Part shown: positions 1 through 64,000 of the stretch, in pieces
Numbering within the stretch: the first letter of the stretch is position 1
How the letters are laid out: each line of letters begins with the position of its first letter
Assembly: GCA_051362555.1 (NCBI GenBank)
Contig: CM120645.1
Span: 13,702,001 to 13,766,000, forward strand
DNA length: 64,000 nucleotides
Source of the DNA: Lingula anatina
Taxonomy: Eukaryota > Animalia > Brachiopoda
Direction of reading: 5' to 3'
Position numbers and translations under genes: made by a program
The notes under the pieces: model-generated
What the model saw: the letters and a program-made list of their open reading frames with translations, nothing else
Databases searched by the model: none
Told to the model about the DNA's origin: nothing

Positions 1-1519
1 AAAAATAACAATAATCATAACAGTGTTTCTCTCCGTACAATCTTTAAATATGAAGTTTAGGGTGTGGCTACTATCACTAACTATACAATAAATCATAACA
101 ATACAATGTACCATATTAAAAAATTAAATATCTGATATGAAAAGCACCTTTAAGTTACCTTTATTTACAAACTTCATAGGACACTCCTCACACTTGTAAT
201 TGCGGATATTTTTATGGCGCTTGCAGGTTTGTTTTCTGTGCGAAGGCTTTCCCACAGCAGTCACACAGGTGATTCTTCTGGTTAATATGGGTGGCTAGGT
301 GACTCTTTAGGCTGCCTGACTGCATGGATGCCTTAGGCACATAGTGTGCTTCTGCATATGAAAAATGTATTACGTAGCTTATCTGCTTTCATATATTTTA
401 GCATAGAGACCCCTTTGCGATTAAGTTTGAAATATTTTAGGCAATATTGCCACTAAATTTAACGTACCCTTCTATATAGTCAATTTGAAAAACAATTCAA
501 TTACTCTCAAACTTTATCTGTCAATAACATCTACTACATCAACTAGGATATCAAAAAACAAGATGTTTCATAGGTTCCAGCAAAAGAGAGAGAGAGAATT
601 ACATAAAGGTCTTCCATCTGCTGTGCGTTTCCTCATGTGTATCTTCAAACTATTTCCCGTCATTGTAAATGGAGCTAACCAGTGCAAGACACACATATAT
701 TAAATTTTTCGTTTTTTAGCGGATATATTTTTTCCTTGATGTTACAAATCTAACTCCTACAAACAAATACATGTATGTTGCCAACAAATATTACAAACGG
801 ATGTTTTCATTCATATCATTTTATATATGTATTTTCCAGCATGAAAAGTAAAATTTCATTATTTTTGCTTTGAGCTTATTGTCCATTATTTATCACAAAG
901 CTAAAGTGTCAGCGATTTTATACAAATTACGAAAGCTTCCAAGCAGTAAATATTTTTATACATGACGCATTTGTAAAAAACACATATTAGTGGTGCCTCA
1001 TGCTATTAATAACTTGTTAATGTAGCGCAAAACACACATCTCACAAACAGCCACGTAAATTTTAAAGAAACAAACGCCCATTTTACCATGTCACCAAAGC
1101 GTTGACCACATTCTTGCAGCTCTGGTGGTGATCAGCTAATTAGTAGCAAATGTTCTCATCTGGTCTTTTCTTTTTCAGATGACAATATACTATTATATAT
1201 TATTTTCATAAAATCGCCTTTTATGTTTGACGATCTGAGATCATACTGTTATATTTCCAACTTCAACAAGTTGCCTCTATGCAATTTATTTCATGAAGCG
1301 GACGTTTCAAATCACTCCCTTATTTGAGCGGCATGTGCCCTACTGTGGAAGAGTCTTCTTCTGTTAGACCCAGTTCTGCAAAGCAGGAAAACCCTCCCTT
1401 CGTCAACTGTTTAACTGAAATAGTGATTATTTTTCTTTTATATAAAAAATGATTAAAAAAGGCATTAAGTGTAGATGTATCTATTTACGGTGGCCCACAA
1501 GTGCACTCCAAATTCCAAA

Positions 1520-1793
1520 CGACACTCCCAATTCTAAACCTCACACCGAATACTTAAACTTCACTCTCAATTCTTAAACCCCACTCCGAATTCGTAAACC
1601 CCACTCCGAATTCGTAAACCTCACTCCAAATTGAAAAAGCTCACTCCGAATTCGCAAACCTCACTCCGAATTCGTAAACCCCACTCCAAATTCGTAAACC
1701 TCACTCCGATTTGAAAAAGCTCACTCCGAATTCGTAAACCTCACTCCGAACTGAAAAAGCTCACTCCGAATTCGTAAACCTCACTCCGAATTC
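1520..1793 (+). repeat. 20-bp tandem array (CTCACTCCGAATTCGTAAAC), left subterminal repeat
   Basis: About 13 adjacent near-identical units with no spacers; an inverted counterpart lies at ~3100-3350. Confidence 0.9.
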
Positions 1794-2509
1794 ATATTTT
1801 AACCCCGTTCACTGCCGTATAAAGTCGGAAGTAATATTCTAAGATGGGCTAGGGGATTTTGCCAATAGAGGGCTTCGTGTGAAAACTAGTTATTTTTCAT
1901 ACAACTTGGTGCGCTGTATTCCCATTCACAAAATGATGACGTAGACGTATGACCCTTTTAAGCTCAAGGTAATAGAAGAAATGAAGAAAATAGGGATAAA
2001 CATACATGTACTTAACAGCAAGTCACAATTAAAATATATTATGTTTACGTGTTTTCTTGTGTGTGTCGTTGTAAGGAATTATACATGTATTATGAATATG
2101 AGAACAGAATTACGAGTTGAAACAGCGTTGGAAGGAACAGATTTATGCACTACATGTATGTAAATAAACGTGCGTTATTTATTATTTACAACTTCAAGCA
2201 TTTTCACATGATTATTTTGAAATGAATGTTTAATACAGATAAAACATGTTTCAGGGTGTCGACATTGGCTTATATTATTTATAAATGGGCAAAACAATCC
2301 GTATTATCATATACTGTAGGCCTACACATGTACCTGTTATATAACCGAGTATACTTGATAATAGTAATTAGTAGCCCCTCACTCTTTTGCAGCTGAAATA
2401 TTCATCTAAGATCATAGATAATCTAATAATTGAAGATCATAGATAATCTAATAATTGAAATTAATCAGATTAATTACACTTTATTAATCGATTTCGAATG
2501 AATAACATG

Positions 2510-2757
2510 CAGTGGTGGATGGGGGGGGGAGGCGTGTGAGGGGGGTCTTGACCCCCCTTTTGAATTCTGTAAAAAAAAAAAAAACACCAATGTTAAAATT
2601 AGAATTTTGAATAATAGTTCTAAAATGTACCAAATAGCACTGTTCGCCCTATAAGGGGGGGGGGGGCAGCTCTGCATGTGCAGCCTGTCATTCCCAAAAA
2701 AAAAAAAAAAAAAAAAAAAAACAGATCCCCCTTCAAATAATCCTGGATCCACCCCTG
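2510..2757. mobile_element. Short MITE (CAGTGGTGGA...GGATCCACCCCTG ends, hAT-like), nested in the 1486-3388 element
   Basis: Imperfect TIRs; an element with similar ends in the opposite orientation lies at 33082-33373. No clear TSD. Confidence 0.5.
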
Positions 2758-3099
2758 ACACGTATGGATTATTAGTAGTATCAATCCTATGTTGAGAAAA
2801 TTGGGAGCAGTGTCACTTAATTTGTCCTTTTATTTATAATGGTAAACCTGTAAATTGCTTCTTGCCCCCAATTTGTGTCCCTGGCGAGAGAGAGTGAATT
2901 GACCTTGTGACGTAAACTGTTGGTTTATTTTCGTAAGGTATGTATCACGCAAACCAAAATGTAACACAATTCGCACTGTTTGCTAAAACTCTCTCGAACC
3001 TTTCACTGGAAGCGCCCAGCTAAAAAAAATTATTTGTCCCAGACGAATTACTGTTTCATAAGATTTCTCGAAGAGAACTTTGATGAGAATTGGCATAGT

Positions 3100-3350
3100 G
3101 GAATTGGGAGTGAGCTTTTTGAATTCGGAGTGAGGTTTACGAATTCGGAGTGAGGTTTGCGAATTCGGAGTGAGTTTCTTTAATTCGGAGTGAGGTTTAT
3201 GAATTCGGAGTGAGGTTTGCGAATTCGGAGTGAGTTTTTTCAATTTGGAGTGAGGTTTACGAATTCGGAGTGAGGTTTGCGAATTCGGAGTGGGGTTTAC
3301 GAATTCGGAGTGAGGTTTACGAATTCGGTGTGAGGTTTAGAATTGGGAGT
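3100..3350 (-). repeat. 20-bp tandem array, right subterminal repeat (inverted relative to 1520-1793)
   Basis: GAATTCGGAGTGAGGTTTAC units. Confidence 0.9.
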
Positions 3351-3853
3351 GTCGTTTGGAATTTGGAGTGCACTTGTGGGCCACCGCATCTATTAGCAAA
3401 TCATACATAAGACCAATTTCGAAACTTCAAATTAAAGTTCAGATTTACTTCCTTGTCATTGTGTCGACTTCAGTTCAGATGTGTACGTGTTTGAATTGTA
3501 AATATATTATAAATAAGAAGTTGGTTGTAAAGTTATCACATCATGTCCAGCTTAAAATACCATTAAGTTAAGAAATGGCTGTGGTGACTATTAAAATAGA
3601 TAAAGAAATGAAGGCATGTGCATACTTAAGTCTTTAAGCTGGGTCTTCAAGGCATTAACTGTAATGTCATTGTCAAGTCCATGCACCAGTACATCTTCCA
3701 TTTCTTTGAATGGCTTTTGGATAGTATCCTGTTAGAAGAGAAACGATGTAATTTCAATTTTGAGAAATTATAAATAAGTGTTCAGGCATACCTACTTATC
3801 ATCTCATAATTAAATTGCAAAAAAAAAAAAAAAAAAAAAAAATGAACACCTAC

Positions 3854-5643
3854 TCTAAAGAATTTCACTATCTCAGCCTTCTCCAAGAAAGCAACAGTGA
3901 GGTCCTGGTGGTTGAGTTTTGCCACGTCCAGTGGGGTGTCGCCATCATCATCTGCCGCCTTGGTGTCCGCCTCAGCTTCCACCAGTAGTTTCACAATTTC
4001 TCTGTTACCTTGCATGCAGGCCAAATGCAGCGGCGTCAGTTTATAAGCATCGCGGACGTCTGTGGCAGCCCCAAGCTCCAGAAGTTTCTCCACCACAGCG
4101 GGGTGTTGTTTTAGAACTGCGTGGTGGAGCGGGGCTAGATCCTCGTGTGCGGAATCTGCAAATGTTACATACGTCTCTTGAATCTTCTTTACAATGTCAT
4201 CGGGGGGTTCTTTTCCCCATCCTGAGTGCAGCACTTTCCCGTAATCTTCCACATCTAAAATTGTAACATTTAGTTTTACCGAGAAGTCAGCAAAAAGCTT
4301 CCTCTTGACCAGAACATAATGCCACGCGGGTCTTTCTCTATCCTTACCCCACACCTTATACACGATAGTCCCTTTGTAGAGATGACCTCGTTAGTCAATC
4401 AGTGTACGCTTTCTTCTCAGAATGGCATTTAAACATTGCACTTGCCCACTCTTTGCTGCCATGTGTGCTAGATTTTCGCCTTTGTTATTTAGGATGGTTG
4501 GATCTGCTCCGCCTTCATCTAACAGACATTCCACAACATCCAAGTTGTCCTTGTTGAGAACTGCGATATGTAAAGCCGTGTCTCCATCGTTGTTCTGAAT
4601 ATTTGGGTCAGCATTATGTTCATTTATCAAACATTTAACCACATCTACATGACCATTTCCAGATGCTACATAGAGAGCTGTGTTTCCGTCCTTGTTCTGA
4701 ATATTTGGGTCAGCATTATGTTCATTTATCAAACACTTCACCACATCTACATGGCCATTTCCAGCTGCTACATAAAGAGCTATGTTCCCGTGCTTGTTCT
4801 CATAATTGACATCGATTCCAACCATTGTTGCTATTTCTTTCACTAACTCGACTTGACCGCCCCATGCGGCACACACCAGGGTATTGCTGGTCACAGGTAA
4901 ACCATGGCGCTGCAGCCTGTTGTATATGTCTCTGTAGTTACCCATCGCTGCGGCATCGAGGCACGTTATGTCTCCCGTATCTGACACCACACTTTTCTTG
5001 ATGTCTATATTCGGTAGATCAGTGAGGTACTCCACCACGTCATCGTACCCCATCCTACAGGCACGACCCAGGGCTGTTTCACCATCATCTGTGACAGCAT
5101 TCAGGTCTGCACCCATTTCGAGAAGCAGCTTCACGCCATCTAGGAATCCTACACCGGCGGCATAGTGCAGCGGGGTAAAATTATCTGAGTCAGTAATATT
5201 TACCAAATTATGGTCACGAGTGCAGAATTCTTTTAACTTATCAATGTTTTGACTCCTTACAACCTTGTGGATTACATTCATTCCACTATCAGTTTTTTTA
5301 AATGAATCAATTCGGTCTGCCACTCTCTCGTTGTGTCTCTTCAAAGCTATCTCTTTTGCAGTACAACCCTCCAGCTCACCAGGGTGAGTGCCACTTGTGA
5401 CCTGAGTGGAAAGTGTCGACAAATCAAAATGTCGAAATATTGTGACAACTGCATTTACGTTATTGTGAAACGCTGCGACATGTAGCACATTAAATCCGTT
5501 GTCATCCCTGTACTCCAGGACTTTGTTTCTGTCCACCTGGCGGGCAGTCCTATCTAGCTCGTACCAAAGCTTAGGCTGTGAGATGAGTGAAGACAGTCGA
5601 CGTAATGGATCATGTGTCACTGAAATATCTTCCGTTTTTTCTG
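3854..5643 (-). CDS. Paralog 1 exon 4: ankyrin repeats plus inserted WHYVLV...SGWG domain (interrupted by TAA at 4391)
   Basis: Repeated TPLH/TALH ankyrin motifs; acceptor TTTCAG at 5644 and donor GTAGGT at 3853. Confidence 0.85.
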
Positions 5644-6050
5644 CTGAAATGAAGGTACACAAACGGTTTAATGCCATACTTTTTTGTCTTCTATAATAAG
5701 GATACTAACATTTATGTACATTTTATGAATTTATTTGTCTTTTTTTCTTGATAAAATCATCACCATCTTGATATTATTAACTTTTGAATGGTCTGTGATA
5801 CAATATTTAAATATTTAAATTAAATATTCAATATTCGCATATCAACATCATATTCATAATGCAGTATGAGAAAAAAAAAGAAAATATATTTGAACATAGA
5901 TATTTTGGTTGAAATTCCTTTCACTTCTAGATAAAACGAAGCAGAATTTGGATGAGTAGAACTGACATCACTTTTTTACTTAATCCAAAAATGAAAATCC
6001 ATTCTCCTACATAAAGCATTATATAACGTGTATAGAATACACCTGAGGAG

Positions 6051-6092
<42 letters not shown>

Positions 6093-6169
6093 TGCGGGTG
6101 TCATTTCTCCACTGTTGGAAAGAGAGGGGGCGGATTCCTGTATCCGTCCATGAATGTGACAACTCTTAC

Positions 6170-6313
6170 CTTGCACCGACATGCCAACCTGTGCATCTTC
6201 TACATCCCCTGTATAATCTGCCTGAAGAAACCTGTTGCTGTCTCCTATTTGGATGTTTTGGCTTTGTTTGACGCTGATCGTCTGTATATGTGGGCTAGTC
6301 AGTTTACTTGGCA
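6170..6313 (-). CDS. Paralog 1 exon 3: RHIM-motif exon (TISVKQSQNIQIGDSNRFL)
   Basis: 144-nt phase 1-1 exon conserved in all four copies; IQIG core. Confidence 0.8.
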
Positions 6314-6483
6314 CTGTAATAGAGCATTAACTTAGTTTGACATGTGAAATTAAACTTGGTCAAGTCTAATTGGATTGGCCAATGTTTAGGCTTTGTCTTG
6401 GGAGTAAACAGCTTCATTAAAGAGATCATAACTTAAAGTAAATGTTAACGTTTCAGACCGTTTGTTCTTTTGTTTTATTGTAC

Positions 6484-6833
6484 CTTCTTCCGGAGCCCAT
6501 GATTCTTGTCTTGTCAGATTCAGGATCATCAGCTCTAAAACATCTCTTTTCTTAGCTATGCCATGAAGAACGTCTTCTTTGGTTATCCTAGCTCCTTCCC
6601 TTTCCAGAACAACAGAGAGCTGGTCATCTTGTCCAAAATCTAACAGGGAGAAGCAGATTACATACAAAAATTAAATGGAGCGTTCCCCTATCCTTTCGAC
6701 ACATTAAAAAGAATGCAAGTACATCTGTGTAGGCAATCTACATGTTGTAATCTTCAATGGTTTCTGGAAAGTTTTGGCTCATTGTAATGCAGGTTTTCAA
6801 GATCACGCACACAAGCACACAGACACACACTCA

Positions 6834-6873
<40 letters not shown>

Positions 6874-7103
6874 CACACACACACACACTTTTTATGCGTC
6901 GTCTATTTACATGATTGATTTTATTGTTTATTGTTTAACAGAAAGTCGTATGTTTAAAAAAGGTTCAACAAGAACACCTAATGGAAAAGACTGTACTAAC
7001 CAAAGAGTTTCCTGGCGTCGTGTAGAAGCGTCTCCATTGTTGTTAGCATGCATGTTTCCCTCTTCTGACGGTCACATGAGTAGATGATACAGGGGGTGCC
7101 CAT
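6484..7103 (-). CDS. Paralog 1 exons 1-2 (7103-7001, 6639-6484): CIDE-N-like domain
   Basis: Spliced MGTPCIIYSCDRQKRETCMLTTMETLLHDARKLFDFGQDDQLSVVLEREGARITKEDVLHGIAKKRDVLELMILNLTRQESWAP follows the CIDE-N pattern (P..i...DR..r......l.eLl.ka...l.....lvLeeDGt.V..Ee.f..L.....lmvL..gqsW.P). Confidence 0.7.
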
Positions 7104-7705
7104 CTTTCTAAATGAAAATAATAAGTAATACCTCCAAGAAAGTGTGTACATGTATTTGTCTGTCGTCTTATATAACGTTCATAAAATAATAGGTAATATA
7201 TATTTATATACAAATATAAATTAAAGAGTTCAAAGTTCAAATCTTTTCATCCATTTTCTGAATATTTCTTAGTGTAATGATGCAACTCGTGGATAGATAA
7301 TATTAATTTTATTAAACAAATTGTTTTCATGGAGTACAAGTACATAAAATTTTCGTGATAGAAGTACAGAACAATTTATTAAAATCTGATCAAATTATAT
7401 CTCTAGGTAAAGCAGGGGTAAGCAGATTATCTCACTCATCCAGGTAGCCCTTTGATGAATTAACTGTTATTTTTAATTGTTTTATTTCTCCCTCCTTGAT
7501 TGAATAAGTCTTGAATCAATGTGCATCTCTAGGGAGAGGTAGGAATCGTCCGGGGGGAATTGTCCGGGGGGGGGGGGGGGAATAGTCCGGGGGGGGGGGG
7601 AAATTGTCCTAGAATCCGTTCATAGACATAGATTCACAAAATAAAAAGGTTACTGTAATAAGTGGTGCTGATATTTAATTTCCTAAATGTAACATGAGCA
7701 CATCT

Positions 7706-10119
7706 CCCAGCAGGCATAGTCGCGTTGGATCAACGTTGAAAACAGGTTGATACGTTGAATAACCGTTAATCTACCTAAATTCAACGTAAAATCAACGTTG
7801 ATCCAGCCACGTCAAAACACCTTCATAATGTGACGTTGACTCAACGTTGTATTTTGGTCATTGACACAACCTTGCAGACATGGATTGTAATTAAAAATAT
7901 TAATTATTGAAAACATGATACTTTGTTTATCAATACTGTAACTAACTTTATCAAAATAATAAAAAACAAGGCAGCAAAGCTGTCAAATGTACAGACAAAG
8001 TACAGAAAATAAAGATGCAAATAAGTGAAAAATTAAATTTTCACAAAAAACTGTTAAATTGCCAGAAAAATTTACCAAACAGACTGCGTTGCCTATTGAA
8101 GCTGTATGTTAGACCCATGTTTCTTTCCTGTAAGTTTGAGAACAGTAAGTGACATGATTTCCCTTAAATGGTCATCATAGGAGCAGTGCCCAAAATAGGG
8201 GTTTCTTCAAATTTTGATGCAATATTACATAATGTTTAACAGCTTAATGACCATCAATTTTTAATTATAAAATATTTGTTTCACAGATATTCAGAAAATG
8301 TGACTAGCAAGGTCTTCAGGCCCATGGAACTTCAAAGTCACGCCTTGAAAATGCCAAAATGTAAACAAGACAGCACTGTTCTGAAATGGGTTTATTTCCA
8401 TTTTTAACACTTTTTTAACATAAAACAAAATAAACATTTTACTGCCTTTTTATATGACCAACTAAGAAAATTGATGAGATGGGAAAAGTATCAATAGAAC
8501 AGTGTTAAATGTCCAATTTCCTCCATTCTGAGATTCTGAACATAGTGGATGATTGAATCTGACAAACTGCAATGATATGAGTTTATTTCCATTTTTGACA
8601 CTTTATTACACAATACATGATAACAAGTTTACCATGTTTTTTACATAATCAACTAACAATGTTGTAACGATGCAGGAAATATCAAACAAACACTTTTAGG
8701 CATCTTATTAGTTAAATAATGAGACTGTTAACATGCCTTATAATTGAATCTGAGGAAATGTGAAAAACAGTATAACTTCTAAAATAATGGCCCGATTATG
8801 CTGATTTTCGAACTCAACCTGCGTTTTAGTAAGATTGACCACTCCTGTGAGTATAATTACAATTGGCCAATCCGTTTTTCTTATATTGTGTTATTAGTGT
8901 TGTATTTATATTGAAAATAGTGAAAAAAAAGCATAAATTCCCTAAAAATGGCCCAAGCATGCTGATTTTCGAACTTGACCTGCATATTATGAATATTCAT
9001 CAGTTCTGTAAGTTTCAAGTCAAAAGGTAAAATGGTTTTCCACTTATTGTGTTATCGGTGCTGCATATATGCTGAAAAAAGTGAAAAAACAGCATAAATT
9101 CCCTAAAAGTGACCCGATCATGCTGATTTTCGAACTTGACCTGCGTATTATGAATATTCATCAGTTCTGTAAGTTTCAAGTCAAAAGGTAAAATGGTTTT
9201 CCACTTATCGTGTTATCGGTGCTGCATATATGCTGAAAAAAGTGAAAAAACAGCATAAATTCCCTAAAAGTGACCCGATCATGCTGATTTTCGAACTTGA
9301 CCTGCGTATTATGAATATTCATCAGTTCTGCAAGTTTCAAGTCAAAAGGTAAAATGGTTTTCCACTTATCGTGTTATCGGTAAAAGTGCACGGCGACGAC
9401 GGCGACGACGGCGACGACAGACGCAGATGATGGCTATATGTACAGACACATCTGTGTCTGTACATAAAAAGTGTTTTAAAGTAAAAGTGACAGTTGTTTT
9501 GTGTCTTTAGTGAACTAGTGCATTTTCTTAACTTGTTATTCAGAAATACATTCCAATAAACTGAATTCCTTGCAAGGTCAACTAACATTTTTTGTTGTAA
9601 ATGTGATGGAGTGAAGTTAATAAAGTTGACAGTTCTCGGTACCCTGTTCTAGATAGACAGGTTGAGGTGACTGTGACTTTGTTATATATTTATATATCTT
9701 AAAATAACTATATATATTAATCCAAACCTTGGAAATTTTGACTTAAAGGCCATACATATATACCCTATATATATTTAGTCATCAAACATGCCCTACTGCT
9801 AAACACATCCAGGCTAAAAGGGTGTACCATGCTTAGGTGCAAAACATTCTTTGGAGCTAAATGCGTTGAAAAAATCATACAAAGCAGGCACTTGGATGTT
9901 TTTACAGTGTACGTTATAATAATTGTGTACCTGTGTTTTGTACCAAAAATAAAACGTTTCAGGTCATTTTAATGTCTTTTCATGCAATAACGCTGTCTAA
10001 CAACTGGGGTTGATACAATGTTGTTATCTGACGTTGAGTCAACTTTCAAATCCAATGTTTATCCAACGTATTATCAACATTATGGTTCAACCTTGTTTCA
10101 ACGTTAAAACAACATAATT
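7706..10119. mobile_element. Non-autonomous CACTA/EnSpm-like element (CCCAGC end, AACGTT-rich subterminal repeats), right terminus missing
   Basis: Begins CCCAGCAGGCA. A second copy at ~44680-45527 ends TGCCCGCTGGG (the inverted match). The internal sequence is shared between the copies except for the 7965-9470 insert. Confidence 0.65.
7965..9470 (+). mobile_element. Helentron-associated non-autonomous element (HINE/DINE-1-like) nested in the 7706-10119 element
   Basis: 5' AACAAG, subterminal ATGTACAGACA (7987-7997), 161-bp tandem repeats (units at 8800, 8961, 9122, 9283), (GGCGACGAC)n microsatellite at ~9391-9420, 3' hairpin 9437-9466, then an A-run. Absent from the 44680-45527 copy. Confidence 0.7.
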
Positions 10120-10353
10120 TCATCAGATTTATTCTCTTTGATATTTTCCAGATGCGACCAGGTGTGTAGGCCTTTTGTGTATACCTTATCAGTTAAAGAG
10201 CATTACCATCTTCTGGTTAAAGAGGAAACAGTATTTGAAGAGGAGCCACTGGCATCTCCAGTTATTACATATTCTGAGAACTTCATGGAGGCCACCTACT
10301 CTGTTAGGGCTAGACATGTGGTCAATGGGAGTTCTAAGGCTTCGTTCACATGC

Positions 10354-10746
10354 TAGAGAATAATGAGCATACTGTAGTTTTCATTCAAAGGTAATTGCTT
10401 ACCAAGAGTACTTAGTCAGATGTTAGATGTAGCCAAAGGCTATGTTGCATCAGTACTTACCTGGAGAACATGTCATTCTCTATATGCACACTGTGTAGGC
10501 CTATATAGTGAATCATTCAGACACTGGACTTCACCCTGATAGGAGGTGTGCAAGACTTTTTATACCTGAGGTGACTTACATTTATTTACATATATCAGTA
10601 TTTCATAATCTAGTTCTTTATTGAGTATTTCATATTTTTCCATTTATTATATTACTGAGTTTACTAATAGTTTGTTTGTATGCATTTCAGCCTTCATTGT
10701 TTCCAGTTAATAAAGATTGGAAATCAAATAGTGTCCATCTTATCTA
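10354..10746 (+). repeat. 5' LTR
   Basis: TAGA...TCTA ends; AATAAA at 10709-10714; direct repeat of 15653-16045. Confidence 0.95.
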
Positions 10747-10802
10747 TGAAGGCTCAGGTATGACCATAGTCTACCGGTAAACAGTCCATCCTACAGGCCA
10801 GC

Positions 10803-13800
10803 ATGCCAGTTGTAAAGTGCCCATTCCCAGACTGCACCTATGAGACAGAAGATGTGGCAGATACCATTGTCAACACACTATTGACAATACATGCACAAAG
10901 CCATAATGCCACTTCCTCTCAGTCATCTACAAAGGTCAAAACTGACAAGATTCGTCGCCCCACAATATCTACAGCGGGTACTAGTGAAGATTGGACTTAC
11001 TTTCTGACTAGATGGAAAGAATATACCATAGCAACCAAAATTACTGGCCAAGATCGTGTAATACAATTACTGGAATGCTGTGATGAAACTCTTAGGAAAA
11101 ATATCACCCGCTCAGCTGGTGGAACTCTTACAAACAAAAGTGAAGAAGAGGTACTATCTGCTATCAAGAGACTGGCAGTACGTGAAGAAAATCCCATGGT
11201 TGCCCGAGTCATTCTACATGAGATGCGGCAGGACAGAGAAGAACCAATTCGTCAGTTTGGGGCAAGAATCAAAGGTCAAGCTAGCATTTGTAAATTTACA
11301 CTTAAATGCCCTAACTGTGAAACAGATGTAGATTACACAGATTGCATATTAAGGGACATTTTAAGTCGTGGCATAGCCGATAATGAAATCCAGCTAGACC
11401 TGCTTGGAAATATGAACCAGAACATGGACCTTGAAGATGTGTTCAGATTTATTGAATCTAAAGAATCTGGGAAACGTTCATCAGCGACATTAAATGCTTC
11501 CGAAGGTGCCCATGCCACTAGCTCGTACAGACGCGCTCAAAGGTATGCAAAGTCTGATAAAGCTGAGATATGCAGTTACTGTGGGGAAAAAGGCCATGGT
11601 ATTAAAGCACCATTTCGCACACGTCAGAAAATGTGCCCAGCATACAACCATATCTGCAAATACTGTGAACGCAGTCACCATTTCGACCACATGTGTCGCA
11701 ACAAGAACAAACCCAAGCTTGGTCCCCCATCTTCGTCCAATACCAAAACACAGTCAGTAACTAATCATGGGGAATCTGCTTTTATGGAGCATAGCAATGA
11801 GTCATTTTATACGCTATGCACAATAGGTGAATTGGACCACGACCGAGCTGCAAATGCCATTGCATTAGATCACCACCTATATAATCAGCTAAATGACAAG
11901 TGGATCAAAAGTAAATCAAGACCTCAACCATACATATCATTACAAGCCACTGTATCCTCTCAAGATTATTCTGATCTTGGCTTCAATGTAGACCTTCCAA
12001 CTACATCTACAATGCTCAATGTAATGGCTGACACTGGATGTCAAAGCTGTCTTGCTGGTATTAAAGCAATCCAACCCCTTCAGTTAACTGAAAAGGATCT
12101 CATTCCAGTTAAAATGAAAATGCATGCAGCAAATAACAAAGGAATAAACATTCTGGGTGCTGTAATATTACGATTCTCTGGTGAAGACAAGCTTGGAAAA
12201 CACCACACAACGAGACAGATCGTCTACATAACAGACAACTCAGACAGAATATTCCTCAGCAGAGAAGCATGCATTGACCTCGGTCTCATTTCCATTGACT
12301 TCCCTCAAGTTGGAGATGCTTGTCAAACAGCCGGTGATACAAAAAGATATGAAACAAATGCCGATTGTGAATGCCCAAAACGCCAACCTCCGCCTTCACG
12401 TCCAACATCTATTCCTTATCCAGCAACAGAAGAAAACCGTCAGCGGCTTCAGCAATGGCTTATTGACTATTACAGATCCAGCTCTTTTAACATGTGTACC
12501 CACCAGCCACTCACAATGATGAATGGATCCCCTATGAGACTAATGGTGGACTCTGAAGCAGAACCCAAAGCATACCATACCCCTTTACCAGTACCACTAC
12601 ACTGGCAAGACCAAGTCAAGGCTGGCTTAGACCAAGATGTGAAACTAGGTGTTATTGAACCCGTTCCACTAGGAGAACCAGTTACATGGTGCCATAGGAT
12701 GGTCGTTTGTGCAAAGAAGAATGGCAAACTTCGCAGAACTGTTGATCTTCAAGCATTAAATGCCCATGCTAAACGTGAAACACATCATACTCAATCACCG
12801 TTTCATCAAGCAAGATCTGTTCCACAAGGTAAAAAGAAGACAGTCTTTGATGCATGGAACGGCTATCACAGCGTCCCACTTCATGAAGATGACAGACATC
12901 TCACCACATTCATAACACCATGGGGGCGCTATCGGTATTGCGTTGCTCCTCAAGGATATATCGCTTCTGGTGATGCCTACACCCACCGTTATGATGATAT
13001 TGTTTCCAACATTCCCAGAAAAACTAAATGTGTAGATGATACTCTACTATGGGCAAATTCTATTGAAGAAAGCTTTTGGCAAGCTGTTGAATGGTTGGAT
13101 ATATGTGGAAAAAATGGGATAACTTTCAACATTGATAAATTTGTATTTGCTGCAGACCAGGTGGATTTTGCTGGATTCACAATAACAATGGACAGTGTAA
13201 AACCTTGTCCTAAATACCTGCAGGCAATTACAGAATTCCCAACACCTAAAAACATCACAGATGTACGTTCTTGGTTTGGTCTCCTAAATCAGGTTTCTTA
13301 TGCCTTCAGCATGGCCAATAGGATGTTACCATTTCGTGAGCTACTCAAACCTGGCACGCCTTTCAAATGGACTGAAGAATTAGATAAAATTTTTCAGGAA
13401 TCCAAACAAGTAATCATCAATGAAATAGAAGAGGGTGTCAAGATATACGACAAGAACAAAACAACTTGCCTAGCCACAGATTGGTCTAAAAGTGGAATAG
13501 GATTTTGGTTATTCCAGAAACATTGCAATTGTATAGTGGCAAAACCATTTTGCTGTAAAACGGGATGGAAAATTGTCCTTGTAGGTAGTAGATTCACACA
13601 TCCTGCTGAATCCAGATATGCACCTGTGGAAGGGGAAGCACTAGCCGTGGCTTATGCTTTAGACAAAGCAAGATTCTTTGTTCTGGGATGCACTGACCTA
13701 GTGATAGCTGTTGACCATAAGCCACTTCTCAAAATCTTTGGAGACAGATCCCTTGATGCCATATCCAACACACGTCTCAGGAACCTCAAGGAACGTACTC

Positions 13801-15614
13801 TCCGTTACAGATTCCGTATCATTCATCTTCCAGGTGCTAAGCAGAAAGCCGCAGATGCAATATCTCGTCACCCAACAGGGGAACAGCACCCACCCAAAAT
13901 GCAGCTTCAAGACGATATTTCTAGTACTGCTGAATCTTATGACTTACCTTATTCCGCTGACATCTTTCAATCTTTCATAGGAGGCATCAAACTAATGGAT
14001 GGTGTAAATGATTACACTGACATTGAGGAAAATTTGATTGACTCTGCTATTTATGCCCTTGATTCCACAATTAAGTCAATTACATGGAACCAAGTTAGGC
14101 AGGCTACAGCAAGTGATGAAAATATGAATCAGCTACTGTCAATCATTGAGTCAGGAATCCCCAAACACCGCCATGAATTGCCACCTCCATTGCGTGAATA
14201 CCACCAATTCAGGGAACACATCTACAGTGTTGATGGTGTTATTATTTACAAGGATCGCATTATTATACCACCATGCCTTAGGGAACAAATACTTTCTGCA
14301 CTTCACGCTGCTCACCAAGGCATCTCATCCATGATATCCAGAGCAGAGGCTTCTGTATTCTGGCCAGGTATAACTGCGGACATCACTGCTGTACGTGCAA
14401 ATTGTAACCATTGTCACCAGATTGCACCATCACAACCTTCTGCGCCACCCTACAATCCCATACCACCAAAGTATCCTTTCCAGTGCATCTGTGCAGATTT
14501 TTTCATGTTTAAGGGTACTCACTACTTGGTCATTGTTGACAGATACTCCAACTGGCCAATTGTAGAATATGCATCTGGAGGATCTAAAGGACTAATTACT
14601 AGTCTACGCCGTGCATTCTCTACTTATGGGATCCCAGAGGAATTGGCTTCCGATGGAGGCCCTGAATTCACTTCTTCTGAAACACGCAAATTCCTTGAAG
14701 ATTGGGGTGTACATCACCGTTTATCATCTGTAGCATTTCCCCACAGCAATTGTCGCGCTGAAGTTGGTGTCAAAACAGTCAAACGATTGCTTATGAACAA
14801 TACAGGACCAAATGGTGAGTTGGACACCAATTCAGTGCAGCGTGCAATATTACAGTACCGTAATACACCTGATCCAGATACAAAACTGTCCCCTGCAATG
14901 TGTATATTTGGAAGGCCAATAAGGGATTTTATTCCAATACTACCAGGTCGATACGAACCACATCCTACATGGAAATCAACATTAGCAGCACGTGAGGAAG
15001 CACTCCGTAACAGACATATGAAATCCGCAGAACACTGGAGTGAACACACTAGACGCCTACCACCACTTGCTATTGGAGACCACGTTCGTATTCAGAATCA
15101 GACTGGTCCGCATCCAAATAAATGGGACAAAACTGGCACTATTACTGAAGTAAAACAGTTTGACCAGTACCTGGTGAAAGTTGATGGATCTGGACGTGTG
15201 ACACTACGCAATAGAAAATTCTTAAGGAAATTCATTCCGTATGTGTCATCTCTACCTCGTCACTCTATCATTGATGACCTAAAGCACAGATTTTACATAC
15301 AACAGCCTACAGTAAACAATGACACACCTACATTCAGCAAATTACCAGAACCAGAATCTACCTTATTGAAAAATTCACATGAGTCAGTGGAGTCGGAAAA
15401 AACTGTCACCACAACTCTACCCATAGGACCAAATGAAACTGATGGAAAGTGTAAAGAAACAGGAACACTACCTTTAACACAACCATCTCATGAAACTCCT
15501 AAAGCACTTCCAAAACCACCACGGATGTTAACAAGACTTTTACCACACAACAAACCCGGACTAAAGGAATCAAATGAAGGACTACGCAGATCTGTAAGAC
15601 TAAATAAAAACTAA
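10803..15614 (+). CDS. Gag-Pol polyprotein (1603 aa): Gag with Zn knuckles, aspartic protease, RT, RNase H, integrase
   Basis: CSYCGEKGH and [14 protein letters not shown] knuckles; ADTG protease; RT DAWNGYH, PQG and CVDD; RNase H TDWS and EALA; integrase H-H-C-C, ADF, SDGG and RAE. The PR-RT-RH-IN order is Gypsy-type. Confidence 0.97.
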
Positions 15615-15652
15615 CTTTAACCGTCTTTAATGTTTAAAAGACTGGGGGGGCA

Positions 15653-16045
15653 TAGAGAATAATGAGCATACTGTAGTTTTCATTCAAAGGTAATTGCTTA
15701 CCAAGAGTACTTAGTCAGATGTTAGATGTAGCCAAAGGCTATGTTGCATCAGTACTTACCTGGAGAACATGTCATTCTCTATATGCACACTGTGTAGGCC
15801 TATATAGTGAATCATTCAGACACTGGACTTCACCCTGATAGGAGGTGTGCAGGACTTTTTATACCTGAGGTGACTTACATTTATTTACATATATCAGTAT
15901 TTCATAATCTAGTTCTTTATTGAGTATTTCATATTTTTCCATTTATTATATTACTGAGTTTACTAATAGTTTGTTTGTATGCATTTCAGCCTTCATTGTT
16001 TCCAGTTAATAAAGATTGGAAATCAAATAGTGTCCATCTTATCTA
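15653..16045 (+). repeat. 3' LTR
   Basis: Direct repeat of the 5' LTR, preceded by the PPT. Confidence 0.95.
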
Positions 16046-17979
16046 CATGCAATGTCTATTTTCTATTTTCTATTTTCGGTTTGTCTTATGATCACGGTCT
16101 GTGCACTGAATATCCCGCGGCGTAATTACTGGCAGCGCGAGCCAGTTACTATAAGTTACTATAAGTAACTGGCTCGCGCTGCCAGTAATTACGCCGCGGG
16201 ATATTCAGTAATTACTGGCAGCGGCGTAATTACTGGCAGCGCGAGCCAGTTACTTATAGTAACTTATAGTAACTGGCTCGCGCTGCCAGTAATTACGCCG
16301 CGGGATATTCAGTGCACAGACCGTGATCATAAGACATACCGAAAATAGAAAATAGAAAATAGACATTGCATGTGAACGAAGCCTAATAATATAATTCAGG
16401 GTGACACTGTCTGATTGGTGACATATTTAGTTTTTAATCTAGTTTATCCTACAAACATAAGTGCAACACTAACATTCATTCAAAAAGTTCTTGTTGACCA
16501 CCAAGACAAGGTGAAGGTAATGCCGAAATTGCACAATTAAACCCCCTTTACACTGGACGGCGTCCTTTCTGCGTCCTTTGTTCGACCATAAAACTGGCCA
16601 CGACGCCGTTGGGCGCTCAAAGAACACACGGTGATCGATAAGGTCGCACACAGAACGTTCAAGCATCGCCGATGACGCCATGGTCGCTGCAACGTTCTAA
16701 GCATGTTCAAAACAATCGCAGAGAGAACGTCATTGAGGATGGACGCTGCAAGGTCGCTCAAGGGACGCAGAGAGAACGCACAATACATCGCCGTGGTCGC
16801 AGAAAGGAGGCACAAGCATCGCTTTGGTTCTAGAATGAATACTCAACGATCGGCCAGTAGTCGGCACGTTAAGTATAATTTTTATTTTAATTTTACTTTT
16901 AATTTTATTCAAATTGTGTAAGAATTGAGAAAGTTTGGGTCTGTTTTCCCTTTTTGCACTGACAGGGCCTTTAAACTGTAAATGCAATTTTTATGTTTGA
17001 AACACTCTTTTAACAAAGGAATTTTGTATATTAAGTTTACTCCTACCCCCTTTATATTGCATGCTATGCTGAAATGTTTTTGTAAATTTTGCAACATTGT
17101 ATGACTATTTTTTCTGTAAACGAAGATGGGGACCACCAGATTATCCATATTTCATATTTGTGTGTGTCCCAGCAAATATCACGCCATAGAAAAATAGTTT
17201 TGTACTGGTATAATTTTTCTGTCAGTAGTACAGCATTATGACACCTCTAGTCTTGTAATGAGTATACAGAATAATGATGATCAGGAACTGTGGTGCTCTT
17301 AGCTGGACTATTTCCATCTGTTCGAAGCATAATATAGTACCGCTATTTTGCCTGTACTATTAATGAAGAACATACATCTTTTTGGGAGCCTAAAAGATTT
17401 ATTCGTATATTCTTATTTTCCAGTTACAATGTATTCTCTTTTATCCTATAGATCGTCATTCCAATGTCATGATGTATCACAAAGTCTTTCTCCTACATTA
17501 CCTTATTTGGTAATGTAATAATTCCTCAGCTCTTACACAATGTCTATGATTATCCCTTTTTCCATAACTTTCCATCATTACATCATTACCAAAATATAAT
17601 CATTCTCTTATTAGGCAATGGTATGTTACTTGACCTTAGGTCGCCATTTCTATTAATACAGATTTTTCATTGTATCATCCTGAAGGAATGATAACTATAC
17701 TCCCTTATTCTTTTGTTATTATTGAACAACACATGCACTTTTTAACTCTCTTACTTACACTGTTTAACCTCTTAACAAATGTATATTGTATCAGTTTTGA
17801 AAGGTACAATATATTCATTACGATCACAACTTTGTATCTGTACTTTTAATCATTTTCATTACGATGTAATGCTGCTTATATTGCAAAGTTTCTATCGGCA
17901 CTATACATATTATTTTTCATTTGGGGTGATAGCTATGAACGCAATCTATGATTATTCATACATAAAATAGTATGCCGTT

Positions 17980-19190
17980 TTTTACAGGGGATCCCTTTGA
18001 GTGTACTGCCAAAAGTTAAGTAAAACCCATTTCAATCCACAAGAAAATACACCAGTCCCTCCCAAGGGATCGCCCTTCGACGATCGTCATTATGTCCAAG
18101 ACTGAAAGCACTACAGCTCTGTGTGAGGGGGGGGGGAGTTGAGCAAACTGCCCTTTTAGCCAGAAAACCCTACATGGAATTGAATTTTGATCTAGGTTTA
18201 ATGTCATTTCTCAACTAGGTATCAAAATGTTCACTTTCCTTTGGAAAAAAATTCAAGTTGCTGGCCACTGGCCTGACAGGCCTACTACGATGACATGGTT
18301 GAACGAGAGGTCGTAACGTTGGCAAGCACTGTCAACTTGCATCCTGCGAGGACAGGTGCACTTGTAAAAGAAGGCATAAGAAGGCATAATTCAAGACACG
18401 ATCACCTCAATTCCTGAGGACACACTGCAGTTTTCCTTTCGACACGATTAGGACAACAATCACCTCAGCTCCCCGATGACAGATTGCAGTTTTCCCTTCG
18501 ACACGATGAGGATAATATGCATGTACATGACGATGCATTAGTGACACTGTGGTGTTAAAGCGCGTTAAAGGCCGCATTCAAAACATAGAATAACTAGCCC
18601 ACGGGTCAAATATGACGACTTACTAAAAAGCTTGAGGTCTCATCCGCTAATAGACACTGAATAGATTCCCCGTGGGGAAGTATTCAAGTAGGATGGCCAT
18701 ATTTGACCCTCGGACTAGCTAGTTCACAGTTCGGAATGCCATCTTATTCACATTGGACTTCATCGGTTACAAACTGCACGCCCACGCTGCAGTAAGCTGA
18801 TTCGTTCCATTTTTCAAGAAAAAAAAGGAATAAAATACTTACTATTTCGCGTAAATCTTCTCAGCGTCTATTTCGTGACTTTCAATTGAGCATGCATAGG
18901 GTCCTTAAGTGATTGAAGGACGGGAGCTGTGTCATCGATATATTAAATCAAGTAAACAGATAATCACCAGGTCAACGAAAGTAAACGCCAAGCGATAGGC
19001 ATGAATCATAACGTTTTGATTGATAAATTACTGATGGAGGACGGATAAATGTATGAGGAGTACCCCCTGGATACGGGTAATCGTTTTTATTTGTTCTTGT
19101 GCTGTGAATGTATTAAACAAGTTAATCTAAACAATGAAGCAGTACAATAAATCTTTAAAATTAATCTTAGCAGTCCAAGTAGTGTTAATC
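17980..19190 (-). promoter_or_regulatory. Putative upstream/5'-UTR-exon block of paralog 1
   Basis: Homologous to ~30440-32070, upstream of paralog 2; conserved minus-strand GTAAGT donor at 18842. Coding exon 1 starts with an acceptor 4 nt before the ATG, which implies an upstream non-coding exon. Function is inferred. Confidence 0.45.
18568..18745. mobile_element. Old small MITE shared with ~31407-31593 (predates the gene duplication)
   Basis: Imperfect inverted repeats (CACGGGTCAAATATG / CATATTTGACCCTC) at the same position in both duplicated blocks. Confidence 0.5.
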
Positions 19191-22100
19191 ATTAAATACA
19201 CATATACCACTTGTTACCATCCACGTATTGATAAATTAATCAAATAGATAATAGCAAACAAGCATATAGATATTAGTGAACATACTATATAGAAAATGAT
19301 ACAGCAGTCGGACAAGGTGCTATAATAGTATATACGAGACATGCTGGATATGAAAAATAAAATGACTTCTTTTTTATTAATTTTCTTTTTAAATCTGATG
19401 TAATTCATCTCCACGTAAGGTGAAAAATTAAAACATCCTGTGACAGGCATGCAATATGACTGAAAGCACTACAGTTCTGGATGCGTGGGGGAGTGGGCGT
19501 TCGAACGAACCACCTTTTAAGCCTGAAAAGGCCCACACGGAAAAGAAGTTTGATAAAGGTTTTATTTCTCAACTAAGGAGGTCAGAATGTTCACTTTTCT
19601 TAAGTATATTTCCCAAATTACTGCACACAAGCCCCAAGACCACAAGCCTGATACTGCAATGACCTAGAGGCCATAACGTTGATAAACTGTGTCAACTTGC
19701 ATCGTGCCTTGGCAGTGGGTTGATAAAACAAAGTTAGAGATCATATTAACTACGTGAAGACCGACCGATGATTTAAAATAAGTCGCTGCACCTAGAGAAT
19801 GGAGTTTACACCCATTTACTACGTAGGAAAAACTCCCCAGCAACTTTCTTAAAGGAAACTCGAGACTTTAAAAGGTATTTATATAATTTTTACAAACAAC
19901 TTTTTAAAGTGTGTAATGAGGTTACATTTTTTAATTAAAATTTCAACATTATCTGCTTCAATAAATGTTCATGTTTTAATCACTTCTCTTTTCTTTCATG
20001 TTCCATTTTTTTATCATTGATTCATGTTACATTGTAAAGTCTAATAAACAAATTTGGATTTTAGGCTCAAATATTTTTATTATTATCTAGACATGTTTTG
20101 TCCCAATATTAAATGGAAGTTTGCCATTTTTTTCTAGTCGTTATTAACGTTTATCTTATATGGTAATTATTCAAATAATTTCAACACAAGTCGACTATTT
20201 TCCACAAAAAAAATTGTTTCTCTAGTTTTCTTAGGTTAATTGAGTAGAAATTTACTGTGTTTGAAAAAACAATTACTATAATACCACCTTTACATTTTAT
20301 TGGGCCAATTGCAAGTGCAATGCATAATTTCATCATGAGAATCTCTTCTTTAAGTGAGAAGTTTTCTCCGTTAATTTAGTAAATAAGAAGAAGAACAAGT
20401 TCACAGCTGATGTTAAAGAATAGGCAAACAATGCACTCTCCAGTACTTTGTACACAGAATAGATCTTTATAACAATTTGAAAATCCAAATCAATTTTCAT
20501 AATTTTATTGTTGGCATTATGCACTGCTGGTGCATTCATTTGTTACTATACATATATAATTAATATAATTTAACACTAAAAAATTTGCTATGAAATAATT
20601 ACGATACTATAACAATGAGAACATGTATTGCACAGATGTTTCTTCCGATTCAGAACCTATATTATACAACGTCCAGTAAGACAAAAATTTGATCCCATGA
20701 ACACTGTCATTAAAAAAGATAAGCAGTGACACTCTTTGCCAATACTTCTTGGTGTCTAAGTCTAAAAATAATACTGATCAACAGAAACAAAATACGCTGC
20801 TCAATTAGTGTACAATCTGTGGGCATACTTCTTCTCATGTTTCAGAGAAAGATTATAATTCATATCGCCAAAAAGATAGTGACGTGAAAGTACTTAATGT
20901 GTTTCTTCTGGTGAATATTTTAATTATTAATAAGCCTATAATTTTCTTTGCTATTATGCTGTACATGTAAAAAATTTTATATGAATATTGTAACTTTTAC
21001 AATAGTAATATAATCAGTTTTGTTATTATCCATGTTTGTCGAATATAGAACCAACATTTTGGCATACATGTATAATGTACAATCTGAAATTCCAAGTGTA
21101 CAATTTAAATTCAATTTTTAAAATGGCTTTTTCAACAAAAGTCTTGGCTAAAGATGAGAAATTCTACTCACCGGTGATATAAATCAAAGTGCAGGCCACA
21201 TCTTTAAGATACTGTACTTTTTAACTGGTTATGAAACGAACCTTACGCTACAATGCATGTAGAATTACAATATGTACAAGTCATGGTCATCGTGTCAGCA
21301 AACCCATTAACTATCACAACACAAACGGCTGCATTACATGTTTCATAGGACATATATTCACAGCAAGGAATTAGTCGTAATAAATCAACAGAAAATCTTG
21401 ACTCAATAGTCAAATTTATTGACAATGTGTAATATGTGGCGAATATTTCAAACATTCACGAATTAAAAAAAGAAGAAAACACTCAAACACATTTTATTAA
21501 GATCAAGCACGGAAGCTCATAACTACTGCTCATAAGAAAAGCCTATAAATGTTATCTGTATGTGAAAGACATTTTTGCACCTCAGACAACTCATCGAAGG
21601 ATTATCTTGTTTTCAAAATTCTTCTAGCTTTCCGTACAAAATTAGCTGCTGAAAATATAGTTGTGTCAACGTAATATGACACAAATATATGCACATGTGT
21701 ACTTCAATCAACAAAACGGCGTCCACGTGACTGTCTTTTGACATACTCTTTTCTTATTAATCTACACACAAACACACAGACAACTTAAGCACTTCAATAA
21801 ACAATGTGATAAGCACATGAAGTCGTATATGTACTATAATGTCGCCGTTTTGAAAATGTCTCGCTTGGCTAAACATTTATATATTTTGTAGTAGATCTGA
21901 TAAAGAGGAGTCCTCTTTCGTTCCTACCTGTAAATAAAAACAAAAAATAGAAATAAAAATAAAAAAACAAACTGTTTTTAAGATAGCATGCAACAGTACA
22001 ATCTAAAATAACATAACAAATAAATGAATAAAAATAACATTGCCCATGCTAAGGTCTGGTTCAGGGTGGACCCCCCCCCCCCAAAAAAAAAAAAAAAAAA

Positions 22101-22255
22101 AAAAATAATAATAATAATAGTAATAATAAAAATAAAATAAAATAAAATCTTTGATTTAAACCATTTACATTATTTTTTCGTCCATTCTTTATCTGGGTAT
22201 ACCGATCGATTTTGTGCATGAAAGACTGCAAAACTGGTCTTTCCCAACACATCTT

Positions 22256-22696
22256 TGTATTATTTTTAAGGCGATTCATTCACAAGGACCATTATATTTA
22301 TCTGATCTTATCTGTTTTAACTTACCACGGCGGTCCACACGTTTTAATACTGAGAATGATTTTATTTTAGAACATTCTGTTTTAGAGAAGGGGTGCCTCA
22401 AAAGTTATGGAGATCGTGCTTTTATAATCTACGCCCCAAAAGTGTGGAATGGTCTACCAAATTTTATTAGAAAAACAGAAGACTTTGACAATTTTAAATC
22501 TCTTTTAAAGACCCACATTTTTAATTCTGTCTATATCTCTTAGATTTTTTTTAAATATATATATGTATTTTAATAAAATGATTTTTGGTAGTGTAAATTT
22601 TTAATGGTTTCCAATTGGTTTTTAATGATTTTAGTATATTAGCCATTATTGTGAGGCGCCTTGAGATAAAATGTAAGGCGACATATAAGAATCTTG

Positions 22697-22740
<44 letters not shown>
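22256..22740 (+). mobile_element. 5'-truncated L2/CR1-group LINE (end of ORF2, 3' UTR and (ATT)n tail)
   Basis: FKAIHSQGPLYLSDL...YGDRAFIIYAPKVWNGLP...FKSLLKTHIF is a typical L2 ORF2 C-terminus; (ATT)n tail; TSD ACATCTT at 22249-22255 and 22741-22747. Confidence 0.85.
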
Positions 22741-22742
<2 letters not shown>

Positions 22743-23886
22743 ATCTTGGTCAACCGAGGAAAATAATTGTTGCCTGGTGGCCGTTGTCGGGGTTATTTTG
22801 CCAACAAATCCTAGTGCAAATATTTTTGAAAAAACAGTTTCGGTTTCGTAATGTCCTCTCAAAAAGAGGAATTTTTGGTTAATTGATGGAGCATGACGAT
22901 ACTGTCTCCGAAAATGTGCTTGCACTACAGTGTATGATTTGCAGGCTAAATAAGCGTGTCGTGTAATTAACAATTTTGTGCGGCTTATGCAAGTGTGCCT
23001 CAAACGCCGCAGAGTTCGTTTGGAGAATACTGTGGAAACATCATGACTTTTATTTAAAGCGACCAAGATAAAGAAAACTTGAAAACTTTGGGGAATGATC
23101 GTACTCAGTCCAAAGTTAAAGTCCAGCAAATTTCTTGATATTTGGCCAGGATCCTTTGTAGGATTTTATAGAATTTTTACGGTTTCTGATGTTTTTTTCT
23201 TATTTTTTTATTTTTTTTAGGGGGTGTTAAATACGAATCTTATCCTCGATAAGTTATTTTAATTATCTTAATACACTTAATTGTGAATTTAAAAGTCACT
23301 ACGGGTTTCTTAATTTTAATTTCTAGCATACATGTATTATCAGAGATAATGCAATGAGGATATCCATAGAATCCTATTTGTGGACACTTATTTACCGCCT
23401 TTCATATTTACAGCTCTGTTCTGCATGCTACATTTATAACTGCTACATTCAGATAATATAACTCCATATTGTCAATTCTTCTACTAAAAGGAATTGATAT
23501 GTTATGAAAAAGAAGAATCAGTTGAATCGGAGAACCACAACATTATGGGTTGTTGGTTTGTTAATCATTTATAAAATGGCTAATATGAATACACTGAGAA
23601 TAAAATCGGAGTCCAAGTGACTCCAAAATTGGAGTCCAGCAGTGGTGCCTAAATTAACTCCCAACTGGAGTCAAGTTGACTCCGATGGAGAAATGCCACC
23701 CCAGACCCCACAGGAGGGTCACAATTGACTCCATTCATACATCCCTTCATCCCTTGAATTATCTCTACAAAAGAGTCATCATGACCCCACATTAAGGAAT
23801 TTTGACTCCTTGGCACATCATGAACGAAAACAACAACAATAGCGGCAATGGGAGAGACAGTGAGTATCGTTCATTTTAGTTTGTTG

Positions 23887-23958
23887 TGTCCCCACAAGGG
23901 TCGAACCCACGTCCGCCCGCTCCAGAGGCGGACACCCTAACCACCAGGCCATGTGGTC
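23887..23958 (-). mobile_element. tRNA-derived SINE head or tRNA-like pseudogene
   Basis: The minus strand has an A box (TGGCCTGGTGG), a B box (GGTTCGACCC) and an anticodon-like stem TCCGC/GCGGG; the acceptor stem is imperfect. Confidence 0.55.
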
Positions 23959-23988
23959 ACTTTTGTTGTTGAAGCAGCAATAACAGTT

Positions 23989-23989
<1 letters not shown>

Positions 23990-24051
<62 letters not shown>
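23990..24051. repeat. (TA)n microsatellite
   Basis: About 30 TA units. Confidence 0.95.
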
Positions 24052-24053
<2 letters not shown>

Positions 24054-25674
24054 ATGAGTGAGCATACCTCTCAACTGACATGCATTGGTGGGTCAAACCT
24101 ACAACCTGGAAACAAAACCTGCTGACCTGTATACCAACATATCACATAAAGGGTGTGTCAACTGAAAGCCCGGGCCAGTAATAAGTGCACGAGTTCTGTA
24201 TGCAGAAACACACAGAAAACCACTTGTTCATGCATAAAACAAACTATGGCCAATAAAATAATGTTTATACTGACAAAGGATGATGAAAACTGTTCTCTCC
24301 ACGCCGTCTGACTCTGATTTTAGAGTCAAATTGACTCCATGAGAGCCAGGGGGTGATTGACTCTGATAAGAGAGTCTAAAGACTCTGGTAGTGGGGTAAT
24401 TTGACCCTTATATAGGAGTCAAATTAACTCCATGAGGGTCAAGGGGAGCTGGACTCTGACTAGAGAGTCAAATGACTCCAATTTTATTCTCAGTGATTAG
24501 AACCCTTACACTGCAAAATAATGATTCCAGTATCTTCAGTTCACTCCTTTTCGTCTGTTCCATTGGCAACAGCTTCTTTAGCAAAACGATTGGAAGAATC
24601 TTCTTTTGGATTCAGTTTTGCCAAGCAGGAGAACCCAACCGTCGTCAACTGTTGAACTGAAAAAGTTTTTAAACATTTCTTGGGTAGTTGAATATGACAA
24701 ATGCGTTATATATACACGAGTCTGTAGATAAACCACACATAAATTCAATATTGACATTACAATTAATTCCCTTTCATTTCGCCCAAAAACATTCAAAATT
24801 ACTGCAGTATACACATTTTATGTTTAAATAAAAAGATGATAGATGAACATCTTCCTATCCTGTTAGGTATAAGAATATTAGGACAGATGTGCACGTATAA
24901 ATAATTGTCTATCTAATTAAATAAACAGATGGTCGAATTTAGTGCATTCCATTGAGGTTCCACTAGCCAATAAGTTATATATTTTTTGGCTAATGGCTAA
25001 TCGCAAAATAAAAGAACAAAGTTGCATACTTATATCGTGAAGATGGGTCTTCAAAACATCTGCTGTGACGTCAGTGTCAAGACCATGTTCTAGTAAACCC
25101 ATAATTTCTTTGAAAGGTTGTTGAATGCTATCCTGTAAGGAGACCACAATGTGCATAAAGTTTTGAAAAAATACAGACATAACTTTCGGCATTCCTCCTC
25201 AGGATCTTCTAATTTGCTGACATTTTTGATCTGGTATAAGTGAAGCTAACGGAGGCGGTCATGAAAAAAAAAACATTGCATTTAAGATATTACAGAACAG
25301 AACTGTATCCTTATTGATAAATAAGAAATCTTAAGAGATATCTTACTTGTCTATCCTATACTGTTAATCACAAGCCTAAACGTTTATCATGGTACTTTAA
25401 CAATTACAACGTGACCGTGTGTATAATGTTGCTTTCTTTTAACATAGTTTTTAAACGTATATCAGAGTGCTGCCTAAAGTGACAAGCTTCAGTTGATATA
25501 TTTAATATTGTGTGGATAAGAACATCACCAAATTTCAGTTACTTTTAAAAATCTTAAACAGTATCAGTAGAATTGAGAAAAAAAAAGAAAATGTCAGAGT
25601 GAAATATAAATTTAGTGCATTATTGCTACCGACAATTATAGGTTATCTCTTATTAGCTTTAATTTTCAACTTAC

Positions 25675-27886
25675 TCTAACGAATTTCACTATCTCCGCCT
25701 TTTCCAGGATATCAACAGTGTGATCCTGCTGGTTGAGTTTTGCCACGTCCAGTGGGGTGTCGCCATCGTTGTCTGCCGCCTTGGTGTCCGCCCCTGCTTT
25801 CACCAGTAGTTTCACAATTTCTCTGTTACCTTGCATGCAGGCCAAGTGCAGCGGCGTCATTTTATATGCATCGCGGATGTCTGTGGCAGCTCCAAGCTCC
25901 AGGAGTTTCTCCACCACAGCGGGGTGTTGTTCCAGAACGGCGTGGTGGATCGGGGTAAGATCCTCGTGTGCGGAATCAGCACATTTATAGTACTTGTCAT
26001 CAATTTTTTTTTCAATGTCTTCGGTGGGATTTTCTCCCCATCCTGAGTACAAAACCTTTCCGTATTCTCCCACATCTATATTTCCTCTTTTTATTTTTAC
26101 AAAGAAGTTCGCAAGAAGTTTTCTCTTGACGTAAACATAATGCCACACGAGTCTTTCTCCATCCTTACCGCGTACTAAGTATATCCTATCACCTACGTAG
26201 AGATTACCTCGTTTGTTAACCAATCCAGGATGTGTTCTCAGAATGGCATCCAAACACTGTACTTGTCCACTGCTTGCTGCCAAGTGTGCTGGATTTTTGC
26301 CGTCGTTGTTTAGAACAGCTGGATCCGCCTTATGGTCATTTATCAAACATTTTACCACATCAACATGGCCATTTCTAGATGTTTCACACAGAGCGGTGTT
26401 CCCGTATTTGTCTTGGATATTTGGATCAACCCTACGACCGTGATTCCTTCTCAGAAGGGCATCCAAATATTGCGCTAGTCCACGACATGCGGCACAGTTT
26501 GCTGCATTTTGTCCATTATTATTTACGATGGTTGGATCTGCACCACCTTCATCTAACAGACATTCCACGACGTCCAGGCCGACGTTATTGAGAACTGCGA
26601 TGTGAAGAGCCGTGTTGCCGTTTTTGTTCTGAATATTTGGGTCAGCCTTAACTTCATTTATCAAATACCTAACCATATCTACATGACCATATCTAGAAGC
26701 TTCACACAGAGCGGTGTTCCCATACGAGTCTTGAATATTTGAGTCAACCCTAAGTTCGTGATTCCTTCTCAGTATGGCATCCAAATATCGCACTTGTTGA
26801 CTCCTTGCTGCCACGTGTGCTGGATTTTGTCCCTCGTTATTTAGGATGGTTAGATCTGCCTCACCTTCATCTAACAGACATTCCACGACGTCCAGGCCGA
26901 CATTATTGAGAACTGAAATATGTAAAGCCGTGTTTCCGTACTTATTCTGAATATTGGGGTCAGCCTTATGTTCATTTATCAAACACTTTACCACATCTAC
27001 ATGACCATTTCTAGATGCTTCAGACAGAGCTGTGTTCCCGTACTTGTTCTGATAATTGACATCGATTCCGCCCACTGCTACTATTTCTTTCACTAACTCG
27101 ACGTGACCGCCCCATGCGGCACACACCAGGGTATTGCTGGTCACAGGTAAACCATGGCGCTGCAGCCTGTCGTATATGTCTCTGAAGTTACGCATCGCTG
27201 CGGCATCGAGACACGTTAAGTCTCCCATATTTGACACCATACTTTTCTTGATGTCGATGTTCGGAAGATCAGTGAGGTACTCCACCACGTCATCGTACCC
27301 CATCCTACAGGCACGACCCAGGGCTGTTTCACCAGACTCTGTGACAGCATTCAGGTCTGCACCCATTTTGAGAAGCAGCTTCACACCTTCTAGGAATCCT
27401 GCACCAGCGGCATAGTGTAGTGGTGTAAAATTGTCTGAGTCAGTAATATTTACCAAATTATGGTTAAGAGTGCAGAGTTCTTTTAACTTATCAATGTTTT
27501 GACTCCTTACAACCTTGTGGATTAGCTTCATTCCACTCTCAGTTTTTCCTAACAAATCAATTCGGTCTGCCACACTCTTGCTGTGTCTCTTTACAGCTAT
27601 GTCTTTGGCAGTACAGCCTTCCAGTTCACCAGGGTGAGTGCCACTTGTGACCTGCGTGGAAAGTGTCGCCCAATCAAAATGTCTCCATATAGTGATAGCT
27701 GCAAGTTCGTTATTGTGAAAGCATGTAGGACATTGAACCCATTTTCATTCCTGTACTCCAGGACTTTGTTTCTGTCCACCTGGCGGGCAATCCTATCAAG
27801 CATGTACCAAAGCTTTGGTCGTGCGATGGCGGAATACAGTCGGTGTAACGGATCAGGTATTATTGAAATGTCTTCGGTGTTTTTTG
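25675..27886 (-). CDS. Paralog 2 exon 4: ankyrin repeats plus inserted domain (frameshifted near the 5' end)
   Basis: ORF 25666..27573 is ankyrin-rich; the upstream part lies in another frame (27597..27803). Confidence 0.8.
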
Positions 27887-28250
27887 CTGAAATGAAGGAA
27901 TGTTTTTTTGTGCTATAAAATCAGATATTTGACACAAACAGCATTATGTCATGCTTCTTGTCTACTAAAGAAACTAACATGTGCATAACAGGCCTAAAGT
28001 CACTGTACGTAGTTCACTGACATTTAACTGCGCATCGCTAATCCAACTACGGACCTAATGGAATGGAATGTCTCTGTTAAATCAAGGATATTAAGAAGGA
28101 AGATTTTGGTTCACTCTGTGTACATTGTTTGGCTATCAACGTTACTGTGGATCAGAGAGTGTGTCATCTTTCCCTTGTTGGAAAGAGACCGAGAAGATTC
28201 CTTTATCCGTCCATGAGTGACTATCAGACATTTTGTGACAATATTCTTAC

Positions 28251-28394
28251 CTTGCGCCGGAATAACGACCTGAAAATCATCTTCATCCCTCGTATTATCT
28301 GCCTGAAGGAAGCGGTTGCTGTCTCCTATTTGGATGTTTTGACTATGGTTGATGCTTATCATCTGAATATTTGGGCTTGTTAGTTTACTTGGCA
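28251..28394 (-). CDS. Paralog 2 exon 3: RHIM exon (MISINHSQNIQIGDSNRFL)
   Basis: 144 nt, phase 1-1, CAG acceptor and GTAAGA donor. Confidence 0.8.
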
Positions 28395-29184
28395 CTGTAA
28401 AATAACATTAACTCAGTTTACCATGTAAAATTAAACTATGACAAGTCGTAGTGAAGTGACCAATGTTCAGGCTTGGTCTTGGCAGTAAACAGCCTCATTA
28501 AAATGAAAATATCTTTAGCTAAATGTTAACGTTTTAGACCGTTTGTTCTTTTGTTTCATCGTACCTTCTTCTCGAGTCCATGATTCTTGTCTGTCCAGAT
28601 TCAGGATCATCAGCTCTAAAACATCCCTTTTCTTAGCTATGTCAAAAAGAATTTCTTCTTTAGTTATCTTAGCTCCTTCCCTTTCCAGCACAATAGAAAG
28701 CTGGTCATCTTGTCCATAACCTAACAATGGAAAACAGATTACATTTCAAAATTTAACAGAGCATTCCCCGATCCTTTCAACATAATAAAATCGATGGAAG
28801 TACATCTATCCTGTATGTACTGTATCTTTCAAAGACTTCTGTAAAACTGTGTTGGCTCGTTTTAATGCATACATACACACACACACACTTTTTATACGTA
28901 TAGTCTTTTAACACGATTAATTAGCCTGGCTATTTTGTTGTTCAACAGTACTTTGTATGCCTTAAAAGTCCAACAAGAGTATCTTGATGGAACGACTGTA
29001 CTAACCTAATAGTTGCCTGGCGTCTTGTAGCAACGTCTCCATTGTTGTTAACATACATGTTTCCCTCTTCCGACGGTCACTTGAGTAGATGATACAGGTG
29101 CTGCCCATCTTTCTGAATGAAAATAATAATAAATATCTCAGGCTTTGTCTTCAATCTCATATAGCGTGCATGTGGTTGGAAGCA

Positions 29185-29780
29185 TACCGATATTTTATTT
29201 CCTAAATATAACATGAGTACATCTGTAGACCTGTGCACGGTGTAATGTCATAATCGGTCAATGGGTGTTTATCTTTCTTGTACTTTTGCACTCTTGTACT
29301 TTTACCGAGAATCGATTCTAACCATATAAACGAGTACAAATGCACTTGCTTGGTCATAAGAGAGTGGGCTGACCGCTCGGATGTTTAAAATTTCCGCTTC
29401 AGTGATTTTGTCATCAGCTGATTTTGTCATCAGCTGTTACAAATCATGTGTTTTTCCTGATTGGTGTGAATAAATCAGGTTCAATATATGGTGATTAATT
29501 AAACCTATTTAAGGTAGTCACCAAATCCAGTATGACACAAGACAAAAAAGTTCTGTGATGGCACGTCTGACACTGGAAGAGCGACTGCGGGCCCTGGGGA
29601 TGCTGGAGGCTGGGTGGAACCAAAGAGATTTGATCACGTGACCTTGCTTTTTTAATGATCTTTTCTGACCTTTATTTCACCTTGTGCGACTGAATAATGG
29701 GTCATATTTCACACGAAAACTGTTATTTTCTTAATATGTCAAAGGAACTTAAAATATTATTTGATAAATAAATGATGCGT
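29185..29780 (+). mobile_element. Internally deleted Tc1/mariner relic
   Basis: 29558-29629 encodes MARLTLEERLRALGMLEAGWNQRD, like the N-terminal HTH of Tc1-type transposases; the right end is ...GACTGTCGGTATA. The left boundary is uncertain. Confidence 0.55.
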
Positions 29781-30439
29781 TTTCATTGACTGTCGGTATA
29801 CTTTAATGGTTATAATCAAATTCAAACTACGCCACTATTTTCCCACTGCCATAAGGTATTGCTAACACCTGGTAGTTGACAACAGATTGTTGTAGTTAAA
29901 CGTGAAAAGGAGACTTTGGCTCATCTGCTATTCCTATATAGATTAGTATTTGTTTTGTTGGCGGTGCACCCCACATACCCGACTTAATATATCCACGTGT
30001 GGGTAAGGGGCGGGACTTGATCCGCCATTTTAATTTGCGGAATATTTAAGTTTTACTCAATTATAAAATTATACATTATAAAATGGGCGATGTAGGCCAA
30101 CATGAAGGCCATGCCAATAACTTTCATTTATAAAACAACTGTATAGACCTGCTTTTTAGATTTTTTGTTGGTGATTTTGGTGCATTTATAACTAGGACAG
30201 TAATATTACCAACAGTGTTTGCTTCAGTCTTGTGGCATGACATCTAGCAAGTTCAAAAGTTCTTGTCTTTAGTGATTATGCCGTCTTGAATACCAGTTTA
30301 GTTTGTAAACACACTCAACTCCAGTCAAACATTTTTCCCGTGATAATTGTATTACATATGTATCACCCAATAACCAAACTATTGACCCAAGATAAACCTT
30401 CTACCAGAAGTTAATTGTGAAATATTTGGAATTCCGTCC

Positions 30440-32070
30440 TTTTAAAACACGTGTACATGTAGTTCACAGGGGATCCCGCTGAGTGTGCTGCAATAAGTTA
30501 AATAAAACCAATTTCAATTTCCAAGAAAATAAAATACTACCCCAGTACTTACTTTTTTAAAAATATTCTCAACCTCTATTTCAATTCAACATGGCGTTCT
30601 CAAATGATCATGGGACCGGGTCTGTATCATCGATTTATTTATACAAGTTAACAGGTAATTTATATTGTACAAAGTAGGTCATCGCAGGCAAACACCAGGT
30701 GATAAGAAGAAATCGCCGTGCGTGCCGTTTTGATTTATAAATCTAGGTGAAGGATGGATATACTCCAGTATGTATTATAAAAAGGAGTTTCAATTTTCTG
30801 TCAATTGTGAAATTGTTAAACAGGTACATCTAAATAAGTCTTTATTTTTCTGTGACAATAAGCAACGGTATGAATCATTAGATTAAATCCAGGGCCCCGT
30901 AACTCGAAAGCATCGCGCAAGCGTCTCGATTCCATAACTCGCCCACACTCGGCCCATATAATACATTGTAGCCTCTATGTGATATCGTTAATTCGCTGAA
31001 AGCACTACGGCTCCGTTTGCAATTGGGGGTGGGGGTGGGGGGTGGGGGGGGTGGAGTTGAGCAAACTGTCCTTTAAGCCATGAAAAGTCCACTCGGAATT
31101 AAATATTGATCTAGGTTTCATGTCAATTCTCAACTAAGGATGTCTTAATGTTCACTTTTCTTTGAAAAAATTCAAATTGCTGGCCACTGGCCTGACAGGC
31201 CTAATACGATGACTTTGTTGAACGAGAAGCCATAAATTTGCCAAGCACTGTCAACTTGCATCGTGCGAGGGCAGGTGGACATGTATAAGAAAGCATATTT
31301 CAAGACACGATCACCTCAGTTCCCGAGGAAGGACTGCAGTTTTCCCTTCGACACGATTATGATGGCATGCAAGTGCATAACGATGCATTAGTGACACTGT
31401 TCGTTTAAGGTCGAATTCAGAACGGTGGACTAACTACAGCTAGGCCACGGGTCAAATATGGCGACCCACTAAAAAGCATGCCGTCTAATCCGCCAATTAT
31501 AGACACTGAATAGGTTCCCCGTGGGGATGTATTCAAGTCGGTCGACCATATTTGACCCTCAGACTAGCTAGCCCACTGTTTTGAATGCGGTCTACTTCAC
31601 ATTGGATCTCATTGGTTACACATTGCCCACACTGCAGTAATCTGACTCGTTCAATTCCCCACCCCCCCCCAAAAAAAAAAAAAAAGAAATATAATACTTA
31701 CTATTTCGTGTAAATAATCTCAGCGTCTATTTCGAAAGTTTCAATTGACCATGGTGTCCTCAAGTGATCAAAGGACTGGAGCTGTGTCGTCGATATATTG
31801 ATTCAGGTTGACAGATAATCCCCAGGCCAACGCAAACAAACGCCATGCGATATGCAGGAATCGTAACGATTTGATAGATAAATTACTGACGGATAGATAA
31901 ATGTATAAAAGAGCATACGGGTAAACGTTTTCTGTTTGTCCTTGTGCTGTGAATGTATTAAACAGGTCAATCTAGACAAGAGCCTTCCCGTTTATATTCT
32001 CGGAACATTTGTAATTTAAGCGCACAATGAAGCAGTAGCTTTAATCATTAAAATTAATCTTAAGAGGTCT
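30440..32070 (-). promoter_or_regulatory. Putative upstream/5'-UTR-exon block of paralog 2 (internally duplicated)
   Basis: Homologous to 17980-19190; donor-like GTAAGT at 31701 and a second diverged copy at 30552. Confidence 0.4.
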
Positions 32071-32511
32071 AAGTTTTGTTTATCTTTATACACGATAAAG
32101 GAGTTTTAATTTTCCTTCCACAGGTTCATCTAGACAAGAGTCTTCTCGTTTTTAGTCCCGATAAAACATTTTTTAAAATTCAACACACCATTAACTATAT
32201 GACGACCTACTGATGATTAATTACGATGGCTAAGCATCTATTTTAAAGTGGCTACACCTAGGAATTTACCCTCAATTTTACTAGTATGGAAAAACCCCCA
32301 GGAGACTTTTAAAGGGAAATTTAAGACAGTAAAGTAAAGTTGAAAAGAGTTTTTATGAACAACTTTTTTAAGTTTAGTGGCGAAGTAACATCTTTAATTT
32401 CTTCATTATTTGTTTTAATCAATTTTGCTTGTTTTAATCATATTTTTTCTTTTCATTTTTTTTAATATTTAAGAAGGCCCCTAGCCCCCCCCCCCCCCCC
32501 CCCACACACAC

Positions 32512-32542
<31 letters not shown>

Positions 32543-33081
32543 CACGCTCGCGCTTGAAGTCAGTCAAATAGATTTTTTGAGTCGGGCAAGTCGATTTTCA
32601 GACCTACTTGCCCGCCAAGCAAGTGCCTCCAAAGGTTTATGTTTATTAGGACAAGGACTCATATAAACTGTTTTATTGGTCCCAGCTTACAAGTGTCAGA
32701 ATAGTCCAGTGAACTTGTAACGAGAGAGAGAGAGACTCTAACACGAAGGCTCTTACACGAAGGGCCTGTCACCAGTGTGTTTCCTCATGTGTGTAACATA
32801 TAGATATGTGTGAGACTGTGCCTGTGTGGGTGATTGTGCTAGCGAGGTGTATTGTGCTCGTCTCTTTTCGTTTGTGTTCGCGTAAATTCGTCTGTATATG
32901 ATACAACCAATCCTCGCTACTTGACACAAGCTGGGACACTCTTAGAGGACTATACTGGTCTACCATAAAAAAACATCAACATTGGTTGAAGTAATCAAAT
33001 TGAATGTCGTCAAATCTCCATAGGATCCGGTATAGTCAATAAAATATGGGTAACTTGCGAAACTTGTGAAAGGATACCCTC

Positions 33082-33373
33082 CAGGGGCGGATCCAGGATT
33101 TTTTTAAGGGGGGGGGGGTCCGAAACGACAAGTCTAGGATGCGAAACCGACCAACGCCCCATTTGTGTGGGATCGGGGCCTAGTCAAGGTCCCCAAAAAT
33201 TTTGGGTATTTTGGAAAGCAAGCAGTGCCCTTTGGTAGGTTTAAAATTATGATTTAGCTAGTCAAAATTCTAAATTCAAAAGGGGAATATTGGTGTGATA
33301 TATTTTTCAGAAACCGAAGGGGGGGGGGGTCAGGACCCCCAGCCTCTTAACGCCCCCTCTAATTCCACCACTG
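33082..33373. mobile_element. Short hAT-like MITE (CAGGGGCGGATCCAGG...TCCACCACTG)
   Basis: Imperfect TIRs; ends resemble those of 2510-2757. Confidence 0.55.
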
Positions 33374-34339
33374 CCCTGGGCGCACGTTAGAAAATTTAAA
33401 ATAAAATATAGACAGCCTTCTAATCGTACTTAAACTCTCTCCACTCATATTAAGCGACCTCGGCTACATCGTTCAATTCATCGTTTGCAAACCCACATCG
33501 GATATCGGTAGAAATCCACTACATGTAGGCCTATAAACGCTGATAAAGTCCTTGTCGTCAGACTACAAACGCACAGGACAGACTACGATGTTCAAAGTAC
33601 CGTAGAGAGAGAGATGCTTTTGAAAACAAATAAAGAATCGTTTTAGCTATTGTAATGCACTGTAAAAGCACTGTATGGCTATGCAGATATGTTGTTGCAC
33701 ATAATGTAAAATAAATGGATATTGATGATGTTTTCAACAGTTGTTAATGTGTTGTGCTCTATCCAGTTCACGCGAAGAAATTGCACAATATGGTATATGC
33801 GAAGACACTGTCATACCCTGCTTTGTATTATTTTAAGATAAAAAAGGTTAAATAAAATCTATACTATGCTGAATTTTCAAAAATGAACAAAAAATCATTG
33901 TGAAATGGTGTCATGGCTAAGTAATATTAAAAATGTGCAGATTTTCGGTGTTTTTTAATTACGCCAACAGGCTTGTCGCCAAAATGTAATAAAACTGAAT
34001 AGATTACAGCGAAACTTCGATTATCAGACGCAATGTTAAATAATGTTATACGGTCATCTATATAGCTTTTGTTTAGTGACTCAAATAGTATATTGATAAG
34101 TACAGGTGGTTCCTAGAAAGGCATTCTGAGAGTGCAGACCTCCGCCAAGGATCCTGTACTAATATATTGTGATAATTGAGAGCACCTCCAAAACTTCACT
34201 GGACCTATATCGCATTTGCTGTAGTATCCTTTAAATCATACTTGGATCCAGGTAAGATGGTGAACCGGTTCACTACCAAAATAAAACACTTTAGGAAAGC
34301 CCATTGCCGACCTGTACTGTGCACACGAGATTTCAAACA

Positions 34340-36900
34340 AAGACGATAGCGGTTACTTGAACACCCATGGTTGTGAAGACGGAAATATGCACAAAAACCA
34401 ACGGAAGACACGTGTGATTTTGTAAAAATGGTGCAAAATGATATCTACGCCTCCAACTTTGATCTCGACGACACAGAGACCATGGTGCAGAATTACAGCT
34501 GTGATATAAGTGGTGACAGCACGGTATATAATGAACTGTATATTTACATGTACAGTGAATAATGAATTGTCTCGCAATTGCACAAGCATCCCTAGCTGGA
34601 ACATAGGATATTTGAACACGCAGCAATGTTCAGATCTATGAATAAAACTGCTAAAAAGAGTGTCAGATATCAAAGACATGATTTCAAGTTTTGCACTGGC
34701 CGTTGAACGTTTCTGTAGAATATAAGTTAGAAAATAAGAAGGCCGACAAATATAAAATGCACACATCATAAATGCATTAAATGTATTTCATTTATTGTAA
34801 GCTATAAGGTGTTGGATGGCAAAAATTTAATCCAGCTGTGTTTACATGAAAAAAAAAAACATTCCATCATACAACCTAAGAATTACAGCGTAATTATCCA
34901 ATAAATATAAAGAATACTTGCAAGCAATATACCTTTCAATATACACCAAGATCAATCATCGATAGACTGTTAAAACAAAATGGAAGAAAATTTCCTCAAT
35001 TTGTTTCTCGTGGATACACAAATTGTTTTTGGTAAGCAAACGTTGTGGTTGATTTTTTACTATTGTTTTGGTCATTTTAATAATTAGATAAATGATATAA
35101 TATGATGCGTATTACTGTTAATCCGTATATATAAAACGTTACGGCATACTATAACAATCTTAAATTTTGAATATGCAGTTTCTAAGATCATGTTCTAACA
35201 CAAGCTTAATGGTCTCATCGGCGAAGTAAGTCCAACTACAAATATGCCTCTTAAAGATACCCGGCATCTTTATGCTACAAACCTAATTGTTCAATCTGTA
35301 AAAGATTACAGTAAAATTGCATCGAGTTAGCAATCACACGGCACATAGTAATACAGCTGCATTATATATTTTAAATGATTAATGATTAACAACAAATGCA
35401 TTTTCTAAGCACACCACATCTTGTCAAAGAAAAAAAATTAGTACTCCCATTACAGTCGCACAAAGAATAGGATAGCAATATACGGCTAATTGTTTTTTTT
35501 TTTTTTCAAATCTACAAATAAATAATTTTCGTAGTAATATTGTACAGAGTGAGAGAAAAAGAGAGACTAAAATGCACTTTAAGAAACGATATGCTAATAA
35601 CATAAATTCACTTAAAGTGCAATGTCGCCATTTTGAAAATACCCCGTCTTGCTTTAACACTCTGTAGTACATCTGCTAAACAGAAGCCCACTTCTCGTTC
35701 CTAAAAAAAATCAAATAAAATGTGCATAAATTATTATTCTTCGCATAAATTACTACTGGTCTTTCTATTTTAATTTCTTGCATGTTATAAGGGAACATTC
35801 GATGAAAGAAATCGAGTGAATCCTATTTGTAGGAACTTATTCTCTGCATTTCCCATTTACAGGTTTGCATTATATGTGCCTCTCTTATTACTAAAATCAG
35901 AATATTAGCAATGGCTATTAAGATTCCATAATTGTGTATGGATCGATTATGAAAAAGGACAATGAATTGGTACATGTACCCTTACACCGCACGTTAATGG
36001 TTCGAATACCCTCAATTCATTCCTCTTCGTCTGTTTTCTTGGTGTTTGTTTCCTTTTCAAAATGTTTGGAAGAATCATCGTCTGGATTTAGTTTCGCCAA
36101 ACAAGAAAAGCCTCCCGTCATCAACCGCTGGACTAAAATAAAAAGTTCAAAAAGAAAAATCCTTAAGATATAAACAACCCTCATGATAGACCAAGCATAA
36201 AAACTTAATTTAGACACTACACTCATTTCTTTCATTGTGCCGGGAAAAAATTAAAACTATTGTAGTATATATACACATTGCATGTTTAAATGCATTGATG
36301 TTGATAAGTTCCATCTTTAAGTGTATTCTGTTAAGTTTAATGTAAATGCAAAAGTGCATGTCAAGTTTATTTGATTAAATACATATAGTTGGTCGAATAT
36401 AGTTTCTTTTACTTTGTGGTTTCACTAGCCGATAGCTTAAAACATTTATGTTATGGAGAATGACTCATCGCCAAAGAAAATGTCAAAATTGCATACTTTT
36501 TTCGTGAAGTTTGGACTTCAAATCATCCACTGTGTTAGTGTCAAGACCATGTTCTAGTAAATCCATAATTTCTTTGACAGGTTGTTGAATGCTATCCTGT
36601 AAGAAGACCACAATGTTCATTAACTTTTGACAAAAAATTATATGCATCACTTTAGGCATTCCTCCTCAAGATCTTCTAAGTTCTTGACATTTCTCTCTAG
36701 AATATGCAAAGTTAGGAGGACATGCAAAAAAAAAAAAAAAAAAAAAAAAGAAAACATTGTATTTAAGATTTCACTGACCAAGAGTATCCTTATTCGGTTA
36801 ATAAATTAGAAATTTTAACACATATGTTACGACCTCATCTTATACCGTTTATCACAAGGACAAACGTTTATCATTGTACTTCAAACATTTACACGTGACT
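34340..36900. repeat. Duplicated 3' flank and last exons of the tandem unit (homologous to ~47280-50170, more weakly to ~20700-21900 and 23300-25500)
   Basis: Long collinear high-identity blocks between the paralog 3 and paralog 4 units. Confidence 0.85.
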
Positions 36901-39900
36901 GTGTGTATGCTATTTATTGTGAAATATAGATCTCATACAAAGAGTTATTATCCCTTTAATATAATTAATATTGTGTGGGCAATAGATTCACCTAGCTTTT
37001 AGTTTCTTAGAGATTTTAATATCTTAAAGGGATAATAACTCTTCGTATGAGATCTATATTTCACAATAAAAACCTTGTGAATAACTGATAGAAATATAAT
37101 ATATTCTATTTTACCACAAAAACAGCAGTTATAGCTATTATTCTGATATCTGAGCTTGTCTTGACCTCCATTGATGGCTATACTCTGTTAAAATCTCTTA
37201 AGAGATTTTAACAAAAAACCAAACTTTTTAGAAAAAAACCAGGGACCAACTTTGAATGTAAAATGGATTCATTAACCATTGGAAAGTATGGGAAAATTGT
37301 TGTTTACTCCAGGAAAATTCATTTTTTGGCCGAAACGAAGAGTTATTATTGCTTTAAGCAGTATCTGCTATATAATTAAAATAGCCACTGTTACGTAACA
37401 TAAAAGATCAAAGTAAAATGTAAATTCTGTGTATTATTGCTATCGACATGTTCAAGTTATCCCTCAATAATTTAACTTCTCCACTTACCTTAACGAATTT
37501 TGCTATCACAGCCTTCTCTATAAAAGCAACAGTGAGATCCGGGTGATTGAGTTTTGCCACGTCCAGTGGGGTGTCGCCATCGTCGTCTGCCGCCTTAGTG
37601 TCCGCCCCTGCTTCCACCAGTAGTTTCACAATTTCTCTGTTACCTCGCATGCAGGCCAAGTGCAGCGGTGTCAGTTTGTACGCATCGCGGACGTCAGTCG
37701 CAGCTCCAATCTCCAGAAGTTTCTCCACCACAGCGGGGTGTTGTTCTAGAACGGCGTGGTGGAGCGGGGTTAGATCCTCGGGTGCGTAATCTTCACACTG
37801 ATAATACTTGTCTTTAATCTTATTTACAATGTCATCGGGGGGATCTTTTCCCCATCCTGAACGCAACACCTCCCCGTAATCTGCCACATCTAATCTTCCT
37901 CCTTTTGATTTCTCCAAGAAGGCAACAAGAAGCTTCCTCTTGACCAGAACACAATGCCACACGAGTCTTTCTCCATGTTTACCGCACACTATATAGACCG
38001 AATTCCCGCAATGATTACCGCGTTTGTTCATCAATCCAGGCTGTTTTCTCAGAATGGCATCCAAACACTGCACTTGTCCACTGCCTGCTGCCAAGTGGGT
38101 TGCATTTTTGCCTTCGTTGTTTAGAACAGCTGGATCCGCCTTATGTTCATTTAGCAAATACTTTACCACATCAACATGACCATTTCTAGACGCTTCACAC
38201 AGAGCGGTGTTCCCGTATTTGTCTTGAATATTTGGATCAATCCTACGTTCATGATTCCTTCTTAGAACGGCATCCAAACATTGTACTTTTCCACTACTTG
38301 CGGCACAGTGGGCTGGATTTTGTCCATCATTATTTTGAATGGTAGGATCTGCACCACCTTCATTTAACAGACATTCCACGACGTCCAGGCCGACATTATT
38401 GAAAACTGCAATATGTAGAGCCGTGTTTCCGTTTTTGTTCTGAATACTTGGGTCCGCCTTATGTTTATTTATCAAACACTTTACCACATCAACATGGCCA
38501 TTTCTTGATGCTTTGCACAGAGCGGTGTTCCCGTACTTGTCTTGAATATTTGGATCAATCCTATGTTCATGATTCCTTCTTAGAACGGCATCCAAATATT
38601 GTACTTGTCCACAACGTGCGGCACAGTGTACTGGGTTTTCTCCATCATTATTTACGATGGTTGGATCTGCTCCGCCTTCATCTAACAGACATTCCACGAC
38701 GTCCAGGCCTGCATTACTGAGAACTGCAATGTGTAGAGCAGTGTTTCCGTTTTTGTTCTGAATACTGGAGTCCGCCTTATGTTTATTTATCAAACACTTT
38801 ACCACATCAACATGACCATTTCTTGATGCTTCACACAGAGCGGTGTTCCCGTATTTGTCTTGAATATTTGGATCAACCCTACGTTCGTAATTCCTTCTTA
38901 GAACGGCATCCAAATATTGCACTTGTCCACTGCTTGCGGCACAGTGTGCTGGATTTTGTCCATCATTATTGAGGATGGTTGGATTTGCCTCGCCTTCATC
39001 TAACAGAAATTCCACGACGTCCAGGTCGACTTTATTGAAAACTGCGGCGTGGAGAGCCGTGTTCCCGTCCTTGTTCTGAATATTTGGGTCAGCATTATGT
39101 TCATTTATCAAACACTTCACCACATCCACATAACCATTTCCAGATGCCAAATACAGAGCTGTGTTCCCGTACTTGTTCTGATAACTGACATCGATTCCGT
39201 CCATTGCTGCCATTTCTTTCACTAACTCGACGTGACCGCCGCATGCGGCACACACCAGGGTATTGCTGGTCACAGGTAAACCGTGGCGCTGTAGCCTGTG
39301 GTATATATTTCTGAAGTTACCTAATGCTTCCACATCAAGACATGATACATCTCCCGAATTTGACAACGCACTTTTCTTGATGTCAATATTTGGTAGATCA
39401 GTGAGGTACTCCACTACGTCATCGTACCCCATCCTACAGGCACGACCCAGGGCTGTTTCACCATCATCTGTGACAGCATTCAGGTCTGCACCCATTTTGA
39501 AAAGCAGCTCCACGCCATCTAGGAATCCTACACCGGCGGCATAGTGCAGTGGGGTAAAATTATCTGAGTCAGTAATTTTTACCAAATTATGGTCACGAGT
39601 GCAGAGTTTTTTTAGCTCATCCATTCTCTTATTTCTTATGACCTTGTGAATTGGTTTCAATTCACTCTCAAGTTTTCCTACAAAATCAATTCGGTCTGCC
39701 ACACTCTTGTGATGTTTCTTTAAAGCTATCTCTTTGGCAGTACAGCCATCCAGCTCACCAGTGTGAGTGCCGTTTGTGACCTGCGTGGAAAGTGTCGCCC
39801 AATCAAAATGTCTGAATATTGTCAGAACTGCATGTTCGTTATTGTGAAACGCTGCAGCGTGTAGAACATTGAATCCATTATCATCCCTGTACTTAAGGAC

Positions 39901-42223
39901 TTCGCTTCTGTCCACCTGGCGGGCAGTCCTATCTAGCTCGTACCAAAACTTAGGCTGTGAGATCAGTGCATACAGGCGACGTAACGGATCAGGTATCACT
40001 GAAATATCTTCCGTTTTTTCTCCTGAAATGAAGGGATGTTTTCTTTATCTTTAAATTAAAGCAAACTGTCTTCTTTGTAATAAACACAAACATTTGACAT
40101 ACGCCGTCTTATCTCATACTTCTTGGCTTCCATAATAAGGACACCACATATTCGTCCTTTTTCGAATAAGTTTGTCATTTTTTTTTTTTTTTTGCTACAT
40201 GAAGAGCCTCAGGGATTTGCAGTTGATAAAATCACCACCATCTCAATATCATTAACTTCTGAATAGGTATGTGATACAAAATAAACGTTAATGTCAATAT
40301 TCAATGTTAGCAGGTCAACATCAACTTCATAATACAATATGAGCCTATCCATAAAAAATATGAACATGTACATATACATTTTGGTTGAAATGCCTTTCAT
40401 CTGTAAATAAAGCTAAACAGAATTTGACTTAGCAGCACTGACATCACTTTCCTACTTAACCCAAAAATGAAAATCCATCCTCCTACATGTACATAGAGTA
40501 TTAAATTACGTTTATTGTATAAACTGAGACTATATTAACCAATGTATTTCAGAAAAGATTTTAGTGATGGAGAACTGTGTAGAGGTATTACATGTTCGTG
40601 TTTTGTCGACACATTTTCTACACATTTTTTGCTAAATCTCCATGCACGTTCAGCTTTTTGAGATTTAAATAAGTTAAATTCTACTGTTGCGGGTAAAATT
40701 TAAAAGTCACTCTATATACCTAGAGTGATCGAAAGTACAGATCTAAAAGAATTGCTTTAAATCTAAAGATTGTAATTTTGTCAACGATTTTTGTATTGTG
40801 ATTGGCGGGGTTTGGGGCGTGAGAATATATAAAAACATATTTTGATACATTGTAAGGTCATTGTGTGTATTAAATTACACCTTTTCGTTGCCACGTGTAT
40901 TGCCTGATTTGGAATGAAACTCGATATATTTCTACAATTTATGTAACTTACGGGCATCCAGTACTTGTGGTAGCGTCACTACAGCAAATATTTGTTATTA
41001 TGCACTATATTAATCAAAATTGTCTTGGTACAGAATATTAAGACGGAAGAATTCAAATGTGGATTTTGTGCATTGTTTAGCAAAAATTGGTGTCTACAAA
41101 TTTATAATAGAATTTAAATGTGTTATGCACATATAGGTCACAATGTGTATATATTTCTCTCCTTTTGAAAAGAGACAGGGCGAAAGTTCCTTGATCCGCC
41201 CCTTAATGTGGTAGTACTTACCTTGGACTGGCACAACATCCAACATTTCATCCACATCCCTCGCGATCGTATAATCTCTCTGAAGAAGACTGTTGCTGTC
41301 TCCTATTTGGATGTTGTTGCTTTGGTTGATGCTAATTGTCTGTATGTTTGGATTAGTAAGTTTGCTTGGCACTGGAAAAACCAGGTCATAATAAATTAAT
41401 CATTCAACAGCATGTCCATTCTCATTTGAAATAAATTCAAGTTTGGGCTGCTGCACTGAATTGGACGGCACTCAATTTTCATATAAAAAAACACGTTTCT
41501 GTCAATTTGCCTACCTTCCACCGGTCCCCATGATTCTTGTCGGGTCTGATTCACAACCACAAGCTCTAAAACATCGTTGGTTTTATGTCCTAGGGCAAGT
41601 AGAATTTCTTCATCTTCTATTTCTGCTCCTTTGCCCTCTAAAACAACGAAAAGCCTTTCTTCTTCCCCATAACCTAACATATAGACATTAGATAACCGTA
41701 TAACATCAAATTAATAAAAACATTACCTCTACCCTTTTGGTATAATAGCCTACGGTTTTATTGAACTTAAATATTTGCTCGTTTGAACACCCTTCACTTT
41801 TACGGATTTGGGTTATAAAAATAAGAGGTCTCATATTTTCGAGAAACGAAAGGTGCAGTATAGGGCAATTAACATTAACTTGCTTAATCTCATTGTCTAT
41901 CATTTCTCGATGGGGATATGACTCCGCTTTTGTAATCTCCCGACTCTAGTCAGCATTTTGTTCCGTCTTCCAAAGCAGGTATAAATAAATATTTTACATG
42001 ATTTTTGCAATTTTTATTTTTTTGGAGTACTTTGCCATGTCACAGTGACAATTATATATGTAGACTAGGTTTTAAAAATGCAACAACAAAAAATATATTG
42101 GCGAAAACGTCGGTACTTACCAAACAGCATTCTAGCGTCTTGTAGCAGTGCCTCCATTGTTGTTAACTTACACGTTTTCTTCTTCTGACGGTCACATGAG
42201 TAGATGATACAAGGGGTGGCCAT
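36017..42223 (-). CDS. Paralog 3: intact CIDE-N-like/RHIM/ankyrin-repeat protein (~1053 aa)
   Basis: Exons 42223-42121, 41673-41515, 41371-41222, 40022-37489, 36596-36497, 36132-36017; all GT-AG; 3162 nt in one open frame ending ...TKKTDEEE*. Confidence 0.88.
37028..37353. mobile_element. TTAA-targeting MITE (Kolobok-like AG...CT ends) in intron 4 of paralog 3
   Basis: TIRs AGGGATAATAACTCTTCGT / ACGAAGAGTTATTATTGCT; TTAA TSD at 37024-37027 and 37354-37357; the empty site ATCTTAAACAGTATC is present in paralogs 2 and 4. Confidence 0.85.
41222..41371 (-). CDS. Paralog 3 exon 3: RHIM exon (TISINQSNNIQIGDSNSLL)
   Basis: 150 nt, phase 1-1. Confidence 0.82.
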
Positions 42224-44584
42224 CTTCCTGGTGGAAATGATAATGAATACCCCCAAGAATTGTTTGCCCAAAAAGACGTATAACGTGCATATATTTTGGT
42301 GCATGTTTCCACATCATAAATAACGATTTGAGTAATGTTAGGCGAGGGGCATGTAACATGAACATATGCTGCTTGTGTAATTCATGTATTAGATTATCAT
42401 ACTTTTTTATTCAAAGGGCTGAATTGAAACCGGGCTCAGGGAAAAGTCGCGGAGTTGCGCCTTGGGTTTGAACAGAGTTAATAGTCGCAGTATTCTCTCT
42501 GTAATCAACATACCGTAGCTGTCATGTTGTATCATGTTGTTAAAACAGGCATACAAATAGGTTTTTGTTGAATACGATACACAAAAACAACATATTTACA
42601 ACATCAAACACTCCAAATAAAGAAGATATGTGTCAAATTCAACGTCAAACACACGCCCCAGTACGTAGTGTCGCCGACACGACAGAAATTATTAAGAAGT
42701 TATCATTTTCATATTTCCACGATGTTTTTGTTTTGTTCAGATTGTATTAGATGAGAAATTACTAGCAGTGCTCAATACGGTAATGTGTTCAATTATTCAT
42801 ATAGTCAGTTGTAAAAAAGGCGATGTAGCACGTGCTCTGCGCGGTCATTTATTACTTACTCGCAGAGTAAAGGTATGGTTTGATATTTAAAGTAGCTTGC
42901 ATAACAGTTTATTAACTACATGTATTTTAAGTGTAATTTCGAGCTCACTTTACTTAGAAGTATCTTTGTTTATTATAATAATAGTAATTTTTATTATACT
43001 AATTTACATGGTTTTCATAATTAGAATTAATCATGTAGGCCTACGGTTATTGTGATTATATAAAAGAGTTTGTTGTTATGAATGAGGTATTTTTGCCTTA
43101 GAGACAAGGCATTTTCATGAACAACACGTACAAGTATTTCATGTGATTAATAAGTTGCAGTAACAACTCAGCTGGTCCACGCAACAACTAAAGCAAAAGT
43201 AAATACCATCGCTACACATAGGAGGATCTACTGAAGGTGAGGGTTGTATTGTTTAGCTATGAAATGCGGCCCGGATGCACGCCTTCATCTCCACTTCAAA
43301 CCAGCCACACACAACTCTACTCCACTAAATGTCTGATTCGCAAAAAAGGAAATAAAAAAAGAAAAATAAATAAATTAAAAACTTTTCTTTTAAAAGAACA
43401 TGATCTCAAAAAAAAAAAGAAAAAAAAAAAAAAAAATGGCAGCAAAATTTCCAAGAGGTAGCTACGTGAAGCATTGCTCTATACACAACGTACACATGAT
43501 TAACGTTTTCAAATCTCATTTTTTTCATATCTCTGAACGTTATCCGTTGTTCAAGCAGGTATGACCTGCTAGAAGGTCCTGCCATCTCAGAGTCCACCGG
43601 ACCCTCACTTTTAAAACTAACCGGCCGGAGAAGAGTAAATTTAAAAATGGGGATCTCATGAAGCTTTTGAATCGTGTAGATTATAGCTCTCAGTATCAGG
43701 GGTCCAGTACAAAGCAAATGTTTCACATTAAAGAGTATAAACGGTTAAAGCATCAATTGTGATATCTTATACCAGCAAAAGCTACAAAACATACATATAA
43801 CAAACCCAAAAACCTTTCAGTCAGTGTCATGATAATATAGTATTAAATTTCAAAGCACCCACAGGGGTTTTAACTTCCGGCTTTTTCACCTGATAATTTA
43901 TAACATCCTTTAAAGAGCATTCACATCGAGAAAAGTTGAGGTCTAGCAAGGCCAAGACCTAATTATGGCGGACCGACATTAAGGAAGGCCGCGTAATCTT
44001 TTTAATGGTCTTCCGCCTCTCACACGGCTCCCCACGCGTCGTCAATTCAATTTACTAAACCTTTAAGCCCTCGACCGGTTTAATAGAGTCGAGATTTAAT
44101 TATTGTGCCCCTGTGAGATAACCCGTTCCTTTTTCCAGATTAAAATATACTATTCAATATGAAATACTGTTCTTCTTAGCGTCTGTTTTGAGACTTTCTA
44201 TTTGGCATTGTTGTTTAAGAAACTGAAACATTCGTGCATGTACCACTGTGTCTATGCACCAAAATTATATGTCACCACCGACCGTTGGCGACATTACTGG
44301 TTATAACTGTAATTTGATAAATCATACGGGTTTTAACGAGTGATTCGTTAGTTTTATTATATTTAAAGCATGTGACACCGATATCTTTCATTTTGATAGA
44401 AAGTCGGAGAGTGTCGATTATCTACTTCATTATTCACTGCGTGAGAGGATTTTACTGTATACCCGCTGGATATGCGGCACTCATACCTTTGCAAACTATC
44501 CTATGTACATGTTCCTCTCTCTGTGTGCTACGGCTGGTCAAATCAGTCTACCACGATCTAATGACCTGTGGTCTTTGAAATTGC

Positions 44585-44638
<54 letters not shown>

Positions 44639-44679
44639 CAGGGAACGGTGAATTTGTCTATCAAACGAGTTCGTGGTCA

Positions 44680-45527
44680 CGTTGAATTGCCGTTGATCTA
44701 CCTAAATTCAACGTAAAATCAACGTTGTTCCAGCCACGCCAAAACACCGTCGTAATGCGACGTTGACTCAACGTTGTATTTTGGTCATCGTTGTATTTGG
44801 TCATTGACACAACCCTGCAGTTATGGATTGTAATTTAAAATATTAATTATTGAAAACGTGATACTTTGTTTATAAATACTAAAACTAAATTGATCAAAAT
44901 AATAACAAAGGGGTTTTAAAGTAAAAGTGCCAGTTGTTTTGTGTCTTTAGTGAACTAGTGAATTTTCTTAACTTGTTGTTCAGAAATACATTCCAATAAA
45001 GTGAATTCCTTGCAAGGTCAGCTAACACTAGGATGAATAAGTTGCTGTAAATATGTCAATAAAGTTGCCAGTTCTTGGTAACCTGTTAAAGATAGACAGG
45101 TTGAGGTGACTGTGACTTTGTTATATATATATATATATATATATTAATCTTAACCTTGGAAATTTTAATTTAAAGGCCATACATATATACCCTACATATA
45201 TTTAACCATCAAACATGTCCTACTGCTAAACACATCCAGGCTAAAAGGGTGTACCATGCTTGGGTGCAAAATTTGCTAAGGAAATTAATGCTTTGAAAAT
45301 TTCAGACAAAGCAGGCACTTAGATGCCTTTTACAGTGTACGTTAGAATTTTTTTTTGCGTTGTAGTTTCCCGCTAGGTGGGGTTGATATAACATTGTTTT
45401 TTGACGTTGATACAACGTTGTTATCTGAGGTTGACACAACTTTCAAATCCAATGTTTATCCAATGTCTTCTCAACGTTATGGTTCAACGTTGTTTCAAGG
45501 TTAAAACAACATAATTTGCCCGCTGGG
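44680..45527. mobile_element. Second copy of the AACGTT-rich CACTA/EnSpm-like element, left terminus missing
   Basis: Collinear with 7760-7960 and 9471-10119; ends TGCCCGCTGGG. Confidence 0.7.
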
Positions 45528-46220
45528 TTTGTCATTGATACAGAATCTACTCATCTCTCTGCTTAAATTAAATTTATGCCAAAATTCACGGTAATTGTCT
45601 GACAATAAATGAATAATTATTAACGTATCCGAGCGATTTATTAACATTCATACCTTTGTAAACTTCCTTCTGGACCTCTGAGACCTCTGTGTGCTACAGT
45701 TGGTCAGTTCTGTCTACTGCAATCCTCGGATCTGTTTCTGCAGAAAAGGTGCCTCGGCGCCTCAAAATGGCGGGTATTTTTCTACCTCATCCATTGTTTA
45801 ATGTTTTGCGTTATTGTATTTTGTTTATCCGTCAGCTCACAGGGAATGCGCACAATGCCCCCCAGACTGATTTATTTTATTTGCCCCTTACAATAAATTC
45901 GGGCCCGCTTTTTATATTTATTAATTGTAAGTCTCTAGATCTTTCTCTTTCTCTTTTAAACTACACTACTTTTTACTACACTAGTACAAAGCTTGTCTCA
46001 GTTTTCACTTTACGACAGGTATTTTTCTTTTCGAGTGCCATATGTTTGTCTCCATTTTGATTAAATTGTAAGCGCACAGGGAATGAACACAATGCGATCA
46101 AAATGTGACTGCATTTATTATTTTGCTCCTATTCAAAATCGTGAGACCCCGCCTTTCATACTCAATTGACCTTGAAGTTAAGCAAGACTTTTAAATCAAG
46201 TCGCCCCGGCTTTTCTCGCC

Positions 46221-46251
<31 letters not shown>

Positions 46252-48750
46252 ACATTCATTTAGTTTAACTAATAACAGGCAGTATACTTGTAATACTCTT
46301 TCGAAGTCACACTATCTACATCTGTGGTGTACATGCACCGGCCTGACAATTGCCTTGGACGATGACACACGCCGCAGACTGGTTCTGCATGTATAGAATC
46401 TATATACTGTCTCGGTGTAAATTAAGTACATAAAACTTTTAGTAGAGGAAAACTGGAAGACGAAACCATTTTAACTATAATATGTATGGCACGGCGCTGA
46501 AAAAGAACTGTCTTGTCACAATATGCTTGATATATATATATATATATGCATGATGTTGATATGTGATTTTTGGGGGGGTGTAGAGGGGGGCTAGAAGGCG
46601 GTATTTCAGAAGCTGCGGGTGGGGCGCATGCCCCTAGTGTCGAGCCGGGGCCGAAATTACTGCTTGGTGTGGTAAACATGTTACAGAAACTCGAATGCAT
46701 TATGGACCGGTGAGACAGGAGTGGTATTCCGAGGAATTAATCCCAGGGTTCCAATACGGTTAATACAGGTTAGGGTTAGTCGGATAATACGTGGATCAGT
46801 ATATGGGGCAAATGCGTGAAAAACAGAACACTGAACATAGTTTCTCGAAGATAATTATCCCAGTCACAATGTCAATAAATAAGTAGATCCACTAGTGACT
46901 GCCACAAGACAGAAAGTAGGAGGGAACAGTGCAAGTACTTCAAGCAAACTCCTTAACTACTGCACATGGTTCTGGAGATAATGAGCTGTAATTTACAAGG
47001 AAAACTAATTAATTAAATAAATGCTTTTTATCATTCATTCACATTGATCAATTTTTATCAATATAATAGTGATGCTCTTGAATGTGTACCAACTAATTCG
47101 TTGCCGATAGCACCAGCAGATAGCAGCACCATACAGAGTCTGATTAAAAACTTTCATGGCAATTGAAGAAGTTTTACCACTGTACAATGGAGTCCAAAAA
47201 AGCACTTGGCACAAATGTGAAACTGCCCAGTGCAAGGCCAAGAATTCAATCAGTATTTTCAATCATATTATCAGATTCTACATGGTTACTTGAACACACA
47301 TGGTTGTGAAGACGGTATAAATTTACAAAATGCAACAGAAGACACGTGTGATTTTGTAGAAATGGTGCAAAATGATATCTACGCCTCAAACTTTGATCTC
47401 GAAGACACAGAGACCATGGTGCAGAATTCCAGCTGTGATATAGGAGGTGACGGCACGGTAGATAATGAACTGTATATTTACATGTACAGTGAATAATGAA
47501 TTGTCTCGCAAATTGCACAAGCATCCCTAGCTTGATCATATAGGATTTGTAAACGCACAACAATCTTCAGATCTCTGAATAAACATCCAGATATCAAAAA
47601 CATGATTTCAAGTTAAACACGGGTTTTGCACTGGCCGTTGAACGTGTCTGTAGAATATAAGTTAGAAAATAAGAAGGCCGACAAATATAAAATGCACACA
47701 TCATATATAAATGCATTAAATGTATTTCATTTATTGTAAGCTATAGGATGTTGGATGGCAAAAATTTGATCCAGTTGTGTTTACATGAAAAAAAAAACAT
47801 TCCATCATACAACCTACGAATTAATTATCCAATAAATATAAAGAATACTTGCAAGCAATATGCCTTTCAATATACACCAAGATAAATCATCGATAGACTG
47901 TTAAAACAAAATGGAAGAAAATTTCCTCAATTTTTTTCTCTTCCCGTGGATACGCAAATTGTTTTTGGTAAGCAAAAGTTGTAGATGATTTTTTACTATT
48001 GTTTTGGTCATTTTAATAAATAGATAAATGATATAATATGATGCGTATTACTGTTAATCCGTATATATAAAACCAATGTTACGGCATACTATAACAATCT
48101 TAAATTTTGAATATGCAGTTTCTAAGATCATGTTCTAACACAAGCTTAATGGTCTCATCGGAGAAGTAAGACCAACTACAAATATGCCTCTTAAAGATAC
48201 CCGGCATCTTTATGCTACAAACCCTAAATGTTCAATCTTTTAAAGATTACAGTAAAATAGCATCGTGTTAGCAATCACACGGCACATAGTATTACAGCTG
48301 CATTATATATTTTAAATGATTAATGATTCACAACAAGTGCATATTCAAAGCACACCATATCTTGTCAAAGAAAAAAAATACATTACTCCCATTACAATCG
48401 CACAAAGTTGTGGATAGCAATATACGGCTATTTTTTTTTTTTCAAATCTACAAATGCATAATTTTATTAATCGATTAATTGATAAATATGCGAACTGTGG
48501 CAATAATTCAATAGCTATAGTATGTACATGAATAAATAGCACACTTTTCCCCATCTGTTATGTAAACTAAAGAGAAACTAACAAGCAAGGCATGGGTTCA
48601 TTTAATTGTCACCTGCATGTTTGCTTCTCTGGAAGGTGATAAACAACGTATTTGGCTCTAAAAGTTTTCACAACTACAGTTCAAAGATATCTACAACACT
48701 GCGCCAACTTTGTCGTTTCCTGAAATACCTATATTTCTTTTAAAACACAA

Positions 48751-48784
<34 letters not shown>

Positions 48785-49298
48785 GGATACATACATAACA
48801 TGTATATATTATATACCATGGCATATTGTACAGAGAGAGAGAAAAAGAGAGACTAAAATGCACTTTTAGAAACGATGTGCTAATAATATGAAGTCACTTA
48901 AAGTGCAATGTCGCCATTTTGAAAACACCCCGCCTTGCTTTAACATTCTGAAGTACATCTACTAAACAGAAACCCACTTCTCGTTCCTAAAAAAAAAAAT
49001 CAAATAAAATTTGCATAAATTATTATTCTTCGCATAAATTACTACTGGTCTTTCTACTTTAATTTCTTGCATGTTATGAGGGAACATTAGATGAAAGAAA
49101 TAGATAGAATCATATTTGTAGGAACTTATTTTCTACATTTCCCATTTACAGGTTTGCATTATACGTGTCTCTCTTATTACTAAAATCAGAATATTAGCAC
49201 TGGCTATTAAGATTCCATCATTGTGTATGAATCGATTATGAAAAAGGTCAATGAATTGGTACCCTTACACCGCACGATAATGGTTCGAATACCTCAAT

Positions 49299-52200
49299 TC
49301 ATTCCTCTTCGTCTGTTTTCTTGGTGTTTGTTTCCTTTTCAAAATGTTTGGAAGAATCATCGTCTGGATTTAGTTTCGCCAAACAAGAGAAGCCTCCCGT
49401 CATCAACCGCTGGACTGAAATAAACAGTTCAAAAAGAAAAATGCATAAGATATAAACGACCCTCTAGATAGACCAAGGATAAAAACTTAATTTTGACACT
49501 ACACTCATTCTTTCATTGTGCCGGGAAAAAAATAAAAACTATTGTTGTATACACATTGCATGTTTAAATACATTAATGTTGATAAGTTCCGTCCTTAAGT
49601 GTATTCTGTTAACTTTAATGTAAATGCAGATGTGCGTATCAAGCCTATTTTATTAAATACATATGGTTGGTCGAATATAGTTTTTTTTTTTTTACTGTGT
49701 GGTTTCACTAGCCGATAGATTACATATACATGTATGTTATGGAGAATGACTCATCGCCAAAGAAAATATCAAAACTGCATACTTATTTCGTGAAGCTTGG
49801 TCTTCAAATCATCCACTGTGACGTCAGGTTCAAGACCATGTTCTAGTAAATCCATAATTTCTTTGACAGGTTGTTGAATGCTATCCTGTAAGAAGACCAC
49901 AATGTGCATTAAATTTTGATAAAAAAACTATAAGCATCACTTTAGGTATTCCTCCTCAAGATCTTCTAACTTGTTGACATTTTTCTCTAGAATATGCGAA
50001 GTTAACGGAGGGAGACATGCAAAAAAGTATTGTATTTAAGATATCACTGAACAAGACAGTATCCTTATTCCGTTAATAAATTAGATTGTTACGATCCCAT
50101 CCTATACCGTTTATCACAAAGTCAAACGTTTATCATTGTACTTCAAACAGTTGACTGTGTGTATGCTACCGTTTTCTTTTCACATAACTTTCAGACATGT
50201 CAGAGTACGGTCTGAAGTGACAGGCTTCAATGTAGTTGGATTCAGTAAACCTTTGAGCCCTACGGCTCATCACAATGGAATACAGTGAGAATATAATATT
50301 ATTAATATGATTAATATTGTGTGGATAAAAGATTCACCAAGCTTTTAGTTTCTTAGAGAATTTTTAAAATATCTTAAACAGTATCAACTATATAATTTAA
50401 AAAATGTCACTGTAACATAAAGATTTTGAATCTAAGAGTAAATGATAAATTTAGTGCATTATTACAATCGACAATTATTGGCTTTAGTGTCTACTTACCT
50501 TAACGAATTTCACTATCACAGCCTTTTCCATAAAAGCAACAGTGAGATCCTGGTGGTTGAGTTTGGCCACGTCCAGTGGGGTGTCGCCATCGTCGTCCGC
50601 CGCCTTAGTGTCCGCCCCTGCTTCCACCAGTAGTTTCACAACTTCTCTGTTACCGCGCATACAGGCCAAGTGTAGCGGCGTCAGTTTGTACGCATCACGG
50701 ACGTCTGTCGCAGCTCCAAGCTCCAGAAGTTTCTCCACCACAGCGGGGTGTTGTTCTAGAACGGCGTGGTGGAGCGGGGTTAGATCCTCTGGTGCGGAGT
50801 CTTTACATTTATCATACTTGTCAGTTATCTTCTTAACAATGTCATCGGGGGGATCTTTTCCCCATCCTGAGTGCAGCACCTTTCCGTAATCTGCCACATC
50901 TAAACTTCCTCCATTTGTTTTCACTAAGAAGTCCGCAAGAAGCTTCCTCTTCACCAGAACATAATGCCACGCGGGTCTTTCTCCATCCTTACCGCGCACT
51001 AAATAGACAAAATGCCTGCAGTGATTACTTTGTTTGTTCATCAATCCAGGATGTGTTCTCAGAATGGCATCCAAACACTGCACTTGTCCACTGCCTGCTG
51101 CCAAGTGGGTTGCATTATTGCCTCCGTTGTTTAGAACAGCTGGATCCGCCTTATGTTCATTTAGCAAATACTTTACCACATCAACATGACCATTTCTAGA
51201 CGCTTCACACAGAGCGGTGTTCCCGTATTTGTCTTGAATATTTGGATCAATCCTACGTTCATGATTCCTTCTTAGAACGGCATCCAAACATTGTACTTTT
51301 CCACTACTTGCGGCACAGTGGGCTGGATTTTGTCCATCATTATTTTGAATGGTAGGATCTGCACCACCTTCATTTAACAGACATTCCACGACGTCCAGGC
51401 CGACATTATTGAAAACTGCAATATGTAGAGCAGTGTTTCCGTTTTTGTTCTGAATACTTGGGTCCGCCTTATGTTTATTTATCAAACACTTTACCACATC
51501 AACATGGCCATTTCTTGATGCTTTGCACAGAGCGGTGTTCCCGTACTTGTCTTGAATATTTGGATCAATCCTATGTTCATGATTCCTTCTTAGAACGGCA
51601 TCCAAATATTGTACTTGTCCACAACGTGCGGCACAGTGTACTGGGTTTTCTCCATCATTATTTACGATGGTTGGATCTGCTCCGCCTTCATCTAACAGAC
51701 ATTCCACGACGTCCAGGCCTGCATTACTGAGAACTGCAATGTGTAGAGCAGTGTTTCCGTTTTTGTTCTGAATACTGGAGTCCGCCTTATGTTTATTTAT
51801 CAAACGCTTTACCACATCAACATGACCATTTCTTGATGCTTCACACAGAGCGGTGTTCCCGTACTTGTCTTGAATATTTGGATCAATCTTACGTCCGTGA
51901 TTCTTTCGCAGAATGGCATCCAAATAATGCGCTTGTCCACTACTTGCGGCACAGTGGGCTGGATTTTGTCCATCATTATTTTGAATGGTTGGATCTGCCT
52001 CACCTTCATCTAACAGACATTCCACGACATCCAGGCCGACATTATTGAGAACTGCAATATGAAGAGCAGTGTTTCCGTTTTTGTTCTGAATATTGGGGTC
52101 CGCCTTATGTTCATTTATCAAACACATAACCACACCTACATGACCATTTCTAGATGCTTCATACAGAACTGTGTTCCCGTACTTGTTCTGATAATTGACA

Positions 52201-55200
52201 TCGATTCCGTCCATTGCAGCTATTTCTTTCACTAACTCGACGTGACGGCCCCATGCGGCACACACCAGGGTATTGCTGGTCACAGATAAACCATGGCGCT
52301 GCAGCCTGTTGTATATGTCTCTGAAGTTACCCATCGCTGCAGCATCGAGGCACGTTATGTCTCCCATAATTGAATTCACACTTTTCTTGATGTCGATGTT
52401 CGGTAGATCAGTAAGGTACTGCACCACGTCATCGTACCCCATCCGACAGGCACGACCCAGGGCTGTTTCTCCAGACTTTGTGACAGCATTCAGGTCTGCA
52501 CCCATTTTGAGAAGCAGCTTCACACCATCAAGGAATCCTACACCGGCAGCATAGTGCAGTGGGGTAAAATTATTTGAGTCAGTAATATTTACCAAATTAT
52601 GGTCACGAGTGCAGAGTTTTTTTAGCTCATCCATTCTCTTATTTCTTATGACCTTGTGAATTGGTTTCGTTTCACTCTCAAGTTTTCCTGCTAAATCAAT
52701 TCGGTCTGCCACACTCTTGTGATGTTTCTTTAAAGCTATCTCTTTGGCAGTACAACCATCCAGCTCACCAGGGTGAGTGCCGCTTGTGACCTGCGTGGAA
52801 AGTTTCGCCCAATCAAAATGTCTGAATATTGTCAGAACTGCATGTTCGTTATTGTGAAACGCTGCAGCGTGTAGAACATTGAATCCATTATCATCCCTGT
52901 ACTTAAGGACTTCGCTTCTGTCCACCTGGCGTGCAGTCCTATCTAGCTCGTACCAAAGCTTAGGCTGTGAGATAAGTGCATGCAGGCGGCGTAACAGATC
53001 AGCTATCACTGAAATATCTTCCGTTTTTTCTCCTGAAATGAAGGGATGTTTTTTATCTTTAAATTAAAACAAACTGTCTTCTTTGTAATAAACACAAACA
53101 TTTGACACACGCCGTCTTATCTCATACTTTTTGCTCCCATATTAAGGGCACCACATATAAATCCTTTTTCGAATACGTTTGTCATTTTCTTTGGTACATG
53201 AAGAGCCTCAGGGATTTGCAGTTGATAAAATCATCATCTCAATATTATTAACTTCTGAAGAGGTATGTGATACAACGTTAATGTCAATATACAATGTTAG
53301 CAGGTCAACATCAACTTCATAATACAGTATGGGCTTATCCATAAAAAATATGAACATGTACATATACATTTTGATTGAAATGCCTTTCATCTGAAGATTA
53401 AGCTAAACAGAATTTGGATTAGCAGCACTGACATTACTTTTCTACTTAATCCCAAAAATTAAAATCCATTCTCCTACATGTACATAAAGTATTAAATTAC
53501 GTTTATTGTATAAACTAAGACTATGTTAACCAATGTATTTCGGAAAAGATTTTAGTGATGTTTTGAGGTATTACATGTACGTGTTTTGTCGACACATTTT
53601 CTACACATTTTCTGCTAAATCTCCATGCACGTTCAGCTTGTTTTTGAGATTTAAATAAGTTTACTTCTACTGTTGCGGATAAAATTTAAAAGTCACTCGC
53701 TTTAACTAGAGTGACCGAAAGTACAGATCTTAAAGAATTGCTTTAAATCTAAAGATTGTAATTTTGTCAACGATTCTTGTATTGTGATTGGCGGGGGTTG
53801 GGGCGTGAGAATATATAAAAACCTATTTTGATACATTGTTAGGTCATTGTGTTATATAAAAATAACACCTTTTCATTGCCCCGTGTATTGCCTGGTTTGG
53901 AATGCAACTCGATATATTTCTACAATTTATGTAACTTACTGGCATACAGCACTTGCGGTAGCGTCACTACAGCAAATATTTGTTATTATGAACCATATTA
54001 ATCAAAATTGTCTTGGTATAGAATATTAATATTAAGACGGAAGAATTCAAATGTGGATTTTGTGCATTGTTTAGCAAAAATTGGTGTCTACAAATTTACA
54101 ATAGAATTTACATGTATATATTTCTCTCCTTGATCCGGCGCGCCCCTTAGCAAAATGAAAAGTTTGCAGCAAACTTGCAAAAAATTTGCAGCAAATTTGC
54201 TGCAAACCAAATAGTTTGCAAGAAACTGTTTGCAGGTTGTTGCAAGAAAAATCACAGTTGTTGCAAATTTGCTGCAAATTTGTAGGAAGATTAAAAGTTT
54301 GCAGGTTGTTGCAAGAAAAATCACAGTTGTTGCAAATTTGCTGCAAATTTGTAGGAAGATTAAAAGTTTGCAGGTAGTTCGCAAGAAAACTATCATTTTC
54401 TAGCGAATTCGCAGCAAATTTGCAAGAAAGCTTCTATTTTCTTGCAAATTTGCAGAAAATTTGCAAGAAGACCCTCATTTACATAAAAGTTTGCTGGAAG
54501 TTTGCAAGAAAGACTATACACTGTTGCAAATTTGCAGCAAATTTGCAAGAAACTGCTCATTTACATAAAAGCCTGAAGAAAGTTTGCAAGGATAAATATA
54601 CCCTGTTGCAAATTTGCAGAAAATTTGCAAGAAAACCTTCATTTACATAACATTTTGCAGAAAGTTTGCAAGAAAGATCAACATTGTTGCAAATGCAGTA
54701 AATTTGCAATAAACTCCTCATTTACATAAATGTTTGCAAGAAACTCAGCTTTTATACACACCAAGTTAATTCATTTGCAAGAAATTGCAAAAAATTGTTT
54801 CATGTTTGCAGCAAATTTGCAAATTTTTTTTCATATAAAAGTTTGCCTGAGTTTTGCAAGAAAGTCCATACCTTTTTTTACTAACATACAGTTAAATAAA
54901 TGATGTTTGCACTGAGCATGGGTGTCAGAAAGTGCCATTTTCAAGCCAAAATATTAGTATTGAGTTTAAAAAAAGAAAAAAAAGACCAAGTTAACTAACA
55001 GCTTATGAGATTTTTGCACGAAACTAAGAAATTTATAAACTTTAGTTTATGAGAAGTCTGAAGACACCTGAAGACACTTAGACATTTGTTAATAGTTTGG
55101 GAGAAGTTTGCAAGATGACATTTACTTAGTTTGCATAAAATTTGCGAGATACTCAGCAGTCTACTTACAGTTTGCAATAAGTTTGCAAGAAACTTGGACA

Positions 55201-57075
55201 TAAACTTACAATTCACAAGAAGTTTGCAAGAAACTTAAACAATTACTTACAGTTTGCGAAAAGTTTGCAAGAAACTTAGTCAATTACTTACAGTTCGCCA
55301 TAAGTTTGCAAGAAACTTAGACATCAACTTACAGTTCACAAGAAGTTTGCAAGAAACTTAGACAATTACTTACAGTTCGCGATAACTTTGCAAGAAACTT
55401 AGACAATTACTTACAGTTCGCGACAAGTTTGCAAGAAACTTAGACATTTACTTACAGTTTGCGATAACTTTGCAAGAAACTTAGACATTTACTTACAGTT
55501 CGCGATAACTTTGCAAGAAACTTACACAATTACTTACAGTTCGCGATAAGTTTGCAAGAAACTTAGAAATTAACCTACAGTTCACAAGTTTGCAAAAAAA
55601 AAAAAAAGGGCTATTTGCTTACAGTTTGCAAAAAACTTATAAAAATAGAAATTAACTTTTTTTTTTTAAATAATCAAGATATAGGCATTTGAAAACTTCT
55701 TTTCCATTCTCGAATCCATCCTTACTCAAACTAACAAAATTGTACTAAAAAAAACAAACAAACAATTCATGTACAGTTATGGATTTTGCCCACTTTTTGG
55801 CCAAATTTATTTATTTACATAACCCCACATAAAAAAAAAAAAAATAGTTCCAAAGGCTTATATAAATGATTATTTATTCATTATAACATTTGTACTTGAT
55901 TTAATTTAAGTTCTTATGTATTATTATCAAATTAATACTTTGATTTACTGCTTATAAAACCGAGATACCAGGATGATGTTAAGATTTCATAGGGTTTTCG
56001 TGATTTAGGCAGATTTGGAGCAATACTGAATTATGATGTAACCCACCAACTATCAATGAACATAAAAATCAACACTACAGGGGATGACATTCCTGAGAAG
56101 TACTTCTTAAAAACAAATAAACTCTTTAGCCCAGGGTGAGTTTGCAAACCCTGATTGTATACTGATGAGCATGTGAAGATCACTTAATTGACTCCCAGTA
56201 ATTGCATGGGCAGACCACGGCATACAGAAAAATGAGCAAAATACTAAGGTGCACTGTCAAGTTATGATCAGGGTAAATTGGTTTGTCACATGGGTCATCA
56301 CAGGTATCTCCATCGAATCATCATCACTGTAACTATAATCACCATCACAATGGACTTCATTACTCAACTCTTCGCTATAAGAGAAGTTAGGACCACAGTT
56401 TTCTTTGCCATTGTCATTTTCACAAACTTCTTTTAGTTGTGTTATTGTGTCAGATATGTCACATATAGCTGTTGCTTTAATATTCTGTACATCCAACTCT
56501 TTGGCATTCTCAGGATAAGGTCTTTATCTTTTGGGTCTCACTCTACCAAGTTGGTCAGCCATCTTGTCTAAAATAAATAAGAAAAAAAGAATTATGAAAA
56601 ATATTTGTCACAATAAGCCTAGATTGATCAAATTTATTATAACAGGTCTCATGATTAAAAAAAGATGTACATTTTCAGTCCCCATTTACTATAGATTACT
56701 AAGTAGCATTGTATTCAAAGCAGAAAGATTCTCATTTCATTATATAGCACCTACATAAACAAACTGATTTCTATCTAAGCAAAGAACAGTGGTCCTTCAA
56801 TTGAAATGCATACTAGTAAGGGTGGAACTTCAAATTCAGTGCCCTTGACACATCTGGTCTTTCAAATTTTCATGGATAATTACAGTGCAGCAGAATGGCT
56901 CTTTGGTTCTTTTATGGAAACTACACACCTGAGAGATAATTAACTAAGAAGACCAACATATTACACACTGATTCTTATCTGAGAGGTCTTTCAATTCAAT
57001 TTGTTAAATCTCTAAGCCCTGTGGTTCATCAGAATGAAACAATGAAAGAATTAAATGCAAATTATTAAAACTTAA

Positions 57076-57112
<37 letters not shown>

Positions 57113-60100
57113 AGCAAACCCATGCTTATTAAGTTCAGTTGCATATATTCCTTTTTTCAATTATTTGTCCTTCTTGAAAAGTAATCATTATACTTGGATC
57201 CTCGGTTTTCAGCTTACATAACTAGTGGAGTATGAATAAAGTTTTATTTACAGTTATTTGTGCATTGATTATTTAATTTTCCTCGACTTTAACACCCCCC
57301 CCTCCCCAATCCGACATTCTTAATAGTAAAAATGTATTTCTGCTTAAGCATGCTGTGGAATGGACATTTAAGAATAAAACCCTAGATGTCACTCAAATCA
57401 TGTAATTCACAGGCTCTTAAACTCTAATTAGTGCCTGAATACCTTTAAATTTCTTCTGCTAGTTTGTACATTGATAGTCTTCATATAGCAATACATGTAT
57501 ATATTCCTTATGTCTGTGTTATTGGCTTGTTCGAATAGAATTGCACTGTAAAATTATCAAGTAAATGTTGATAATCCTCAATGCTAGAAAATTATTTTTT
57601 CCTTGGCACTTGTTATTATTTTCTGAATCTTTTCTTGTAGTTTTTTTTTTTTCACTTTTGACCTAATAACCTTCAAATTTTTGCAATGTATTAAACTTAT
57701 TTTTTAAGAGACACCTGCCAGATTCCCCCACCATCCCCCCCATTCAAGTCTCTGACATGCTCATCTTGCAAGATGCTGAGAGAAAGGATGAAACCTGTTC
57801 ACACCTGACTGTTAATAACTGATCTGTATCTAGGTAAAGATCATGGACCTTAAAATTCCTACTTGCTAATTAGAGAAGCATTTAACAACAAACAAGTATC
57901 TATCCCTTAAGGTACATACTGTCTTTCAACAAGCTTAGCTGAACAATTCCACTTCTAAGAGTATTTACAGGTCATCAAAGCTTAATGTGACTACAACTCA
58001 ATTTTAAATTCTATATTATCTGACAGATATTTCAGGACTACCTAAGCTATTTAGCTTCACTGGATTATAAATGGATTCAGATAAAAGCATTTCACTTCCT
58101 GACAAATAACCCAAATGACTGTGGAAGGGGTCCTAATAATGGAAAATTGCATTTTGTTATGCATATACCTAGAGACATCAAAATTTTATCAATTTTAGGA
58201 TGCATAAATGGTAAATTTTTGCCACAAAAGCTCACCAATTGCCAGTAAAATTTTAAATAGTACTAAGGTACTGTAATTACCACAAGACATCATTTAATAC
58301 TGCTCGAAAAATGATATTTGAACAATATTTTCTGCTAGCTTGCTATGCCGATATAATCCAGGCAGATAAGTAAGATATGTACTTGTATGTTAAATTTTCA
58401 GCCAAAATTTAAAATAAGGAGCAGTTAAAAGCTCCTTTATGCTGATCAAGTGATTTTTCCTTGTCATGTATAATAAATTATTCTAGTTGTATAACAAACT
58501 AGTAGAAGTAGTTAATAAGCATTTACTGGGAATCCATGTTTCACCACACTCAGTTCAAAATGTACCTTTAACTATGGTAATATACACAGAAACCTACAGC
58601 TAATTTTATCAGATTTTGTTAAACTAGAATAAACTAAATAGGTAATAACAGTAGACAAGGGTAATATTTTATACACAGTTAAGTATCAAACTGTCATTTC
58701 TTAAGAAACACTAAAGGGAATCCTCCTTCCAAAGTCTTAGTTGACACTCACTCTTATAAAGGTGACAATTTTCAATTGGCCGACAACTATCTGAAATGCT
58801 CAGCCCACAAGATGTGCTGCTAGCAAGGAAGAGCCCTATTCACACCTGACTGTTAATTACTATAGCACTGATCTGTATCAAAGATTCGGGGACTATTGTA
58901 AAGCTAGGAGGACAAGCAAGTCCCCATCTCCTAAGACTCAAACTGTCTCTTAATAAGCTTTCCTAAACAATTCCACTTTGAAGAATACAGCACATCAGAG
59001 CCTAATCTAACTGTACCTCAAAAATTTAATGTAACCTGACATATAAGTACATTTGGGCTATTTAACTTCACTGGATTGTTATAGACTTGATTTAAAATGT
59101 CATCATTATTTGACACAAGCTAAAATGTAAGCAGAAAAGATGCTTTTAATGTAAAAATGCATTTTATATTGACATTGAATGGCATTTATCAGTTTTAAGA
59201 CATTAAAATTATTTAACTTTTATCAATGTCAATTCATAAAAAATACACAAACCAAATGGTCCTTTTAATAAAACAATGTAAAGATAATATAAATCTGATG
59301 GTAACTTAGGAATGGAAAGAAAAAAAGTAATATTTACTAACACTCACGATTTAAACAATGTATCAAACTGTTTCGTGCTTTTTTTTTTCTGAAGAGACAC
59401 CTGAGAGACCTCCTACATTCAAGTCTCTGTTGACACCCACTCAAATATTGAGATGATAATTTTCAATCATCTGATAACTATCTTGCTAGATAAGCTGCTA
59501 CGTACCTTTCACTGCATGGTTTGCTAGTGTTGCTGGGATTCATCTTCCGCGAAATAAAGACACGCGCAGCCTTGACGACTTTTCAACAATTCCACCCCAG
59601 TAAACATTAGTTGATCTGGATGCAGGAGCAGATCTGTAGTGGTGTTGGCAGAATCTACCTTTTCTAATCGATAGATCAAATTCTTGGTCACGGGGGAGCT
59701 CTCATGAACAGCGATTATCTGACAACCGGAAATGGTCATGAAAACGATTAATCGTGATAGGTTGATGCGCGATCTGATGCATCACGGGAAATTTTGAAGA
59801 AGAAGGCGGTTTGAGATTTACCGGCAGCTGATTTTAAGTTGGTGTAACCAGTTAGAAATTATGATGCGTTGATTGCAAAGCCAGGTGAGTGCAAATATTA
59901 ATCAGAACGTTTGATTCAAGATAGGATTTTACTACACTCAGAGAATTCTCATCATGCCTGCGAGTAGAAGGTAGAAAGTAAACCGATTCTAAATACAGTT
60001 CTAGTATGGGGGCGCTAGTATGGTACTTGTTGGGAAGGCCATCTCGTTCTCTCTCTCTCTTTCTTTCTCTTCTTATTTTCCTCCCTCTCTCTCTCTCTCT

Positions 60101-60161
60101 CTCTCTTCTTTTTTTCCGCTCTCTCTCTCTTCTTTTTTCCTCTCTCTCTCTCTCTCTCTTC

Positions 60162-60204
<43 letters not shown>

Positions 60205-63200
60205 CTGTGGAATAAGTGTGTAACTATATTCTTTTTAAATTATAGAGACGTGGATTACTATTGGTTTTGACAAGGATGGAGTTGTATCAGTGGAAGACGT
60301 TTCGAAGTTTGAGAGGGAGGAAGAGTAAGAAGGGGAAGTCCCTACTGTTGGAGAGACACTCATGGCTCATTGGGATGGTTGCATGTATTTGGCAAAAGTG
60401 ATTTTCATTTAGTGGTAAGTGTATTCTCAATTAGTATAGCATGCTTAGGTGAAATAAATTCAAAGGGCAGAAGGGTTCATACAGCACTTAAGGTACATAT
60501 TAACAGAGCATCGCTGTAACATGATGGATTTCCAGTAACACATATAAACTACTTCTTCAAATTTCCTAATTACTCAAATAAATTTAACATGATAAGGGGT
60601 AAACTGAATAAGTCACCAGATTGGTCATTAAAGAGCTTTAGACTGCGCCTTTCTTTAAATTTTTGGCCAGAAATTTAGCCTATTTTTATGACCTATTATT
60701 ATTATTATTATTTTTATTTATTATTATAATTTTTTTTTGCCCATTGATATACAGCATAGAGTGCTAGAAGAAAAATCTGTTCAAATATTTTTTTTCTTTT
60801 TTTCTTTTTTTTTTTTTTTGGGGGGGGGGGTTAATTAAACTATGCCTTTTGGTAATCCTCTAAGTTATACTACTTGAAACTATATGCTGGCATTTTGTTG
60901 GCTTATGTGCATGGCCAAAATTTACTTCATATGCACCTTTAAACTTAGCCCCTTGAAATTACTTTTAATCTTGAAAAAAAAAAAAAAAAACTTGCACATT
61001 CAATCATATCTGCCACAGGAAAAATTTATAGTTTTAATAGTCTTGATGGTTTTAAAAGTCAGTTTTGGTCATTTCCACAGAAAGGAGAAATATCAAAGTG
61101 CAAATACATGTGTTTTAAAAGAATGCTTTGAAAGCTATTCTCCTTTTATTTTAGATTACAGAAATGCATGTCAGAAGGAAAAGAAGGCATATGTGAAAGG
61201 TGAGTAAATGTATTTTCAGTGAGTGTCAAAGACTTCTGAACAAATCTAAGAATTTAAGTGTATCACCCTCATACTGACTTACCTCTTCTTTGTGAAACTA
61301 ATATGTCTGATAATTCCATAATTATTGTTGGGGTTTTTTTTAAATAGTAACACAGAATCCAAAATGTTTCAGTGTTGCCTTGCTTCTGAATAACAGGAAC
61401 CCCACTTTTTGTTTTAGTTCAAACAACCATGCAACCTATGATGAACTGTTCATATATATAAATATATATTCTTAATGCATCACTTTTTTGGTAGAATAAC
61501 ATTTTATGTTTTAATGTTTTTAGATAAAAAGGACAACCAGAGCAATGGTAGTAGTGTAAGTATATTGTTAATTGACCTGCAATTGCTGTTGCATATCTTT
61601 TCGACTAAATGGTGAAAAAATTGTAATTTCCTCTTTCAAATAATAATTACATTTTACACACTTAAATTCAAATTTAATAAAGCTTTCCCTATGTTATTCA
61701 AGGAAAAAATCAGAGCCAGCTTGTAATGCAGCAGTTGAAGAAAGTGTTTCAGTGCCTCGTGCATCATCTGTTCCCCGTCTTACTCCCACCATCTCCAACT
61801 CTGTGCCCTCTATATATCTCCCCACACCCTTACCATCTCCAACCCTGTGCCCTCCATATCTCCCCACACCCATACCATATCCAACCCTGTGCCCTCTATA
61901 TCTCCCCACGCATACCCTGTGCCCTCCATATCCATCCCCCCCATCTGTCTCATTTAGTTTTTTAAATGAAGTCGTGCTTTCTTTATTTATTGTTTAAATT
62001 CTCTTTCTTTCAGTGTATGTTATTAACAACCTGAAAATGGATGGGCCAGCAATTAAGCACACTATGAGTGCAAAAATTCACACTGCAAAGAGGGCCTTAA
62101 AAAAGGTAGGAAAAGTATTTTTAACTGTGATTAGATTATACCATGCCTGCTAAATTTATTTTTGTTTTACTTAACAACATAAATCATATATATGTATATA
62201 TATATATATATAGGTGTATTTATTAAGGGAATATACTAGAAGCTTACTTGACAAACTACCTGTGAGTGCAACAAATTTTACAAGAAATGTCAAGTTTTAT
62301 TTTTCTTGTCTTTCAGATGTGATATGGTGCTTGTATCCCAGTCGAAATTTGGTCTGACTTCTCTAGCGGGTGAAACAACAGGGGTGATATGTTTTCCAGA
62401 GATCAACTACAACCTGCCTGATCTCTACGTTTATTTCTCTGGCTGACAGATTTGGAGTCTCCTAGGACAGCAGGGACTATCTAGCTATCGGTTCAACTGA
62501 TCAAACTTACTCTGAGCTCTTATACGAAGTTCTACTCCTTATATACTTATACACACAAAATACATTACAGTGAATCATTAACAGGATTGAGATATTGAAG
62601 CCAGTTAACAGAATTAAGACATCTTACTAAGGACTCGATAATTAAACTCGGACTTCTTTAAACTTGGATGTAAATAAAGTTGTTGAACCCTCTTAAAAAT
62701 TAAAGCATCCTTTATAGCTTGGTTACTGTTCTTTCCAATGAATAAAATGCATAAGCAGATTCACGTTGTATCATTATATCAGAGACATCTGAACAATCTT
62801 TACCAAATGTTGATTTAATTTGATTTAAATGTGCAAGTTTCTAAAATAAAATATTGAAAAATGTTTATGGTGTTTCTTACTGATATTCTGTGTGTGCTAT
62901 TTTTTCATTCATTTGATAATTTTTCTGTATGTGTTCTGCCAGCTGTACTAAATGGCTAAAATACAGTAATAAAATTTTGCTACTCCATGATTTCAAATAT
63001 GGCATACATGATTTAATTAAAAAAAAGAACTGGCATAAATAAAAGCATAATCACTGGGTTAAATATTAGTTGTCAGTCTACTGCAATAGTGGTACTGCAG
63101 AAGAATGTTTTTTCGATTTTTTTTTTTTTTTTTGGGGGGGAGGGGGGTTCCGGAAAAATTCGCGAGAACAGTTCTGGAGAGTTTGCAGCAAATTTGCAAG

Positions 63201-64000
63201 AAGGATTTCTTAAGAGTTTGCAGAGCGTTCGCAAGAACAGTTCTGGAGGGTTTGCAGCAAATTTGCAAGATCTTCTAGTGAATTTGCAGAAAATTCGCAA
63301 GAACAGTTCTGGAGAGTTTGCAGCAAATTCGCAAGAACTGTAGTGGAGAGTTTGCAGCAAATTCGCATGAATGGTTCTTGAGAGTTTGCAGCAAATTTGC
63401 AAGAAACCTGTGACAGATTCCCTTTTGTCATGCTGATTAAGTTTGTGGGGAGTTTGCAGCAAATTTGCAAGAGACTTAATTTACATGGTAAATTTCCTCT
63501 TGCAAATTTGTTGCAAATTTGCAGCAACTGTTTGCAAGAAGCCTTAAATTTTGCTAAGGGGCGCGCCCGCCCCTTAATGTGGTAGTACTTACCTTGGACT
63601 GACACAACATCCAGCATTTCATCCACATCCCTCGCGATCGTATAATCTCTCTGAAGAAGACTGTTGCTGTCTCCTATTTGGATGTTGTGGCTTTGGTTGA
63701 TGCTAATTGTCTGTATGTTTGGATTAGTAAGTTTGCTTGGCACTGGAAAAACCAGGTCATAATAAATTAATCATTCAACAGCATATCCATTCTTATTTGA
63801 AATAGATTCATGTTTGTCCTGCTGCACTGAATTGGACGGCACTCAATTTTCATATAAAAAACACCTCTCTGTCATTTGCCTACCTTCCACCGGTCCCCAT
63901 GATTCTTGTCGGGTCTGATTCACAACCACAAGCTCTAAAACATCATTGGTTTTCTGTCCTAAGGCAAGTAGAATTTCTTCATCTTCTATTTCTGCTCCTT
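49299..64000 (-). CDS. Paralog 4: CIDE-N-like/RHIM/ankyrin-repeat gene, 5' part beyond the window
   Basis: Exons >64000-63884 (exon 2, partial), 63742-63593, 53032-50499, 49885-49783, 49414-49299. All visible exons are open; intron 3 is enlarged by a 9.4-kb insertion. Confidence 0.85.
50499..53032 (-). CDS. Paralog 4 exon 4: ankyrin repeats plus inserted domain
   Basis: 2534 nt, the same length as paralog 3 exon 4; ORF 50484..53009. Confidence 0.9.
55150..55600 (+). repeat. ~41-bp minisatellite inside the 9.4-kb element
   Basis: Units AGTTTGCAAGAAACTTAGACAATTACTTACAGTTCGCGATA. Confidence 0.85.
60047..60200. repeat. CT-rich polypyrimidine microsatellite
   Basis: Interrupted (CT)n. Confidence 0.9.
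63593..63742 (-). CDS. Paralog 4 exon 3: RHIM exon (TISINQSHNIQIGDSNSLL)
   Basis: 150 nt, near-identical to paralog 3 exon 3. Confidence 0.82.

Follow-up and report, generated by a model that had tools for sequence, protein, structure and literature searches.

CIDE-N, RHIM-type, and ankyrin modules in a tandemly repeated gene family of Lingula anatina: a candidate innate-immune adaptor

Among the described systems closest to the Lingula family presented here, the CIDE-N proteins (DFF40/CAD, DFF45/ICAD, CIDEA/B/C, and Drosophila Drep1-4) have the N-terminal CIDE-N domain in common with that family, which, however, contains no nuclease, DFF-C, or CIDE-C, possesses instead a likely RHIM along with ankyrin repeats, and keeps the filament interface only in part. 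To our knowledge, CIDE-N occurs otherwise in only the DFF, CIDE, and Drep proteins, and none of the seven CIDE-N matches outside Lingula carried ankyrin repeats. The RHIM proteins (RIPK1, RIPK3, ZBP1, and TRIF, and in Drosophila PGRP-LC, Imd, and Pirk) have their tetrad in a disordered linker that is flanked by a sensor-like region on one side and an interaction domain on the other, as the Lingula family would also do; but the Lingula proteins are without kinase, death, TIR, Zalpha, or NACHT domains and give no Pfam RHIM match. The heterogeneous RHIM proteins of Branchiostoma, as presented in the main text of Kajava 2014—in which text the words "CIDE" and "ankyrin" are absent—exhibit a similarly lineage-specific shuffling.

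In the fungal NLR/HET-s systems (NWD2) and the animal NLRs, an N-terminal amyloid motif is combined with C-terminal variable repeats, which layout the Lingula family resembles; in contrast to those systems, we saw no diversifying selection, and Pfam detected no NACHT or NB-ARC NTPase in either exon 4 or the models P0001-P0004. Since the STAND/NACHT NTPase is missing, the Lingula family is not an NLR, and the likeness to ZBP1 or to fungal NLR/HET-s logic that had been predicted extends to the arrangement of motif and repeats, but not to an NTPase switch. A further parallel is provided by marine invertebrates, in which lineage-specific proteins combine TRADD-N or death domains with ankyrin repeats; these expanded and shuffled adaptor-and-repeat architectures are proposed for immunity in the main text of Kaur 2021 (where RHIM is absent and CIDE is mentioned solely as a nuclease); the Lingula family has CIDE-N and a likely RHIM where those proteins have DED/TRADD-N. 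With the true ankyrins the family shares a long ankyrin array, and the RefSeq label "ankyrin-1-like" reflects those repeats only; Pfam matched neither ZU5 nor a death domain in the family. The WD0821 family of bacteria, for its part, has a C-terminal domain that likely matches an insert in the Lingula proteins, where that domain sits within an animal ankyrin array.

The original prediction knew of no characterized protein with the CIDE-N, RHIM, and ankyrin architecture, and we likewise encountered none outside Lingula in the homologue searches or in the titles, passages, and main texts of papers: no paper was found on CIDE-N and RHIM together, nor, by titles and passages, any account of CIDE-N combined with ankyrin repeats. 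The best explanation is that the family was built by exon shuffling, is Lingula-specific, and was tandemly expanded; it would be one more variant among the shuffled invertebrate immune adaptors.

The window, i.e., the whole 64,000-nucleotide stretch of L. anatina DNA analysed, contains on its minus strand four tandem paralogues (copies A-D) on a common six-exon plan, with GT-AG introns of identical phases (1,1,1,0,1) in all four (Table 1). Copy C (36017-42223) encodes 1053 amino acids with no internal stop and is the sole gene both complete and intact within the window, so that the predicted four-gene cluster stands as four copies, but not as four whole genes. The reading frame of copy D is open throughout up to the window edge, beyond which its exon 1 lies, and its intron 3 harbours a 9.4-kb element. 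The remaining two copies are broken in this assembly: copy A by an in-frame TAA at codon 552 (4391-4393)—which site the RefSeq model P0006, 98.5% identical to copy A, reads through—and copy B by a frameshift consisting of a 7-nt deletion at 27720/27721. Accordingly, the in-frame splicing of the small exons that had been proposed for every copy is borne out by the shared plan and phases and by the open frame of copy C, but is limited by those lesions in A and B and by the missing exon 1 of D. At least eight RefSeq paralogues lie on three scaffolds, the full-exon models comprising 637-982 amino acids; P0002, a RefSeq-type Lingula model obtained independently, shares the exon joins of copy C and differs from it in 2 of the first 137 residues, and P0007 is a 115-aa form with CIDE-N and a partial RHIM. 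An extra exon at about 36650-36700 was discarded for conflicts of phase and stop and for its absence from copy A and the RefSeq models, while the homologue matches P0008, P0009, P0016, and P0018 were left out as repeat noise.

Table 1. Coordinates within the window of the four gene copies and of their parts.
Feature	Position	Strand	Remarks
Copy C, coding exon 1	42121..42223	-	CIDE-N residues 1-34 (basic half); join 41673|42121 in RNA
Copy C, exon 2	41515..41673	-	Remaining CIDE-N, acidic half
Copy C, exon 3	41222..41371	-	Symmetric phase 1-1; RHIM-type motif (IQIG tetrad), predicted disordered linker
Copy C, exon 4	37489..40022	-	Ankyrin array; repeated 106-aa (318-bp) three-repeat unit
Copy C, 61-aa insert	37816..37998	-	WHY...GWG motif; modelled as beta-beta-alpha-beta-alpha; likely C-terminal domain of WD0821 family
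Copy C, exon 5	36497..36596	-	C-terminal region, helical by prediction
Copy C, exon 6	36017..36132	-	Carries stop codon
Copy A	1320..7103	-	Exons 7103-7001, 6639-6484, 6313-6170, 5643-3854, 3728-3626, 1414-1320
Copy A, insert	4181-4363	-	In-frame TAA directly precedes insert
Copy B	24541..29108	-	Exons 29108-29006, 28720-28565, 28394-28251, 27886-25675, 25132-25030, 24656-24541
Copy B, insert	26002-26184	-	
Copy D	49299..64000	-	Partial exon 2 (to 63884), exon 3 63742-63593, exon 4 53032-50499, exons 49885-49783, 49414-49299
Copy D, insert	50826-51008	-	

RNA reads crossed the predicted junctions exactly at the exon 1-2 join of copy C (41673|42121; four reads in two of four runs) and at the exon 2-3 join (41371|41515; six reads, also in two of four runs), but with less weight at the exon 3-4 join, where two paralogue reads (run X8) and a three-read loose end (run X7) were recovered; four reads of run X7, with five other letters in between, joined exons 5 and 6. 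Only 16 of the 159 reads were at least 95% alike, the majority coming from paralogues; therefore, the splicing is established for the family and not the expression of copy C itself. Expression of the family was low in the runs aligned. A MITE at 37023-37357, in the copy C region, attracts a great excess of RNA reads.

The N-terminal domain is, by homology, a genuine CIDE-N, on which identification the Pfam, PDB-profile, and predicted-structure results all agree with the original call. With PF02017 (cut-off 23.5 bits), P0002 (23.5) and P0007 (28.8) scored at or over the cut-off, with P0004 (20.1), P0003 (17.9), and P0001 (16.3) falling below; exons searched singly against Pfam yielded neither a CIDE-N nor a RHIM match. 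A PDB profile search retrieved CIDE-3 (E 2.8e-7) and DREP2 (E 4.5e-5), and in a structure search with the Atlas model, a ubiquitin-like alpha/beta roll, CIDE-N clusters took the top four of 10 rows (TM 0.72-0.77). In the AlphaFold model the strands and helices follow one another in the identical order, though with a pLDDT of 36-68, and three other ubiquitin-like families (PB1, KHA, and TDP-43 N) came near CIDE-N in score in the feature search. The six FSP27 interface charges (R46, R55, K56; E87, D88, E93), mapped via the PDB alignment with the numbering inferred from the residue match, are kept at three positions in copy C, two in A and in B, and one in P0007; some are reversed in family members, and the pattern differs among paralogues. 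The copy C-type domain has a bipolar sequence, with +4 followed by -9. The notion of two polymerizing modules is upheld only in part, since about half of those charges are gone and the remainder vary between paralogues.

Exon 3 likely encodes a RHIM, as judged from its sequence. The IQIG tetrad, which conforms to the published core V/I-Q-V/I/L/C-G and has a chance of about 0.002 of arising in a 50-codon exon, is present in all four window copies; among the five RefSeq paralogues that include exon 3, three have IQIG or IQVG and two FQIG. The AlphaFold pLDDT is below 50 over residues 84-143, the RHIM linker—a value to which a shallow alignment could also contribute—and RHIMs are placed in unstructured regions in the main text of Kajava 2014. 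The linker bearing the motif is under purifying selection, with dN/dS at the RHIM being 0.26 versus 0.43 over the remainder of exon 3 and dN below that of the flank. No RHIM profile or chain was matched in Pfam, NCBIfam, or PDB at E up to 10, and a RHIM profile against PDB returned just two, unrelated, rows; short matches of low score are liable to be lost in the filters of HMMER, and RHIM profiles are of low power according to that same main text. The proposed match to the RHIMs of RIPK1 and RIPK3 is thus favoured by tetrad, predicted disorder, and selection, but not by any profile.

The ankyrin array differs in repeat number among the copies. In 30 repeats taken from the four copies, pN was 0.13-0.21 in the codons of the binding face, whose positions we take to be those of the DARPin numbering, versus 0.02-0.11 in the framework; that binding-face pN stays under pS, which gives no indication of diversifying selection on the array. 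The designation of a variable repeat sensor accordingly fits the repeat number and the binding face, but not an excess of amino-acid change.

The same array houses a 61-aa domain overlooked in the original prediction and present also in coral and hemichordate ankyrin proteins. This insert matched nothing in Pfam, NCBIfam, PDB sequences, plasmids, phages, or viral contigs, and fold searches gave no match (best Z 3.9), which result does not in itself prove a new fold. It is 74% identical to a marine Rickettsiales protein and 56-73% identical to the C-terminal domain of small, named proteins of Wolbachia and Xenohaliotis; it was found in 188 of 301 Rickettsiales genomes and in 6 of 401 Pseudomonadota, none of the six having a non-Rickettsiales handle, as well as in unrelated high-GC bacteria, a match in Chloroflexales (L005) being spurious. 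In a tree of only 72 columns, in which most of the Rickettsiales labels are inferred, the animal ankyrin-type copies cluster with two Rickettsiales-type rows (97/88). Among the paralogues the insert evolves faster than the flanking repeats (pN 0.16 versus 0.04-0.07). Elsewhere the domain is fused with TIR_2 (in L052), with kinase-TPR, or with a weak TRADD-N-like region plus MIB_HERC2, and a coral relative bears MIB_HERC2 and ZZ. In 5 of 10 proteins it is accompanied by both His-Gly and Asp-Cys motifs, 41 residues apart, which presumably resemble those of caspase-like proteases; the His is replaced by Asn in two and the motif region is cut off in three, and this partner domain had no Pfam or PDB profile match. 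A sister Lingula subfamily and all the coral homologues seen have models without CIDE-N and RHIM, indicating that the core is able to work without those domains. A conserved small domain without family or fold match is thus common to animals (corals, a hemichordate, and a brachiopod) and Wolbachia-like bacteria.

We tentatively propose, as the best explanation though one somewhat short of probable, that the Lingula family is a cytosolic innate-immune sensor/adaptor acting via a RIPK1-like kinase, and leading to NF-kB more likely than to a CAD nuclease. The ankyrin array and insert would bind a protein of microbial or damaged-self origin, or else a partner with a like domain; that binding would cluster the proteins, aided by charge-based CIDE-N contacts; the RHIMs of the disordered linker, once clustered, would seed amyloid with the Lingula RIPK1-like kinase; and the most likely outcome would be an NF-kB-type induction of defence genes, with death of the infected cell as a further possibility. 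The Lingula RIPK1-like protein XP_013410819.1 bears a conserved RHIM, and NF-kB activation by mussel RIPK1 depends on the RHIM of that kinase (PMC12119088), which output thus has published support in a mollusc. An immune role is plausible in view of that Lingula RHIM protein and the TIR, caspase-like, and TRADD-N-like companions of the insert. RHIM-bearing PGRPs were not found in lophotrochozoans (PMC9835746), for whose RIPK1-like kinase the Lingula family would be a candidate upstream partner. The presence of CIDE-N beside RHIM in a repeat-bearing adaptor suggests the coupling of two polymer-based death/immune modules in one chain. Against the sensor/adaptor interpretation speak the RHIM without a profile match, the two FQIG paralogues, the partly lost interface charges, the lack of diversifying selection and of an NTPase switch, the two broken copies, the low expression, and the sister subfamily and coral homologues modelled without CIDE-N and RHIM. 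Those same profile and interface results, together with the close scores of PB1, KHA, and TDP-43 N and the coral relative with MIB_HERC2 and ZZ—domains typical of Mind-bomb ligases—would suit a generic ankyrin scaffold or ubiquitin-pathway adaptor, in which CIDE-N would be a degenerate domain for ubiquitin-like docking and IQIG a non-amyloid linker; that we consider unlikely given the tetrad conserved across paralogues at a dN under that of the flank, the fusion of the insert to TIR and caspase-like domains elsewhere, and the RHIM kinase that Lingula possesses.

The original prediction saw a possible link from RHIM amyloid assembly to a CAD-type nuclease; on that reading the CIDE-N would co-assemble with that of Lingula CAD/ICAD, and the RHIM amyloid would trigger DNA fragmentation. 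CIDE domains do pair by complementary charge and DFF40 filaments boost nuclease activity, according to passages of PMC7156525, and the copy C-type domain is bipolar, as would suit such pairing; but only about half of the interface residues survive and they vary, the window is without a nuclease, no paper was found on Lingula and DNA fragmentation factor, and nothing in the analysis connects a protein of the family with a CAD nuclease, so that we hold this link to be decidedly unlikely. Less probable again would be a decoy or brake that dampens signalling by sequestering partners of the RHIM or of CIDE-N, in the manner of Drosophila Pirk, ICAD, and the viral RHIM decoys described in the literature: interaction modules are present with no catalytic domain, there is the short P0007 form, and the copy A stop would yield a truncated product, although tandem expansion and variable repeat number would suit recognition better than a brake. 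We regard as more doubtful still that the insert does the work, having been captured from bacteria and serving, in the role of integrated decoy or homotypic adaptor, either to detect Rickettsiales-type intracellular bacteria or to couple ankyrin sensors to caspase-like effectors; its identity to the marine Rickettsiales protein, frequency in that order, grouping in the tree, and elevated pN favour the idea, but the tree is short with mostly inferred labels, unrelated high-GC bacteria have the domain as well, no secretion is known for the bacterial protein, and binding by the insert is putative. Just as doubtful is an innate-immune receptor with a domain captured from Rickettsiales-type symbionts that, upon sensing bacteria of that type, would nucleate both RHIM amyloid (RIPK1-like kinase) and a CIDE-N filament (CAD nuclease), which arrangement, if true, would wire RHIM signalling directly to DNA destruction; the insert would then be a new cross-kingdom signalling module that serves TIR and caspase-like effectors too.

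As to the bacterial relatives of the insert, a miaA motif adjoins 11 of the 15 best loci (IPP transferase being confirmed in 3 of 3), and the insert-domain genes stand head-to-head with miaA, which gene is WD0822. From that gene order, rather than from a sequence comparison with WD0821, the insert is likely the C-terminal domain of the WD0821 family, an Anaplasmataceae signature hypothetical protein reported, in a passage of Gupta and Mok 2007, from only the Anaplasmataceae; the insert would thus make the function of that long-unexplained protein testable.

Comparison of the window with itself resolved four paralogous units, all on the minus strand. In agreement with the original prediction, copy C possesses six exons separated by GT-AG introns and encodes 1053 aa without a stop, and its splice sites and phases are retained in copies A, B, and D. 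Copy A carries a TAA at codon 552 and copy B has a 7-nt deletion at 27720/27721; copy D leaves the window within exon 2, the remainder being open. When the N-terminal 150 residues encoded by exon 4 served as a query, 6 of 342 candidate proteins matched. Five of these are RefSeq proteins assigned by name to Lingula anatina and labelled "ankyrin-like"; the other is P0002, the Lingula model near copy C, which is identical to that copy at 135 of 137 N-terminal residues. Since P0006, a Lingula model with 98.5% identity to copy A, is open where the latter has its stop, that stop may represent an allelic or assembly difference. A 115-aa RefSeq Lingula protein (P0007; XP_023933147.1) contains only the CIDE-N and a cut RHIM, which could reflect either a split gene model or a short form; its scaffold is equal in length to that of the copy A-like P0006.

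The RNA reads of runs X3, X7, X8, and X9, which bear the same species label as the window, fell in the main mapping on exons and left the introns empty. The exon 1–2 join was crossed by 4 reads (X7, 3; X9, 1; X8 and X3, none) and the exon 2–3 join by 6 (X7, 5; X8, 1; X9 and X3, none), in both instances exactly at the predicted bases. Weaker was the exon 3–4 join, with 2 X8 reads having 37 other letters between, plus a 3-read loose end in X7. The exon 5–6 join was observed in 4 reads of a separate mapping, but the exon 4–5 join was absent among the read rows shown. Because only 16 of the 159 mapped reads had at least 95% identity, most derive from paralogues or alleles, and they document splicing of the family rather than expression of copy C itself. 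In run X9, a 4-read loose end at window position 40019 joins a different upstream exon straight to ankyrin exon 4, possibly reflecting an isoform without the RHIM exon 3 or a paralogue. Several intron stretches conserved between copies (40223–40528 and 5748–6047; about 36650–36700, 49940–50050, and 25183–25272) look like vestigial exons; the mapped reads gave zero depth at 40070–41197.

The CIDE-N domain is real, as follows from three lines of evidence: Pfam PF02017 scored 23.5 bits on P0002 (the cut-off being 23.5), 28.8 on P0007, and 16–20 on three other paralogues; a profile built from four N-termini matched CIDE-3 (E 2.8e-7) and DREP2 (E 4.5e-5) in the PDB; and rows 1–4 of the ten from an Atlas structure search were CIDE-N. 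Polymerisation, which the original prediction had attributed to both N-terminal modules, is less certain than this identity. The FSP27 interface, according to PMC7156525, sets R46, R55, and K56 against E87, D88, and E93, at which sites copy C has I, K, and K on the basic side and G, K, and E on the acidic; A, B, and P0007 keep still fewer of those residues, so that the interface charges are partly lost.

As to the RHIM, the IQIG tetrad occurs in all four copies, in agreement with the definition in PMC12119088 and PMC13506858, and among the five RefSeq paralogues with exon 3 three have IQIG or IQVG and two FQIG. By itself the tetrad is not rare, with 9 occurrences when the window is translated in all six frames versus 6 expected; its chance in one 50-codon exon is about 0.002. 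A longer pattern, composed post hoc from known RHIMs, matched the four copies only (0.01 expected), which matches count as one event. The segment is predicted to be disordered and has a dN/dS of 0.26 over 22 codons versus 0.43 in the exon tail, both from small numbers. The proposed RHIM match is thus favoured by the tetrad, the predicted disorder, and the lower dN/dS, but not by the profile searches, which gave zero matches for this segment; on balance we consider it somewhat probable that exon 3 encodes a working RHIM. A candidate partner already exists in Lingula, since PMC12119088 lists XP_013410819.1 as a RIPK1 and states that its RHIM is conserved; the same paper reports that mussel RIPK1 activates NF-kB in a RHIM-dependent manner.

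The ankyrin array expands by a 318-bp three-repeat unit and differs in length among paralogues. Its binding-face codons are more variable than the framework codons, but their pN nevertheless stays below pS, and the notion of a variable repeat sensor is therefore supported only in part. A domain search of the family proteins found no NTPase domain. Moreover, the array is not continuous: in all four copies it is broken by a previously overlooked 61-aa segment, with a confidently predicted beta-beta-alpha-beta-alpha fold (pLDDT 85.7) and zero matches to known families or solved folds.

Relatives of this insert numbered 467 of 480 candidates. Among the 120 matches listed were other Lingula ankyrin proteins, ankyrin proteins in clusters with Porites and Pocillopora records, Oculina and Ptychodera proteins, and small proteins from Xenohaliotis (73%) and Wolbachia (56–58%). 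The domain is present in 188 of 301 Rickettsiales genomes, and the 6 matches in a set of 401 Pseudomonadota genomes were all from Rickettsiales. In the closest bacteria its gene lies head-to-head with miaA; because PMC13719037 gives WD0822 as miaA, and PMC2241609 gives WD0821 as an Anaplasmataceae signature hypothetical protein, the insert is probably, through this gene order, the WD0821 C-terminal domain. The 64 metagenome loci that carry it comprise 27 of ankyrin type, 8 of caspase-like type, 4 adjacent to miaA, and 25 others, which last include stand-alone 80-aa genes plus TIR_2, TPR-like, and VirD4-like fusions in high-GC contigs; this span of settings indicates that the domain is not restricted to the Rickettsiales. 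Stand-alone versions of 80–84 aa (L034, L063, L066, L090) lie a few bases 3' of a co-oriented gene, a placement like that of a partner or immunity gene. In a further family without a name (proteins P0085, P0096, P0099, P0117, P0119; loci L060, L061, L064, L068), His-Gly and Asp-Cys motifs of caspase-like appearance precede the insert domain; searches of this family gave zero Pfam or PDB profile matches. In a tree of 69 rows, thinned for redundancy from 151 distinct domains and having just 72 columns, the animal ankyrin-type copies clustered with two Rickettsiales-type rows (97/88); a transfer from bacteria is plausible.

The complete architecture is so far one species deep, in Lingula. The N-terminal profile matched 13 of 1.84 billion representatives (2 Lingula, 7 plain CIDE-N without ankyrins, 4 repeat noise), and of 182 proteins compared 159 have the insert, only 4 of which, all from Lingula, add the CIDE-N and RHIM pattern; the models of a sister Lingula subfamily lack both modules. 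The 64 metagenome loci, on short contigs, contained no CIDE-N or RHIM, and since many database proteins are also single-exon calls, the searches could have overlooked such exons 5' of the ankyrin part in other animals. Most simply, an ancient core of ankyrin repeats, insert, and further ankyrin repeats gained phase-1 exons encoding CIDE-N and the RHIM within the brachiopod lineage. Neither the architecture nor the inserted domain seems to have been described before: zero papers joined "CIDE-N" and "RHIM" in a search that did not take in the survey of Lingula immunity by Gerdol 2018, and the titles and passages retrieved on CIDE-N with ankyrins left the architecture undescribed. Shuffled RHIM and death-adaptor proteins are generally known in marine invertebrates, according to Kajava 2014 and Kaur 2021.

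We tentatively propose that these proteins act as cytosolic sensors or adaptors that form RHIM amyloid with a RIPK1-like kinase, and infer all four of the following steps: a ligand bound by the repeats and insert would cluster the protein; CIDE-N contacts would aid that clustering; the clustered RHIM would seed amyloid together with the kinase; and NF-kB-type signalling would result. The least improbable of the other readings, a generic scaffold, appears unlikely; coupling to CAD, the nuclease link of the original prediction, rather more so. A decoy or brake we find slightly less credible again, and marginally below it stands a decoy or adaptor centred on the insert.

Besides the paralogues, the window holds several other features, collected in the table with the bacterial-type fusions of the insert domain. 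The LTRs of the Gypsy-type element (10354–10746 and 15653–16045) are 99.7% identical, the element being young and apparently intact, and zero long coding frames were seen in the element within copy D.

Elements neighbouring the four copies, and metagenome fusions of the insert domain (window positions, unless a locus is named)
Feature	Position	Strand	Remarks
C2H2 zinc-finger-like remnant	about 130-330	-	Window start; judged by eye
Gypsy-type LTR retrotransposon	10354-16045	+	Between copies A and B; 1614-codon gag-pol frame
MITE-like repeat	37023-37357		Copy C intron 4; heavily transcribed (RNA reads)
9.4-kb element with terminal inverted repeats	54137-63567		Copy D intron 3; apparent 3-bp target duplication
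TIR_2, TPR-like, VirD4/TraD-like fusions to the insert domain	L052:13-882, L062:85-960, L069:7985-10213		Bacterial-type
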